Shown: positions 1 through 64,000 of the stretch, in pieces
How the letters are laid out: each line of letters opens with the position of its first letter
How positions within the stretch are numbered: the first letter of the stretch is position 1
Source of the DNA: Myxococcota bacterium
Lineage (GTDB): Bacteria; Myxococcota; JACRCW01
DNA length: 64,000 nucleotides
Direction of reading: 5' to 3'
Assembly: GCA_040752415.1 (NCBI GenBank)
Contig: JBFMGU010000016.1
Span: forward strand, 1-64,000
Program-made: the position numbers and the translations under genes
The notes under the pieces: generated by a model
Databases searched by the model: none
What the model saw: the letters and a program-made list of their open reading frames with translations, nothing else
What the model was told of the DNA's origin: nothing

Positions 1-370
1 TGGCGGCCTTCTCCTCCTCCTTCTTCTTCTTGGCCTCCTCGGCAGCGGCCTGCTTGGTGGCCTTGTCGTCGTCCTTCTTCTTGTCGTCGGAGGCGTCCGC
101 GGCGGCGTCCAGCACCTTGACTTCCTTCTTGAGCACCCAGCCGGCGCGACCGCCCTTGGTCTTCACCCACATCCAGTCATCACGGCTGTAGATGACGGTG
201 ACCTTCTCGCCCTTCTTGATCTTGAGGGGCTTGCCCTTCTCGTCGTCCGTGGCGGCGTTGCCCACCATGACGCCGGGCTTGTTGATGGTCTTGAGCTCCT
301 GCGCCATCAGCAGTGCGGGAGCGACGAATGCCGCAAACAGGACAAGGATCCAGGCACGGGTGACACGCAT
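1..370 (-). CDS. Exported SH3-domain protein (5' part; runs off the window)
   Basis: Manual translation of the minus strand from ATG 370 (GGAGG upstream): MRVTRAWILVLFAAFVAPALLMAQ signal peptide, then ...IKKGEKVTVIYSRDDWMWVKTKGGRAGWVLKKEV (bacterial SH3 pattern), then a K/E/A/D-rich linker. Absent from the ORF track because it is truncated. Confidence 0.75.
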   Translation of the reverse strand, partial: MRVTRAWILVLFAAFVAPALLMAQELKTINKPGVMVGNAATDDEKGKPLKIKKGEKVTVIYSRDDWMWVKTKGGRAGWVLKKEVKVLDAAADASDDKKKDDDKATKQAAAEEAKKKKEEEKAA

Positions 371-627
371 GGGGCCTCCAGCCTCCTCAGGGGGTTGCGG
401 CCACCCGGCTCAAGACGGCAACACGACGTCCCGCGCAGGGCCCGCACCAGGATCCGGTACGCTAGGTTTGGCCCGCGCAGGCCGTCAACAAAAGCCTTCA
501 TTTTCGGCCCGCAAGTGACCGCGCGGGGCGCGTTGGCGCTGCGCGCGCGGTTCTCCTACATTGCGCGCCCCCTTCCCCCGCCTCGTTCGCGGCTGGTGTG
601 GACCGGGGCTTTCCTGGAGGCGTGCTC

Positions 628-3600
628 ATGGGCCGGCTGTGGTGCTGCAGACTTTCCTCACTCTTGCTCCTGACGGGCGTCGTGGGAGGCGCCACCCCCG
701 CCCTGGCGTTGACCGCCGACGAGGCCACCACACCCGCCACGCGCGGCTTCGAGCAGCTCCCGACGCTGAAGGCCATCCGCGGCGCCAAGACTCCCCGGAA
801 GTACGTGCAGGTCACCGCCGACGCGGCGGAGGCCTGGACCGCCAGCGCAGAAGGTGCGTTCGTGACGGTGAGCCCCACCACGGAGCAGACCGGTCCCCTC
901 AAGGTGCAGGTCACGGTGGCCACGGAGTCGCTGACCGGGAACGGGCCCTTTGATGGCGCGGTGGTGATCACGCCGACCGCAGGTGGGGAGGCGGTGCGCA
1001 TCCCGGTGCACGTGGAGGTGTGGCCGCCCGACGTGGCTGACCTGACCGCCGACGAGCTCAAGAACCGCGCGGTGTGGCCCTCCGACGACGGATTCGGCGG
1101 CAGCTGGGAGCTGTTCGGCTTCCTTCCCGACGAGACCAGCCACCCCGGCAACAACGCGGGGGTGAACATGCGCGCCGAGGAGAAGACGGCGTGCACCGGC
1201 GGCAACACCACCAACTGCACGCGTCCGGGTCAGGCCGGCCTGGCCTCCGGACAGAGCGCGGACCGTGCGTGGCTGCTCTCCCGTGGCGACCCGCGCTCCA
1301 TGGTGGCGGTGCTGGACAGCGGCATCCACTGGGACGACCGCAACCTCTCCGAGAAGGCGTACCTCAACGCGCGGGAGCTGGCCGCGTGCCCGCCGCCCGG
1401 CGCCAGCGTGGCGGACCCGGCGAGCTACGACGTCAACGGCGACGGCGTCTTCAACATCCGCGACTACGACTGGGCCGACCCGCCGTACGCGGACTGGAAC
1501 GGCCGCAACGGGCTGGACCCGCAGGACCTCATCCACGGCACCAATCCCAGCACCAACGCGCCCTGCAGCGACGACGTGGACGACGACCAGAACGGGTACG
1601 TGGACGACATCAGCGGCTGGGACTTCTTCTGGAACGACAACGACCCTTCCGACGACACGCGCTACGGCCACGGCACCGGCGAGGCGAACGACAGCGTGGG
1701 CCAGGGCAATGACAACAACGGCGGCATTGGCGTGTGTCCGCGCTGCACCCTGCTGAACGTGCGCGTGGGTGACAGCTTCATTGCCGACGTCAACCAGTTC
1801 GCCGAGGGCGTGATCTTCTCGGTGGACAGCGGCGCCTCGGTGGTGCAGGAGGCGCTGGGCACGCTCAACGCCACGCCGTTCATGCGCCAGGCCATTGACT
1901 ACGCGTGGAACAACGGCGTGCTGGTGGTGGGCTCCGCCGCCGATGAGACCAGCGTGCACCACAACATGCCCGCCAACGCGGAGCACCTCATCAACGTGCA
2001 CGCCATCACCTACGATAGCGACGGACAACCGGGCCGCTGGTACGCCGCCACGACGTTCCTGAACTTCAACAACTGCACCAACTACGGCGCGCACCTGCAG
2101 CTCAGCACGCCGGGCACGGGCTGCTCCTCCGAGGCCACGGGCAAGACCAGCGGTCAGGCGGGCCTGCTCTACAGCTACTACTTCCAGCTCCAGGACAGCG
2201 GTGACCCGTACTACACGCAGCCGCTGGCCGCCGGTGAAGCGTTCCAGGTCCTGATTGCCAGCGCCGACGACATCGACGTCACCGGCGCGGAGAAGGACCC
2301 GGAGGCGTTGCAGCTCAAGAAGTACATCTCCAACGAGGGCTGGGACGAAGCGTTCGGCTACGGGCGCAACAATGCGCGCGCCTCCCTGGAGATGCTGCGC
2401 GACAAGAGGATCCCGCCCATGGTGGACATCACCGCGCCGCTGTTCTTCGAGCAGTTCGACCCCGCGGTGACGCCGAGCCTGGAGGTGAAGGGCACCGTGA
2501 AGGTCCCGCGCGACGACGCCGCGGACTGGGTGCTGGAAGTGGCCAAGGGCGTGGCGCCCAAGGACAGCGAGTTCGTGCAGGTGAGCAACGGCCAGGCTAC
2601 GCGCGCGCAGGCATTTGACGGCACGTTTGGCACGCTGGACCTCACCACCTTCTTCCCCGACGCGCAGACGCCCGCCAGGGACCGCGACGCGCGCACCATC
2701 ACCATCCGCGTCCGCGCCACCGTGACGCGCGGCGGAGAGACCATCCGCGGGGAGTACCGCAAGGCGTTCAGCATCCTGCGGGATCCGCAGCGTCGTCGGG
2801 CGCTGGCGCTCTACCTGGGCGCAAGCGGTGAGAGCAGCCCCAAGATCACGGACCTGGACGGCGACGGAAAGGAAGAGCTGGTGCTGGGCCTGGCCGACGG
2901 CACGGTGCACGCCTTCCGCGGCGACGGCAGCGAGCTCCCCAGCTGGCCGGTCCGCACCAACCGCTACGGCAGCCTCTCCGACGAGATCTGCAACGCCTCC
3001 GAGCCCGCGCTCAAGCGCAAGTGCCACCGAGCCTCCGCCGCCTACACCTCCGGCGCCATTGACCCGGCGAGCGTGTACGCCTCCGTGGTGGCCACGCTGG
3101 CGGTAGGCGACCTCAACGGCGACGGCAGCGCCGAGCGCGACGTGGTGGTGGCGACGATGGACGGGCTGGTGTTCGCCTACAACGCCTCCGGCCAGGTGCT
3201 CAGCGGCTTCCCGGTGGCCATGGACCCCGCGCACGTCAGCGAGTTCCTGTGGGCCAAGCAGGATCCGACGGAGAACCGCAGCGCGGAGCTGGGCTTCTTT
3301 GCCAGCCCGGTGCTGGTGGACCTGGACGCCGACGGGGACCTGGAGATCGTGGCGGCCGGCCTGGACCAGTGGGTCTACGCCTGGAACCACGACGGCAGCG
3401 CGGTGAACGGCTGGCCCGTGCACGCCGCCAACGAGGTGGTGCCGCTGGGACGGGATGGGCGCTTTGATGAGCGCATCATTGCCACGCCCACCGTGGCGGA
3501 CCTGGATGGCGACGGGAAGCCCGAGATCGTGGTGGGGACGGGCGAGAAGATCGACAACAGCAACGGCGCGTACCTGTACGCCATCAAGGGCCAGGGCAAC

Positions 3601-4560
3601 GCCGCGGCGGGCGGGCCGTTCATGCCGGGCTGGCCCACCACGCTGGCCGGCTTTGTCAACGACGTGCTCCCCTACGTGGGCAAGGGCATGCCCAACACCG
3701 CCGCCGCGGCGGACTTTGACGGCGACGGGAAGGACGAGATCGTCAACGCCGCCATGGGCGGCCCGCTCAACAAGCTGGACGGTGAAGGCCGGGAGTTTGG
3801 CGCGGTGCCCGCCATGCAGCAGGCCTCCGAGTACTTTGGCGAGAACAAGAACACCGACGAGCTGCTGGTGGCCGGCCTCATCAACAACCCCACCATTGCC
3901 GACCTCAACATGGACGGCGTGCTGGACATCATCGACGGGACGGCGGGCCTGGGGCTGGCGGGCGCGGCGGACAGCGGCGGCCTGCGCATCCCGTTCCAGC
4001 ACAACGTCAGCGCGTGGGACAGCGACAACGGCTACTTCCTGAGCGGCTTCCCGCAGGTGGTGGAGGACTTCCAGTTCTTCATGAACTACGCCGTGGGCGA
4101 CCTGGACGGCGACGAGCTCCCCGAGACCATCAGCGGCAGCGGCGTCTACTTCGTCCACGCGTTCAACCACGAGGGCAAGGAGCCGGAGGGCTGGCCCAAG
4201 AACACCATGGGCTGGGTCATCACCACCCCGGCGCTGGGCGACCTGGACGGCGACAACAGGATGGAGGTGGCCACCGCCACGCGCGAGGGCTGGCTGTTTG
4301 TCTGGGACATGCCCGGCCGCGTGGAGAAGAAGAGCGCCGACGAGGTGGGTCCCATCCAGTGGAAGAGCTTCCACCACGACGACCACAACAGCGGCAACGT
4401 GGGCACCGACCTGGGCCTCAAGGTGAACATGGTCGACGAGCCCGGCGACACCAACCCCGGACCGTGCGGCTGCGCGGTGGCGGGTGACGACGAGGCGCCC
4501 GCCGGAATGGCCCTGGCGGCCGCGCTGTTGGCCGTGCTGGCGAGGAGGAGGCGGTCATGA
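628..4560 (+). CDS. S8 (subtilisin-like) serine peptidase with FG-GAP/VCBS repeats and MYXO-CTERM anchor
   Basis: Catalytic motifs VAVLDSGI (Asp), YGHGTGEA (His), GCSSEATG (Ser); NGYVDDISGWDF insert typical of S8; many DLDGDG repeats; C-terminal CGC + hydrophobic helix + RRRRS. Start moved to ATG 628, which follows GGAGG. Confidence 0.88.
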   Translation: MGRLWCCRLSSLLLLTGVVGGATPALALTADEATTPATRGFEQLPTLKAIRGAKTPRKYVQVTADAAEAWTASAEGAFVTVSPTTEQTGPLKVQVTVATESLTGNGPFDGAVVITPTAGGEAVRIPVHVEVWPPDVADLTADELKNRAVWPSDDGFGGSWELFGFLPDETSHPGNNAGVNMRAEEKTACTGGNTTNCTRPGQAGLASGQSADRAWLLSRGDPRSMVAVLDSGIHWDDRNLSEKAYLNARELAACPPPGASVADPASYDVNGDGVFNIRDYDWADPPYADWNGRNGLDPQDLIHGTNPSTNAPCSDDVDDDQNGYVDDISGWDFFWNDNDPSDDTRYGHGTGEANDSVGQGNDNNGGIGVCPRCTLLNVRVGDSFIADVNQFAEGVIFSVDSGASVVQEALGTLNATPFMRQAIDYAWNNGVLVVGSAADETSVHHNMPANAEHLINVHAITYDSDGQPGRWYAATTFLNFNNCTNYGAHLQLSTPGTGCSSEATGKTSGQAGLLYSYYFQLQDSGDPYYTQPLAAGEAFQVLIASADDIDVTGAEKDPEALQLKKYISNEGWDEAFGYGRNNARASLEMLRDKRIPPMVDITAPLFFEQFDPAVTPSLEVKGTVKVPRDDAADWVLEVAKGVAPKDSEFVQVSNGQATRAQAFDGTFGTLDLTTFFPDAQTPARDRDARTITIRVRATVTRGGETIRGEYRKAFSILRDPQRRRALALYLGASGESSPKITDLDGDGKEELVLGLADGTVHAFRGDGSELPSWPVRTNRYGSLSDEICNASEPALKRKCHRASAAYTSGAIDPASVYASVVATLAVGDLNGDGSAERDVVVATMDGLVFAYNASGQVLSGFPVAMDPAHVSEFLWAKQDPTENRSAELGFFASPVLVDLDADGDLEIVAAGLDQWVYAWNHDGSAVNGWPVHAANEVVPLGRDGRFDERIIATPTVADLDGDGKPEIVVGTGEKIDNSNGAYLYAIKGQGNAAAGGPFMPGWPTTLAGFVNDVLPYVGKGMPNTAAAADFDGDGKDEIVNAAMGGPLNKLDGEGREFGAVPAMQQASEYFGENKNTDELLVAGLINNPTIADLNMDGVLDIIDGTAGLGLAGAADSGGLRIPFQHNVSAWDSDNGYFLSGFPQVVEDFQFFMNYAVGDLDGDELPETISGSGVYFVHAFNHEGKEPEGWPKNTMGWVITTPALGDLDGDNRMEVATATREGWLFVWDMPGRVEKKSADEVGPIQWKSFHHDDHNSGNVGTDLGLKVNMVDEPGDTNPGPCGCAVAGDDEAPAGMALAAALLAVLARRRRS

Positions 4561-5183
4561 CCCGGACGGTGATGTGTGCGCTGGTGGCGCTGGCGGCGGC
4601 GTGCGGCGAGACCCCGGGGGACCGTCCCGACGTCATTGAGGTCAAGCACGAAGAGAGCGTGGAGGTTGGCGGAGGTCCCACCGGCGCCACGCTGGAGAAC
4701 AACGCGCTCAACACGCCGCAGACCGGCGCGGGCCTCAGCGCCTCACTCACCACCAGCCTGCAGAACCAGGGCGTCACCAAGACCGACGTGGAGAGCGTGA
4801 AGATGAAGCAGGTGCGCCTGGAGGTCACCGCGCCCCTGCGCAACAACCAGCCGCTGGTGGACCTGGACTTCCTGGACAGCCTCAGCATGTTCGTGGCGTC
4901 GGAGGGGAAGCCGGAGGTGCTGGTGGCGCAGAGCGAGCCGCCCCCCGGCACCGACGGCGGTACCGGCCCCCGCACCTTTGCCGACGGGGTCTTTGCCGTC
5001 GACGTGCCGCTCACCGGTGCGGAGCTGAAGGACTACGTGACCGCGGAGTCCATGTCGGTGCGCACGGACATCGTGGCCAACCGGCGGCCCACGCTGAGCT
5101 GCACGGTGAAGTTCACCACCGTCATGGAAGTGAAGATCTCCCCCGCCGCGGTGACCTCCCGCGCCGGGCTGCCCACGCCCTGA
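4557..5183 (+). CDS. Lipoprotein of unknown function, coupled to the S8 peptidase
   Basis: Lipobox LAAAC; ATGA overlap with the upstream stop; typical high-GC codon usage. Confidence 0.75.
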   Translation: MTRTVMCALVALAAACGETPGDRPDVIEVKHEESVEVGGGPTGATLENNALNTPQTGAGLSASLTTSLQNQGVTKTDVESVKMKQVRLEVTAPLRNNQPLVDLDFLDSLSMFVASEGKPEVLVAQSEPPPGTDGGTGPRTFADGVFAVDVPLTGAELKDYVTAESMSVRTDIVANRRPTLSCTVKFTTVMEVKISPAAVTSRAGLPTP

Positions 5184-5343
5184 CCCCGCCACCGCGTTCG
5201 CCGCGTCTCAGGGTTCCGCGAAGAATCATCACTGGCAGGCGCGCAGGGAATGCGCCTCATGCCGTTCTTCCGACGACAAAGAAGGTCCGCGCAGATTCCG
5301 CGTCCGGTCCATCTTCGTGACCAGGGCGAAGCATGACGAAGCG

Positions 5344-5366
5344 CCCTGCGACAACACGTCGCAGGG
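5344..5366. promoter_or_regulatory. Palindromic RegA/PrrA/RegR-type binding site candidate
   Basis: Perfect inverted repeat CCCTGCGAC-aacac-GTCGCAGGG containing GCGAC-N5-GTCGC, about 30 bp upstream of the FG-GAP lipoprotein start. A RegA-family regulator is encoded 2.7 kb away. Confidence 0.55.
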
Positions 5367-5392
5367 GGAGCTGGCTTGGGCGGTGATACGCC

Positions 5393-6793
5393 GTGGCCAT
5401 GAATACGCGTACGTTCCTTCCCCTGCCCGCGCTGGCGCTCGCGCTGCTCCAGGGCTGTCCCAACCCCAAACCGCCCAGCGAACAGCCTCCCCCGACGGAA
5501 GAGCCGCCTCCCGTGGAGTTCGCGCACGGCAAGCAGGGGCAAGGCGCCGCGTTTGCGGACCTGGACGGCGACGGCCGCGACGACAAGGTGGTGGGCGCGC
5601 CGTGGGCGCAGCAGGGGGACAAGCTCGGCGTCTTGCTGGTCTATCCCGGCACGGAGCAGGGCTTCGCGGAGAGCGCTGCGCTGAAGCTGACCGGAGAGGA
5701 CAACCACGGCTTCGCGGTGTTGCGGCTCTCCGACGTGGACGGCGACGGGCACGACGAGCTCGCCGTCAGCGCGCTGACGGGCAACAGCACGGAGACGGCG
5801 CTGTGTGGCAGCGTGACGGTGTACCGCGGGGGCAAGAACGGCGAGGTGCTGACCACCGTGGCGGCGGGCAGGCCGGCGGCGAAGTTCGGCTATGTGATGG
5901 CACGCGGCGACCTCAACGCGGACGGGCAGGCCGACCTCATTGTGGGCGCGCCCTTTGACACTCCCGACTCCGCGCTCTTCCAGCAAGGCTCGGTGCACGT
6001 ATTCCTGGCGCCCAGCTTCACCACCCGCATCTCGCTGGCTGCCACCAGCGCGAACAAGGGGCTGGGATGGGCCGTGGCCTCCGGCGACTTCGATGGCGAC
6101 GGAAAAGACGACCTCCTGCTCGGCGCCGCGGGGAAGATCCTGGGCTACCGCGGCGGCACCGGCTTCGCCCCTGCGCTGGATACGCCCGACCTGACGGTAA
6201 AGAGCGTCGCCGCGGGGTTTGGTCGCTCGCTGGCCGTGGCGGGGGAATACATCGTCGTGGGTGCGCCGGCAGCCAAGGTGGGCGATGCGAGGGATACCGG
6301 CGCGCTCTTCGTCATCACCCGCGGCACCACGCCGCGAACGGTGGATCTGGACGCCACGCCAACGCCCGCGGACCTGCTGGTCACGATTCCGGGGCCCGCC
6401 TTGTTCGGTCGGCTCGGAGTCGCGCTGGTGCCCGCGGGTGACGTCGACGCGGACGGCAAGGCGGACTTCGTGGTGGGCGCGCCCGGCGCGGACGTGGAGA
6501 CCAATGACATGCGCGGCCGCGTGTATCTCTTCCGCGGCAAGGACCTGGGCGCGTCGACGACGTTGGCGAGCGCCACCGGCTTCCCGGGCACCCGCAGGTT
6601 CCAGGGATACGGCAGTTTCCTGGCCGTGGGGAAGAACAACACGCTGCTCATCGGCGCGCCGCGCGGCGACGGCGACGTGGGAAGTGCCTACGTGGTGGAC
6701 CTGGCCTCAGGTCAGCCCGTGCCCGGAGGCGCCACCGGCGGCGTCTCCGGCGGGGGCGAGCACTGTCACGACGGTCAATGTCACGGAGAATGA
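5393..6793 (+). CDS. FG-GAP/integrin-alpha repeat beta-propeller lipoprotein
   Basis: Lipobox LLQGC; repeats GDLNADGQADLIVGAP, GDFDGDGKDDLLLGA, GDVDADGKADFVVGAP; His/Cys tail EHCHDGQCHGE. Start is GTG 5393 or ATG 5399. Confidence 0.85.
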   Translation: MAMNTRTFLPLPALALALLQGCPNPKPPSEQPPPTEEPPPVEFAHGKQGQGAAFADLDGDGRDDKVVGAPWAQQGDKLGVLLVYPGTEQGFAESAALKLTGEDNHGFAVLRLSDVDGDGHDELAVSALTGNSTETALCGSVTVYRGGKNGEVLTTVAAGRPAAKFGYVMARGDLNADGQADLIVGAPFDTPDSALFQQGSVHVFLAPSFTTRISLAATSANKGLGWAVASGDFDGDGKDDLLLGAAGKILGYRGGTGFAPALDTPDLTVKSVAAGFGRSLAVAGEYIVVGAPAAKVGDARDTGALFVITRGTTPRTVDLDATPTPADLLVTIPGPALFGRLGVALVPAGDVDADGKADFVVGAPGADVETNDMRGRVYLFRGKDLGASTTLASATGFPGTRRFQGYGSFLAVGKNNTLLIGAPRGDGDVGSAYVVDLASGQPVPGGATGGVSGGGEHCHDGQCHGE

Positions 6794-6796
6794 GCC

Positions 6797-7810
6797 ATGT
6801 TCCGCGCTGCGCTATTCGTCATCGTCGGCGTCTCGCTGCTCCTGGGAGCCTATGACGCCACCAACTTCAACGCGTTGGAACGCAAGCACCAGCCGCCGCC
6901 CTCCGGTCACGTCGTGGGAAAGGACAACGGCGTGGGAGAGGGCCTGCACTTTGCCGGCGAGGACTGCGGCGTGTGCCACTACGCCGGCGGCAAGGCGGGC
7001 AACGTGCTCTTCACCATGTCCGGCACGATCTACGAGGACCGCCTGGCGCGTCGCCCCGCGGTGGGCGCCGAGGTGATCCTGCAGGACATTGAAGGCAACG
7101 TGCTGAGCATGACCACCAACAAGGTGGGCAACTTCTGGACAACCACGCGCATTGCCTCCAACCCCAACGCGGTCTCCAGCCACGGCGGCACCACGCACAC
7201 GCTCTATGAGCAGACCGACGCGGGCTTTGTTCCCGCCGACCCCGAGGACACCCGCACCTGGCAGTACAAGGCGTGGATCCAGAACGACAACGCCACGCGC
7301 CACATGGTCACCGTGGCCCCGGTGGGCGGTGCCACCAGTCCCGTCTCACGCATGAGCTGCAACATGCACCACGCGTCCATGGGCTTCTCCGGCGCGGCCT
7401 GGGTCTCCTCGAAGCCGACGCTGGGCGGCTACCCGGAGTCCAACATCAGCTTCCGCCAGCACGTGCTCCCGGTGCTGAGCGCCAAGTGCGTGCCGTGCCA
7501 CATCCCGGGCAAGCGGGCCACGCGCCTGGTGACCGCCTCGGACATCCGCGACCAGAACGCCACCAGCTTCGACTACAGCGACGGAAAGGACTTCACGTCG
7601 TATGGCGGCTCCACCGTCGACGGCGAGACCAAGGAGGGTTTCCGCGCCATGGTGGACCCCGCCGATCCGGACCTCAGCGAGGCGCTGGCCAAGACGCGCA
7701 AGCGCACCGACGGGACAGTGAACCACGGCGGCGGCGGCTTCTGGACCCCCGACGACGCGGACTACAAGCTCATCCGCCAGTGGGTTGCCGAGGGAGCGCG
7801 GGACAACTGA
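6797..7810 (+). CDS. Exported c-type cytochrome (two CxxCH motifs plus one CxxHH variant)
   Basis: Motifs DCGVCH, SCNMHH, KCVPCH; N-terminal hydrophobic signal; C-terminal IRQWVAEGA typical of cytochrome c domains; 3 bp downstream of the FG-GAP gene. Confidence 0.8.
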   Translation: MFRAALFVIVGVSLLLGAYDATNFNALERKHQPPPSGHVVGKDNGVGEGLHFAGEDCGVCHYAGGKAGNVLFTMSGTIYEDRLARRPAVGAEVILQDIEGNVLSMTTNKVGNFWTTTRIASNPNAVSSHGGTTHTLYEQTDAGFVPADPEDTRTWQYKAWIQNDNATRHMVTVAPVGGATSPVSRMSCNMHHASMGFSGAAWVSSKPTLGGYPESNISFRQHVLPVLSAKCVPCHIPGKRATRLVTASDIRDQNATSFDYSDGKDFTSYGGSTVDGETKEGFRAMVDPADPDLSEALAKTRKRTDGTVNHGGGGFWTPDDADYKLIRQWVAEGARDN

Positions 7811-7833
7811 AGGGGTGGCGGGGTTCCCAAAAG

Positions 7834-8003
7834 GAAGTCAGAAGTCAGAAGTCAGAAGGTGCCGCGCGTCGTTGTGGTGCACCTGTCCGACGGATGTCGG
7901 GAAATCGCGAGCAGGGAATTCGGAAGGCAGGATACGAAAGTCGGAGGGTGCTGCCCCGTCGTCATCGTGGGGCGCCTTCTGACTTCTGACTTCTGACTTC
8001 TGA
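7834..8003. repeat. Element with ~30-bp inverted termini built from tandem heptamers (GAAGTCA)n/(TGACTTC)n
   Basis: Left arm gaagtcagaagtcagaagtcagaaggtgcc (7834-7863); right arm ggcgccttctgacttctgacttctgacttc (7971-8000) is its reverse complement with one mismatch; lies between convergent genes. Confidence 0.85.
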
Positions 8004-8012
8004 GCCCCTCGC

Positions 8013-8558
8013 TCACACGTTGGGCGGGAACTTCTGCAGCTTGCGCTGGAGTGAGCGCCGGTGCAGACCCAGGCGGCGCGCGGCCTCCGAGATGTTGCCG
8101 CCCGCGTCGGAGAGCACGCGGTTGATGTGCTCCCATTCCGCCCGCGCCAGCGACGGCGCCGGTACCGCCGGGGGCCCCAGGGCCACGTTCTCCTTGCGCG
8201 TGAAGGCCGCCAGGACCTCGTCGGCGTCGGCGGGCTTCGGCAGGTAGTTCACCGCCCCAAGCCGGATGGCGTCCACCGCGGTGGCAATGGAGCCATACCC
8301 GGTCAGCACCACCACGCGCGTGGCCGGGTCCACCACCAACAGGTCCCGCACCAGCTCCAGCCCAGAGCGACCCGGCATGCGCAGGTCCACCACGGCGAGC
8401 TCCGGCGAGTCCGCGCAGGCCAGGGCCATGGCCTCGTCGTGGTTGGCCGCGGTGCGCACCTCGTGACCGCGCTCGGCCAGCGCGCGCGCGAGGCGGGTTC
8501 GGAAGATCTCGTCGTCGTCACAGACCAGGATGGAGGGGAGCATGCGCGCGGGTTCCAT
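8013..8558 (-). CDS. RegA/PrrA/ActR-family response regulator
   Basis: Receiver domain (LVCDDD, VVDLRMPG, LTGYGSIATAVDAIRLGA..YLPKP) and the family HTH signature EWEHINRVLSDAGGNISEAARRLGLHRRSLQRKL. Confidence 0.93.
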   Translation of the reverse strand: MEPARMLPSILVCDDDEIFRTRLARALAERGHEVRTAANHDEAMALACADSPELAVVDLRMPGRSGLELVRDLLVVDPATRVVVLTGYGSIATAVDAIRLGAVNYLPKPADADEVLAAFTRKENVALGPPAVPAPSLARAEWEHINRVLSDAGGNISEAARRLGLHRRSLQRKLQKFPPNV

Positions 8559-8561
8559 TGG

Positions 8562-9833
8562 TCAGTGCCCCGTGGTCGGCGCGGTGCCCTCCGGGAGGGT
8601 CTGCAGCTTCAGGGTGGCAACCGTGCCGCGGCCGGGAGCGGATTCCAGCGTGAAACTGCCGCCAAGCCGCTCCAGCAGCGCCCGCGTGAGGAACAGCCCC
8701 AGCCCCATGCCCCGTCCCGGTGCTTTGGTGGTGAAGAACGGCTCGCCGACGCGGGCCAGGACTTCCGGCGGCATGCCGGGGCCGGAGTCGCGCACCTGCA
8801 CAAGGACCCCACCCGTTGCAGCCCGCGCCCCGAGAACGACCTCCGCGCCCGGCGGCGAGGCCTCCAACGCGTTGCGCACCACCCGACGGAGCGCCTGGGC
8901 CAGCGCCCGCCGCGGCAGGCACAGCCGTATTCCCCGCGCCGCCGGCTCCAGCTCCACGCGCACCCGCGGTCGACCACACAGGTCCGCGAGCGAGGCCTCG
9001 ATGAGCTCCTCCAACGCCACCTGCACCAGGCCCTCACCCGCCTGCTGGCCGGCACCCGCGGCCATCTGGTCCAGGATCGCGCGACACCGATCGACCTCGC
9101 CGCGCATGAGCCGCACGTCCTCCACCGCCCCGCCGTGGAGTTGGCGCTCCAGTTCCCGGGCCACCACCGCGATGGTGGAGAGCGGCGTGGCCAGCTCATG
9201 CGCCGCGCCGGCGGCCAGCGTGCCCAGGGACGCCAACCGCCCCGCCCGCATGGTGGCCACGCGCGTTGCCTCCAGCTCAGCCTCCCGCGCCGAGAGGGCG
9301 CGCGTCACGCGCAGCAGGAAATGGACGATGAACGCCCCGGCCACGCCAAAGGCCACCCACATGCCCCGCAGGTGGAGCTTCATGTGCTCGCCGTGGCCCG
9401 CCTCAGCCAGCGCCAGCTCCCGGTGATCGACGAACAGCACGCCCGAGCAGACCAGCGAGACCAGCATCAGCGCCCACGTCCACCGCGCGCCGAGAACCAC
9501 CGCGGCCAAGGCGATGTGGACGAGGTACATGAACGAGAAGGGGTTGAACGGTCCGCCGGTGAAGTAGAGCAGCCCCGTCAGCACCAGGATGTCCACGCCC
9601 ATCAGGACCGCCAGTTCCCACTCCCGCACCATGCGGCCGCCACGCACGCGCACCACCGCGCCAACGTTGGTCAGCGCGCCCACGCCGAGCAGCCCAAGCA
9701 ACGGAGCCAGCGGCAGCCGCACCTCCATGAGCCGGTCGACGACGAGAATGGTGAGCAGTTGGCCCAGCAACGCACACCACCGCAGGCGGATGAGCCATGA
9801 CAGGTTGATGCGCAGCGCTTCAGAAACCAACAC
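8562..9833 (-). CDS. RegB/PrrB/ActS-family membrane sensor histidine kinase
   Basis: Several TM helices; GGPFNPF (RegB GGxxNPF motif); H-box AAHELATPL; Cys in VDRCRAIL; ATP-lid DSGPGM...PFFTTKAPGRGMGLGL. Confidence 0.93.
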   Translation of the reverse strand: MLVSEALRINLSWLIRLRWCALLGQLLTILVVDRLMEVRLPLAPLLGLLGVGALTNVGAVVRVRGGRMVREWELAVLMGVDILVLTGLLYFTGGPFNPFSFMYLVHIALAAVVLGARWTWALMLVSLVCSGVLFVDHRELALAEAGHGEHMKLHLRGMWVAFGVAGAFIVHFLLRVTRALSAREAELEATRVATMRAGRLASLGTLAAGAAHELATPLSTIAVVARELERQLHGGAVEDVRLMRGEVDRCRAILDQMAAGAGQQAGEGLVQVALEELIEASLADLCGRPRVRVELEPAARGIRLCLPRRALAQALRRVVRNALEASPPGAEVVLGARAATGGVLVQVRDSGPGMPPEVLARVGEPFFTTKAPGRGMGLGLFLTRALLERLGGSFTLESAPGRGTVATLKLQTLPEGTAPTTGH

Positions 9834-10111
9834 GGCGCCAGGCTAACACGCGAGGCTCGGGGAATCCGGGGGATCTGACGTCGTCACCGATGCAGGAATT
9901 GCGCGAAGGATGGCGCGCGGAAGTGGTCCGCCGCGTGCGAACGCCGAGGCAAGGTGGGTGGGCGGAGCGTCGTCGGGCGCGGGGGACGGGGCGACGCGAG
10001 CGATGATCCGCGTGGAGGCGCGTCGAGGGGGACCGCTGGAAACACCACGGCCCGGAGCGTCGGGGGGACGCCCGGGCGGATGGCTGGCCTGGATGGGACG
10101 GTTGCTGCGAC

Positions 10112-10393
10112 TCAGCCGGCGGCGGCGGCAGTCTCAGGGTGCCGCGCGGTCCACCACTCCTTGTAGTGCGCCTCGCACAGACCGTGCTTGTGCACCGGCT
10201 TCTTGCAGTCGGCCTTGCTGCAGATGTCGTAGCGGGCCTTGCCGTACTCACCGCGGCGCCAGTGGCCGTAGTGCGCGTCGCAGTAACCCTTGGCGCGGTA
10301 GGGATTCTTGCAGCCCTCAATCATGCAGCGACGCTCCGCGCGAGCCTTCCGCGCGGCACCACGGGTGCGCTTGGTTGCAGTCTTCTCGGCCAT
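10112..10393 (-). CDS. Small basic protein with two C-x4-C-x9-C-x2-H zinc fingers (myxobacterial 'vegetative protein'-like)
   Basis: CMIEGCKNPYRAKGYCDAHY and CSKADCKKPVHKHGLCEAHY; K/R/A-rich N-terminus; AAGGA upstream. Confidence 0.8.
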   Translation of the reverse strand: MAEKTATKRTRGAARKARAERRCMIEGCKNPYRAKGYCDAHYGHWRRGEYGKARYDICSKADCKKPVHKHGLCEAHYKEWWTARHPETAAAAG

Positions 10394-10950
10394 CTCGGTT
10401 CCTTTGCCGGACCCCTGGGGGGTCGTGAATCAAAAGGGGCCGGCCTCATACTTGCCCCGGCGCCCGCACTCAAGCGCCAAAGTGACGGGACGTGAGCTGC
10501 ACACCCTCCGAGGGTTCCGGATCAGCACCGCTGCCAGGAAAATCGGCAGCCGCGCCGGACGAATGCCTGAGCCGTGGCTACAACACCCTTGACGCGGGCG
10601 CGCACGCCCCACCGCGCAGCGCGCGCCCACGGTCCGTCCCCAAGCTCCCCCTCGGGGCGCCCACGACGAGCCCAGGCCGCCGGAAGGACCCACGGCAGCC
10701 CGCGTCCCCGCTCACCCGCAGGACCCCGGCAGTCCCCACGCGCGCGGAGAAAGGTTCAACCCTGGGCAGCAATGGCGGAGGCCAGGCCCCCGCATGGTAT
10801 GCCCCCGAGCACGGCGTCCCCCACCAGGCCACGTCGGTGATGGACCGAAGCCCCGGAGCTCCGGCCCAGATCACGCGAAGCGTGCACATCCTGCCGGTTC
10901 TGCCTACCTTCCGTGGTTAGAACCCCCGTGTCGCACGCGAGCGAGAGTGA

Positions 10951-11268
10951 ATGTCCACCGAGAAGAAGGGTCTGGAGCAAGGTGACGTTGCTACCAAGGA
11001 GCGTACCCGACTCAAAAAGCCCAGGAATTACAAGGTCCTGCTGCATAACGACGATTTCACCACACAGGAGTTCGTGGTGCTGGTGCTGATGCGGTTCTTC
11101 CGTAAAACACAGACGGAGGCCACGCAGATCATGCTGCAGGTCCATCACGAGGGTGTGGGAGTCTGCGGAGTGTTCACCCACGAGGTTGCGGAACTCAAAG
11201 TCGCGCAGGTCAGCGAGTTTGCCAGGGACAACGGCTACCCGCTCAAGTGCACCATGGAACCAGAATGA
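10951..11268 (+). CDS. clpS: ATP-dependent Clp protease adaptor ClpS
   Basis: YKVLLHNDDFTTQEFVV...IMLQVHHEGVGVCGVF...YPLKCTMEPE; directly upstream of clpA. Confidence 0.97.
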   Translation: MSTEKKGLEQGDVATKERTRLKKPRNYKVLLHNDDFTTQEFVVLVLMRFFRKTQTEATQIMLQVHHEGVGVCGVFTHEVAELKVAQVSEFARDNGYPLKCTMEPE

Positions 11269-13616
11269 AACTCGCCCCCGAGCTTGAAATCAGCCTTCAG
11301 GTGGCCGTCAATGAGGCGGCCCTCCGACGTCACGAGGTGGTCACGCTGGAGCACCTGCTGTACGCGCTCCTGCATGACGACCCCACGGCCAAGGTCATCC
11401 GCCACAGCGGCGGCAACGTGGCTGCGCTGAAGAAGCAGTTGGATGAGTTCCTCAGCACGCAGCTGACCAGCCTCCCGGAAGACGAGGCCGTGCAACCCAC
11501 ACCCACGCCTGCGTTCCAGCGCGTGCTCCAGCGGGCCATCATCCAGGTCCAGAGCGCCGGCAAGGAGGTGGTCAAGGGCCACAACGTGCTGGTGTCCATG
11601 TTCGCGGAGCGGGAGAGCCACGCGGCGTACCTGCTGGAGAAGTCCGGGGCCTCCCGCCTGGACGTGCTCAAGTACATCAGCCACGGCGTGACCAAGTACC
11701 CGGGCACCGACGAGAACAGCACGCCACCGGCCACCGAGAACGACCGGCAGCAGCAGACCGGGAGCGTGGAGACCGAGGCGGAGGAGGACCCCGCGGCCGG
11801 TCAGGACCCGCTGGCGGCCTTCTGCGTGGACCTCAACGCGCAGGCGGCGCGGGGAACCATTGACCCGTTGGTGGGTCGCGCCAAGGAGATTGAGCGGACG
11901 GTGCTCATCCTGGCGCGACGGAAGAAGAACAACCCGCTGTTCGTGGGTGACGCCGGCGTGGGCAAGACCGCGTTGGCGGAAGGCCTGGCGCTCAAGATCC
12001 ACCGCGGGGAGGTGCCGGACAGCCTCAAGAACGCGCGCGTCTACAACCTGGACATGGGCGCGCTGGTGGCGGGCACGCGCTACCGCGGTGACTTCGAGAA
12101 CCGGCTGAAGGCAGTGCTGAAGGCGCTGCAGAAGCAGGAGAACGCCATCCTCTTCATCGACGAGATCCACACCATCATCGGTGCGGGCGGGACGAGCGAA
12201 GGGGCCATGGACGCGTCCAACCTGCTGAAGCCCGCGCTGGCCAGCGGGAAGCTGCGCTGCATCGGCTCCACGACGTTCCAGGACTACCGGACGCGGTTTG
12301 AGCGGGACCGGGCGCTGGTGCGTCGCTTCCAGAAGGTGGAGGTGGGCGAGCCCACGGTGAAGGAGACCATCCAGATCCTGAAGGGCCTCAAGAAGCACTA
12401 CGAGGACTTCCACGGCGTGGAATACAGCTTTGGCGCCCTCAAGGCGGCGGCGGAGCTCAGCAACCGTCACCTCCAGGACCGCAAGCTGCCGGACAAGGCC
12501 ATTGACCTCGTCGACGAGGCGGGCGCGGCGGTGAAGCTGAAGGCGCACCAGGACGGCGGTGAGCGGCTGGTGAAGGCCAAGCACATTGAGGCGGTGGTGG
12601 CGCGCATGGCGCAGATCCCCGCCAAGCAGGTCAACGCCCAGGACAAGACGGTGCTGCAGAACCTGGAGACGGACCTCAAGAAGCTCATCTTCGGGCAGGA
12701 GGAGGCGCTCACGCAGCTGGCCACGGCAATCAAGATGTCGCGCGCCGGGCTGGGCAATCCCAACAAGCCCATTGGCAGCTTCCTGTTCACCGGCCCCACC
12801 GGCGTGGGCAAGACGGAAGTGGCCAAGGTACTGGCCAAGACGCTGGGCATTGCCTTCATCCGCTTTGACATGAGCGAGTACATGGAGGCGCACACGGTGA
12901 GCCGCCTGATTGGCTCTCCGCCGGGGTACGTGGGCTTTGACCGCGGCGGCCTGCTCACCGACGCCGTGACCAAGACGCCGCACGCGGTGCTGCTCCTGGA
13001 CGAGATCGAGAAGGCGCACCCGGACATCTACAACATCCTGCTGCAGGTCATGGACCACGGGACGTTGACGGACGCGCAGGGCAAGCCGGCGGACTTCCGG
13101 CACGTGATCCTGATCATGACCAGCAACGTGGGAGCGCGGGAGATGGCCGCACGCAAGCTGGGCTTTGGTGAGAGCCCGTTGCCGGTGGGCGAGGACGAGA
13201 AGGCCTTCAAGCGCTTCTTCAGCCCGGAGTTCCGCAACCGGCTGGACGCGAAGATCGGGTTTGCGCCGCTGACGCCGGAAATCATGCAGCGGATTGTGCT
13301 GAAGTTCGTCAACGAGCTGAGCGACCAGCTGCGCGCGCGCAGGGTCACCATCGAGCTGACGGACGCGGCCAAGGAGTACCTGGCCAAGAAGGGCTACGAC
13401 CCGCAGAACGGTGCTCGCCCCATGGGTCGGCTGATCCACCAGGAGGTCAAGAAGCCGCTCACCGACGAGCTGCTCTTTGGCAAGCTGGAACACGGCGGCA
13501 AGGTCACGGTGGACGCCAAGGACGACAAGCTCGTCTTCGACATCGCCGCGGCGCCCCCGCCGGAGCCCGCGGAAAAGCAGCCGCGAAAGAGGCTTCCGAC
13601 CCCGCCCGTGGTGTGA
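11265..13616 (+). CDS. clpA: ATP-dependent Clp protease ATP-binding subunit ClpA
   Basis: Clp N-domain; two AAA+ modules (GDAGVGKT/LFIDEIH and GPTGVGKT/LLLDEIEKAH); no ClpB middle domain; ATGA overlap with clpS places the start at 11265. Confidence 0.96.
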   Translation: MKLAPELEISLQVAVNEAALRRHEVVTLEHLLYALLHDDPTAKVIRHSGGNVAALKKQLDEFLSTQLTSLPEDEAVQPTPTPAFQRVLQRAIIQVQSAGKEVVKGHNVLVSMFAERESHAAYLLEKSGASRLDVLKYISHGVTKYPGTDENSTPPATENDRQQQTGSVETEAEEDPAAGQDPLAAFCVDLNAQAARGTIDPLVGRAKEIERTVLILARRKKNNPLFVGDAGVGKTALAEGLALKIHRGEVPDSLKNARVYNLDMGALVAGTRYRGDFENRLKAVLKALQKQENAILFIDEIHTIIGAGGTSEGAMDASNLLKPALASGKLRCIGSTTFQDYRTRFERDRALVRRFQKVEVGEPTVKETIQILKGLKKHYEDFHGVEYSFGALKAAAELSNRHLQDRKLPDKAIDLVDEAGAAVKLKAHQDGGERLVKAKHIEAVVARMAQIPAKQVNAQDKTVLQNLETDLKKLIFGQEEALTQLATAIKMSRAGLGNPNKPIGSFLFTGPTGVGKTEVAKVLAKTLGIAFIRFDMSEYMEAHTVSRLIGSPPGYVGFDRGGLLTDAVTKTPHAVLLLDEIEKAHPDIYNILLQVMDHGTLTDAQGKPADFRHVILIMTSNVGAREMAARKLGFGESPLPVGEDEKAFKRFFSPEFRNRLDAKIGFAPLTPEIMQRIVLKFVNELSDQLRARRVTIELTDAAKEYLAKKGYDPQNGARPMGRLIHQEVKKPLTDELLFGKLEHGGKVTVDAKDDKLVFDIAAAPPPEPAEKQPRKRLPTPPVV

Positions 13617-13637
13617 CCGAGGGGACACGAGCACACG

Positions 13638-13671
13638 AGAGAGCCCGGCCGACGAGCCGGGTTTTCTTTTT
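13638..13671 (+). terminator. Rho-independent terminator after clpA
   Basis: Stem agagagcccggc / gccgggttttct followed by a T-run. Confidence 0.8.
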
Positions 13672-13701
13672 GGGGCTGTTCGCGCGTGGTGCGGCGAACC
13701 A

Positions 13702-14721
13702 TCAACGCACGCGGATGACCACCTTGCCGCGCGCGCGCCCGGTCTCGACGTAGGCCAGGGCCTTGGGCGTCTCCTCGAAGGAGAACACCTTGTCCACCAC
13801 CGGCCGGATGATGCCGCGCTCAATCAGCTCCGCAATGCGCGCCAGCTGCTCGCCGTTCGGCCGCATGAAGAGGAAACGGTAGTCGACGTCGTGGGCGCGG
13901 CTCAGGCGCCAGGTCCCGAGGTTGAGCAATCCAAACAGCGCCACCCAACCCATGCCCATCTTCGTCTCACGCGCGTAGGCGGCGGTGGGCAGGTTGGTGA
14001 CGGTGATCAGCATCCCGCCCCGACGCATCACCTGGAACGTCTTCCGACACGTCTCCCCGCCGAGGGAATCCAGGGCCACGTCCACGTCGCGCAGCTCCTG
14101 CTCAAAGCGCTGGTGCCGGTAGTCCACCACGACGTCCGCGCCCAGCCGGCGCACCATCTCCACGTTGGGCGTGGAACACGTGGCGCTCACCGTGGCGCCG
14201 AGATGCTTGGCCAGCTGGATGGCAAAGGTGCCCAGCCCGCCGCTGCCGGCGTGGATGAGCACGTGGTGCCCGCGCGTGACCGAGCCCAGGTCCACCAGGG
14301 CCTGCCACGCCGTCAGCCCCACCAGCGGAATGCTGGCCGCCTCCTGGTGCGAGAGGTTGCGCGGCTTGAGCGCCACGTCCTGCTGGCGCGCCAGCACGAA
14401 CTCCGCAAACGCGCCAATGCGCCGCTTGTCCAGGCGGACGTAGACCTCTTCGCCGGGGCGGTAGGCGCGGACTTCCGAGCCCACGTCGACGATGACGCCG
14501 GAAAGGTCATTGCCCAACACCAGCGGGAACGCGTAGGGCAACAACACCCGCGCCCCGCCGTCACGAATCTTGAAGTCCACCGGGTTCACGCTGGCGGCGT
14601 GCACCTCGATGAGGACGTCCTCGGGCCCGGGCTGGGGTCTGGGCAGCTCCATGGCCTGCACCAGGTCATTCCCGCCGTAGCGGGAGATGCCGAACGCCTT
14701 CATGGTGTGCGCAACGTCCAT
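13702..14721 (-). CDS. NADP-dependent oxidoreductase (MDR/quinone reductase-like)
   Basis: AASVNPVDFK, PLVLGNDLSG, PLVGLTAWQAL, VLIHAGSGGLG, GRARGKVVI. Confidence 0.92.
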   Translation of the reverse strand: MDVAHTMKAFGISRYGGNDLVQAMELPRPQPGPEDVLIEVHAASVNPVDFKIRDGGARVLLPYAFPLVLGNDLSGVIVDVGSEVRAYRPGEEVYVRLDKRRIGAFAEFVLARQQDVALKPRNLSHQEAASIPLVGLTAWQALVDLGSVTRGHHVLIHAGSGGLGTFAIQLAKHLGATVSATCSTPNVEMVRRLGADVVVDYRHQRFEQELRDVDVALDSLGGETCRKTFQVMRRGGMLITVTNLPTAAYARETKMGMGWVALFGLLNLGTWRLSRAHDVDYRFLFMRPNGEQLARIAELIERGIIRPVVDKVFSFEETPKALAYVETGRARGKVVIRVR

Positions 14722-15077
14722 GCCGCCCCGCGATGTTGGTCGAGGCTAAACCGCAGCGCGCGGGTAGCGCCAGAGCCTCCCGCGGCACGTGCCCGCGGTC
14801 AGAACGCGCTCGTGCGTCGGCTTGATCGCAATCACACCGGGGCTGGGCGTGTTGGCGTGTGGCCCCGCGTTCGCTCTCACGGAGGCCCGCGGGTTCGACC
14901 ATGAGGTCTCCCTCTCCGACTCGTACAACCCGTACGTCCTCCCCGAGGACAGGCCCGGAGTCGCAAGGGTGTTAGGAACGGCACGGCACACGCTGCGAGC
15001 GCGCTCGGACACCTCTGACGCACCGCGAAATCAAGGACTTAGCCCCCCACGGCATAGGACGCCTGACGGATGCCACC

Positions 15078-15093
15078 TGGCACGCGCTCTGCT
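15078..15093 (+). promoter_or_regulatory. Sigma54-type -24/-12 promoter candidate for the PAD gene
   Basis: TGGCACGcgctCTGCT, with GG-N10-GC spacing, ending about 20-25 bp before ATG 15112/15118. Confidence 0.55.
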
Positions 15094-15117
15094 TCGCTCA
15101 CGGCCACAGGGATGCCC

Positions 15118-16938
15118 ATGAAAAAAGCACATCACAGCGTTCTCGCCTCGGGTGTTGCGTGGTTCTTGATGCAGGGCTGCCAGTTTGCGCTGGTGCAGCC
15201 GATGGTGGAGCAGCAGCAGGGTGAGTCTCCGCCGGAGCAGCCACCCGACCCGCCGCCGGTGATCGTGGACCTGGTGGCGGACAACAACCGCAACGGCGTG
15301 CTGGATGAGGAACCCACCGAGGAGGCCGGTGAGGAGACCTGGTCGCACGAGCACGGCGCGGTGTTCCTGTCCAACCTGGATGACGACGATGACAACGGCG
15401 TGGACGCGCACGACACGTTCGTCAACGGCAACGCCGACATCACCGACCTGGCGCCGGTCATGGTGCGCGCCTGGCCGGACGTGCCCGCCGACGCCACCGG
15501 CACCCTGGTGGTGACCGCCAGCGACACCGGCGCGTTCAACCTGTTCAAGGTGACCGGCGTGGACACCGACCCGCAGGCCTACGCGTTCGTGGAAGACGCC
15601 AGCAACGTGCCGCTCACCGCCGAGGAGATTCGGGCCGGGGTCCGCTTTGCGCTGGAGGCCACGGACCTGGTCACCTCCACGAGCGAGGAAGCGTGGGACG
15701 GCCACGTGACCGCCACGCTCACCATCCGTGACGCGCAGCAGGCGGTGATTGGCACCGACGAGGTGCAGCTCCGCGTGGCGCCGGTGATCTTCCAGTACAA
15801 CACGCTGGAAGCCGACACGATCTTCTACAGCGACCTGGGACCGGAGAGCGCGCCGCTGCTGGACGGCCTGGACGCGCTCGTCGACGGGCAGAGCTTCTTC
15901 CACGAGGGGCTGGACGTCTCCGACTACGAGTACGACCAGTGGGCGCAGGACTTCTTTGACATGGGCCAGATGTACCGCCCGGGTGCCAACGGCGTGATGC
16001 ACGGCATGCGGGTGGCGGTCCGCTCCGCGCAGCCGGATCGTCGGGCGGGACGTCTGGCGCAGGCCATGCTCGGCCCCGACGTGGCGACGCTGTACGTGCG
16101 CGACCGGAGCTTTGACCCGTGGACGCATGGCTACAGCATGAACTCGTTTGGCAACTGGGACGTGGTGCCGCCGTACACGAATGGCACCGAGAGCTATCCG
16201 GCGGGTCGCAACATCTGGGGCGCGGGCAGCACCGAGGAGGAGATGCCCGACGGCCTCTACGTGGACATGGTGCGCGCGCAGCGGGTGCAGCCGGAGATCG
16301 TCGTCGACACGTCGTGGCTCTCGGTGGGGCACGTGGACGAGGTGATGTCCTTTGTGAAGACCAACACGCCGCGCGGCTGGGGTTTGCTGCTGGGCTCCAC
16401 CACGCTGGCGCGTGACATGCTGCAGCGCCTCAAGGACGAGGGCCACGGCGACGTGCCGATGTTCGTGGGCAAGAGCTGGGTGGAGCAAGAGGGCTGGAGC
16501 ATGCGCGAGGTCCCCGCGGAAGTGACCGTGTCCGAGGCGCTGGCCGACGCGGACCTGATGGCGGAGAGCCAGGAGTCGCAGATCCACATTGACGAGGTGC
16601 GCGAGGTTCTCGTCGAGGAAATCGGGCTGGCCGACGAGGAGATCACGCTCATGCCGTTCCTGATGGAGCGCACCTGGGGCGCCTCCGGCGCGTACCAGCC
16701 GGGCACGGTGAACCTGCTGCACGCCAATGGCCGCGTGGTCATCCCGGACCCGTTTGGTCCCGAGCTGAACGGCGAGGACGTCTTCAAGGCCGACCTGCGC
16801 ACCCGCCTGGGCGCGCTGGGGCTGACGGTGATGTTCGCGGATGACTGGGACCTGTATCACCGGCTGGGTGGTGAGGTTCACTGCGGTACGAACGCTGCGC
16901 GCCGCATGGAAGCGGCCTGGTGGGTGGCCCCATGGTGA
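15118..16938 (+). CDS. Protein-arginine deiminase (PAD family), predicted lipoprotein
   Basis: PAD catalytic motifs DQWAQD, VGHVDE and GGEVHCGTN; middle-domain GAVFLSNLDDDD; lipobox-like LMQGC after a basic N-terminus. Confidence 0.88.
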   Translation: MKKAHHSVLASGVAWFLMQGCQFALVQPMVEQQQGESPPEQPPDPPPVIVDLVADNNRNGVLDEEPTEEAGEETWSHEHGAVFLSNLDDDDDNGVDAHDTFVNGNADITDLAPVMVRAWPDVPADATGTLVVTASDTGAFNLFKVTGVDTDPQAYAFVEDASNVPLTAEEIRAGVRFALEATDLVTSTSEEAWDGHVTATLTIRDAQQAVIGTDEVQLRVAPVIFQYNTLEADTIFYSDLGPESAPLLDGLDALVDGQSFFHEGLDVSDYEYDQWAQDFFDMGQMYRPGANGVMHGMRVAVRSAQPDRRAGRLAQAMLGPDVATLYVRDRSFDPWTHGYSMNSFGNWDVVPPYTNGTESYPAGRNIWGAGSTEEEMPDGLYVDMVRAQRVQPEIVVDTSWLSVGHVDEVMSFVKTNTPRGWGLLLGSTTLARDMLQRLKDEGHGDVPMFVGKSWVEQEGWSMREVPAEVTVSEALADADLMAESQESQIHIDEVREVLVEEIGLADEEITLMPFLMERTWGASGAYQPGTVNLLHANGRVVIPDPFGPELNGEDVFKADLRTRLGALGLTVMFADDWDLYHRLGGEVHCGTNAARRMEAAWWVAPW

Positions 16939-16964
16939 CGACGAAGATCACGGGAGAGCGCATC

Positions 16965-17855
16965 ATGAAAGGCTTGGCGCTGGGTCTGGTGTTGGGCGCG
17001 CAGGTGACGGTGTCGACGGTGCACGCCGCCGGCGACGCCTTCTCCACGCTGCGCACCGCGGTGCAGCAGGACCGCAAGCAGAACGAGGAAGCCTTCCTCC
17101 GCCTGGAGAGCCTGCGCATGAAGGTGGAGGCCGGCGCGCCGCCGTGGGAGCGACGGAGCGGGGTCACGCGTCAGATCCGCGCGCTGGGCCCTTCCGCGGT
17201 GATGCCGGCGCTGGCCCTGCTCTCCTACGACGAGGAGAAGCTGGCGAAGATGACCGACATGGGTCGCGTCATGTTCACGGTGGGTCTGCTGGAGCTGCTC
17301 CGCCAGGTGAAGGATCCGCGCGGTGCGCAGGTGCTCCGCCACGTCATGGAGAAGACGGGACAGCACGCCATGATCACGCAAACCGCCGCGGAGGCGCTGG
17401 GTGCGCTGTGTCGTGGCGAGGACGTGGGCTACCTGGCGGGCCACGTGCGTGCCGGTGGGGCGCTGCTGAAGCCGGCGCTGATGGGGCTGGGTTACTGTCG
17501 CAGCGGCGCTTCCGCCGACGTGCTGCTGGGCCAGCTGACCGCGAGCAACGACGAGGTCCGCGCCACCGCCGCCGACGCGCTGGGCTGGCTGGGCTCGCGC
17601 TGGGCGTGGGAGGCCAAGGGTCCCGCCGCGCAAGCGGAAGGCGACGCGCTGCGGGCGCGCATCACCGAAGCACTGGTTCCCGCGTACCTGGGCTCCAGCA
17701 AGGAGACGCGCGTGCGTTTCCGTCGGGCCATCCTGATGGTGGACCACCCCGCGGCCACGACGATGCTCACGGGAGTCACGCTCACCGACGCGCCGGCGCA
17801 GCACGACGTGGAGAAGCTGCGGTCCGCGCTCCGTCGTTCCGAAGCACGCCACTGA
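16965..17855 (+). CDS. Exported HEAT-repeat protein
   Basis: Signal peptide MKGLALGLVLGAQVTVSTVHAA; HEAT-like TAAEALGAL and EVRATAADALGWLG; GGAGAG upstream. Confidence 0.7.
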   Translation: MKGLALGLVLGAQVTVSTVHAAGDAFSTLRTAVQQDRKQNEEAFLRLESLRMKVEAGAPPWERRSGVTRQIRALGPSAVMPALALLSYDEEKLAKMTDMGRVMFTVGLLELLRQVKDPRGAQVLRHVMEKTGQHAMITQTAAEALGALCRGEDVGYLAGHVRAGGALLKPALMGLGYCRSGASADVLLGQLTASNDEVRATAADALGWLGSRWAWEAKGPAAQAEGDALRARITEALVPAYLGSSKETRVRFRRAILMVDHPAATTMLTGVTLTDAPAQHDVEKLRSALRRSEARH

Positions 17856-18251
17856 TCACGGCTTGCGCCACACCGGGCGAGCTCCCCGGTCATCCCGCGC
17901 GCCGTCCCTCAGCCAACCGAGAAGCTGGCACTTCTCCCTCGTGGTCAGCCAACTGCGACGGATGAACCCGTCCAGGTCCGCCAGCAGCGTGTCCGGTCGG
18001 TCCGTGCTGAACGGGTAGCTGCTGGACTCGAAGATGCGCTGGGCGCGGAGGTTGTCGCTGCGCGCGGAGTGATGACAGCGGTTGCAGCGCGCGTCAAAGA
18101 CCGGTTCCACGTCGTGGTAGGTCACGACCTTCTCGCCCGGCAGCTCACACGCGAGGTCCAGGCCCAGTGGCGGGAGCGGCAACGCGGTCCGTTGCACCCA
18201 CGTGCACGACGCCAGAAGCACGGCCACCATCGCCACCACGAGCCGGAGCAT
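17856..18251 (-). CDS. Small lipoprotein with one CxxCH (cytochrome c-like)
   Basis: Lipobox LLASC; VTYHDVEPVFDARCNRCH; C-terminal LLGWLRDGA. Confidence 0.7.
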   Translation of the reverse strand: MLRLVVAMVAVLLASCTWVQRTALPLPPLGLDLACELPGEKVVTYHDVEPVFDARCNRCHHSARSDNLRAQRIFESSSYPFSTDRPDTLLADLDGFIRRSWLTTREKCQLLGWLRDGARDDRGARPVWRKP

Positions 18252-18322
18252 GCGCCAGCAGCGTCCCGGCCCATGGTGGAGCTGTCAAGAGAGCCGGCGT
18301 CGGGTATGGCTGGCGCCGACCG

Positions 18323-20920
18323 ATGATCACGCTTCCCGTTGATGCCCACCTGCCGGAGCTCGTCGAGCGGCTGCGCGGCGCCCAGAGCCTGGTGCTGCAA
18401 GCGGAGCCCGGTGCCGGCAAGACCACCCGCGTCCCCCCTGCCCTGCTCCCGCTCATTTCCGACGACAAGCTGGTGGTGGTGCTGGAGCCACGTCGACTGG
18501 CCGCGCGCATGGCGGCACGTCGAGTGGCCGAGGAGATGGGGACACGCGTGGGCGAGCTGGTGGGTTACCAGGTGCGCTTTGAGGACGTGGTCTCCGCCGC
18601 CACGCGCGTGAAGTTCGTGACCGAGGGAGTCCTCACGCGACAGCTGGCGCAGGATCCCAACCTGTCCCGCGTGGGCGCCGTGGTGCTCGACGAATTCCAC
18701 GAACGTCACCTGCAGACCGACGTGGCCCTGGGTCTGCTGGCGCGACTGCAACGCAGCACCCGTCGGGACCTCAAGCTGGTGGTGATGTCCGCGACAATGG
18801 ACGCCGGCCCGGTGGCGCGGTTCCTGGGTGATTGTCCGCAGATGAAGGTGCCGGGACGCGTGTTTCCCGTCGAGGTGGAATACGCCGCAAAGGAGGAGCC
18901 CGCGCAGAATCCCCGCCCGCTCGAGAGACAGGTGGCGGATGCGGTGCGTCGACTCCTGGAGCAAGGGCTGGATGGCGACGTGCTCGTGTTCCTGCCCGGC
19001 GCCGCGGAGATTCGGGCCGCGCGCGCGGCGTGCACCACGTTGGCGCAGCAACATGACCTGCTCATGCTCCCGCTGCACGGTGACCTGACGCCGGAAGAGC
19101 AGGACCAGGCGGTGCGCCCGTCCAGGAAGCGCAAGCTCATCCTGTCCACCAACGTCGCGGAGACGTCGGTCACCATCGACGGTGTCGTGGCCATCATTGA
19201 CAGCGGGCTGGCGCGGATTGCCGGGCACGCGTCGTGGTCGGGGTTGGCGACGTTGAAGCTGGGGCGCATCAGTCGGGCGAGCGCCACGCAGCGTGCGGGT
19301 CGTGCGGGGCGTACGCGGCCGGGACGCTGCATCCGCCTGTACACGCGCCATGACCACGACACGCGTCCCGAGCACACGCCGCCCGAGGTCAAGCGCATGG
19401 ACCTCTCCGAGACCGCGCTGCTCCTGCACGGCATGGGCGAGCGCGACCTGGCCGCGTTCCCCTGGTTCGAGACGCCCGACGCGTCGCAGCTGCAGGCCGC
19501 CTCGTCGTTGTTGCGGTTGTTGAATGCGGTCACCCCGGAGGGTGTGCTGACGCCGACGGGGAAGGACATGTTGCGCTTTCCGCTGCATCCGCGGCAGGCG
19601 CGCGTGCTGGTGGAAGCGGTGGCGCGTGGCTTCCGCGACGAGGGCTGCGTGGTGGCCGCGCTGCTGGGCGAGGTGGACATCTGGGCGTCCGAACGGCGCG
19701 GGTTGTCGACGACGACACGGTCACGCAAGAAGGACGTGCACGGCAGCGACGTGTTGGCGGCCTGGGAGGCGTTCGAGACCGCGCGAGCCGGGAACTTCAA
19801 CCCGCGCGACGTGGAGGCGCTGGGTTTGGACCCGGGCGTCGTGAGTCGCGTGGAGCGGGTGCGGAAGCAGCTGGCCGGGATTGCGCGCAATGTGAATCCA
19901 CCGAGACAGGGCGCTTCCGACGAGGACACCGCGTTGGGGATGGCCATCCTGGCGGGATACGCCGACCGCGTGGCGCAGCGACGGAAGGGGCCGGCCGCGC
20001 GCGCGGATGTGCCGGAGTTCCTCCTCGCCACCGGGGGGACCGCGCGGCTGGCGCCGTGGAGTCAGGTGGCGGACAGCCCGCTGCTGGTGGCGTTGGACGC
20101 GGAAGACCGCACGGGCGGGAAGCAGGACGGCGTGCGCATCTCCCGCGCGAGCGCGATTGAGCCGGAGTGGCTGCTGGATGTTGTCCCGGATGCGCTGCAG
20201 GACAGCGTCGACGTGGAATGGAACGCGCAGGCCCAGCGGGTGGACTGCTTCAGCCGCTTGCGATTGTTCCAGCTGGTTCTCGAGGAGACGCGCGTGGATC
20301 ACAGCGACGACCCGCGTGTTGCGGAGACGTTGGCCAAGGCCGCCCTATCCATGGGCGTTGCGGCGTTCTGTGACCCGGAGGAACTGGAACACCTGCGCGC
20401 GCGCATTGGTACCCTGCGCGAGATCATGCCGGAGCTGGGGTTTCCTTCCCTCGACGACAACGCGCTGAAGGACGCCATGCGTCGTCACTGCGAAGGGCGA
20501 CGGACCATCGCCGAGCTGAAGGAGGTTTCCTTCGTCGACACGTTGGTGGCGGAACTGACGCCGGCACAACGACAGGCGCTTGAAGCGCAGGCGCCGCAGA
20601 GCATCCGGCTTCCCGGTGGGAGGAAGTGCACCGTGCACTACGTGGCGGGACAACCGCCCTGGGTGGAGTCGCGGTTGCAGGATTTCTTTGGGATGCGGGA
20701 AGCGCCGCGCATCATGAACGGTCGACAGAAGCTGAACATGCACCTGCTGGCGCCCAACCAGCGCGCGGTGCAGATCACCGACGATCTCGCAGGCTTCTGG
20801 CAGCGACACTACCCGGCCATCCGCAAGGAGCTGATGCGGAAGTATCCGCGGCATTCGTGGCCGGAGGACCCCGTGACGGCAACGCCGCCACAGCCGGGAC
20901 AGCGCGCGCGCTCGTCGTGA
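18323..20920 (+). CDS. hrpB: ATP-dependent RNA helicase HrpB
   Basis: AEPGAGKTT, LEPRRLAAR, DEFHER, MSAT, STNVAETSVTIDG, QRAGRAGR and the HrpB C-terminus RLQDFFG...LLAPNQRAVQIT..L.GFW...YPRHSWPEDP. Start placed at ATG 18323. Confidence 0.95.
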   Translation: MITLPVDAHLPELVERLRGAQSLVLQAEPGAGKTTRVPPALLPLISDDKLVVVLEPRRLAARMAARRVAEEMGTRVGELVGYQVRFEDVVSAATRVKFVTEGVLTRQLAQDPNLSRVGAVVLDEFHERHLQTDVALGLLARLQRSTRRDLKLVVMSATMDAGPVARFLGDCPQMKVPGRVFPVEVEYAAKEEPAQNPRPLERQVADAVRRLLEQGLDGDVLVFLPGAAEIRAARAACTTLAQQHDLLMLPLHGDLTPEEQDQAVRPSRKRKLILSTNVAETSVTIDGVVAIIDSGLARIAGHASWSGLATLKLGRISRASATQRAGRAGRTRPGRCIRLYTRHDHDTRPEHTPPEVKRMDLSETALLLHGMGERDLAAFPWFETPDASQLQAASSLLRLLNAVTPEGVLTPTGKDMLRFPLHPRQARVLVEAVARGFRDEGCVVAALLGEVDIWASERRGLSTTTRSRKKDVHGSDVLAAWEAFETARAGNFNPRDVEALGLDPGVVSRVERVRKQLAGIARNVNPPRQGASDEDTALGMAILAGYADRVAQRRKGPAARADVPEFLLATGGTARLAPWSQVADSPLLVALDAEDRTGGKQDGVRISRASAIEPEWLLDVVPDALQDSVDVEWNAQAQRVDCFSRLRLFQLVLEETRVDHSDDPRVAETLAKAALSMGVAAFCDPEELEHLRARIGTLREIMPELGFPSLDDNALKDAMRRHCEGRRTIAELKEVSFVDTLVAELTPAQRQALEAQAPQSIRLPGGRKCTVHYVAGQPPWVESRLQDFFGMREAPRIMNGRQKLNMHLLAPNQRAVQITDDLAGFWQRHYPAIRKELMRKYPRHSWPEDPVTATPPQPGQRARSS

Positions 20921-20933
20921 CGGGCGGCAGCGT

Positions 20934-23069
20934 TCAACCGCGTCGACGCACCCGTCGGAGCCCAAGCACCACGGCGAACGCGAGGTACAGCGCGCTCTCG
21001 CCGACGTCGCTGCGAGCGGTTTCACACGCGCACACGGGCTGAGCGGGGTCTTCGGGGTCGGGGCCGGGCGGGGTGCTGGTGCCGCCGTCCTCGGTGGAGA
21101 CACCGCCCGCGTCCGCGCGGCCTGCGTCACGACGACCAGCATCCGGGCGGACACCCGCGTCTTCACGCACGGCAGCGTCGGGAACGTTGGCATCCGGCGT
21201 CACCGCGCCGTCGGGAGGGGTGGCGGCATCGGGCACGCTGGCGTCGGTGCCGGGCTGGCCAGCGTCAGCTTCGGGCGTTGCAGCGTCGGTGCCGGGAATC
21301 GCGGCGTCCGTCGTCACGCCTGCATCTCCAACGACGACACCAGCGTCGAAGATCTCCACACCCGCGTCGGACCCAGGCGTGCCTGCGTCGGGCTCCGGCG
21401 GAACCGTGGCATCGATGCCGGGCGAAGCGTCGACGACAATCGCGGCGTCGGAAACCGCCTGACCTGCATCAAGGGCAACCGCGCCGTCGACGGGAATGCC
21501 GGCATCCACGGGGGAACCCGCGTCGGGCGGCGGCGGAACCTCCTCGAGTAGCAACTCGAATGCACCACGCGCGTTCTCCGGCGAGGTGACCTGCAGGATC
21601 AGTGTACGCGCCGAAGTGTCCGATGCGATGAGCAGCGTCTCCGGCTGGCCCGCCAGCTGCGCATCCACCGCCATCATGCATGCACCGGCGCACCCGTCGT
21701 CGTGAAGGACGATCTGGACGTTGGCACTGCCCGTCGGCGTCACGGTGACCCGGTATTCCATCCCGGGTGCCAGTGAGATGCGGTAGAACAGGTCCGGCCC
21801 CGCCCAGTCCGACGAGCCCGTGCAGCTTGCCAGCGTCTCCGTGCTGTCGATCGCGGATGCCAGGTCTCCGCTCGTCGTCGACGCGACGGTGACGTCCTCC
21901 GGCGTGTTGCACACCATGCCCGGCACCACGTCGACGCAGCTTCCCACCGAGCACACACCGGCGCCGCCATTGCACGTCGTTCCAATCGGTGACGTCGTGT
22001 ACTGGCAGCCGGCGCTCGGGTCGCAGCTGTCCGCGGAACAGGGATCCCCGTCATCGCAGCTCACCGTCACCGGCGGGTCCGTGGACGTGACGCACTCCAG
22101 CGCGGTCAGGTCCGACGTGTACTCGTAACGACCCGAAAGCTCGCACACGCTCGTTCCCGTCGGAGCGCACGGAAGACCGTGGTTGTCGAAGCCCTCGTCG
22201 GTGGTGCCGTTGCAGTCGTCATCCAGGGTGTTGCCGCCGAGCTCGGGCGAGGTCGGTGTGATGATCGGTGCGTCGCACAGCGGCTGCAGCGTGTTGACGT
22301 CGCACGTCGTGAACCCGCTGTCCGTGCAAACGCCAAGGCCGTTGGTACAGCCCGTGGCAATCCCCGGAATTCCCGCGCACGCCGACGGAATCACGCTCAC
22401 CACGAAACGCACCGTCGTCTCCATTGGCGGAAGACCGGCGAGGACCTCAATGACCTGGCGGCCAACCACAGCGTCCGTGGCCTGGAACGTCACCACCCCG
22501 GTGAACGGATGCACGCTGGCTCCCGACGGCATCTGCAGCGGGGAGAACTCAATGGCCAGGTCCCCACCCACGCTGCTGCTCGGTGCGGAAATGAGCGTCT
22601 CGCCGTTCCACGCCACCGTTTCCAGCTGCACCGTGAGCGTCTGACCCGCGATGATGACCTGGTTGTCGACGGGGAAGATCGTGATGTACGCGCCCGGCCG
22701 GTGCGCCAGGTCCAACCGACGCACACTGCCCTTGCTGAGCGGAACACCACTCTCGACGGGATCGTCATTCACCGTGATGCGCAGCGGGTCGGTGATCGCC
22801 GGACCGGTCACACCGTCACCGGCGGGCACGTCCAGCACGTAGTAGTCACCGCGCGTGCCCAGCGTCATCGAGGCAACTTCGACTTCACCGTTGGGACCGC
22901 GCCACAGCGCTTTTACCGTCGTGTTCGTGAACTCCGGGTCCACTTGGGTGAGCACCACGCCGTCGCGGACCACGTTGCCGAAGAGGCGGAACGGTGTGTC
23001 CGGTCGCGTCTGCGCCAGTGCCGCGGAGGTGAGCAGAAGGCTCGCAAGCGTTGCATGCATGGCTTTCAT
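20934..23069 (-). CDS. MYXO-CTERM-anchored Cys-rich surface protein (last gene of the RHS operon)
   Basis: Signal peptide; Ig-like segment; DDDCNGTTDEG and CDDGDPCSADSCD Cys repeats; long DAG/PDA linker; C-terminal CAC + TM + RRVRRRG. Start ATG 23069 overlaps the upstream TGA (TGATG). Confidence 0.85.
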   Translation of the reverse strand: MKAMHATLASLLLTSAALAQTRPDTPFRLFGNVVRDGVVLTQVDPEFTNTTVKALWRGPNGEVEVASMTLGTRGDYYVLDVPAGDGVTGPAITDPLRITVNDDPVESGVPLSKGSVRRLDLAHRPGAYITIFPVDNQVIIAGQTLTVQLETVAWNGETLISAPSSSVGGDLAIEFSPLQMPSGASVHPFTGVVTFQATDAVVGRQVIEVLAGLPPMETTVRFVVSVIPSACAGIPGIATGCTNGLGVCTDSGFTTCDVNTLQPLCDAPIITPTSPELGGNTLDDDCNGTTDEGFDNHGLPCAPTGTSVCELSGRYEYTSDLTALECVTSTDPPVTVSCDDGDPCSADSCDPSAGCQYTTSPIGTTCNGGAGVCSVGSCVDVVPGMVCNTPEDVTVASTTSGDLASAIDSTETLASCTGSSDWAGPDLFYRISLAPGMEYRVTVTPTGSANVQIVLHDDGCAGACMMAVDAQLAGQPETLLIASDTSARTLILQVTSPENARGAFELLLEEVPPPPDAGSPVDAGIPVDGAVALDAGQAVSDAAIVVDASPGIDATVPPEPDAGTPGSDAGVEIFDAGVVVGDAGVTTDAAIPGTDAATPEADAGQPGTDASVPDAATPPDGAVTPDANVPDAAVREDAGVRPDAGRRDAGRADAGGVSTEDGGTSTPPGPDPEDPAQPVCACETARSDVGESALYLAFAVVLGLRRVRRRG

Positions 23070-24322
23070 CACCACCCCCGCTCCGTGGACATGTAGACGT
23101 AGTACGCGCGGCCGGGCTCGATGCTGCCGAGGTCATTCACTTCCGCGGGAACACCGGGCTTGTAACAGCGCCAGGTCTGCGTGGCCTCGTCATAGCCCCA
23201 CACCGCACGCACCGAGCCCGTCATCGGGTCCACGATGTCTTGCACCAACCGCGAATCGAGGTCGCGATATCCGACGATGTTCCAGCCCGGTAGCAACCGG
23301 ATCTCATCCACCGCCCAACCGCCTTCAACCGTGATGGTGGCCGGCGCGGTGGCGAGGACGAAGTAGCCCTGGTTCACGTTGATGGTCGTGAGCGTGCCGG
23401 TGTTGGCGACGAGGTCCCGGTAGACCCACTGGCCATTCACCTGCGTCCACACCTCGGTGACGTCGGGTGCGGCGGCGGCGAAGACGGTTTCCACACTGCG
23501 GTCCGACGGCTCCACCTGGAATGCGACGAGATTCCAACCGGGATTGAGCGTCACCTGCTGCGAGAACGGCTCCAGCGTGGTGGCCACGCCATCAACGACC
23601 GCGGGGAGCTTCCACGCGCGCGTCCTGACGTCGTCATGCGCGGCAATGGTCTGCAGGCGGACCGTTTCACCGCCGTTGATGCGCAGGGACTCATGCGTCT
23701 GCGACGAGAACACGTTGCTCAGGTCCACCCCCGCCACGCCGCCCCGTGAACCATCACCCACGTACACGCTGACGGGCGCCGCGCCCCCCTCGACGTCCGC
23801 GAGGACCACCGCCCCAGCGGGAGCGGGCGTCCCACGAGCCGCGGAGTCATGGAGGAGGAACGGGCTCTTCGTCGGCGCGCGCGTGTTGTCCGCGGTCTGG
23901 ACACGTTCAATGCGGGTTTCGGTCGTCGCGGAGAGGTACGGCGGGTTTTGCGGGAGGATGCTGACGGAGCCGGTGGCGTCGGAGGTGGCGCGCAGCTGGT
24001 AGTAGTACGTCGTGGTGGGGCTGAGGCCGGTCACGCGCAGCTTCCATACGCCGGCGGTGCGCGCGGGTTCCTGCAGGATGTCCGGGAGCGGCATCACGTC
24101 AACCTGCGCGGAACCAGCGGAGGCAAGCCCGCGGTCATCCAGGAAGATGCGCAGTTCCGGTGTGATGCGCTGGTCCGTGGTGAAGATGACGGAGAATGCG
24201 CTGGGCGTGACGTCGGAAACGCGGACGTTGCCGAGCGCTGGCGGCGCGGCCTGCGCGTACGACGTCCACGCGATCAGCATTCCGGTGGTCAGCCATGTTG
24301 CTCGTGCAAATGACATCATCAT
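23069..24322 (-). CDS. Secreted fibronectin type III protein with C-terminal LxxGWNL module
   Basis: Signal peptide ending AQA; FN3 (VRVSDVTPSAFSVIF...VTGLSPTTTYYYQL); LNPGWNLVAF and LLPGWNIVGY repeats. Start at the MMM run (24322-24316) after GAGG. Confidence 0.8.
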   Translation of the reverse strand: MMMSFARATWLTTGMLIAWTSYAQAAPPALGNVRVSDVTPSAFSVIFTTDQRITPELRIFLDDRGLASAGSAQVDVMPLPDILQEPARTAGVWKLRVTGLSPTTTYYYQLRATSDATGSVSILPQNPPYLSATTETRIERVQTADNTRAPTKSPFLLHDSAARGTPAPAGAVVLADVEGGAAPVSVYVGDGSRGGVAGVDLSNVFSSQTHESLRINGGETVRLQTIAAHDDVRTRAWKLPAVVDGVATTLEPFSQQVTLNPGWNLVAFQVEPSDRSVETVFAAAAPDVTEVWTQVNGQWVYRDLVANTGTLTTINVNQGYFVLATAPATITVEGGWAVDEIRLLPGWNIVGYRDLDSRLVQDIVDPMTGSVRAVWGYDEATQTWRCYKPGVPAEVNDLGSIEPGRAYYVYMSTERGW

Positions 24323-24332
24323 CCACCTCGTC

Positions 24333-25094
24333 TCACTGCCCGGTTCCGCAGCCGGGGCACTTCTCGGGAGGAGGCAAGCTGCTGCGCGCCTGCTTCCACA
24401 TCCGCCACGCTTCCACGCCGCCCTCCAACCAGAAGACCGCGGGCCCAACCTTCTGCTCTCGCAAGCGCGCCGCTTCCTCCGCCACACCGCGCCCCGTTGC
24501 GTTCACGACGACAACCGGCGTCCGCCACGTCACTTCCTTCGCCTTCGGCGCTGTCTTCGTCACGCGCGGCTTCGTCTGCGCACTCTTCAATGCCGTCGCC
24601 ATCTCCCCGTCGAGGTCCAGGATGACGGGTGTGACTTCCTTGCACCGCAGCAGTGCTTCCAGCTCCCGCGCGGTCAGCGCACCCGGCTCCATCACCGGGG
24701 ACGTGCTCTGGCGCATGCTGGGATCCTGCTGCTCCTCGACGGGCTGACCGGCCGCCACCCATGCTTCCATGCCGCCTTCCAGGACGCGCACGCGGGTGAA
24801 TCCATCCGCGCGCATGCGCTCAGCAAGCTCCATGGCGGGACACGGGTTGCCCTGTCCGTACAGGAGGACCACGTCGTGGCGCTTCAGGAAGGCGCGGTGG
24901 CGCGCTTCGGTGCCGGGCATGTGCAGCGACTCACGGATGTGGCCGCGGTTGAAATCGACATCGTCACGCGTGTCGATGACGCGCAGGTCATGGGCGGAAT
25001 CCTTGAGTTTCTCAGCCAGCGCGCTGGGGTCAATCCAGCCCTCATTCGGGCTCGCGACCGCGGCAAGCAAAAGGAGACCGACGTGCAAAGGCAT
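24333..25094 (-). CDS. Exported tandem rhodanese-like protein lacking the canonical catalytic Cys
   Basis: VIDTRDDVDFNRGHI...LEGGMEAW and a second LEGGVEAW; N-terminal hydrophobic stretch; C-terminal CPGC; ATG 25094 overlaps the upstream TGA (TGATG). Confidence 0.8.
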   Translation of the reverse strand: MPLHVGLLLLAAVASPNEGWIDPSALAEKLKDSAHDLRVIDTRDDVDFNRGHIRESLHMPGTEARHRAFLKRHDVVLLYGQGNPCPAMELAERMRADGFTRVRVLEGGMEAWVAAGQPVEEQQDPSMRQSTSPVMEPGALTARELEALLRCKEVTPVILDLDGEMATALKSAQTKPRVTKTAPKAKEVTWRTPVVVVNATGRGVAEEAARLREQKVGPAVFWLEGGVEAWRMWKQARSSLPPPEKCPGCGTGQ

Positions 25095-28000
25095 CACGGC
25101 CTCCATCCCGCGACGGGTTGAGCCATGGTCACCCACAGGCCTTCACCGCTGCGCAGATTGAAGTTCGGTCCCAGCAACTCCGCGTTGTTCACAGCGGCGG
25201 TCTCAAACGCGCCCGTCCGACGGTTGAACCGCTGCAGCGACACCACGTTTGCCTCACCCAACGACGACACCACGTCCCACGCCCGCAAACCGTACGGGAA
25301 ACTCGCCAACCCGAGGCCATTGGCCCCAGCAACGAGGTCCACCGCAGGCCGCGGTCCCAACCCATCCACTTCCAGGATGCCCTCTCCGTCGGATTCCACC
25401 ACCAGCGTCTGATTGCCTTCGAGCGGGAAGTCGTCGCCCATGGGGGAACCATTCTCGATCCACGCGCTCTTGAACGTCTGCAGGGACGAATCCAGTTGCC
25501 GCACACCGACGACACCGAATTGCTGTTGCCACGCCGTCAGCAGCGCATGCGCGGTGAGATGCTCGAGAGCAACACTCTCGGGGAGGGCCAGCAGGTTGTA
25601 ACCCTGACGGAAGGCGAGCGTGAGGTCGGGCAGAGTGACCTCGGACCATTTCACCTGCCAGAATCCGTCGACGAGCTCCTGCCACACCAACTTGTCGCCG
25701 TGGACGCGGGCGTGGCGTTGGTCGGAAGCGTTGCGTTCCCAGTTCGTGCCGGTTCCCGCGAGCGGGTCGCCGACGAGAAGGTCACCCTGCGCTTCCGCGC
25801 CTGTCGCAATGGCGACGTAGCGGCCGTCGATCGCGTCCGGATCGTTGACCAGGTCGGAACCGTACGTGAGACGGGTGACGCGCTGGGTGCTGCGGTCATA
25901 CGCGTACAGCGTCTCACCGCCGTGACGGTTGTCCACCCAGACAATCACCTCATTGGTCACCACCGGGTTCAGCTGGTCACTCTCGGGAAGGACGGTGATG
26001 CGCGTTTCCGTCGTCGTCGACAGGTCCATGGCGTAGACCTCCGCGCGACCGTGACGGTAGTCCTCCCAGACCACGCTGCTGCCCGCGGCTCGCGGCTTCA
26101 CCTGGTCACGCTCGTGACTGGTCACCTGCGTCGTCGTGCCGGTGGTGAGGCTGTAGGCGTAGATGTCGATGTTCCCGTTGATGTTGCTCTCATAGACGAG
26201 CCAATCGTCGGACAGCGACGGATTCGTCTGGTCGCCCGGCTGTGCCAGCACCGTCGTCGCCAAGGTGAGACGGTCGTGGATGACGACGTCCAGGTCGCCG
26301 TTGCGGTTGTCCACCCAGGCAATGTGCTCGGTGGAAATCACCGGTGACGTCTGGTCCGAGGCGAAAGGCGCGATGAACGTGGCGCTTCCGCTCAGCACGT
26401 CCTCGTGACGAATCTGCCAGCGGCCGGTTCGATCGTCGGCCCAAACGACGTCGTCACCGTGGATGGACGGGCTCTGCTGGTTCGCGCTGGCCAGCGGGTC
26501 CACCGGCTCACTCTGGCGCGCGGCCTTCACCTGCACCGTGAACACCGGCGAAATGCGCTCATGCGCGGGACGGTCTTCCGTCGCCACCTGGTCGTAGATG
26601 CCATCGCGGAAGGTCACATGCACCGAATACGTGCCGGGGGCCACCAGACCACCAAAGTCATCCCGACCGTCCCAGGTGACCGCGCTGGTCGTGCCCGGCG
26701 TCGCAATCCCAGTGCGGTGCGCCACGACGGGAAGTCCGCTGAACTCACCCGTTCCCGCCGCGATCTCCAGCTGCGCGTAGACCGGGCCGCAGACATCATC
26801 CACGCGGTAACTGAGCCGAGTCGTGTTGCTTGCCAGCGCCTCGTCTTCGCCGGGAGTAAATTGCGGCGGGTCGGCATAGACGGTCTGAACAATGGGCGGG
26901 TTGTCGTCGACGATCACATCCAGGAAGCGTGGGGGTTCGTCGTTACCGGCCAGGTCGCGGCCGTAGTAGTGGATGCGGTGCTGGCCTTCCGTCACGCTGG
27001 GCCGCAGCTCGAAGCGGAACGGGTTGATCGCCGCGAAGTAGGCGCCCAAGTCCGACGCATTCCCGTCGATCTGCATGAACAGGTTCGGCACCGGCCCTTC
27101 CGCATCCTGCGCGACGAAGATGTGGTTGGTCTTCCTCGTCACACACACCGGCGTTCCGGTCAGCGTCTTCGGCTCCGCAACCTCGATGCGCGTCTCCGGC
27201 GGGCTGAAGTCCGGCACCGGCACCATCTCGTACGTCACCGTGTACGCGCCCGTGGACTCGATATCGAACAGGTTCAGTCCGTAGCGATAACTGTGCGTGG
27301 CCGGGATGTACTCCTTGCTCAGCCACACGTTCGCCTCGTTGATGACCTTCCCGTCGGAGCGCGTGGCGCCGACGAGGCGACGCGTACCCGCCATCGGGTC
27401 CGTCACTCGGATGTAGCTTGGTCCGCCGATGACCACGCTGGCCGTCAATGTGACATGGGGATTGTCCACCGTCGGAGAGCGGTCCAACTGCGCGACGCCG
27501 GGTTGCCCTTCGCCATAGGAAAGGACCACGGTCTCGACGTTGTCCGACTCGTACACGATGAGGTCGGTGCTCGGAGTGTTGGTCACCGTGGCGAGGAAGT
27601 CCTTCACCGTGTCGCGACCGGGGAGGTCCACGAGCACGTCGTGGATGAGGTAGTGGGCGTTGGTGGCCTCAATGAGGCTGGTGAGCTCGCCGCCCAGGTT
27701 GTCGTCGTGAGTGAAGCTGACGTTGAACTCGATGAAGCGGCCCGAGAGCGTGGACACCATGATCCACCGCGCATTGCGCGCCTCGTCGTTGGGCAGGTCA
27801 CCGAAGTCTGCCAGCAGCGAGTTCTGGGTCGTCACGCCGCTCACTTCCGTGGCGAGGATGCGGAAATCCACGAGCAGACCGAGCTGGTTCTCGACGATGC
27901 GCGGCTGCGCGGATTGGATCTTGAGCTTACGCGCGGGTCCGTAGCCGTGGTTCTTCACACGCACACCGAGGGTGTAGGGCTCCGGCGCCTCCTGCTGCGG

Positions 28001-28534
28001 CGTGTACGGGTCGTCGCCGTTGACGTACTCGGGCTCGAAGTAGTCGAGGGTGAGCAGCGGCATGGGCTGCACGTTGATGGCGTCCGGCACCACCTCGACG
28101 GTCTGCGTCTTCCCCGCCACCGTGTACGTGAGTGTTGCACCGACGAGGAAGTTCGCTCCCGCGGGCGTGGTTCCACCGGCGCCGAAGGAAGGAATCATCA
28201 GCCAATGGATGTCGGCCTTCCCGTTGGCGGCGACGGAGCCGCTGCCGTCGGGTGCGCCGCTGAGTCCTTCCTGGCTGTCCAGGCGGATGAAGAACTCGTT
28301 ACCGCGGTTGGCGCCGGTCTCGTCGGCAACCGAGATGTCCACGCGGATTCCGCTGATGGATTCCGCGAGCCCGTTGGTGATCTCCATCCGCGCGTCAAAG
28401 GCCTGACGTTCGAACGTGACCTCCTGCAGGATCTCGATCTTCACGGATGCACACGTGGCCCGCGCCGTCGACGCATCCAACAGCGTCAGCGCCGTCAACG
28501 TGAATCCCAGAGCAGCTTTGGTCATCGCTTTCAT
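25094..28534 (-). CDS. Large secreted multidomain protein (conserved N-domain, Ig/FlgD-like domains, TolB-like beta-propeller repeats)
   Basis: Signal peptide MKAMTKAALGFTLTALTLLDASTARA; N-domain CASVKIEILQEVTFERQAFDA; WDGRDDFGGLVAPGTY (FlgD-like); repeats Q..P.I....VW.D.R.G..DI; C-terminal GYNLLALP module. Confidence 0.85.
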   Translation of the reverse strand: MKAMTKAALGFTLTALTLLDASTARATCASVKIEILQEVTFERQAFDARMEITNGLAESISGIRVDISVADETGANRGNEFFIRLDSQEGLSGAPDGSGSVAANGKADIHWLMIPSFGAGGTTPAGANFLVGATLTYTVAGKTQTVEVVPDAINVQPMPLLTLDYFEPEYVNGDDPYTPQQEAPEPYTLGVRVKNHGYGPARKLKIQSAQPRIVENQLGLLVDFRILATEVSGVTTQNSLLADFGDLPNDEARNARWIMVSTLSGRFIEFNVSFTHDDNLGGELTSLIEATNAHYLIHDVLVDLPGRDTVKDFLATVTNTPSTDLIVYESDNVETVVLSYGEGQPGVAQLDRSPTVDNPHVTLTASVVIGGPSYIRVTDPMAGTRRLVGATRSDGKVINEANVWLSKEYIPATHSYRYGLNLFDIESTGAYTVTYEMVPVPDFSPPETRIEVAEPKTLTGTPVCVTRKTNHIFVAQDAEGPVPNLFMQIDGNASDLGAYFAAINPFRFELRPSVTEGQHRIHYYGRDLAGNDEPPRFLDVIVDDNPPIVQTVYADPPQFTPGEDEALASNTTRLSYRVDDVCGPVYAQLEIAAGTGEFSGLPVVAHRTGIATPGTTSAVTWDGRDDFGGLVAPGTYSVHVTFRDGIYDQVATEDRPAHERISPVFTVQVKAARQSEPVDPLASANQQSPSIHGDDVVWADDRTGRWQIRHEDVLSGSATFIAPFASDQTSPVISTEHIAWVDNRNGDLDVVIHDRLTLATTVLAQPGDQTNPSLSDDWLVYESNINGNIDIYAYSLTTGTTTQVTSHERDQVKPRAAGSSVVWEDYRHGRAEVYAMDLSTTTETRITVLPESDQLNPVVTNEVIVWVDNRHGGETLYAYDRSTQRVTRLTYGSDLVNDPDAIDGRYVAIATGAEAQGDLLVGDPLAGTGTNWERNASDQRHARVHGDKLVWQELVDGFWQVKWSEVTLPDLTLAFRQGYNLLALPESVALEHLTAHALLTAWQQQFGVVGVRQLDSSLQTFKSAWIENGSPMGDDFPLEGNQTLVVESDGEGILEVDGLGPRPAVDLVAGANGLGLASFPYGLRAWDVVSSLGEANVVSLQRFNRRTGAFETAAVNNAELLGPNFNLRSGEGLWVTMAQPVAGWRP

Positions 28535-28544
28535 GCCTGCCCTC

Positions 28545-29456
28545 TCAATCGATGGTGGTCTGGGTTTCCACCGCCACGGGTCCACCCTCCGGACCCGCAC
28601 CCGGCACCACGACGGCAAAACGGTGTCTGCCCAACAACGGCGCCTCCACCGTTTCTTCATTCAGCTCCAGCGCCACGTACCCCGCGGTCTGGACGTCAAA
28701 CCGCTTGTTCTGGCTGTCGACCAGGCGCCACCGCTCGCCGTCATGGAACTCGGCCCACGTGTGGTAGTTCTGGTTGCGACACGGCCCTTCACAGAAATAG
28801 CCGCTCACCCGTCGTGACGGGACACCCGCGGCGCGCGCCAACGCCACGAACAACGAGCTGTACTCCGAGCAATCACCGCTCTGGTTCTGCAGCGCGTAGA
28901 GCGCGCCCCGCTCCGTGGTGTCGTAACCGCCTTCCCGCACGTGCCCGGCCACGAACTCATGGATCGCGCGCGCCGTGGCGAGCACGTTGTCCTTCTTCAG
29001 CTCCTTGGCGCGTGCCACCACGTCGGGATGCGTGGCTTCCACGACGGGCGATGGCCGCAGGAAATCCTCCGCGTCAACGCTGGCAACCTGCGCCTCCGCC
29101 GCCTGCATGACGTCAAAGTCCACGCGAACCAGCTTGGTCCCGTACGGCGGCAGCTCGACGACAACCTGCGCCATGCCCTTCTGCAGCAGTGCGGGATGAC
29201 TGAATTCCACGGACTTGAGCGCCTGGTACGAGGTCTCCTGCACCGGCACGTAGACCCACAGCGAAGCGCCCGGGATGGGCGTCCCGGTGGTGTTGCGCAG
29301 GGTGTACGTGCTCCGCAGCTGGCGGAGCGTGGTGAACCCAGGCGGCACGTCGTCGAACGTGAACCGGGTGGCCGGCTCCGGGCGCGAGCATGCCACCGCC
29401 GTCACCAGTGGCAGCATCAACGACATGGCGTTCCGAAACATCAATTTCATCGTCAT
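28545..29456 (-). CDS. Transglutaminase-like (Cys-His-Asp) lipoprotein
   Basis: GDCSEYSSLFVALARAAGVPSRRVSG, YHTWAEF, WRLVDS; lipobox AVAC; ATG overlaps the RHS stop codon (TGATG at 29458-29454). Confidence 0.9.
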   Translation of the reverse strand: MTMKLMFRNAMSLMLPLVTAVACSRPEPATRFTFDDVPPGFTTLRQLRSTYTLRNTTGTPIPGASLWVYVPVQETSYQALKSVEFSHPALLQKGMAQVVVELPPYGTKLVRVDFDVMQAAEAQVASVDAEDFLRPSPVVEATHPDVVARAKELKKDNVLATARAIHEFVAGHVREGGYDTTERGALYALQNQSGDCSEYSSLFVALARAAGVPSRRVSGYFCEGPCRNQNYHTWAEFHDGERWRLVDSQNKRFDVQTAGYVALELNEETVEAPLLGRHRFAVVVPGAGPEGGPVAVETQTTID

Positions 29457-32400
29457 CAACCGCCCTTGTCGCAGCACTCGCCGGTCGGCTCGACGTCGCT
29501 GGTGCCGGGAATCTTGATGCAACCGAATCCGCCCGCGCTCAGACCGCCACCGCCCTCGTCGGGAATGAGGTCCGCGGAGCCTTCACACTCGATGTCTCCC
29601 TCGGTGTTGATGGTGCAGGAGCCACTGACCGGCCCCACCCCCGCGCCACCGCCGATCTTGCCGTTCCCGTCCGTGCAGATCTCACCTTTCACGCCGGCGG
29701 ACACGGCCTTGTACACGTCGCCCTTGACGCTTCCCTCGAGACATCCCGACGGCGTTCCCGTGCACGCGCCGGGTTTGCCACCACCAGGCTGGCCCTCGTA
29801 ACCCACCGAGGCACCCGTGGCGACGCCGATGCACAGCTTGAGGCTGTTCATCTTGATCTTGTGACCGTCGGACGTGCAGCACTCACTGGAGCCGCCGCAC
29901 AGCTTGCCGCCCAGTCCCGCGCCACCTTCCACGCAAAGCTCACCGCGCCCGTCGGGGTCGATGTAGCGGAACGGATTCTGGATGGCGTAGCCGTAGAGAT
30001 GGTTCGCGCCCTGCTGGGCTACGCCAACCTTGCGGACGCCGACGCGGTCCTGTTGCAGGTAACGACCGAGCTGCGGGTGGTAGTAGCGCTCGCGGTTGTA
30101 GTGGAGGCCGGTTTCCACGTCGTAGTACTGGCCCGGCAAGCGCCAGTGGTTGGTGACGGTGGTGCTGTCTCCGTCGGGATCCTCGTTGACGCTGGCCACG
30201 CCGAACGCATCCGGGTCGGCACTCCACACCACCTGGCCGCTGGCGCTCAGCACGCGACGTGGCTTGCCGCTGAGGTCGTTGACGTAGAAGTACAGCGCGC
30301 CGCCCTGACGCTGAAAGGTGGGCAACCGGCTTTCCGCGTCGCCACGACGGAAATGCGGTGAGTACCCGTAGCTCACCAGCTCCGTGCCGTTGGCGTCGTA
30401 CTCCGCGAGCAATCCGCCCTGACCCCAGAGGTAGTACGTGGTGACGCCGCCCACGGTCTTGGACACGCGGTGGCCCATGTGGTCATACGCGTACTGCGCC
30501 ACGGTGGCGCCGGTGTCGTCGCGGACCTCCGAGAGCCAGCCTTCCACGTCGTAGAGGAGCTGCAGCAGCACCGCGCCGTTCTGACGAATGAACGTCACCG
30601 AGCCGTTGTCGTCGTAGGTGAACGTGAGCTCGCCCGCTGCCGTCAGGCGCCCGTCGACGTAGGTGTACGTGGCGGCGGGATTGGAGGTGCTCTGCCGGTC
30701 GCCGGGGTTGGACGTGTACGTGTACGCGTCGTCGAGCTGCGGGTCCGGACGGTCCACCAGGGTCACGCGGTCCAGCGCGTCGTACGTGACATTGGTGAGT
30801 GTGCCGTTCTCGGTGAGGACGGTGGGATTGCCCACGCGGTCAAACCCGCGGGACTCCGACCAGACTCCAACGGTGTTGACGGTGACGTCGCGTTGGTTGG
30901 CGCGCATCAGGAAGTCATACGAGGAGCCGACGAGGACACCGTTGCCCAGGTCCATCATCCCCGGCCGCTTCCACGTGAACGCGCCCCAGGTGACGGGTCC
31001 ATGGCCCGGAACGTTCATCCCGGTGACCTCGCCCATGGCGTTGTACGTGTACGTCAGCAGGCGGCCCTCTCCGTCGGTGACGGTCTCCAGCAGGTCGTTC
31101 TCGTAATAGGTGTAGCTGGTGGTCCTGGAGAACGTGCCGAAGTTGTACGTGATGGACGTGATGCGGTTCAGGCGGTCGTGGTCGTAGGTGACCAGGACGG
31201 TGCCGTTGTCGACGGTGGCGAGGCGACCCATGGCGTCATAGGTCTGCTGCACCACGCGTGACGGCGTGGCCGCGCCGACGTCGTAGTACTCAACGCGTTC
31301 CGCGAGCGTGTTGGAGCCGTAGAAGAGCTGCTGGCGCTGTCCCTTGGCGTCGGTGATGGATGCGAGTCGGCCCGCGGCGTCGTAGGTGTACGAGAGGGTC
31401 TGGCCACCAGGACGGTGCTCCGCCTTGAGTTGGCTGTTGTCGTAGTAGTCGTAGCGGACCACTTCCTGCGTGAAGTTTGTGCCCGTGAGGATGCGTCGCA
31501 GGTTGGTGCGGGCGTCGTACTCGTACTTGTACATCTCGTTGACCACGCCGTCCTTCTCGACGGAGAGCGTCACCACGCGGTCCAGCGCGTCATACGTGGT
31601 GCGACGGATGCGCCCCTCGCCGTCACGACGTGCAATCTGGCGTCCGCGCGAGTCATGGGTGAGCTCCACGGTGCTGCCGTAGATGTCGGTCACCGTCTTG
31701 ACGCGGCCCTCGCGTGTGTACGTGAAATCAAACGTGCCACCGCGCGGCGTGCGGATGCGGGAGACCAGGTAGTTGGCGCCGCTGCACGCGCTGCATTCAC
31801 CCTTGCAGGCTTCGTTGTACGTGTACTCGTACCGGTTGCCCGCGGCGTCCTCGCGCCAGGCGAGACGACGATCCGACGTCCACGACTGCGTGTATCCCTG
31901 TCCCAGCTCGTCGTGGAAGCCCACACGACGGCCGAAGTTGTTGAAGTCGTAGACCACGGAGTTGCTGTTCTCCTCGGTGCTGCGCGTCCACGAGACCAGT
32001 CGACGTCCCAGCCACCAGGTGTACTGCTCGGTGCGCTTGAGCGTGGAGTCGTCGGGAAGCATGACGTGCTCCACCACGTTGCCCAGCCCGTCGTACTGCG
32101 TGCGGGAGTAGCGGCCGCTGACGCCCGGCACGCGCACCTCCAGCTCCCGACCCGCGGGATCCAGGATGGCGACGATGCTGTCTCCGCCGCGCGTCACCGT
32201 GAGCTCGGTGTTTCCGTCGGGGAGGTCCACCCAGTTGAACGTGGTGGTCATGGTCTGCGTGGCATCCAAGCGCTCCACGCGCTGCGACACGCGCCCGTCG
32301 CTGTTGTAGCTGAAGGCCACCGTGGGCATCCCGGGTGCGTCGCCGGGGTAGTAGACGCCGGTGCGGTTGCCGCGGTTGTCGTAGGTGTACTCCACGCGCA

Positions 32401-35400
32401 GCTCGTCCGGCGTACCTGCGGCCTGGATGAATGCGGTGACGTTGCCGCGCTCGTCGTATTCCATGCGCGTGGCGCTGCCGTCGGGATGGATGACTGCTTC
32501 CACCTCCGACCAGTCCGGGTGCAGCGCGGGGTCGGTGTAGACGTAGCGGGTGGTGTTGCCTTCCTCGTCGGTGACGGACACCACGCGGCCCTGGATGTCG
32601 TACTCCCAGACCTTGGTGCTGCCGTCGCGCTCGGTGGCGGTCTTCTTGCGCACGCCGCCCGAGGAGAAGCGCTCATAGGTGTAGCGCGTGCGCAGGCCCT
32701 CGGGTCCGTAGAGGGCGATGATGTCGCCGTCCTTGTCGGTGATGGTCTCGTAGTAGACGCCGTCGGAAGCGGTCACCACCTGGCGCACGCCACCCTCGCT
32801 GAGCGGCTGCGTGAGGTACTCCTTGGTGATGATGTCCTCGCCATTGGGGCCGAGCACGCGCACCATGCCGACGGTGCGATTTGCCGCGCCCTCCCCGCCC
32901 GACGAGTAATCAATGCGCGTGGTGACGCCGGCGGGGTCCGTCTTGGAGACCACGTTGCCGTTGGCGTAGCCGTACGTGGTGTTTCCACCAATGAAGTTGA
33001 CGACGGAGGTGAGGTCCTCGCCGTCGTACGTATACTCCGCGTCGCGACCGCGGTCGTCGACGACACGTTGCGCCTTGCGCTCGTTGCCCTGGTAGATGAA
33101 GTGCAGGAAGCGACCCGGGCTGCTGACGCTGCGAACGTAGGAGAGACGTCCGCTCCCGTCGTACTCGAGCGTGGCGCTGTTCATGTTGCGGTCACCCAGC
33201 TCGACGAGGCGGCCGCTCCCGTCGAACTTCCGCCAATCGCCACCGACGGTGCGGAGCAGGTCAGTGCCGTCGGAGAGCCGCTCGATGCGGTCCTTGCTGT
33301 GCCCGCTGGGCGTCCGCAGGACGGAGCTGTTGTTGAGCTCAAAGACCTTGCTGTGGCCCATGTCAAACAGGCGCAACACGTTGGGCTGGTCGTAGACGAC
33401 CTCGGAGGATGCCAGCTTGCACGGCGTCAGCCCGCTCGTGGTGGATCCTCCCACGCTGCCTCCGCCACCTCCGCCCGGCCCGCCTGCGCTTCCGCCGCTG
33501 CTGCCTCCACCATCTCCCCCGACGCGCGGGGCACCATGGTTGAGGACCACACAGCGGACGTTGCGCGTGATGCGCGCGCGTTCCGCCGAATCCATGTTCT
33601 CCGCGCGCAGGCGCGCCGAGTACGGCGTGAACCAGTTGCGCCCGAGGAAGAACACGTCTTGCGGCCACTGCGCCTGGTTGCGCTGGTTGGGCGTGAGGTA
33701 CTGCCGTTGGACCTGCAGGTCCTGGCCATGGGTCTCCACGACGATGTCCGTGGCGTCGAACGAGTAGCTGCCGCTGCCGAGCGACACGAAGGACTGGCTG
33801 CAATCCTTGAGGTCGGGCGGGTCGGGAATCTCGTACGGACAGCCGTCCACCTCGAGGTCGATGCGCGGGATGAGCGGCGGGATCCAACCACCGCTGCTGC
33901 TGCCAATGGGACCACCGCCCCACCCGCAGAACCCGATGCATCCGTCGATGATGTCGATGCGCGGACGACCACCACCGGGCCGCGGCGGGCTTCCGCAGGT
34001 ACCCGAGGTGACGTAGCTGCTGCGCAGGCCGTACTTGTACTGCCAGTCCCCGTCGACGCAGACGAGGTAGCGATACAGGAACGTGTATTCCGTGGTGGTG
34101 CAACCCGCCGCGCCGCTGCCCTCCTCGTCGAGGAAATTGCGGAGCGCGGTGATGCGGAACGGAACCACGATCTGCTGACGCGCCTCCAGCGTCGTGGGCA
34201 GCTCGCCGAGGATTTCGTACAGGCGGTACTCGTCGGACTGCGGGATGGCCAGGCTGAGGTCCTCGGCGCGCAACAGGCCGTGGTTCTCGATGACGAACTC
34301 GCCCTGGTAGACGTCGCCGGCGCGCATGTCGTGCGGGAGGTTGATGGCGCCGGGCTCCATGGTCACCACCGGCACGGGCACGTTGGTGAGGAAGGTGGTC
34401 TCGATCTTGATCTCGTAGTGATCCTCGATCGTCGTCGGCGTGACGCTCCAGCTCACCGACACCGTGGCCGCTTCCAGCCACACGCTCTTCGTCGCCGTGA
34501 CGGCGGGCGCAATGCGGATGACGCCGGTGGCGGTGTCATGTCCCGGCGCGCTGATACGGTAGTTGTAGGTGCCGGCCGGAACACCGTTGAAGTACGCGAT
34601 GCCCTGGTGATCGTTGCCGGTGTTCATCGAGTAGAGCCGGCTGGCGATGGTGGCGTGCTGCAAGCGCACTTCCGCGTTGTCGACGCCGTTGTTGAGCTCG
34701 TTGGTGCCCTCGATGGTGGTCCCGGTGAACAGGTCCACCACGTGGAACTCCGCGTTGCCCACCTCCGACGACGTCACCAGCCCCACCACCTGGTACCGGC
34801 GCTCCGGGTAGTTGTCGCCGCGGACCCGGAGCACGTACTCGTAGAAGCCGTCTTCCAGGCCGGTGAGCGGGGGACGGAAGTTGATGCCCGCGGAAGCCTG
34901 CTCTCCGACGGGGAGGTCGCCCAGGCTCGTCGGGGTGGACAGCGTGATCCAGCTGCGGACCGGTTCACCCGCCAGCGGCTCGAGGGAGACGGTGAGGTTG
35001 CGCAGCGTCTCGTAGCCGTTGTTGGTCATGCGCACGAATTCCGTCGTGGGCTCGCCGCGCACCAGGCCAACTTCCAGGAAGCTGGGCGAGAACGCGAGGC
35101 TGGGCACGCCGTCAAACAGCGTGAGGTCCAGCCGGGTCTGGCCCACTTCCACGTCGCCACCGCCAAGGTCCGCGAGGACACGCAGCTGGATTTCCGCCCG
35201 GCTGGGCGCGTTCACGTCGGCCAGCACGGTGAGGGGCAGGTAGACCAGCGCGCCACCGTCGACGGAAGGCAGCGGGTCGGGCAGGGTCAGCGTGACGCCC
35301 GTGACCGGCTGGCCACGACTGACGTCGGTGATGCCCACCAGCTCCACGCGCACGTTGGACACCGGCGCCTGGCCCAGGTTGTGCGCGCGCAACTCGAGGG

Positions 35401-38400
35401 TGAGCGGCTCCGCTCGACGGACGGACACCCGCGCGAAGCTCGGCTGCACCTCCACGTGCGCCACGTTGAACGTCGCCATGGTGGGCCGGTCGGTGAACTC
35501 CGGGTAGCCCGCCCAGAACACGAACGTGCCCGCATCCGACGGGTTGGGAGTGAACGACACCTCGAACCTGCCGTTGATGTCGCTCATGGCGTTGACGGTG
35601 GTGATGCGACCGCGAACAGAGAGCCACACGCGGACCGGCTGGTACGGCGCGGGCGCTCCGGCGTTGCGGGTGCTGGTGATGGTGCCGCGGATGAGCACCG
35701 TCTCGCCGGAGCGGAAAGTGCCCCTAGGCGCGATTCCCAACGTGGCGTCCGGCTCGCCCACGACGTCGATCGTCGCGCGGTAGGGAACCTCTTGCAGGCT
35801 GCTGCGCACCGTGGAGGTCATCCCGCGCGCTTCCACCTGCCGCGAGGTCCCGAAGAAGCGCACGATGCGGTCCACGGTCACCTGCACGTCAACCTCGTCG
35901 GCGGTGACGTTGGCGAGCGGGAACTCGATGATGTCGCTCTCGAAGCGGCCGCCGGGGGGAAGACGCAGCACGGTGTAGCCGTTGGGCAGGGCCACCACGC
36001 CGTTCACCGTACGCGCGTACGTGGCGGTGGTGATGACGTTCTGGTCGGGGTCGCGCACCGTGACGTGGATGTCCGGTGAGGGACCGCCGCCTGGCGCGGC
36101 CATGATGACTTCCGCCTCTTCACGCGTGGGGTTCTGCAGCACGAAGCGGATGCGTCCCAGCCCGCTGCGCGTCATCTCCTCGGTGTAGATCTCCAGCCCC
36201 AGCGCTGTGTCGCCGACGGAAAGGCTGCCGCTACCGACGAGCTCGATGCGCGTTCCCGGCACCGGCTCAGAGACCAGCAGCGAGGAGAAGTTGATGACAT
36301 CGGGCAGGTTGCCTTCACCGCCCACGAACACGTCGAGGGTCCGCGTCTCACCCGGGTTGAGCGTGACGCCAGTGGAACGGTACGTGCGGCTCAAGTAGCC
36401 CAGCTCGACGTAGGAGACGTTCACCGTCCACTGCGAGCGCGAGGTGAGCGTGACCGGCACGCGGTTGATGGCGCCGCGATAGATGCGCATCTCCGGCTGG
36501 AACGACATGACGACGTCGGGAAGACGAACGGTGCGGGCCACGCTTTCCTGCTCGTCGGTGTTGACCTTGGTGACCTCGTATTCGCGGTCGCCGCCGGACC
36601 AGGTGACGTCGGTGAAGGAGGTTCCGGTGATGAGCCCACTGCCCAGCTGCACACGTTCCGGCGACGCCGAGCGGTAGACGCGGTAGCCCGCGAGGTCGCC
36701 GCCCGACGAGGGCCAGCTGAGCTGCGGCGAGCCATTCTCGGGCAACCGCACCGTCAGGCCGGACACCGGCAGGAGCGAGAAGTCCAGGTACTGTGAGATG
36801 GACGGCGCGCTCTCGTTGCCCGCGGCATCCACCGCGGTCACGGCGTAGAAGTGGTCATTGATGGAGGGCTGACGGTCCAGCGCCTCCGTCGTGGGAATGT
36901 CTGAGTCCACCAGCGTGGCGTTCACCACGTCGTCAATCGGGTTGTCACGACGGTAGAACCGATACGTCGAGGGGGTTTCGCCATTCGGCCGCTGCCAGGT
37001 GGCGTAGATGCCGTTGCCGACGAGCTGCAGCGTGAGCCCCGACGGCGGATTGGGCGGTACCCGGTCCACCTGCGCTGTGCGCGACACACTCGGCGAGCTG
37101 ACGCGCTCGAGGCCATTGGCTCGGCGGACCGACGCCACCGCGTACTCGTAGGTACCGTCGACGGCGGGGGTCTCCGCGTACGTGGTCGCGGCCACCTCAC
37201 CGGGCAGCTCGGTGAGCGAGGGCTCGCCGGGAGCCTTGCGGTAGATGCGATACCCCGCCGCGTTGTTCACCGCGAACCACGTCAGCTCGACGCCACCGGC
37301 GGGCAGCGCACGCGCGGTGAAACCCTGCGGACTGGCCAGCGGGGGAAGCTCACCCTGGAACACCTCGAACTGGTAGGTGCCGTTGATGACGGTGCTGACG
37401 TTGCCCAGGTCATCCGAAGCCGACCAACCAAACACCAGCTGCTCCGCGCCGTTCTCGCCCGCCGTCGACGGGAGCGTGACGCTGGCGGTGTAATGCAGCG
37501 CGTCCACCGTGGTGAGCGCGGCGTTGGTGGGAGCGCCGTTGCCAATGCGCCAGCTCAACGACGGCGCGGTGCTACCGGTGGCCGCATCCGTCAGCGTCAG
37601 GGCCACCTGGACGGTGAGCGGGTTCTGCGCGTCGTTCCGCAGCGGCGGGTTCTGATCGAGCACCAACGACGCCACTGCCGGGCCTTGCGTGTCCACGACG
37701 TAATCGAACGGCGGATTCTGCGCGTCCACCTCGGTGCCGCGGTTGCCGGCCAGGTCGCGTCCGGAGAAGTTGATGAACAGGGGTCCCGACGAGGACGCGG
37801 TGCCCAGCGTGAAGAACCCGACGTAGGTGGTCTCCGTCTGACGGCTCAGCGTGGTGTTGACCGGCGTCCCGCCCGGCGTCACGAACGTGAGGAACGGCGT
37901 GCCCTGCAGGGCCTCACTGACAGTGATGCTGACGCCCACCTCACCCACACCCAGACGACGACCGACAGCGTCATACGCTCCACGCGGCGTGAGCGTGATG
38001 ACACTCAGACGCGGCGGCGTCCCGTCGGAGCGGGCGGAGGCAGCGGTGGACGGGGGACTCTCGTTCCCGCTGGCATCCACCGACGTCACCACCCAGTAGT
38101 AGGTGCCATCCGTCGTCGGACGGTCGCGGTAGGAGGGGCTGGTGACGGGCTGGTTGGTGACGCGCATCTGCGGCGTGGGCGCGGTGATGGGCGCCACGTC
38201 GCGGTACACGTGGTACCCGGCGGGCGTCTCACCCGAGAGCGGTCCACGCCACGTCAACGCCACGCGACCGTCGGCCTCCGCCGTCGCCGTCAACATGCCC
38301 GGTGCTTGCGGCGCCTCGGTGTCACGGATGGCCCGGATGGCGGCGGAGACGGGACTGGTACCCGCGCGGTTCTGCGCCGTGGCGGAAAGGGTGTTGCTGC

Positions 38401-41400
38401 CTTCGCGCAGCGAGACGTTGTCGACGGTGAACACGCCATCGACCGACGGCGCCGTTCCCGCGACCTGGCCGTTGAGCAGCACGGTCACCGTCGTGCCCAC
38501 CTCGGCGGAGCCCGTGACACTAATGGGGTCCGCGGTCAGGAAGATCTGTCCGTCATACGGCGCGTTGAATGACGGTGGCGACGGAGAGCGCAGCCGGACC
38601 TCGATGGTGAACACCTGCTCCGCAACGTTCCCGGGAGCGTCGAACACGCGGAACAACAGCGCGTGCGGACCATCCGCCACGGAAGAAGGCTCCACCGTGC
38701 CAGCAAACGGCGGCGTCGGGTCGACGTCCATGGGCAGCCCATCCAGCAGGAACTCCGTGCGCCCGAGTCCGGAGTTGTCAAACGCATCCAGCGCCACGGT
38801 GGACGCGGCCTCCACCAGCGCACCGTCGACGAGCGGCTGGCCATTGAGGCGGAAGTTGCTGGTGGTGGGCGGTGTGATGTCGCCGCGCGGCGTGACCTGG
38901 ATGGTGGTCACCTGCTTGTTTTCACCGCCGGAAACGTTCACCGCCGTCACCGCCACAAAGTACGTGGTCCCGTTCTGCATTCCCCCGACGATGACGTTGT
39001 TGGTGGAGACCACGTTGTCGACCGCGGGCGACATCGCGGTGACGTCGGTGAAGTCCACCGTGTCGCGGTAGATGCGGTACTTCGAGACCAGCGTGTTGTC
39101 CCCCACCGGCGTCCAGGAGAGGAATGCCCGCAGATCGTCAGGCGTGGCGCGCACGTCGCTGGGGTTGTTGAGCAGCGTGACGCCGTTGATGGTGACGCCG
39201 GTGCTGACGTTGGCGGGGTCACGGTTGTCGACCGTCTGCACGCGGATGGTGTGACGCGCATGCGACGCCAGTCCGGTGGCCTGGTAGGTCAGCGTGGCCG
39301 GGCCCACGTCGGACGGCGTGCCGCCGTTGATGCTCACGCGGTAAACGGCCAGGTCGCCGCGACGGTTCAGGCTCGCGTTCCACGCGATATCCAGCGTATC
39401 CGTCCCCACCGACGTCACGCGCAGGCCGGTGACCTCCTCGGGCGCCACGGTGTCACGGGGGATGCCGGACACCACGTTCTGCGGAGACACCACCGTGCGG
39501 TACGCACCTTCACGACTCACCGCGACCACGGCGAGATACACGACCTGGTCGGGAACCAGCCCGGTCACCGTCACACTCTTCTGGCCCGCGCCGGGCGTGG
39601 CCTTCACGGTTGCGTCGGCAACGTTGGTGAACGGCGCACTGGCGGCGTAGACGCGGTAGTAGCCCACGTTCCCGTGTCCCTGCGTCTGCTCGTCGTACGC
39701 GTTCCAGCTGAGCTGCACGGTGGTGCCGTCGCCGTTCTCGTTGAGGACGGGCGTGACCTCGTCGGGCATGAACGTGGGACGGGAGAAGACGCGCACCGGC
39801 GCGCTGATGTTCCCGTCGGCATCCCGCACCGCCACACCGAACTCGTACAACTGGCCCGCGGTCAGCCCGCCGACCTCGAGGCTGCCCTGCGTGCGGCTCA
39901 GGCCCAGCACGAAAGGCGTCTGCGAGAAGTCGGTGATGGCGTCGGGTGCGTAATAGACCACGTACGCGTTGAAGTCCGGGTCGGTGACGATGTTCCACGT
40001 CAACCGCACCTTCTCGACATCCGCGTGCGCCTGCACGCCCGTGAGCGTGCTGGGCTGCAGGATGTCCGCGGGGATCGCGGCGGCGGTGACCACGTCGTCA
40101 AGCTCGTTTCCGCGCCAGTCCACGGCGGTCACCGCCACGTAGACGGGAACGCCGTTCTGCAACCCGGTGAGACGGAAGCTGGTGGCGCCGGACACCGCGG
40201 CAACCGGCGTGAGCGCAGCGACGGAGGTGTAGTCGGAGAGCTGGTAGTAGACGTTGTAGTGGTCCAACCCCAGGTCCATGCTCGGCTGCCAGGAGAGGTC
40301 CAGGAACGTGTCTCCCACGACGAGCGTGAGCCCCAGCACCGGGTCCGGCGGCACCGCGTCCAGCGAGGGCGTGGCGGTGACCTCGACGGACGGCGCGCTC
40401 AACAGGCCCTGCGTGTCGACGGTCACCACCCGGTACGCGTAGGTGACGTCGTTGGTGAGCCCCGCGTTGCGATGGCTGGTACCCGTGAGGTTGCTGGCCA
40501 CGGTCACCCATCCGCCGCTCGGCATGACCCGTCGCTCCACGCGGTAGGTGGCGCGGTCACAATGCGTGGCGTGCGTCCAGGACACGGTGGCCTCGGAGTC
40601 ACCCGCGACGACGCTGACATTGGTCACGGCGTCCGGCGGTCCCGCCTGCGGCACGCGGATGCTGCGCTCGTCGACGGTGGCGCTCTCATTGCCGGCCTTG
40701 TCCACCGCACTCACCGACGTGAAATACGTCTGGCAGTCGACCAGCCCCGTGACATCCGCCTCGTTGGTGTTCCCGGCTTCCAGCACCTGCGTGTAGCTGT
40801 GTGAGACGGTGCCGGTGTGCACGCGGTAGCGGTCCACGTCGGGCTGCGGCGCCAGCACCCAGCGGACGCGGTAGCCCCCGTCGATGCCGGTCACCGTGGA
40901 GATGTTGACGCTGCTGGGCGGGTTGAGGTCCGCGGGGAAGTTCACCGTGACGGAGCTGCCGAGCGCCACACCGTCCACCTCCGCCGTCACCGTCGCCACG
41001 GCGGGAGAAGCCGGTGCCTGCAGGCGTTGCTGGTACTGGCCCAGCCCGGTGTACGCGGGGACACTGAGGAGCGTGCCGAAGTCGGTGGTGAACACCACGT
41101 TGTGGCCTGGCCCCACGAAGTTCCCGTAGGCGTCGCGCAGCACCACGTAGATGGTTGTCTCGCTGGTGCCGTCGGCGGGGATGGAGGGGTTGGTGGCGGC
41201 GAACACCGCCTGCCCGAGGTCGGGGGCGGCGGGATCCACGTCCACCTGGGTGCTGCCGCGCAGGTCGGGATTCACCGTGTCCACGACGGAAATCACGATG
41301 CTCCCCGCCTGCAGCAGCGAGAGCCCGGTGAACGTCTTCTGGCCCAGGTCCTCCGGCGCGAACGCGGTGTCCGCGGGCAACGTGGCGTCCGGGTCCGTCG

Positions 41401-44400
41401 ACGTGAAATGCACGGTTCCGGCGTAAGCGGTGTCCACGGCGCCATTGGAGAGCTTGGAGGTCACGGTGACGTCGAACGCGGTGCCCGCCACCACCGGCGT
41501 CGCCGGCCCCACCACGTCAAACCCCGCCGCCACGCCCAGCCGGTAGTGCCGCAGGATCTCTTCCGACGACAGCGCGCGGTTGTAGATGGCCACCTCGTCG
41601 TAGTCGCCGGGCAGGAACCCGTAGGAGCCGCTGCCCACCATGGAGGGCGCGGTCACGTTGGCGCGTCCCGACGTGACTCCGGTGCGCACGAGCTGTCCGT
41701 TGAGGAAGATGGACGGCTGCTTGTCGACGTAGACCACCGCCACGTGCGCGAACGTGGAGCCCGCTGGGAAGACCGTTCCGTCGTACACCGCCATGGCGGG
41801 CATGTAGTTGTCGCCGTGCTCGTAGACGGAGATGCCGTTGGTGCCCAGCGAGATGCCCGCGCCCGCGTTCGAAGCGCCGCCGTGGTTGGGATAGAAGAGC
41901 CATCGCTGACCGCTGGTGCCGGGGTTGCCCGCGGTGCTTCCCTCGACGTCGATCTCATGCGTCTGCGTGGTGCTGACCCACGCCTCGATGGTGAAGGTGT
42001 TGGCGGGAATCCGGGACAGGTAGTCGCCGGCGGACGTCAGTGTGCCCGCGCTGCCGCTGCTGCCAATGGCGGTGGCCAGGTTTCCATCGGTGGTGGCGCC
42101 CACGCGGTTGCGGGAGAAGGTGCCGCTGAGGAACGCGTCGCTGCGCAACGGTGCCAGCGTGTTGGGATCCACGGCGTTGGCGCTGTCATACACGGTGGCG
42201 CCGTTGGTCTCGTCCAGGCGGTAGAACACCAGCGGCCCGTCGGCACGGATGCGCGCGGCGTAGGAGCTGTTCGCCAACGGGTCCGCCTGGAACTGCACGG
42301 TGACCGCCGTGGCCAACGCCACACCGTCGACGGAAGCGCTCACCACCGCGTCCGCGGGAGAGACCGGCGCGCGCAGCAGCTGCTCGTAGACGCGGCCCTC
42401 CTCCACGTACACCACGTTGCCCACCAGGCTTCCTGCCGTCGTGGAGAAGACCACGTTTCGTCCCGGTTGCAGCAGGTTCCCGTACGCGTCCTGCGGAATG
42501 GCGAACACGCGCACCAGGGTGGAGCCGTCGGCGGGGACCTGCGTCTCGTCGGCGGAGAGCAGCGTCACCTCGGCGCTGACGGGACCCGGGTCCACCTGCT
42601 GCTCGTAGACACCGTCCAGGTCCGCGTTCGCCGTGTCCGTGACCCGCACGGTGTTCACGCCCACCCGGGTGAAGGTGAAGGCGTTGGTGAAGGTGCGCTG
42701 GCCCAGGTCGGGCGGACCGAAGGTGACGTCGGCAGGAAGCGTGACGCCTTGGTTGGGGCTGGTGAAGTGCACGGTGCCCGCGTACCCGGTGTTCACCGTT
42801 CCGTCGGCGTTCCGTGCCGTCACGGTGAGGCTGAACGGCTCACCCGCGGTGATCGCCGTCGTGGGGCCCGCCACGTCAAACTCGTTGGCGCGCCGACTGG
42901 CCCACCGCACCGCGTCGACGACGAGGCGCTGCACATTCGGGTCGGAGAACTGGGTGTTCCCGCCGTAGTTGCCCGCGAGCTGCAGCCCCACCACGCGACC
43001 GCTGCCGAACTCGCGCACCGCCAACGCGGCCTGCCCGGACTGGTTGGTCAGCAGCACCGTCACGGGATTGGCGCCGAAGGTATGCGCCTGCGTGTGGCAC
43101 CAGTGCCCGGTGAAGGAGAACGACGACGCCACGTTGTCCAGGATGGGATGGCTCGCCTGGGACGGCACGTCGTTGAAGGTCACCGTCCCGCCGCTGTTGG
43201 TGCCGCCCGGGCAGTCGAACACGATGAGGTCCCGCATGGTGTTCATGCGCCCATTGGCCAGCTCATACGCGTTGAACTCCGTGCCCACGTACGCGCCACC
43301 ATCCTGGACGAACTGCACCAGCGCGCTCTGCCCGGCGGTGTTCATCTGGGTGGCGTAGGAGATGCCGTTGAGGTGCACCACCGCGTCGTATCCGGCCAGC
43401 GGTGGGTTGGTCCCGTCGTAGGACTCCTCCGGGTTGGGCGTGCGGTTCACCACGAACTCCGCCGCTTCCAGCGCTGCAATCAGGGAGAGCGTGGAAGCGC
43501 TGACGTTGTCGTAGATGACCAGCACGCGCGGTACATCCTCGTCGCACACGTTGCCCACGCCGTCGCCATCCAGGTCGGCCTGGTTGGTGTTGACCACCGC
43601 GGGGCAGTTGTCGGTGGCGTCGGGAACTCCGTCTCCGTCGGTGTCGCCCGCCAGCGGCACGCGCGCGGCCCAGTTGATGGCGTTCATCATCAGGCGCTGC
43701 ATGGGCGCCTGGGAGAGGATGTTGCTGCTGTTGTAGTTGGCGTTGTGGTTGAAGTGCACGGCGCGGCCCGCGCCCACGTCGCGGATGGCCAGCGCGTCGT
43801 TGCCCTGCTGGTCGCGCATCAGGATGGGCGGGACGTCGGTGACGAAGTCATGGAAGCGCGTGAGGCACCAGCCGCTGTTGGGGAACGCCACCGGGGAGGG
43901 CACGTTGGCCAGGATGGGATGCGCGGACATTCCCGGCACGTCGGTCAGCGTCAGCGTTCCAAAGTTGTTGCTGCCACCCGGGCAGTCCATGAGGATGAGG
44001 TCGCGCATCGTCGTCATGCGCCCGTTGGCAAGCTCGTAGGCGTTGAACTCCGTGCCCACGTAGGCGCCGCCCAGGTTCACGTAGTCGACGAGGGCCTGCT
44101 GGCCCACCACGTTCATCTGCGTGGCGTAGGAAAGGCCGTTGACGTGCACCACGGCGTCAAACAGCGACGGTGCCGGCGAGCCCGCGTACGACTCCTCCTG
44201 CCCGTAGTAGGTGACCGCAAACCCCTCGTCCTCCATGGCGCGGATGAAGCTCAGCGTGTCGCCGTCGTACTGGTCGTAGATGAAGAGGACCTGCAGCGCG
44301 TCGGGGTCGCAAGCGTTGCCCACGCCGTCGCCGTCGTTGTCCAGCTGGTTGGTGTTGGGCACGGCGGGACAGTTGTCCACGTTGTCCAGGATGCCGTCGC

Positions 44401-46660
44401 TGTCGACGTCACCGGCGCTGGTCACCTTGGCGGTCCAGCGGATGGCGTTGAGGGTGAGCTGAAGGATGTCCGGGTCCGTCAGCTCCGTGCCGCCGTTGTA
44501 GTTGCCGTTGTGATGGAACCCCACCACGCGGCCTTGCCCGTACTCGCGCACCGCAATGGCGTCCCGCCCCGCGGTGTCCCGCGCCAACGCCACGGCGGGC
44601 TGGGTGGCAAACTGCTTGAGCCGCGTGTCCACGAAACCGCCGTAGTACTGGTAGGGCATGGGCACGCCTGAGAGCACCGGGTGGGCCTCCATCCCAGCAA
44701 TGGCGTCGACGGTGATGGTGGTGAAGCCGTTGTTGGTGTCGGGCTGGAACAGGATGAGCTCCGTCATGGAGAGCATCCGGTTGCTGCCGTTCTCGTAGGT
44801 GTTGAACTCCGTGCCAATGAAGCCACCACCGTTCTGCACGTACTGCGTGAGCGCGGTCTGGCCTGCCACCGGCATCTGCGTGGCGTAGGTGGTGCCGTTG
44901 AGGTGCATCACCACGTCGTAGGCGCTGGGCGCGGGGTTGGTGCCGTCGTAGCCGGTCTCCACGGTGTTGCTGAGGAAGACGTCCACGCCCTGCGCCTCCA
45001 GCCACGCAATCATCCCGTACGTGCTCGACGAGAGCGTGTCCCAGATGAGCAACAGGCGCAGCGTGTCCGCGTCGCAGACGTTGCCCTGCCCGTCACCGTC
45101 GGTGTCCATCTGGGTGACGTTGGGATCGGTGGGACAGTTGTCGTTGACGTCGGGAACACCGTCCTGGTCGGTGTCGCCGGGACGCGGGACGGCGCTGCCC
45201 CAGATGGCGGCGTTGTAATAGAGCTGCTGCAGGTTGGCGTTGCTGAGCGCGCCCACGCTGGCATACCCGCCCGCGGTGTTGAGGCCCACCACGCGCCCCG
45301 CCCCCACGTGCTTCACGACGACAGCCGGGCTTCCCTCCTGGTCCCGCGCCAGCACGGTGGGCTGGTGGTCCAGGTAGCGACGGATGCGCGTGCGCGACCA
45401 GTACGACGTGACACTGAAGCTCGACGGCACGCCATCCAGCACCGGGTGCGCGGCGGCGGAGGAATCCACGGTCACCGTCCACGTTCCGCCGGTGTTGCTG
45501 GAATGCTCCAGCAGGATGAGCGGCAACATGCTCAGCATCCGGTTGTTGTCCACCTCGTAGCCGTTGAACTCTCCACCCGCGTAGCTGCCGCCGTTCTGCA
45601 CGTACTGCGTGAGCGCGGTCTGGCCCGCCGTTGGCATCTGCGTGGAGTAGGTGACGCCGTTGAGATGGATGACGCTGTCAAACCCGTCGGGCGCGGGGTT
45701 GGTCCCGTCGTAGGCGTTCTCCGCGGTGGAGCTCAGCGTCACGTGCAGCCCGCGGTCCTCCAGCGACTGCACCAGGTTCAGCGTCTCCGCCTGCAGCGAG
45801 TCCCAGATGACCAGCACGCGCGGCGTGTCGGCGTCGCAGGCGTTGCCGGTCCCGTCGCCATCCAGGTCCTGCTGCGCGGGGTTGTGCAGGGAGGGACAGT
45901 TGTCGCTGACGTCGGGGATGCCGTCCTGGTCGCTGTCGCCGGACGCGGGCTGGCGCGTGCTCCAATTGACTGCGTTGACGTACAGCCGCTGCACGTCGAC
46001 GTTGGAGAGCATGGCGTAGGTGGAATAGTTGGACGCCAGGTTGAAGTGCACCGCGCGCCCCAGGCCGAACTCCCGCACCGCGGCGGCGGCGGAGCCCTCG
46101 TGGTCGCGCATCAGCGCCACGGCGGGCTGGGTGTCAAAGTGGCGGACGCGGGCGCGGCTCCAGTAGGCGTTGAGCGAGAAGGAGCTGGGCACGCCGCTCA
46201 GCAGCGGGTGCGAGGAGAACTGCGCAATGTGCGAGAGCGTGTACGTGCCGCCCGTGTTGCTCCCGGAATAGGCCAGCGGCATCAGGTCGACCATGCTCAG
46301 CATGCGGTTGTTGTCGACCTCGAAGGCGTTGAACTCGCTGCCCACGTAGCCGCCACCGTTCTGGACAAAGTTCACCAGCGCGGTCTGACCGGCCACCGGC
46401 ATCTGCGTGGCGGAGGTCTGCCCGTTGAGGTGCACCACGGCGTCAAAGCCATCCGTGGCCGGGTTGGTCCCGTTCCAGCCGGTCTCCGACGTGGCGCTCA
46501 ACGTCACCGTCATGCCCGCGGCCTCCAGCGCCGTGCGCAGCGACGTCAGGTGCGTGTTGTTCTGGTCCCAGATCAGCAGGACGTTGGGCGCGGCCTGCGC
46601 GCCTGCGGGTGCCAGGACAAGACAAAGCCCCAGCGTCAGCCTTCGGATGGCCTTTTCCAC
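29456..46660 (-). CDS. Giant (~5,700 aa) secreted adhesin-RHS/YD-repeat protein
   Basis: GTG start at 46660 after GGGAG, then a signal peptide ending AQA; five ~210-aa GATase/ThuA-like repeats separated by TSP3-type DxDxDGxxDxxDNCP repeats; invasin-like Ig, LamG, many FN3 and Ig domains; YD repeats; RHS core [30 protein letters not shown]...[10 protein letters not shown]; ~160-aa Cys/Gly-rich tip. Confidence 0.93.
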   Translation of the reverse strand: [5734 protein letters not shown]

Positions 46661-46760
46661 GCGGACTCCCCTTGGAGGTGCTCCCCGGTTTGAGCGGGGG
46701 CGCAAGCTAGCACGGGGGTGGTGACGGGCGTTTGACGGCCATCACCCACGGAGCGTTTGG
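46384..46760 (-). repeat. Copy 1 of a ~370-bp direct repeat (promoter and 5' end of the giant RHS gene)
   Basis: Shares long blocks with 53382-53750, e.g. ccatccgtggccgggttggtc, ggtctccgacgtggc, ttccacgcggactccccttggag, tttgacggccatc. Confidence 0.9.
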
Positions 46761-46975
46761 GAAAAACCTGCGCGGTACGGGCACGGGGCTGCCCCCCAGG
46801 ACCAAGGCTGCCCATCCCCGCCGTGATCCGGCGAACCTACCCACTCGCTCCCCCAGCACTTCCCGCTGTGCCATGGCCACCCGCGCCCTACCCGGTGCCC
46901 CGCTGTCCTTGAACGGGAGCCGCTTGCCAGCTCCTGGTCATCACACAACGCCAATGATGCGCTAGGGTCCCGCGC

Positions 46976-47683
46976 ATGGATCCGCGGACCATCAAGCTCG
47001 TTCCGCCCATGCTGCCAGCGACCTTCCCGCGCACGTCGCTGGGGACTGGTGGCTTTCCGCCCTACTCCGCGCCTTTCCTGCTGTTCTTCAGGCCCGCGCG
47101 CTTCTTTGAGTACGTGCTGGACTCCTGTCCTAACGGCCTGGTCATTCTCGGGGTGTTGCTCACGGGGCTTGCCGCGCCCGTCGGCGCCCAGGTCGCCGGC
47201 AACGATAGCAACGAAGCTGTTGCCGCCGCGTTTGCCGCGGGGAAGGTGAAAGCGGTTGCTGCGCTGAGCCCCATTGCCGCCATCATCCACTACTACGTGT
47301 GGGGCGCGCTGTCCCAACTTAGACTGCGACTCTGTGGTGTCAAAGACCCCGACGCACAACTGGTACGCACCTCCTACGTGCTTGCTGAGCTGGTTGAGGC
47401 TCTTCCCATCACGCTCTGGCTGGCCGTCACGCTGGTTGCCTTTGCTCTGGATATCGACGTGGATGTGGCTGCCCTGGGCGTGCCGGTTCTTGTCGTGAGC
47501 TGGCTTTGGTCGTATCGCACGCACTACGTGGCGGCGCGCGTCTTGTTTGGTGCGCCCCGGGGACGCACGGTGATGGTGTTTAGCGCACCATTCCTGGCGG
47601 CGGCGCTCCTTGTCGGCGCAGTGGCGCTGGAAGACCTCACGTCCAACAACGATGACACCGCTGTTGACCTCGAGGATGCATGA
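46976..47683 (+). CDS. Polytopic membrane protein (Yip1-like)
   Basis: FFRPARFF N-terminal motif followed by about five hydrophobic helices; ATGA overlap with the pilin gene. Confidence 0.6.
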   Translation: MDPRTIKLVPPMLPATFPRTSLGTGGFPPYSAPFLLFFRPARFFEYVLDSCPNGLVILGVLLTGLAAPVGAQVAGNDSNEAVAAAFAAGKVKAVAALSPIAAIIHYYVWGALSQLRLRLCGVKDPDAQLVRTSYVLAELVEALPITLWLAVTLVAFALDIDVDVAALGVPVLVVSWLWSYRTHYVAARVLFGAPRGRTVMVFSAPFLAAALLVGAVALEDLTSNNDDTAVDLEDA

Positions 47684-48120
47684 GGAACGGAAGGTCCCAC
47701 GGGTTCACGCTGATGGAGCTGGCGGCCGTCGTCGCCATCCTGTCCCTCATCGCCGCGTTTGGCATGCCCACGTACGACATGTTCGTGCGACGTGCCCGCA
47801 CCGCAGAAGCGCGCGCCGTGCTGGAGTCCCTGGCGCATGCGGAGCTGGCCTACCGGAGGGACCACCGGCGGTTCCTGGAGCTTCCGCCCAATCCTCCGCC
47901 AGCACCCGGCGCGCAGCCGCACGCGGCCGTCGACAATGCGCAGTGGCGAGAACTGGGTATGCCGCTACGGGGGGACTATTGGTTCCAGTATTCCACCGAG
48001 TACTCCGGCGGAGCCTGGCTGGTGGTGGCCCGCGGCGATCAGAACGGCGACGGTCTGGAGTCCCGTTTCACCATCAACCTTGAGACCCTCAAGCTCTCAA
48101 CCACGGACGAGTTGGAATGA
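47680..48120 (+). CDS. Type IV pilin (PilA/PilE-like)
   Basis: Class III signal HG|FTLMELAAVVAILSLIAAFGMP followed by YDMFVRRARTAEARAVL. Confidence 0.9.
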   Translation: MRNGRSHGFTLMELAAVVAILSLIAAFGMPTYDMFVRRARTAEARAVLESLAHAELAYRRDHRRFLELPPNPPPAPGAQPHAAVDNAQWRELGMPLRGDYWFQYSTEYSGGAWLVVARGDQNGDGLESRFTINLETLKLSTTDELE

Positions 48121-48992
48121 ACGCGCAGGAGCGACTCCTGGTGGTCCGCACCGTGAGCGCGCTGCGCGGCCGGGGAGTGCCCGTCACGGAATCATTGACG
48201 TTGGTGGCGGAGGCCCTGCCGGAGGGGCGTACCAAGGAGACGGTGCGTGGGTGGCAGACGCAGCTGAAGCGCGGAGTGGTGGCGCCACAGGACCCCATGG
48301 TGGCGATGTTCCAGCACGCTGACTCTGCGGCGCCCCACGCGTGGGAAGACCTTGTGCAATCCGCGGAAATCGGTGCCCTGGGCCAGAGGCTCGGCGGTGC
48401 GGTGCGGGCCATTCTCCTTGCCACCGCCGCATTGCTCGTCGTGGGAAGCCCCGCCATGGCCATCCTGCACCGTGTTGCCACGGAGTTCTATGCGCCCTTT
48501 GCGGACCGCCTGCCGGCGTTGACCATTGCCGCGCTTGCTGTTGTTGAGCTGCTTCCCTGGGTCATGGTCCCCCTGGGCTTTGCATTGTTGTTCGTCCGCC
48601 ACCATTGGGACCGGGCGTCGCGCTGGCTCGGAGTGGAGCTGCGCGTGGTACAACAGCTTAGACTGTTTGCCGCACTGTCGGCTTCCGGGGTTCCCGGACA
48701 TCTCGCACTGGGGGTGGCCGCGTCCACGGGACCCTGGTTCCAGCATCCCCCTCTACAGCTCACGGAAGCGGAGCGCACCCTGGCGTCGCTCTTGACCCGT
48801 CTGCATGGAGACGCCTACGCCGCCCACGCATTGTCGACAGAGATGGAACGCCATGCCCGTGCTCGAATCCGCTGGATTCGCCACGCGCTGAGCGCGTTTG
48901 GGGTGCTCCTGGGTCTGATCCTGGTGTGGAATGTTGTCCTGCCGTTCTACCTGCCCGTGTTTCGCCTGGCGGGCAGCCTTGGTGGAGAATAG
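48117..48992 (+). CDS. PilC/GspF-like platform protein 1 (short, divergent)
   Basis: RTVSALRGRGVPVTESL, LPALT, LFAALSASGVP..LAL and C-terminal FYLPVFRLAG resemble GspF/PilC motifs. Confidence 0.65.
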   Translation: MNAQERLLVVRTVSALRGRGVPVTESLTLVAEALPEGRTKETVRGWQTQLKRGVVAPQDPMVAMFQHADSAAPHAWEDLVQSAEIGALGQRLGGAVRAILLATAALLVVGSPAMAILHRVATEFYAPFADRLPALTIAALAVVELLPWVMVPLGFALLFVRHHWDRASRWLGVELRVVQQLRLFAALSASGVPGHLALGVAASTGPWFQHPPLQLTEAERTLASLLTRLHGDAYAAHALSTEMERHARARIRWIRHALSAFGVLLGLILVWNVVLPFYLPVFRLAGSLGGE

Positions 48993-48995
48993 GGC

Positions 48996-49850
48996 ATGTT
49001 AGGACTGGATCGCATTGTGCTATCCGCCGCCCGGCATTCCATATCCGCGGGGGAGCCGCTGGACAGGACGTTGGATGAATTGTCCGCGGTGGCCCCGTCC
49101 CGCCGCGCCGCCTTGCGCCTTGCCGTTACGCGCGCCAAGCAAGGGCAATTGGACGCGGCGCTGCGCCTCCTGCGCGAGGACCCGGCAATCCGGAGCGTGG
49201 CGCAGCTTTGGCCTTCGGCAACGAGGAATGTCGCGGACGCACTCAGCGTGCTTCCCGCGGACTCCTGGCTGCTGGCGCGGATGTTCGCCTCTTCCGTTCC
49301 GTACGTGGTGCTGGCTTGGGTGGTCACCCTGATCAGCGACGTGATCGTTTCCCACTGGGTAGCCCCCGTGTTTGAGAAGATGCTCAAGGACGCGGGACAA
49401 GAGCGGCCCACCGCGTCCGTGGTTGCGCTGGAGGCCACGTCCTTTGTTCCCTTCCTGATGGTGCCCGTGTTGCTTGTGACCTGGTTGAACGCGCAAGGTG
49501 CCTGGCCGCGGATGGGCGCACTCCCAGCACTCAAGGCCGCGCGGCTATGCACTGTTGTGGGCACCCTGATGCGCAGCGGAATGAACTTTTCCGACGCGGT
49601 CCGAGTTGCGCGGGTGACCTCCTGGGGGACAACCCACGTCTTGAGCGTTCTTCCGCCGAGCTTCACGCAGAGCGAGATGCTGCTGGAGGTTGCGGCGCAC
49701 CTCCGTCGTCACGCGGTGACCCAGGCCGAGCGGACGCGCGCCTTTCTCTACGCCGGCGGAATATCCGTGGCATTGCTGCACGCCGGCCTCCTGGCGATGG
49801 CACGCTATGCGGACGTGATGGGGCTTGCTTCCGTCATGGAGCGCCAATGA
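48996..49850 (+). CDS. PilC/GspF-like platform protein 2 (short, divergent)
   Basis: SAGEPLDRTL, VAPVFEKMLKDAGQERPTAS, VGTLMRSGMNFSDAV; three TM segments. Confidence 0.65.
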   Translation: MLGLDRIVLSAARHSISAGEPLDRTLDELSAVAPSRRAALRLAVTRAKQGQLDAALRLLREDPAIRSVAQLWPSATRNVADALSVLPADSWLLARMFASSVPYVVLAWVVTLISDVIVSHWVAPVFEKMLKDAGQERPTASVVALEATSFVPFLMVPVLLVTWLNAQGAWPRMGALPALKAARLCTVVGTLMRSGMNFSDAVRVARVTSWGTTHVLSVLPPSFTQSEMLLEVAAHLRRHAVTQAERTRAFLYAGGISVALLHAGLLAMARYADVMGLASVMERQ

Positions 49851-50728
49851 ACCTCCAGGTCCGGGAGCTTGCACAACGTGTGGAATTCCTGGCGCGGACC
49901 GGGCATCCGCTCACGGGTGGCCGCCGCAGCTTCGCCCCACTCACAAGCGCTGCGCTCACTCCAGAGGCGCTGCTGGTCGCGCTCCGCGTGGAACGGCGCG
50001 CCCAGGCTGCGCTGCTCTCCGCAAGACCGCGCGACCTCCTCAAGGCTGTGGAGGGCCTGGCGGAGCCCCTTGGCATGGATGAAGCGGCGCGCACTCGCGT
50101 CCGTCGCTTGCGCGCGTATGCATGGGCGCTGGCCGCCATCAGCATCCTTTCTCTCTTCACCACCATGAGGCTTCTGATTCCAACGCTAAGCCCGTGGGTG
50201 CCTGAGCACGCCCCGTGGCCTTGGCTGGCCGGCGCCAGTTCCGTGCTGGGCACGCTATGCTTGCTGGCCCTGGGTGTTTCCGGTTTCCGCCAGGAGCCGG
50301 GGCTCGTCTTCCGCGCAAGCGCCAGATCGGGTGATATCGCCTTGCTAACGTCGGCGGCTCACGTATTCGTGACCTCGGGAGGTGCGCTTGCGGATGCAAT
50401 GATGGCGGCCAGCCTGCTGTGCCAAGGGGTGACGCGCGGAGCAGCGCAGACGTTGTCCCGCTCATTGTCACGCGGCGCGCCCGATGCCACGGCCGCCGCG
50501 GCGCTGTGGGGTGACGCCGCCGGAGCACTGTTTTGTGCGCAAGCCGCGTTAGGCCATGAAGCAGCCGCCTTGGAGACGCTAAGCGCCATTCAGCGTGCCT
50601 ACGCACGCCATCGCCTCGCCGTCGATTTGCCGTTGATCCACCTGGCCGTTGTTGTCTCGGGGGCCATGGCCATTGGCGGGTCCGCCGCTGTTGCGTTGTC
50701 ACAATACTCCGTGGCGATGGGAGGCTGA
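49847..50728 (+). CDS. PilC/GspF-like platform protein 3 (short, divergent)
   Basis: ATG 49847 overlaps the previous stop; LARTGHPL, LLIPTL, FVTSGGALADAM; same TM layout as its neighbours. Confidence 0.55.
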   Translation: MNLQVRELAQRVEFLARTGHPLTGGRRSFAPLTSAALTPEALLVALRVERRAQAALLSARPRDLLKAVEGLAEPLGMDEAARTRVRRLRAYAWALAAISILSLFTTMRLLIPTLSPWVPEHAPWPWLAGASSVLGTLCLLALGVSGFRQEPGLVFRASARSGDIALLTSAAHVFVTSGGALADAMMAASLLCQGVTRGAAQTLSRSLSRGAPDATAAAALWGDAAGALFCAQAALGHEAAALETLSAIQRAYARHRLAVDLPLIHLAVVVSGAMAIGGSAAVALSQYSVAMGG

Positions 50729-50729
50729 G

Positions 50730-51911
50730 ATGCCGCGAATCATCAGGGTGGACTCCCAGCATCTGACGTACCGTTCCTGGCTCACCACCAGGACCCTTCC
50801 TCTTGACGACGTCACAGCGCTCTCGCCACTTGGCGTGCACACGCACATGGGGGTCCTGTTCGCGCCGCCTTCCCTCCATGATGTTCTTGATTGTGCGCTC
50901 CGCGGACCGCGCCCGGGTACCGCCTTCCGGGATTGTGCCACGACACTCGGGAGGTACCTGGAGGGCCCGCACACCGGCGGCGGTCTTGCGAGCTACCTGC
51001 TCAATTGCGCTACCCAGCTATGCGCGTCTGACGTTCACCTGGAGCCTGAGCCCGACGGCGTCAGCATCCGCCTTCGGGTCGACGGTGAGCTTCGGCTGCT
51101 GCACACGATTCCGCAAACCTCAGCGCGCAGCTGCGTGGCGACGTTGAAGGCGCGCGCACATTGCCTGCCATATCGCAGTGACATCGTGCAGGAGGGTCGT
51201 ATTCCCCGGGACGGTGTGGCGGCTGATGTTCGCGCATCCTTTCTGCCCACGGCGTTTGGAGAACGGGCCGCCCTGCGCCTCTTTGGCAAGCTCCTCAGCC
51301 TGGACCAGCTGGGTTTTCACGTCGACGTCCTGCGGTCCCTCGAGCAAGCGTTGCGTTCTCGGCGCGGGCTGATTCTTGTGGCGGGTGCCAGCGGTGCGGG
51401 AAAGACCACCACCCTGTACGCGCTCTTGGCCGCCGTGACGGCCATCCGTCCGGGCGCGCATCTCAGCGTGGAAGACCCCGTCGAGCAGCGGTTGAAAAGG
51501 GCTGGAATTCCGGTGGACCAGGTGGAGCTGGATCCGCTACGCGGTGTCACGGGGGAAACAACGTTGGTGGCCGCATTGCGGCAAGACGTCGACGTGCTCT
51601 GCGTGGGTGAGATCCGGACGGGCGCGGAGGCCGCTCTCGCCGTGCAGGCGGCACACACGGGACGCCTGGTCCTGGCCGGTGTCCACGCGGGCTCCGCCGA
51701 GGAGGCGCGACAGCGGATGCTGGATCTGGGCACAGAACGCCACCTGCTCAGCCGCACCCTAACGGCTGTTCTCCATCAGGCGTTGTCGACGGAGACGTGC
51801 CCCTGCGAGGCCGCACCCGCCTGCGCCAGGTGTCAGGGACGCGGCAGACTCCGCCGCGCCACCGGAACGCTGATGAGCTTCAATGATGGACCCAGCGGGG
51901 TGCACGCATGA
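50730..51911 (+). CDS. GspE/PilB-family secretion ATPase (N-terminally short)
   Basis: ASDVHLEP, IRLRVDGEL, Walker A GASGAGKTTT, SVEDPVE, LRQDVDVLCVGEIR, AAHTGRLVLAGVHA, Cys cluster CPC...CARC; GGAGG before ATG 50730. Confidence 0.9.
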   Translation: MPRIIRVDSQHLTYRSWLTTRTLPLDDVTALSPLGVHTHMGVLFAPPSLHDVLDCALRGPRPGTAFRDCATTLGRYLEGPHTGGGLASYLLNCATQLCASDVHLEPEPDGVSIRLRVDGELRLLHTIPQTSARSCVATLKARAHCLPYRSDIVQEGRIPRDGVAADVRASFLPTAFGERAALRLFGKLLSLDQLGFHVDVLRSLEQALRSRRGLILVAGASGAGKTTTLYALLAAVTAIRPGAHLSVEDPVEQRLKRAGIPVDQVELDPLRGVTGETTLVAALRQDVDVLCVGEIRTGAEAALAVQAAHTGRLVLAGVHAGSAEEARQRMLDLGTERHLLSRTLTAVLHQALSTETCPCEAAPACARCQGRGRLRRATGTLMSFNDGPSGVHA

Positions 51912-52249
51912 CCAACCGCGGTTTCACGCTTGTTGAAGCCATGATCGGTGTGGCCATGCTGGGCATTGCGTGCGTGGCCGCATACTCGGCATTCGATGTT
52001 TTTAGCCTACGGGCCATTGCCCAGGCGCAGGAGACCCAGGCGGTCCTGGCGTTGGAGTCCGAGGTGGAACACTACCTTCGCGGCGAGGGGCTCAGCCCGC
52101 AAACACGCACTGCCCTGACCCAGAATCTGCCCGGTGCGACCATGACGTCACGCACCCAAGGGAACACCATCACTTTCACATTGAAATGGCGGGCCGCAGA
52201 TGGACGGCACGGCAACGCGGACCTGACCGTCCTCCGGAGGAGTCCTTGA
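51908..52249 (+). CDS. Minor (pseudo)pilin, GspI/PilV-like
   Basis: RG|FTLVEAMIGVAML class III signal. Confidence 0.85.
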   Translation: MTNRGFTLVEAMIGVAMLGIACVAAYSAFDVFSLRAIAQAQETQAVLALESEVEHYLRGEGLSPQTRTALTQNLPGATMTSRTQGNTITFTLKWRAADGRHGNADLTVLRRSP

Positions 52250-52680
52250 GAGCGCGCGGATTCACGCTGATGGAATTGATGATCACCATCAGCGTTGCCA
52301 GCATCATCGTGCCCGCGCTTTTCATTCTCCTGCGGGGATTGGAAGGCCAGCACAGACAGGCGCTGTTTGCCCTCAACGGAGCGGAGGCGGCACAGGTGGT
52401 TTTTGCCCAGCTTCGTTCCGATTTGAGGACCCGCCGCTTGACGGATGGTCCGCGGGTTGAGCTGCGAGGCGGTACCTGCAATGTCCAGTACGTGGTGGTG
52501 GAGGGGACACTGGTTCGTCGAGAAGCTGGGAACGGTTGTGGGAGTGACGCTCCGGTTGCGCGAGGCATTGAGGCGTTCGTCAACGTGGGCGGGGGCTTGG
52601 TGGAGCTGACCACACAGCCTGAACCCTCCAACAAGCCACGGATCTTCAAAGCTGCTTTTCCCGCCGAGGGACGGCCATGA
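52246..52680 (+). CDS. Minor (pseudo)pilin, GspJ/PilW-like
   Basis: TTG start after GGAGGAG, overlapping the previous stop; RG|FTLMELMITISV. Confidence 0.85.
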   Translation: MRARGFTLMELMITISVASIIVPALFILLRGLEGQHRQALFALNGAEAAQVVFAQLRSDLRTRRLTDGPRVELRGGTCNVQYVVVEGTLVRREAGNGCGSDAPVARGIEAFVNVGGGLVELTTQPEPSNKPRIFKAAFPAEGRP

Positions 52681-53033
52681 AGAGACCCCGCGGATTCATC
52701 CTGATGATTGCGTCCGTCACGTTGGCCACTGTGGCGGTGCTCGTTGGCGTCACGGCCAGCCGCATGGCCACGGACGCCGAATCACGCCGGATCGAAAAGC
52801 AGCGACGTCAGGCCCTGTGGCTCGCCAGGAGTGCCGTGTATGGCGCGTGCGGCAAGAACGGGAAGGTTGTGGCGCTGGGAGAGCTCTGGGTTGTCGAGTG
52901 TCGGCAGCGCAGCAACGAACGCGTTGCTTCTGCGTCCCATGGCCACCTCACGGCCACCGTGGAGGCGTCCCTGACACCCAACGGTTCCTTTGCCTCCTGG
53001 CAGGAAACGATTGAAGTCCCGGAGCCCCGCTGA
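52677..53033 (+). CDS. Minor (pseudo)pilin, GspK/PilX-like
   Basis: RG|FILMIASVTL lacking Glu+5, as in GspK/PilX; QALWLARSAV matches the QA.xLAxSG pattern of that class. Confidence 0.75.
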   Translation: MKRPRGFILMIASVTLATVAVLVGVTASRMATDAESRRIEKQRRQALWLARSAVYGACGKNGKVVALGELWVVECRQRSNERVASASHGHLTATVEASLTPNGSFASWQETIEVPEPR

Positions 53034-53381
53034 TTCTGTCTGACCAACAGAGACGTGATGTGTCTCACGTGCGAGCGTGCGGTGTTGATGGCAGCATGGT
53101 TGACCATCGAACCGTGACCCTCGTCAGCCTCATGATCGACGTCAGCCTCGCCAACGACGTCATCCTCGTCCACGTCGTCGTCATGTCCGGAGGCCCGTCG
53201 ACAAGCTCGACCTCGACGTCATCCTCGAGCTCGGCCACATTCCTTGCGGATTGGGGACGATGGTGGCGGAGAGCGCGTTTCTGCGGGGCGTCACGGAGGA
53301 CGTTCGCCTCGTCTATTCGCGTGCACTACCATTTCCTTCCACTGATGCTTCGGCGCGCGCTTGCCTTTCTGCTCCTCACCT

Positions 53382-53750
53382 TCTGGCCGGCCGTCGGCGC
53401 CTGCGCGGCGTAGGTGACTCGGTTGAGGTGGATCACGCTGTCACCATCCGTGGCCGGGTTGGTCGCGCTCCAACGGGTCTCCGACGTGGCACTGAGCGTC
53501 TCAGTCACGCCCGTCGCTTCCGGCGCCGCGCGCAACGCGGTGAGGTGCGCGTTGGTCTGATCCCAGCTCAGCAGGAGATTGGGCGCGGCCTGCAGCCCAC
53601 CGGTGCCAGGACCAGGCCCCCAAGCGCAGGCCTTGGGCAGGCCTTTCCACGCGGACTCCCCTTGGAGTTGCTTCCCCGGTTGAGCGGGGTCGCCAGCTGG
53701 CACGGTGCTGGTGACGGGGCCTTTGACGGCCATCTCCCATGGAGCGTTGG
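53382..53750 (-). pseudogene. Decayed copy of the promoter and first ~90 codons of the giant RHS gene
   Basis: Translates to QAAPNLLLSWDQTNAHLTALRAAPEATGVTETLSATSETRWSATNPATDGDSVIHLNRVTYAAQAPTAGQ, versus QAAPNVLLIWDQNNTHLTSLRTALEAAGMTVTLSATSETGWNGTNPATDGFDAVVHLNGQTSATQMPVAGQ in the intact gene. The signal-peptide part is frameshifted and similarity stops abruptly. Confidence 0.88.
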
Positions 53751-53878
53751 CAAGACCCGCGCATACCGCGGACCCCAGCCCCACCATCCGCTTGCCTACA
53801 CCCACCCTGCGTGCTACCTGCCCCGCCCCCCTTGGGATCCCCCGGGGGGACAAGCTTGGATGGAATGGTCCATCCCCG

Positions 53879-53930
53879 CTTCCTCGCTCCGACCTGAAGC
53901 TGGGTCGGGGCCACAGGTCCGAGAGGAGGC
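53879..53930 (+). promoter_or_regulatory. S6:S18 ribosomal protein leader (cis-regulatory RNA)
   Basis: CTTCCTC can pair with the SD GAGGAGG; inner hairpin GCTCCGACCT/GGGTCGGGGC; CCG immediately before the SD; directly upstream of rpsF. Confidence 0.75.
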
Positions 53931-53934
53931 CTGC

Positions 53935-54405
53935 ATGGCAGAGATTCAGTTCAATCTTCCCAACTACGTCCGCGAGTACGAGACCATCTACATCCTCAAG
54001 CCGGAGTTCGAGGATCCCCAGGTTCTCGAGGTGATCGAGAAGATGCGTGGGGTGGTGGCCAAGGAGGGTGGGAAGACCATCAAGATCAGCAACTGGGGCA
54101 AGAAGAAGCTGGCCTACGAGGTGGATGGCAACCAGAAGGGCATCTACGTGCACCACCTGTACGTGGGCGCGCCCAAGGTCGCCTCCGAGTACGAGCGCAA
54201 CCTGCGCATCATGGACCAGGTCATCCTGCACCAGACGGTGCGCCTGCGTGACCAGGTCCTGGCTGACCAGGTGGCCGTGCAGGAGGACAGCCTGGTCCCG
54301 CCGGTGAAGGAGCCGCGCAAGGAGCGTGAGCGCGAGGACGAGGAGCTCGGCGAGGGCTTCGGTCGCCGCGACGAGGACGACGAACTGGGTGGCATGGAGG
54401 CCTGA
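53935..54405 (+). CDS. rpsF: 30S ribosomal protein S6
   Basis: REYETIYILKP...WGKKKLAYEV...GIY...ERNLRIMDQVI; acidic tail; SD GAGGAGG before ATG 53935. Confidence 0.96.
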   Translation: MAEIQFNLPNYVREYETIYILKPEFEDPQVLEVIEKMRGVVAKEGGKTIKISNWGKKKLAYEVDGNQKGIYVHHLYVGAPKVASEYERNLRIMDQVILHQTVRLRDQVLADQVAVQEDSLVPPVKEPRKEREREDEELGEGFGRRDEDDELGGMEA

Positions 54406-54483
54406 GCCCCTCCCCCTTGAGTTCAACTTCTTTCGCAGGACCGGGTCCCCTGGACGGACCGCCTGCGTGACAGGATTGGCAAC

Positions 54484-54831
54484 ATGGTGAGCAGCAAGAT
54501 GGAAGGCCCCCGGGGCGGAATGGACCGCGGTGACCGTGGTGATCGCGGCGACCGTGGTGATCGCGGTGATCGCGGCGGCATGGGTGAGATGGATGAGCGT
54601 GGTGGTCGTGGTGGACCGCCGCGCCGCAAGGTGTGCCGCTTCTGCGCCGACAAGAACGTGGCCATTGATTACAAGGATGCTTCCTCGCTGAAGTTCTTCA
54701 TCACCGACCGCGGCAAGATCATTCCCCGTCGTATCAGCGGGAACTGTGCCCAGCACCAGCGTCGCATCACCGAGGCGGTCCGTCGGGCGCGCAGCATTGC
54801 GCTGCTGCCCTTCACCGTCGCGGGCGCCTGA
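54484..54831 (+). CDS. rpsR: 30S ribosomal protein S18 (Zn-binding form) with N-terminal GDR-repeat extension
   Basis: [10 protein letters not shown]...IDYKD...[22 protein letters not shown]...ARSIALLPF. Confidence 0.97.
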
Positions 54832-54848
54832 GAGGAGAGGAGACAACC

Positions 54849-55373
54849 ATGGCTCAGGACATCAAGGTCATCCTCCAGGAGGATGTGGACAATCTCGGCG
54901 CGGTGGGTGACATCGTCTCCGTCCGCCCGGGCTACGCGCGCAACTTCCTGCTGCCGCGCAAGAAGGCCCTCGTGGCCTCCGTGGCTTCCGTCAAGCACCT
55001 GGAGCACCAGAAGCGCCTGACGGAGAAGCGCAAGGCGCAGCTGCAGGCCGCCAGCATGGAGACCGCCAAGAAGATGGCCGACGTGCAGGTGAGCATCACC
55101 GCCAAGGTGGGTGAGCAGGACAAGCTGTTCGGGTCCGTCACCAGCAAGGACATTGCGGCGGAGCTCATCAAGCAGGGCTTTGCGATCACGCACCGTTCCA
55201 TCCGCATGGCGGAGCCCATCAAGACCGTGGGCATGCACAAGGTGGACGTGCGGCTGCAGGCCGGCGTGATGGCGAATGTGAAGGTCTGGGTGGTGGCGGA
55301 GAACCCGCCCCCGGTCGAGGCGGCCGAGGGTGAGGGCGAGGCTGCTGCCCCCGCGGAGCAGGCCGGCGCCTGA
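54849..55373 (+). CDS. rplI: 50S ribosomal protein L9
   Basis: KVILQEDVDNLGAVGDIVSVRPGYARNFLLP...KLFGSVT...PIKTVG. Confidence 0.97.
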   Translation: MAQDIKVILQEDVDNLGAVGDIVSVRPGYARNFLLPRKKALVASVASVKHLEHQKRLTEKRKAQLQAASMETAKKMADVQVSITAKVGEQDKLFGSVTSKDIAAELIKQGFAITHRSIRMAEPIKTVGMHKVDVRLQAGVMANVKVWVVAENPPPVEAAEGEGEAAAPAEQAGA

Positions 55374-55402
55374 ATTCCGCACGCGCATGACCTGCGCACA
55401 GG

Positions 55403-55440
55403 AGGCCCTCTCTGGAAACAGGGAGGGCCTTTTTCGTTTT
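55403..55440 (+). terminator. Rho-independent terminator after rplI
   Basis: Stem aggccctctctg-GAAA-cagggagggcct followed by ttttcgtttt. Confidence 0.88.
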
Positions 55441-55479
55441 CCCCTCGCCACCGTGCGCTCGACGAGGAAGCGTCCCGAT

Positions 55480-55736
55480 CGGCAGGCGAACACCCAACCC
55501 CCACGTTCGTCCCACTGCGTCCACTCGCCCCCTTCCCCAGAACCAATTCTCCGTCGTCACCGGGCCGGGGGAAGGGGGGCACACTTTGGGCTTGGGGCGT
55601 TTTCTCGTCGGAAAGGCGCTGGGCGCTCACCGATTGCCCCCCTGCCCCGGCCAGGTGACGACGGAAATCGGTACTGGGGAAGGGGGGCGAGTGGGCGCAG
55701 CGGGACAAACGTGGGGGGTTGGGTGTTCGCCTGCCG
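55480..55736. repeat. Long imperfect palindrome (~100-bp arms, ~50-bp spacer), MITE-like
   Basis: Left arm starts cggcaggcgaacacccaacccccacg; right arm ends cgtggggggttgggtgttcgcctgccg; complementarity continues through ccgtcgtcacc/ggtgacgacgg with scattered mismatches. Confidence 0.88.
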
Positions 55737-55804
55737 CGCCGACGCGGACACAGATTGTTCTGACGCAGCCCTGTAACGCCCCGCCCCTGCTACACCCCCG
55801 CGGC

Positions 55805-56782
55805 ATGACTCGATCCTCCGCCGGTCGCGCGCTCATCGGCACCGTGTTGCTCGCCGCGTGCCCCCAGTTTGCGCTGGGACCCGAGGACGACGCGGGCGCG
55901 GACGCCGAGCAGACCGGCAGCTCCTCGGACCACCGCGTGTCCTCGTCAACCAACGCGGGCGCGTCCTCGGGTGCCGCCGGGTCCTCCTCGGGAGCAACCA
56001 CGTCCTCGACGACGGGCGCCACCACATCTTCCGGCGCGGGCACGTCCTCCCAGGCGAGCTCCACCGCGTCGACCTCGTCGGGAGCAGCGAGCGCGTCTGG
56101 CGGCACCAGCTCGGACGTCACGACAACGTCGTCATCATCCTCCAGCGGCTCTGGCTCCGGCGCCACCACCTCGTCGACCTCGTCCGCCGATTCGTCGTCG
56201 TCATCTTCCACCGCCTCCTCCGCAACCGCGTCCTCGTCGTCGTCCTCCTCAACCGGCGGCATCATCGACGGCGGCCCATGCCTCTCGGGTGCGCCCGGCG
56301 CCACCGCTTTCCGCATCCGCTGGGAGGACGGCGGCGGCACCGCGTACGTGCAGTACGAGGCGTTCGGCCTGCCCGACACGTCGCGGGAGCACGCGGGCGC
56401 GTACGGCTACGGGTTCGGCTACACGCCCCAGTTCGTCGACCCGTTCCTCGGCGAGGGCGGCCTGCAGCTCGACGGGAGCAGCTTCGTGGACATGGAGTTC
56501 TCGCTGGCGGGCATCACCACCATCACCAGCGCCACGCTCTCCCTCTACGGACGCAGCTTCAACACCACCGCGAGCGGCAGCTTCAACTGGCAGACCTTCG
56601 ACGGCACCGACGCCACGCCCACCGACTACGTCGCCAACTCCGCGCCGTACGAGTGGTACTCCTGGGACCTGGCGCCGGTCCTCACTGCCGGTGACGACGG
56701 AGTCCTGCTGCGCATCAAGGCCGGCCCGTCGTCGGGGTCGTTGGTGGTGAACCGCATCGAGATCTGCATGCAGGCGCAGTGA
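55805..56782 (+). CDS. Lipoprotein with Ser/Thr-rich linker and C-terminal beta-rich domain
   Basis: Lipobox LLAAC; long S/T/G linker; folded C-domain bounded by two Cys (GPCL...IEICM). Confidence 0.8.
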   Translation: MTRSSAGRALIGTVLLAACPQFALGPEDDAGADAEQTGSSSDHRVSSSTNAGASSGAAGSSSGATTSSTTGATTSSGAGTSSQASSTASTSSGAASASGGTSSDVTTTSSSSSSGSGSGATTSSTSSADSSSSSSTASSATASSSSSSSTGGIIDGGPCLSGAPGATAFRIRWEDGGGTAYVQYEAFGLPDTSREHAGAYGYGFGYTPQFVDPFLGEGGLQLDGSSFVDMEFSLAGITTITSATLSLYGRSFNTTASGSFNWQTFDGTDATPTDYVANSAPYEWYSWDLAPVLTAGDDGVLLRIKAGPSSGSLVVNRIEICMQAQ

Positions 56783-56850
56783 CGCGCTGTTGCACGCGCG
56801 CGCTCTTCCGCGTCACGCTGCTGGGCGTTGGATGGGTCGAGGGGAGCGCG

Positions 56851-57831
56851 ATGGCCGACACCCGCAACGTGAAGCTGACATGGCATCGCTCGCGGCAGGT
56901 GTACGGCCGGAAGCTCAGGGATCGACGTCGTGCGGCCGTGGTGCTGATGGTGCTGGGCGTGGCCATCATCGGCGCGTCCATGGTGCTGCAGGCGTTCCCC
57001 GCCTTGGCCAGCCAGACCATGGTTCCGCCGCTGCTGTTGGGAATGCTGAGTGTGTTCGTGTGGGGTCCCGGCGTCGTCATGCTCATCGACACGTCGCGAC
57101 ACAAGCTGCAGTTCCACCAGGGTCCGCAACACCGGGAGCCGTGGCGGTTTGACCATCCCTGGTCGCCGGGCGGCACCCTCGACGACGGCGACGGTCACGT
57201 GGGCTACTGGCTGGGACACGCCGCCGTCATCGTGCTGGCGGTGAGCCCATTCGTGTGGTCCTCATCCATCGGGAAGACGCGGCCGCAGGACCAGGGCCTC
57301 GCGCTGTTCGGCCTGGCGGTCGCGGGAATGTTCTTCGTGCATGGCATGTACCGGCTGCTGCAGCGACGGAAGTACGGTCGGTCCCGCATCCGGTTCGAGC
57401 GCTTTCCCTACTTCGTCGACGAACCGGTGGCCTTCCACTTCCGCATCCCGCCCGCGCTCGTTCTCGACGGTCCGCTGCAGTTCACCTTGCGCCACATCCA
57501 GGAACGGCAGGAGTGCGTGGAGCATCACGACCACCATCAACGTCGGCGGCTCTTCCAGCGCAGGAAGAAACGCAGGTACGTCCACGTCTCCTACCAGGTG
57601 TGGGCCGACACGCTGGCGATTCCGGCGCACGAGGTCCGGATGAACCGTCGTGGCGGCGAGCTGCGCGTGCAGCTGGATGCGCCCGGTTGCAGCCACGTGA
57701 ACCGGCTGATGGACTGGCCGCCGGCCTACTGGGAGCTCGAGGTGCGCGCGGAGACGCCCGGCATCGACTACCGCGCCACCTTCCTGCTGCCCATCTACGC
57801 CCGCGCCACGCCAAACGTGAGGAACCCATGA
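56851..57831 (+). CDS. Membrane protein of unknown function
   Basis: About four TM helices, then KYGRSR...WELEVRAETPGIDYRATFLLPIY; GGGAG before ATG 56851. Confidence 0.75.
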   Translation: MADTRNVKLTWHRSRQVYGRKLRDRRRAAVVLMVLGVAIIGASMVLQAFPALASQTMVPPLLLGMLSVFVWGPGVVMLIDTSRHKLQFHQGPQHREPWRFDHPWSPGGTLDDGDGHVGYWLGHAAVIVLAVSPFVWSSSIGKTRPQDQGLALFGLAVAGMFFVHGMYRLLQRRKYGRSRIRFERFPYFVDEPVAFHFRIPPALVLDGPLQFTLRHIQERQECVEHHDHHQRRRLFQRRKKRRYVHVSYQVWADTLAIPAHEVRMNRRGGELRVQLDAPGCSHVNRLMDWPPAYWELEVRAETPGIDYRATFLLPIYARATPNVRNP

Positions 57832-58190
57832 GACTCTACGGCTTCCTGCTTATTCTCGTCGTCACCGCGGCGTGTCGGGAGGATGCGAGCGCGGCTCCCG
57901 CCCAGACGCCTCAGGCGCGCATCAACCCGAAGACCTTGCCGGAAGTGACCTCCCTCCCGGAGGCGTGGCGCGCCTGCCAGGCCGCGGCGGATTGCGCCTT
58001 CGCGGGAGACGGCTGCCGCAGCTGCAACGGGCGTGTCGTCGTCAACAAGCGCTTTCTCGAGGAGTTCCAGCAGTGGGACGCGCGCTGGCGCAAGGAGGCC
58101 AACTTCACCGCCGCGTGTGAGGCCTGCGCCCGCCCGACGGAGCGGCTGGCCTGCGAGCGCAACCTGTGTGTGGAAATGCCGCCGCCTTGA
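57828..58190 (+). CDS. Small Cys-rich lipoprotein
   Basis: Lipobox TAAC; ACQAAADC...GCRSC...ACEAC...ACERNLC; ATGA overlap with the previous gene. Confidence 0.75.
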   Translation: MRLYGFLLILVVTAACREDASAAPAQTPQARINPKTLPEVTSLPEAWRACQAAADCAFAGDGCRSCNGRVVVNKRFLEEFQQWDARWRKEANFTAACEACARPTERLACERNLCVEMPPP

Positions 58191-58309
58191 CGTCGTCACG
58201 GGCATCATGAACCACCAACCGACCGAGCGCCCTGCCCCGCCGCGTGGGAAGGGGTGGCGAGGCGGCCCGACTCACGGCAAGCTGTCCCATCCCCTCTCGA
58301 GGTGAACAC

Positions 58310-61078
58310 ATGCGTGTGGGCGGTCATGCCAAGGGAACGCTGGCGCTGTTGCTGATGTGGGCCGGCGGCTCGTGCAACTGCGAGGATCCGAACCTGACGG
58401 AGCCGGTGTGCAAGTTCAACGTCATCCCGCACGACCGCACGCCCAGCGACCCGCCCGAGGCCAACACCGAGCCGTTGCGCTTTGGCGAGGTGCAGAAGGG
58501 CAACAGCCGCACGCAGTACATCACCATCGACAACACGCAGAGCAACGTCCCGCTCAACCAGCTCTCCATCACCTTCAGTGAGGCCAACAAGGACAGCTAC
58601 GCGCTGGAGAGCGCCATCCCCGAGGTGCCGCCGCAGCAGACCGTGCGCGTCGGCGTGGTGTTCTCGCCGGTGCCCATCGAGGGGAACATCGGCAACACCA
58701 TGACCATCAGCCACCCGCAGATCGAGAGCGTGAGCTGCCCGGTCTACACCGTGACACTGATCGGCCGTGCGCTTCCCCCGGACCCGCCCGACGCCGGCCC
58801 GCGCGACTCCGGCGAGGCGCCCACCGACGCGGCACCGCGCGACGCGGGTCGTGACGCCGGCGTGATCTATCCGCGCCCGGAGGCCGGTCCGCCGCTCACC
58901 GACGCGGGCCACTTCGAGACGCGTGGCGGTCTCCTCACCGCGCGCACGCAGTTTGGCGCGGCCCTGCTGCCAAGCGGTGAGATCCTCGTCGTGGGCGGGT
59001 TTGATGATTCCGGGCAGGTGCTCGCCACCACGGAGATCTTCAACCCGTGGACCGGCTTCTCCCGCAAGGGGCCGCCCATGAACGACGCGCGTGGCGGTCA
59101 CTCCGTCACCACGCTCGCCAACGGTCGCATCCTCGTCTACGGCGGCGTCGACAGTGGCGCCGTCAACACCGCGCTGGTGCGCAAGAGCGTGGAGATCTTC
59201 GACCCCGCCACCAGCACCTGGACCCGCACCGAGATCGACGAGGGACGCTCCGAGCACGTGGCGGTGGGCCTGGGCGACCGCGTGCTCATGGCCTACGGCC
59301 TGACCAACGCCGTCGGCGGGGAGCCGCTCACGCTGGCCTCCGGCGCGTTCACCATCGACGGCGACGGTGTGAAGGGCGCGGTGGCGGCGAACGGCAACGC
59401 GGGCGCTGGGCGCATTGGCGTCGCGGTGGTGGCGGTGGAGGACGGCACGGTCCTGTTCATCGGCGGGTACGACGGCACGGCGCTGCTGAACCAGGTGGTG
59501 CGTTATGAGGCCGGGAGCATGGGCGCCATCAACGCGGTGCTCACCACGCCGCGCGTGTTTGCCTCCGGCGCGCGCTTCAAGGACGGCCCGCTCGTCGTGG
59601 CGGGGGGACTGGGCACGGAGGGCGCGCTCACCGACGCCGAGCAGATGGTCCTGGAGGGTGACTCCTCGACGTGGACGTTCGCTCCCGTGATTGGACCGGT
59701 GGCCGGACGTCTGAGCGGGCTGGCGCTGCGCGTTTCCGACGACGTCATCCTGCTTGCCGGTGGCACCGACCCAATCCCGCAGGACGGCAACGTGCTGGCG
59801 CGCCAGGACGCGGAGCTGCTCATCCACGTGCAGAGCGTGGGCGTCCTCCCCGCCGGCACGCTCAATGACCTCAGCGTCCCGCGCGTCAATGCCACCGCGG
59901 TTCCCTACGACGGCGGCGTCATGGTGCTGGGCGGAAGCGCCACCGCTCCTCGTCGGAGCGCGCGCCCGGATGCGGACCGGTTCCTGCCCGCGTTCAACCG
60001 CTTCGAGTCCGCGGGGACGCTGGGACCGGGTGGCGCGTACACCGGCGCGGCGAATGACAAGATGCTGATCGCCGGCGGCGTGGACCTCTCCAGCGGGCGC
60101 GCCACCAACCGCACCCGCGTGTTCCAGTTCGAGGACGACGCGTTCGTCGAGGGACCGCGCATGCTGGTGGCCCGTTCCGACGCCACCGCCACGCTGCTGC
60201 CCAACGCGGACATCCTGATTGCCGGCGGCACCGACCCCAACGGCAACGCGCTCTCCCACGCAGAGCGCATGGCCGGCGGGCTGGAGCAGAGCGAGGCGGT
60301 GGGGCCCATGGTGCTGGCGCGTCGTCGTCACACGGCCACGGCGCTGCTGGATGGTCGCGTGCTCCTCTGCGGCGGTCTCTCCACCGACAACGCCGCGCTG
60401 GACACCTGCGAGCTGTACGACCCCGAGGACGACACGTTCGTCGCCGTGACCGGGCGCATGATCCGCGGCCGCTACGACCACACCGCCACGCTGCTGGACG
60501 ACGGTCGCGTGTTCATCACCGGCGGCAACGACCCCGCGCTCGGTCCCTTCAAGGGCAACATCTTCGACCCGGTGAGCGACTCGCTCACGCCCACGTCGGG
60601 CTCCGGCATCGCGCGTCGCGGCCACGTGGCGCTGCTGGTGGGCGTGGGGCGCGTGCTGATTGCGGGCGGTGAGACCTACGTGGGCGCGCGCGTGCCCGCG
60701 GATTCCGCCGAGGTCTTTGACGTGTTTAGCGGCGTGTACGACCCCACCGACTCCATGGACGAGCCGCGCGAACAGCCCGCGGGCCTGGTGTTCGCCAACG
60801 GCGTGGTGCTCGTCACCGGCGGCGCGCAGACCGTCACCAATGACCCCGACTACAACACGCGCGCCCTCAAGCGCACCGAGCTGTATGACCCCGCGGTGTT
60901 GCCGCTGGGGGAGTTCCGCAACATCGACATGCCGCTCAGCACGCCCCGCGCGCGCGCCGTGGGCGTGGACTCGCTGGGACACCAGGTCGTGGTGGGTGGA
61001 GAAGGACGCCACGGCAACGTGGGAGCGGGCGTGGAAGCGCGCGTGCCGCTGACCACCGTGGACCTGTGGGTTCCCTGA
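58310..61078 (+). CDS. Exported Kelch-repeat protein with N-terminal Ig-like domain
   Basis: Repeats ARxxHTATLLxDGRVLxxGG...ELYDP; LRFGEV...ITIDN Ig-like domain; DAG linker; signal with GSCNC. Confidence 0.88.
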   Translation: MRVGGHAKGTLALLLMWAGGSCNCEDPNLTEPVCKFNVIPHDRTPSDPPEANTEPLRFGEVQKGNSRTQYITIDNTQSNVPLNQLSITFSEANKDSYALESAIPEVPPQQTVRVGVVFSPVPIEGNIGNTMTISHPQIESVSCPVYTVTLIGRALPPDPPDAGPRDSGEAPTDAAPRDAGRDAGVIYPRPEAGPPLTDAGHFETRGGLLTARTQFGAALLPSGEILVVGGFDDSGQVLATTEIFNPWTGFSRKGPPMNDARGGHSVTTLANGRILVYGGVDSGAVNTALVRKSVEIFDPATSTWTRTEIDEGRSEHVAVGLGDRVLMAYGLTNAVGGEPLTLASGAFTIDGDGVKGAVAANGNAGAGRIGVAVVAVEDGTVLFIGGYDGTALLNQVVRYEAGSMGAINAVLTTPRVFASGARFKDGPLVVAGGLGTEGALTDAEQMVLEGDSSTWTFAPVIGPVAGRLSGLALRVSDDVILLAGGTDPIPQDGNVLARQDAELLIHVQSVGVLPAGTLNDLSVPRVNATAVPYDGGVMVLGGSATAPRRSARPDADRFLPAFNRFESAGTLGPGGAYTGAANDKMLIAGGVDLSSGRATNRTRVFQFEDDAFVEGPRMLVARSDATATLLPNADILIAGGTDPNGNALSHAERMAGGLEQSEAVGPMVLARRRHTATALLDGRVLLCGGLSTDNAALDTCELYDPEDDTFVAVTGRMIRGRYDHTATLLDDGRVFITGGNDPALGPFKGNIFDPVSDSLTPTSGSGIARRGHVALLVGVGRVLIAGGETYVGARVPADSAEVFDVFSGVYDPTDSMDEPREQPAGLVFANGVVLVTGGAQTVTNDPDYNTRALKRTELYDPAVLPLGEFRNIDMPLSTPRARAVGVDSLGHQVVVGGEGRHGNVGAGVEARVPLTTVDLWVP

Positions 61079-61168
61079 ATCTCCGCGTCCTGACGCGCTT
61101 TCCTTGCGTTTCCCACTGATCTACACGCGCTCCCACGCTTCCGCCGCGGTGGCGGCTCAGGCAGGGAG

Positions 61169-62953
61169 ATGCGCATGGGAATCAGCACGGCTCGTCGTTG
61201 GTCGGTGTTGCTTGGGGTGTGGGCGCTGGGGACGCTCGGGTGCACGGGGGCCAACCCCGGCTCGGGCGGAACGGATGGTTCCACGTCGTCGTCATCCGGC
61301 CTGGTGACGGAGAGCTCTTCTTCCTCCTCCTCCAGCAGCGGTGAGGCGGGCTCGTCGTCCTCGTCGTCATCATCGGGCGCGGCCAGCAGCTCCGGGGATC
61401 CCTCCTCCAGCTCCAGCGCCTCCGTCTCGTCGTCGGCGTCTTCCTCCTCGGGTGACGTGGGCGGGTCCAGCAGCAGCTCCTCCTCCAGCTCCGGCGCGTC
61501 GTCGTCGTCCAGCTCCTCCTCGTCGGGTGACGTGGGTGGCAGCTCCAGCAGCGGGGCGTCGTCCAGCAACGGCTCCTCCAGCAGCGGCGGCGCCAGCTCG
61601 TCGAGCTCCGGCGCGGGGAGCAGCTCGTCGTCGGGCGGGAACGTGTCTTCCAGCAGCTCCGGCGGCCCCATCCCCAGCTTCCACTGCGACGACAACCCGC
61701 CCACCAACACCGCCAGCCAGCGCGCCATCAACGTCCCGCTCGGCGTCACCGCCACCGCGCAGGTGAGCTGCCTCCCATCCACCACCACGTACTGGTGGAA
61801 GAGCACCGGCAGCTTCACGGCGGGTCAGCTCATCAGCCTCAGCGCCACGTTCGCGGGGGGCACGCAGGGTGACTGGGACTTCGAGGTTGGCGTGCTGGAC
61901 AACGGCACCTTCGAGGCCGGCGTACCGCTGCTGAACACCTCCTGCGCTACCGACGGAAATGAGAACTGTGTCGTCGAGCTTCCCGCCACGGCGGATACCT
62001 ACGGGGAAGTCTACGTGCGCGCCTACTGGTACGCGGGTGGCGACGCCACGTTCGACCTCACCATCAACGTGGTCACCGACGACGGCGGCCCGTACGACTG
62101 CAACACCGACCCGCCACTGAACACGCACCCCGTTCGCGCCATTGCCGCCACGCTGGGCACCACGCTGACGGGCCAGGTGGTCTGCACGCCGCTGGAGGCC
62201 GTGTACTGGTGGAAGGCCGCGGGCGACTTCCAGACCGGCGAGATCATCCACCTGCAGGCGGTGTTCGGGCAGCAGAGCACCTCCGACGTGGACTTCGACG
62301 TGGGCTTCCTGGACAACGGCCAGTTCGTTGCGGGCACCACGCCGGCGGGCAGCGGCTGCGCCACCCAGGGAGGCGAGGATTGCCTCGTCGAGCTGCCCGA
62401 GGTGGACAACGCGCCCGCCAGCTTCCCGGAGATCTACGTGCGCGCGCGCTTCTATGCCGCCGCCGACGACACCTTTGATCTGACACTGAATCTCGTGGAC
62501 CCCAACGGCGGCGATCCCACGACGCACAACTGCACGGACAACCTGCCGCTCAACACGCGGCCGGAGCGCGCCATCGTCGTTACCCCCGGCACCGCGTTGG
62601 CAACCCAGGCGGCGTGTCTGCCCGTGGAGACGGTGTACTGGTGGAAGGCCACCGGTTCGTTCCAGACGTTGGACGCGTTCCGCCTGCAGATTGACTACGC
62701 CCAGGGCCAGCAGGGGGACGTGGACTTCCACGTTGGCGTGATCGACGCCGACGGCACCTTCCGGCCCGGAAACGTGACCACGCCGGACGGCTGCAACACC
62801 GAAGGACCGGAGGACTGCACCACGGAGCTGCCGGTCGACGACAACGGCGCCAACACCACCTACGACGCGGTGTACGTGCGCGGTCAGATCTACACGGACT
62901 CCTTCGTGACCGCCGCGGACGCCACCTTCAACCTGACGCTCACCGGACCGTGA
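61169..62953 (+). CDS. Ser-rich lipoprotein with three tandem ~135-aa Cys-containing domains
   Basis: Lipobox TLGC; poly-Ser linker; three repeats carrying NT..RAI, YWWK, DxDFxVG, YVR, TFxLT. Confidence 0.85.
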   Translation: MRMGISTARRWSVLLGVWALGTLGCTGANPGSGGTDGSTSSSSGLVTESSSSSSSSSGEAGSSSSSSSSGAASSSGDPSSSSSASVSSSASSSSGDVGGSSSSSSSSSGASSSSSSSSSGDVGGSSSSGASSSNGSSSSGGASSSSSGAGSSSSSGGNVSSSSSGGPIPSFHCDDNPPTNTASQRAINVPLGVTATAQVSCLPSTTTYWWKSTGSFTAGQLISLSATFAGGTQGDWDFEVGVLDNGTFEAGVPLLNTSCATDGNENCVVELPATADTYGEVYVRAYWYAGGDATFDLTINVVTDDGGPYDCNTDPPLNTHPVRAIAATLGTTLTGQVVCTPLEAVYWWKAAGDFQTGEIIHLQAVFGQQSTSDVDFDVGFLDNGQFVAGTTPAGSGCATQGGEDCLVELPEVDNAPASFPEIYVRARFYAAADDTFDLTLNLVDPNGGDPTTHNCTDNLPLNTRPERAIVVTPGTALATQAACLPVETVYWWKATGSFQTLDAFRLQIDYAQGQQGDVDFHVGVIDADGTFRPGNVTTPDGCNTEGPEDCTTELPVDDNGANTTYDAVYVRGQIYTDSFVTAADATFNLTLTGP

Positions 62954-62954
62954 A

Positions 62955-63137
62955 TCACGCCACGCTGCGCGCCGGCGGCGGGATGGTGGCAGCACGCACC
63001 GTCTCCTCCACCTGGCGCGCACCGCGGCGCAGGCCATCAAAACGACGCGCGTAGACGTACACCGCGCCGCCGAGCAGGACGGTGGCCTGGGCAAGCAGGA
63101 GGAGGGAACCGGTCATCAGGTGCTGGAAGGGGCTCAT
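62955..63137 (-). CDS. Small membrane protein (60 aa)
   Basis: One hydrophobic helix followed by basic residues; GAGG upstream; fills the gap convergent to the previous gene. Confidence 0.45.
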   Translation of the reverse strand: MSPFQHLMTGSLLLLAQATVLLGGAVYVYARRFDGLRRGARQVEETVRAATIPPPARSVA

Positions 63138-63346
63138 CGGGTAGACCTCGGCTCAAGGCGGCGCGTGCCACGCCGTCGGGGTTGGCGGAGATGTGCAAAA
63201 GGGGGACTGCGTTGCTGGCTCAGTTCTAGCGCCAGCTGGAGCCACGCGGAAATTTTTGGCTCTGGTTGGCTCCACGCGGAGCCCCCCATGCTTGCGGCGC
63301 GCGGCGCGTGCTAATGCCGTGAAAAGCGCAGATTCGAGGTGACGTG

Positions 63347-64000
63347 ATGATGGGCGTGGTCCTCCTGGCTGGGCTTTCGCTCGCCGCGCAGGTTGATACG
63401 CGGCCCTCCGTGGCGGTGCTGAAACTGGAAGCCAAGGCCGGCGTCTCCCCCGACGTGGCGGACCTGCTCGGCGGCAACCTGGTCAACCGCGTGCGCAACA
63501 AGAAGGTGTTCTCCCGCGTCCTGGCCGCCAAGGACCTGGAGATGCTGTTGGGCTTTGAGCAACAGAAGCAGCTGCTGCAGTGCGAGGAGACCTCGTGCCT
63601 CACGGAGATCGCCGGTGCGCTCGGCGTGGACTACCTCATCATCGGCTCCCTCGGGCGGCTGGGCAGTGAGGCCTGGATCTTCAATGCCTCGCTCATCAAC
63701 ACGCGCAACGCGCAGACCGCCGGCTCCGTGAGCGAGGTGGTTCCCGGCAAGGACGAGCTCGTCCTCGGACAGCAGATGGAGAACTTCGTCAACCTGCTGC
63801 TCCGCGACCTGCCCAACGCTGCTGGCGCTCCTGCCGTCGTGGCCACGCCTGCCGCCGCGCCTGCCGCAACCACCACGCCCGTGGCCACCTCCCAACCCGT
63901 GCCCGCGGATGAAGGCGGCGCGGCGCTGTCCGGCGTGGCGTTGATGGCGGCGGGTGGCGTGGGGCTGGCGCTGTCCGCGGGCCTTCTCCTGGTGGGCCTG
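63347..64000 (+). CDS. Exported CsgG/TolB-N-like domain protein (runs off the window)
   Basis: Manual translation: MMGVVLLAGLSLAAQ...SVAVLKLEAKAGVSPDVADLL...LLGFEQQKQLLQCEETSCLTEIAGALGVDYLIIGSLGRLG, a common myxobacterial domain; followed by a P/A-rich linker and a TM segment. Confidence 0.75.
   Translation, partial: MMGVVLLAGLSLAAQVDTRPSVAVLKLEAKAGVSPDVADLLGGNLVNRVRNKKVFSRVLAAKDLEMLLGFEQQKQLLQCEETSCLTEIAGALGVDYLIIGSLGRLGSEAWIFNASLINTRNAQTAGSVSEVVPGKDELVLGQQMENFVNLLLRDLPNAAGAPAVVATPAAAPAATTTPVATSQPVPADEGGAALSGVALMAAGGVGLALSAGLLLVGL

Follow-up and report, generated by a model that had tools for sequence, protein, structure and literature searches.

We propose that six co-oriented genes on the minus strand (20934–46660) of a 64,000-nucleotide stretch of Myxococcota DNA, referred to as the window, are one version of a previously unrecognised, modular and horizontally mobile envelope scaffold which would display giant adhesins and Rhs-caged toxins on two-membrane bacteria, in some lineages with a secretin of its own. 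We give this reading a probability of roughly one in three. If it is correct, the cassette provides a new route for the trafficking and presentation of Rhs toxins, independent of T6SS, Tc, T7SS and T5SS. As the preliminary description of this locus had supposed, no published account of the gene set was found in literature searches or in the accessible text of the two most relevant papers.

The tight packing of the genes was seen as described earlier (three TGATG stop/start overlaps and two 10-nt gaps). The overlaps are at 29456 (GGTTGATGACG), 25094 (CCGTGATGCC) and 23069 (GGTGATGAAA); the remaining two junctions are a 10-nt gap (TGAGAGGGCAGGCATG) and a 10–16-nt gap (TGAGACGAGGTGGATG), both with Shine–Dalgarno-like purine runs. 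The GTG at 46660, with AAGGGGAG upstream of it, is a plausible start for the giant first gene. A search for sigma-70-like promoters and minus-strand terminator-like sites between 20700 and 30000 revealed none. The six-gene unit is limited by a convergent gene for an HrpB-type helicase (18167–20920) and by divergent plus-strand genes from 46976. Export signals, claimed previously for every product, were judged by eye from the N-termini, and all six are of the Sec type; that of gene 4 is short and lacks a basic n-region, and those of its relatives are clear. The domain assignments match the earlier list except for the MYXO-CTERM sequence of gene 6, which scores below threshold. We consider it probable that the six genes form one operon and that this operon is a local form of a conserved cassette with a wide distribution. 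The features are listed in Table 1.

Table 1. Features of the six-gene unit and of its surroundings (positions in the window).
Feature	Position	Strand	Description
Gene 1, giant exported protein	29456–46660	-	About 5,734 residues from GTG 46660; reading frame open from 46705
Repeat block of gene 1	42830–46590	-	Five tandem repeats of about 255 residues, ThuA-like (Pfam, 6e-30) and thrombospondin type 3 (TSP_3, 1e-18)
Domain array of gene 1	38861–42829	-	Invasin_D3/Big_1, Laminin_G_3 and fn3 (Pfam)
Conserved 'mid' module	34061–38860	-	Residues about 2601–4200 (about 1,600 residues); beta-sandwich domains, Cys-free
Segment between mid module and cage	33251–34060	-	Cys-rich segment, DUF6531-like plug domain (below threshold), Gly-rich linker
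Rhs/YD-repeat cage and RHS-associated core	29969–33250	-	Ends in YIDPDG
C-terminal tip	29459–29968	-	170 residues, Gly/Cys-rich; no family match
Gene 2, transglutaminase-fold enzyme	28545–29456	-	Lipobox-like AVAC; Transglut_core (PF01841), 72.2 bits
Gene 3	25094–28534	-	1,146 residues; signal peptide, N-dom, Ig-like domains, TolB-like beta-propeller, C-terminal docking-type module
N-dom of gene 3	27230–28453	-	Residues 28–435 (about 410 residues); four tandem beta-sandwich domains, starting at an invariant Cys
C-terminal module of gene 3	25097–25657	-	Two PG-N-L repeats, ending GWxP; common to the gene 5 C-terminus
Gene 4, periplasmic double rhodanese-homology protein	24333–25094	-	PF00581, 76 bits, two stretches
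Gene 5	23069–24322	-	FN3-type (Pur_ac_phosph_N-like) N-terminal domain, middle region, gene 3-type C-terminal module (23072–23635)
Gene 6, exported	20934–23069	-	Cys-rich repeats (MopE/Dicty-type), Pro/Asp/Ala-rich linker, MYXO-CTERM-like C-terminus
Divergent intergenic region	46661–46975		Presumed promoter region of both gene sets
T2SS/T4P-like set	46976–53033	+	Yip1-like membrane protein, three weak GspF-like proteins, GspE ATPase, three prepilin-type proteins
Degenerate copy	53444–53718	-	First ~70 codons of the giant and upstream DNA; about 80% identity; repeat families D4 and D10

The product of gene 1 is composed, in this order, of a signal peptide, an adhesin-type N-terminal half, the conserved mid module, the Rhs cage and a variable tip. 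The ThuA-like/thrombospondin repeat block, which is also visible at the DNA level (repeat families D1–D3, spacing about 765 nt), is the variable adhesin-type part of the giant. In tblastn comparisons, coverage by the relatives starts around residues 2300–2600, and the portion closest to the N-terminus is not conserved. The mid module shows 27–36% identity over 1,400–1,900 residues in 20 or more loci, and is the hallmark of the giant across all related loci; by sequence, it has no relative among solved structures. It ends with a CarboxypepD_reg/TTR-like domain (weak, 21.4 bits at a cut-off of 32.3) and a highly conserved ASH/PapD-like domain. The plug domain is likewise weak (DUF6531, 18.8 bits at a cut-off of 24.1), and only about 100 Gly-rich residues separate it from the first YD repeats.

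The cage matches RHS_repeat (PF05593, 1.7e-44, 11 stretches), TIGR01643 (93.8 bits) and RHS (1.6e-10), and the core matches TIGR03696 (66.9 bits, cut-off 32.5), with a DPxG-type motif in the sequence RYIDPDGRGE at which cleavage is predicted. The 170-residue tip is presumed to be the encapsulated cargo. An immunity-like ORF downstream of it is absent at the window locus, because the end of the giant's reading frame overlaps the transglutaminase start codon. The earlier statement that an immunity gene is lacking is therefore correct here, but in relatives the Rhs gene is followed by small immunity-like ORFs, such as the ankyrin gene of Eleftheria terrae. As this tip has neither a family match nor an immunity gene, its toxicity is putative. 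A comparison of 20 Rhs tips revealed that the tips are hypervariable and resemble each other in close kin only: similarity past the first ~40 residues is confined to the pairs G217/G363, L068/L072 and L133/L135. Matches to Ribonuclease, Ntox10 and PT-HINT are found among the tips of relatives.

By sequence, the closest relatives of cage and core are T6SS-associated Rhs effectors (8h8a, 8qjb, 7q97 and Tse5, 8cp6; E values 6e-38 to 1e-18), which share the DPxG core and the variable tip with the giant. The giant differs from them in having a Sec signal and 4,400 residues of adhesin-type domains before the cage, and in lacking a PAAR/VgrG-binding N-terminus. Pfam and NCBIfam scans of the giant and of part of the window's ORFs detected no PAAR, VgrG, Tc-type (TcA/TcB), T7SS LXG or TPS domains, and no T6SS genes were seen among the scanned ORFs, in line with the earlier remark that T6SS and Tc partners are missing. 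The accessible text of Zhang et al. (2012; PMC3482391) describes Sec/T2SS-class polymorphic toxins, among them RHS toxins whose N-terminal transglutaminase domain is inactive. These resemble the giant in signal peptide, RHS filament and variable tips, and in the link of a transglutaminase fold with RHS toxins and Ig domains. In those toxins, however, the transglutaminase domain is fused and inactive, whereas here it is a separate, predicted membrane-tethered protein with an intact catalytic triad; rhodanese is not mentioned in the first 300,000 characters of that paper.

The system had been described as built around the RHS part. The genome loci do not bear this out: RHS is present in 7 of 13, and it is missing from five complete giants (G401, G402, G684, G442 and G002). 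The Rhs cage is an optional cargo of the cassette, the conserved core of which is formed by the mid module and a domain of gene 3 that we refer to as N-dom.

N-dom is the hallmark of the gene 3 partner protein family. It has no Pfam or NCBIfam match and identifies 2,719, 2,317 and 1,706 representative clusters at E values of 1e-3, 1e-10 and 1e-30, respectively; in nearly all of the 150 representatives listed it is N-terminal. The rest of gene 3 contains beta-propeller repeats (TIGR04275, 156 bits) and weak Ig matches. The C-terminal modules of genes 3 and 5 are homologous (alignment A4; hhalign 92%, E 6e-7). For gene 5 itself only weak FN3-type matches were obtained (Pur_ac_phosph_N 1.3e-3, fn3 0.031), and relatives score higher (fn3 1.2e-5 in L061). 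At the position of its C-terminal module, relatives of gene 5 have a dockerin-like tail, which scores 24.2 bits in L083 and less in three others, and a cohesin match occurs in the next or a nearby gene of these loci; the N-dom protein of G625 also has a dockerin-like tail. Several of these dockerin and cohesin matches score under the Pfam cut-offs. The end of the mid module and N-dom are joined in one chain in a Calx-beta giant of Nostoc PCC 7120 and in the 7,485-residue protein P0121, where the junction occurs three times. Together, the cohesin/dockerin modules and the fusions point to a physical multi-protein assembly, and with the module shared by genes 3 and 5 they lend indirect support to the surface assembly suggested previously. 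Cellulosome-type assemblies are similar in that cassette relatives carry dockerin-like tails (gene 5 relatives, the G625 N-dom protein) and cohesins (the Ig protein encoded by the next gene, a cohesin protein of Methylomonas koyamae, the secretin of E. terrae). They differ in that the carriers of the cassette are two-membrane bacteria, that no glycoside hydrolases are involved and that the window has another, unnamed module in place of the dockerin.

The enzyme encoded by gene 2 has the transglutaminase fold and an intact triad (Cys196–His232–Asp247), invariant in 40 sequences. Its AF2 model (pLDDT 90.4) is most similar to 3ISR (E 1.9e-15, TM 0.58–0.61), followed by TgpA; as this model and N-dom give generic fold matches only, no functional clue is obtained from them. 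The lipobox-like motif suggests that the product is membrane-tethered. Such a motif is present in 9 of 47 relatives, and many others, which were not counted, have an N-terminal hydrophobic stretch that by eye is a membrane anchor. The transglutaminase is not the only enzyme at this position, which in some loci is taken by an S13 peptidase or DsbA. The transglutaminase-fold gene frequently overlaps the rhodanese gene. Gene 4 was rightly called a pseudo-rhodanese: the catalytic Cys, the position of which we take to be the active-site loop after the central beta-strand, is missing in all 37 aligned cassette rhodaneses. A C-terminal Cys is found in 95% of them, and gene 4 has a conserved C-terminal CxxC (CPGC).

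Recurrence of the set across genomes, which the preliminary description had named as a check, was found. Searching with gene 3 retrieved one full-length relative from each of two MAGs, of Thermodesulfobacteriota and Geobacteraceae; in both, the genes are arranged as here (giant, enzyme, gene 3, rhodanese, gene 5). N-dom is present in 4 of 401 genomes of the window's phylum and in 8 of 301 of the phylum of the Geobacteraceae MAG. For neighbourhood counts, 13 genome loci from two phyla were fetched. The mid module adjoins N-dom in 11, the other two being broken by contig ends; rhodanese was counted in 10 or 11, the transglutaminase-fold gene in five, gene 5 in three and an S13 peptidase in two. 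In metagenomes, at least one partner was found in 65 of 72 non-redundant loci, which derive from the best-scoring 80 of at least 489 relatives and are not a random sample; short contigs are frequent among them, and the cassette itself supplied the partner queries. Directly upstream of N-dom, 38 of the 62 metagenome loci with at least 1 kb of upstream sequence have the transglutaminase-fold gene and 11 have RHS (either in 53). As background, the window's own 11-Mb genome has rhodanese at two, transglutaminase at five, mid at three and RHS at four places. The helper genes thus co-occur with Rhs giants across genomes and phyla far above chance. Two plasmids of named bacteria carry the set as well. 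Plasmid pFW12EY of M. koyamae contains genes for a gene-5-like, an Ig and a cohesin protein, a giant with mid module and RHS, rhodanese, transglutaminase and N-dom. The E. terrae megaplasmid contains mid, RHS, the ankyrin gene, N-dom, a full T2SS, and then rhodanese and transglutaminase.

The probable role of the cassette is to assemble giant adhesins or toxins and present them at the cell surface of two-membrane bacteria. Its constant parts are a giant Sec-exported protein with the ~1,600-residue mid module, a second exported protein in which the ~410-residue four-domain N-dom is followed by variable passenger domains, a periplasmic pseudo-rhodanese with a C-terminal CxxC, and a membrane-tethered periplasmic enzyme, usually a transglutaminase-fold Cys hydrolase or transferase with an intact triad and sometimes an S13 DD-peptidase or DsbA. 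Variable are the adhesin-type N-terminus of the giant, the optional Rhs cage with its polymorphic tip, the small FN3 adaptors (gene 5) and the last scaffold or anchor gene (gene 6). In the mechanism we propose, Sec would carry all products across the inner membrane, and the mid module and N-dom would be the paired handles through which the two large proteins are joined. Within the periplasm, the pseudo-rhodanese and the enzyme may mature, cross-link or trim the mid/N-dom joint or the surrounding cell wall. Docking modules (cohesin/dockerin in relatives, the GWxP-type modules of genes 3 and 5 here) would hang further proteins on the surface scaffold. The finished structure would act on adjacent cells in a contact-dependent way, by presenting the adhesin domains and, in the window, the Rhs-caged, Gly/Cys-rich payload.

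The model put forward originally, in which gene 6 tethers a Rhs-centred, teneurin-like apparatus to the outer membrane, genes 3–5 provide the link to the giant, which has no anchor of its own, and the transglutaminase acts on the giant by cross-linking or cleavage, appears doubtful to us, although several observations agree with it. The host genome uses MYXO-CTERM sorting, 44 other proteins passing the TIGR03901 cut-off, and gene 6 ends with a Cys motif, a transmembrane segment and an Arg-rich tail. The position of gene 6 is variable across loci, and in some relatives it is taken by a cohesin-bearing Ig protein, preceded by the dockerin-tailed gene. The shared module of genes 3 and 5 and the intact triad fit as well. 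However, gene 6 is specific to the window, with no homologue in 80 metagenome loci and one weak Cys-rich match (G002) among the 13 genome loci, and its sorting tag reaches 14.5 bits (cut-off 20; E 0.036; model positions 4–34 of 34). An outer-membrane tether of this kind is therefore lineage-specific at best. The complete giants without RHS also argue against the model. The term 'teneurin-like' fits only in a loose sense: an NHL propeller was not detected, and in sequence the cage is most similar to T6SS-type Rhs.

Divergent to the giant lies a T2SS/T4P-like gene set which the preliminary description had overlooked. Its GspE reaches 187.6 bits (T2SSE) and its prepilins 24.4 bits (N_methyl), while the GspF matches are below cut-off. 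The set is possibly an accessory part of the cassette. We consider it unlikely that the proteins are substrates of a dedicated T2SS-like machine, that is, that they fold in the periplasm, leave through a secretin and are released or held by cohesin/dockerin contacts, with the mid module and N-dom as secretion signals. Besides the window's own set, this reading draws on E. terrae, where the T2SS (GspG, F, E, secretin and minor pseudopilins) is located between the N-dom gene and the rhodanese–transglutaminase pair and the secretin has a C-terminal cohesin domain, and on L134, with GspG and GspF nearby. Yet these three are the only loci of about 97 examined with T2SS-type genes in the vicinity, which is close to chance, because GspE-type matches occur at 13–14 places in the 11-Mb genome of the window. 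Such genes are absent from the M. koyamae plasmid cassette and from the 20 kb upstream in G217 and G363, and no secretin was found in the window with that of E. terrae as query. Furthermore, known secretin channels are narrower than an Rhs cage. Among the ~97 loci, no conserved means of crossing the outer membrane accompanies the cassette.

A switch of the LapA–LapG–LapD type would assign N-dom to a retention module, with the transglutaminase-fold enzyme as a protease whose cut releases the surface protein and the pseudo-rhodanese as its regulator. The two systems are alike in having a giant, repeat-built adhesin whose N-terminal module is conserved, and a periplasmic enzyme belonging to the transglutaminase-like cysteine protease clan. 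The N-terminal location of N-dom, the frequent position of the enzyme gene directly upstream of it, the overlap with the rhodanese gene, and the intact triad of an enzyme that is apparently membrane-tethered would all suit such a switch. LapA, however, lacks a Sec signal and is exported by a T1SS, whereas Sec-type signals are present on every protein here, and LapD, LapE or T1SS genes were not seen. LapG belongs to a different family (BTLCP); our enzyme matches Transglut_core, 3ISR and TgpA, with no LapG-type structure among the matches listed. An S13 peptidase or DsbA can also replace the enzyme. We regard this switch as quite improbable.

Still less probable is that the giant is an ordinary bacterial teneurin-like protein (TLP) and that the adjoining genes are unrelated passengers. 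TLPs (Raoelijaona et al., Nat Commun 2026, PMC13018210) are toxins exported by Sec that combine an adhesin N-terminus with a YD shell, and an immunity gene lies downstream of them. According to that paper, they occur in Myxococcota and Thermodesulfobacteriota with variable adhesion, TTR, plug and polymorphic C-terminal domains. With the giant they share the Sec-type signal, the variable adhesin N-terminus, the YD/Rhs shell and the polymorphic payload; for the TTR-type domain and the plug, the giant has weak matches below cut-off. The giant differs in that no NHL domain was detected (E up to 1 for residues 4200–5749 and up to 0.01 elsewhere), in its 1,600-residue conserved mid module and in the absence of a following immunity gene, its stop codon overlapping the next start. 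By sequence, its cage is much closer to T6SS-type Rhs (8h8a, 6e-38) than to teneurin (8e-4). Moreover, the neighbours are conserved partners rather than passengers: the giant is embedded in the N-dom/pseudo-rhodanese/transglutaminase set, which is not mentioned in the text and searchable supplements of that paper, and the cassette occurs also without a YD shell.

A chance cluster of unrelated surface-protein genes, conceivable in a genome that encodes many large exported repeat proteins, is refuted by the co-occurrence counts, the genes being translationally coupled and the partners recurring in two phyla, two proteobacterial plasmids and most of the metagenome loci, against two to five places per 11 Mb.

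As a separate observation, the degenerate copy of the start of the giant at 53444–53718, together with the corresponding region at 46449–46728, brackets the T2SS-like genes.

Six minus-strand ORFs occupy the operon interval, and the gene layout and domain order given in the preliminary description were confirmed by the ORFs, their junctions and Pfam and NCBIfam matches, with the MYXO-CTERM tail scoring below the cut-off. Three junctions are TGATG stop/start overlaps; the other two are gaps of 10 nt and 10–16 nt, preceded by GAGGG and GAGGTGG. Within 20700–30000, a consensus scan revealed no promoter-like or terminator-like sites on the minus strand. Sec-type signals were read by eye at the N-termini of all six products, and BLASTP detected no homology among these except for a module common to genes 3 and 5. 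The window (G+C approximately 68%) lies on contig C68 of a genome of 11 Mb in 520 contigs, which contains 44 MYXO-CTERM sorting matches above the cut-off and can thus be assigned to a bacterium of the myxobacterial type. The best of the genome (39.3 bits) belongs to a subtilase located in the window.

Features of the window and of related loci (window coordinates unless a locus is named)
Feature	Coordinates	Strand	Content
Operon	20934–46660	−	six ORFs
Gene 1 (giant)		−	five ThuA-like/TSP3 repeats; Invasin_D3/Big_1; LamG; fn3 array; long unannotated stretch; RHS cage and RHS core (Pfam, NCBIfam)
Mid module of giant	34061–38860	−	residues ~2600–4200
Gene 2		−	Transglut_core protein (Pfam/NCBIfam)
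Gene 3		−	1,146 aa; TolB-like/TIGR04275 propeller repeats (Pfam, NCBIfam)
Gene 4		−	double rhodanese (Pfam/NCBIfam)
CxxC of gene 4	24336–24350	−	CPGC, few residues from C-terminus
Gene 5		−	weak FN3-type protein (Pfam/NCBIfam)
Gene 6		−	Cys-rich; MYXO-CTERM-like tail, 14.5 bits (cut-off 20)
TGATG overlaps	29456, 25094, 23069	−	stop/start
Downstream border	end at 20920		convergent HrpB-type helicase gene
Upstream border	from 46976	+	divergent genes
T2SS-like set	46976–53033	+	T2SS/T4P-like, divergent to giant: Yip1-like, three weak GspF-like membrane proteins, GspE ATPase (187.6 bits), three prepilin-type proteins
5′ end of giant	46449–46728		true copy
Duplicate of 5′ end	53444–53718		degenerate copy
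Subtilase	598–4557	+	1,320 aa, FG-GAP repeats; MYXO-CTERM match at 4459–4554
FG-GAP protein	5393–6790		second FG-GAP protein
Deiminase-like protein	15070–16935	+	622 aa; PAD 1.7e-81, PAD_M 4e-5
Kelch-repeat protein	58244–61075	+	944 aa, without clear function
Ser-rich protein	61169–62950	+	594 aa, three ~140-aa internal repeats (repeat family D11), without clear function
Eleftheria terrae secretin	L141 25004–27385		TPR, STN, Secretin_N, Secretin domains, C-terminal cohesin
Nostoc sp. PCC 7120 Calx-beta protein	L142 6910–22803		5,297 aa
Two genes ahead of giant	L044 3250–8372		TIG-domain protein, ~500-aa protein (genome G217)
Two genes ahead of giant	L141 1–2979		same pair (E. terrae)

The gene set was found to recur, in 13 genome loci, in 65 of 72 metagenome loci and on plasmids. 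Scanning one genome per species with gene 3 gave matches over the full length in two MAGs, L001 (Thermodesulfobacteriota) and L002 (Geobacteraceae), and matches to the propeller only in eleven further cases. At both full-length loci the giant is followed by one or more small genes, an S13 peptidase or DsbA gene among them, then by the gene 3 orthologue and a rhodanese; L001 continues with a homologue of gene 5 and a large Ig protein, and the L002 contig ends after the rhodanese. Their giants match residues ~2300–4170 of the window's giant, without the RHS part. The N-terminal module of gene 3 (N-dom) is present in 4 of 401 genomes sampled from the window's phylum, the window's genome counted, and in 8 of 301 from the phylum of the Geobacteraceae MAG.

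The genome loci were searched with the six window proteins and the neighbours from L001 and L002, and 42 ORFs were then scanned against Pfam. The mid module lies beside N-dom in 11 of the 13 loci (in genomes G464 and G547 the locus is truncated at a contig end), and a rhodanese is found in 10 or 11. The RHS cage occurs in seven (once each in G217, G363, G451, G464 and the two G625 loci, and twice in G554), a Transglut_core gene in five (G217, G363, G625a, G625b and G547), a gene 5 homologue in three and an S13 peptidase in two; five complete giants lack any RHS. From these counts, the constant core is mid, N-dom and rhodanese, RHS is an optional cargo, and the enzyme position varies.

At least 489 relatives were found in metagenomes with the N-dom alignment (A1). 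The best 80 loci were retained, leaving 72 after merging at N-dom nucleotide identities of 95% or more; these are thus best-scoring rather than random loci, many on short contigs, and the queries were drawn from the cassette itself. At least one partner was present in 65 (transglutaminase 43, rhodanese 34, RHS 18, mid 15). Directly upstream and on the same strand, 38 of the 62 loci with at least 1 kb of upstream sequence carry the transglutaminase and 11 RHS; one or the other is located upstream in 53. Six loci had neither a partner nor a gene 5 match; in five, one or both flanks are shorter than 5 kb, and L123 had none despite 10 kb on both sides. Chance adjacency of the partners is excluded by the background, since the same queries and threshold hit only two (rhodanese), five (transglutaminase), three (mid) and four (RHS) places in the window's 11-Mb genome.

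N-dom was delimited by alignment as approximately 410 residues starting with an invariant Cys directly after the signal peptide, and matched nothing in the Pfam and NCBIfam copies used. In a word-index search with residues 1–560 of gene 3, 761 of 8,000 candidates scored matched at E ≤ 1e-3. The 120 matches listed share 39–65% identity over the query region, have very diverse C-terminal architectures and come from sources labelled Geobacter, Desulfuromonas, Nitrospirae, Verrucomicrobia, Thiotrichaceae, Methylomonas and others. Exhaustive HMMER searches found N-dom in 2,719, 2,317 and 1,706 representative clusters at E-values of 1e-3, 1e-10 and 1e-30, respectively, and among the 150 matches listed it is N-terminal in all but two (P0121 and P0240). 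Its model (pLDDT 85.5) consists of four tandem beta-sandwiches, for which Foldseek against the PDB and VIA-align returned generic beta-sandwich, Ig, PapD-like or pilin matches only (best Z 9.2 over ~100 residues); the Protein Atlas (best 0.82) gave no usable lead, and PDB sequences matched gene 3 only by TolB, for its propeller. PF26549 was rejected as a label for N-dom, as it sits on propeller-type orthologues and not on other N-dom proteins. A rhodanese fused to N-dom in genome G002 (tblastn E 2.4e-5) was also discarded, Pfam showing no match at E up to 1.

The mid module is free of Cys and shares 27–36% identity with relatives across 1,400–1,900 residues. Conservation peaks at residues ~3100–3300 and ~4050–4150, and the module terminates in TTR-type and ASH/PapD-like domains; one weak Fn3 match was the only hit among PDB sequences. 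In the Nostoc PCC 7120 Calx-beta protein, encoded on plasmid alpha, a match to the end of mid directly precedes N-dom in a single chain, and P0121 (7,485 residues) contains this unit three times. On the Rosetta-stone argument, such fusions point to mid and N-dom acting as one physical unit. Neither rhodanese nor transglutaminase genes were found near the Nostoc gene.

The Cys–His–Asp triad of the transglutaminase-fold protein is invariant in 40 sequences, and with the triad intact the enzyme is predicted to be active. The gene 2 model (pLDDT 90.4) combines an N-terminal beta-sandwich with the core and is nearest to 3ISR, then TgpA. A lipobox-like motif occurs in only 9 of 47 relatives, and lipoprotein status as a family trait was therefore rejected; in many others, which were not counted, a hydrophobic N-terminal stretch was read by eye as a membrane anchor. 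The designation of gene 4 as a pseudo-rhodanese was correct, none of 37 cassette rhodaneses having a Cys at the catalytic loop. These proteins keep a CxxC (often CPTCP or CxxCG) a few residues from the C-terminus, its first Cys being conserved in 95% (alignment A3). The invariant Cys at the start of N-dom is otherwise unpaired, and a thiol-based link between the two is conceivable. A complex prediction for N-dom, pseudo-rhodanese and transglutaminase-fold protein (score 0.00, mark 0.32) counts neither for nor against binding.

A dockerin-like segment forms the C-terminus of some gene 5 relatives (24.2 bits in locus L083; 18.9, 15.0 and 14.2 in three others), and cohesin matches were found in the next or a nearby gene (31.7 bits in Methylomonas koyamae, 22.8 in L001, 14.9 in G451). 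The C-terminus of the window's gene 5 is not dockerin-like; it is a module of ~165 residues homologous to the C-terminus of gene 3 (hhalign 92%, E 6e-7). Gene 6 was matched in none of the 80 metagenome loci; among the 13 genome loci it had one weak Cys-rich match (G002).

By sequence, the Rhs cage of the window's giant is nearest to T6SS-type Rhs proteins (8h8a, 6e-38; teneurin 8e-4). No NHL match was found at E up to 1 in residues 4200–5749 or at E up to 0.01 in the rest. Twenty Rhs tips from cassette loci are alike only over the first ~25–40 residues, close kin excepted, and include one Ribonuclease-family tip (1.4e-10), one Ntox10 (4e-42) and PT-HINT in G217. The 170-residue Gly/Cys-rich tip in the window had no family match, and the Protein Atlas (best 0.90, unnamed clusters) gave no usable lead. 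Several relatives have small ORFs after the Rhs gene, and E. terrae an ankyrin gene; the junction with gene 2 leaves no room for an immunity gene 3′ of the window's giant. The first ~70 codons of the giant and ~70 bp upstream are duplicated 7 kb away in the same orientation (~80% identity), the pair bracketing the T2SS-like genes. The degenerate copy could be a remnant of a second giant gene or the trace of an insertion.

A tblastn search of plasmids returned five records. On the mobilizable plasmid pFW12EY of M. koyamae, all cassette genes run in one direction, in the order gene-5-like, Ig, cohesin, 14-kb giant, rhodanese, transglutaminase and N-dom; the giant matches mid (35.5% over 1,597 residues) and RHS (29.5% over 1,139 residues). 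The Eleftheria terrae megaplasmid carries TIG, hypothetical, Ig with mid, RHS, ankyrin and N-dom genes, followed by GspG, GspF, GspE, three hypotheticals, a cohesin-ended secretin, three prepilin-type genes, rhodanese and transglutaminase. Two extra genes precede the giant in G217 and G363 (12-Mb genomes of the window's phylum) and in E. terrae, a betaproteobacterium: one for a TIG-domain protein, the other for a protein of ~500 residues without family match. The latter is 54–62% identical across phyla, and this points to the cassette having recently been transferred horizontally as a whole. The occurrence of the cassette on plasmids suggests movement of complete adhesin/toxin display units from one phylum to another.

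The E. terrae layout offers a lead that the T2SS-like set adjoining the window's giant could be an export route for the cassette, and the set may be part of the system. It lacks a secretin; in E. terrae, the cohesin-ended secretin would provide a docking site on an outer-membrane channel. Adjacency by chance is conceivable too, because GspE-type matches occur at 13–14 places in the window's genome. A T2SS as a general component is rejected, as T2SS-type genes lie near 3 of ~97 cassette loci and none within 20 kb upstream in G217 and G363.

The evidence supports a recurrent, apparently undescribed system with a core of mid, N-dom, pseudo-rhodanese and periplasmic enzyme. To this extent the system put forward in the preliminary description stands; its architecture does not, as Rhs is a cargo (7 of 13 genome loci) and gene 6 a local addition. 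All products would be exported by Sec, and the giant and the N-dom protein then joined via mid and N-dom. The periplasmic enzyme and the pseudo-rhodanese might mature or anchor this joint or remodel the wall around it; wall remodelling would fit the S13 DD-peptidase at the same position. Docking modules would add adaptors and a scaffold, and the finished structure would carry adhesin domains on display, together with any Rhs-caged payload, to act in a contact-dependent way. That the genes form a conserved functional cassette is highly probable, whereas surface display for contact-dependent action has about an even chance. For the combined statement, a conserved cassette that builds and displays giant adhesins or toxins on the surface, we estimate a probability of roughly 0.6. 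We regard the loci as belonging to the Sec-dependent Rhs or giant-adhesin type, distinguished by a conserved accessory set that is new; that they represent a categorically new kind of display or trafficking is less likely than not.

Full-text searches of the literature open without subscription returned no description of this gene set. PMC13274458 was rejected as a prior description, since rhodanese, transglutaminase, rhs and gene cluster are unrelated rows of a mutation table. Closest are the bacterial teneurin-like proteins (PMC13018210): like the giant, these have a Sec signal, an adhesin N-terminus, a YD shell and a polymorphic tip, and the giant may also share their TTR/plug. Their definition combines FN-plug, NHL and YD with a downstream immunity gene; neither this domain combination nor such a gene was found for the window's giant. 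The paper and its searchable supplements mention neither rhodanese nor transglutaminase. Zhang et al. (2012; PMC3482391) describe RHS toxins of the Sec/T2SS class, as well as inactive transglutaminase domains in fusions; the first 300,000 characters of that paper do not contain the word ‘rhodanese’.

Rhs proteins rank with the commonest toxin carriers of bacteria. Many have a Sec signal but neither T6SS nor Tc partners, and the cassette bears on how such proteins get to target cells and act on them. The helper set is defined and directly testable: a 410-residue module in ~1,700–2,700 representative protein clusters, a pseudo-rhodanese and a predicted-active transglutaminase-fold enzyme. Cultivable carriers (M. 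koyamae with its plasmid, E. terrae) make knockouts and surface proteomics feasible. Since some loci have no Rhs, the cassette may serve sediment and soil bacteria more generally as a means of displaying giant surface proteins.

Other genes of the window (table) include those for the second FG-GAP, Kelch-repeat and Ser-rich proteins. A further product strongly matches animal-type protein-arginine deiminase, which to our knowledge is unusual in bacteria.
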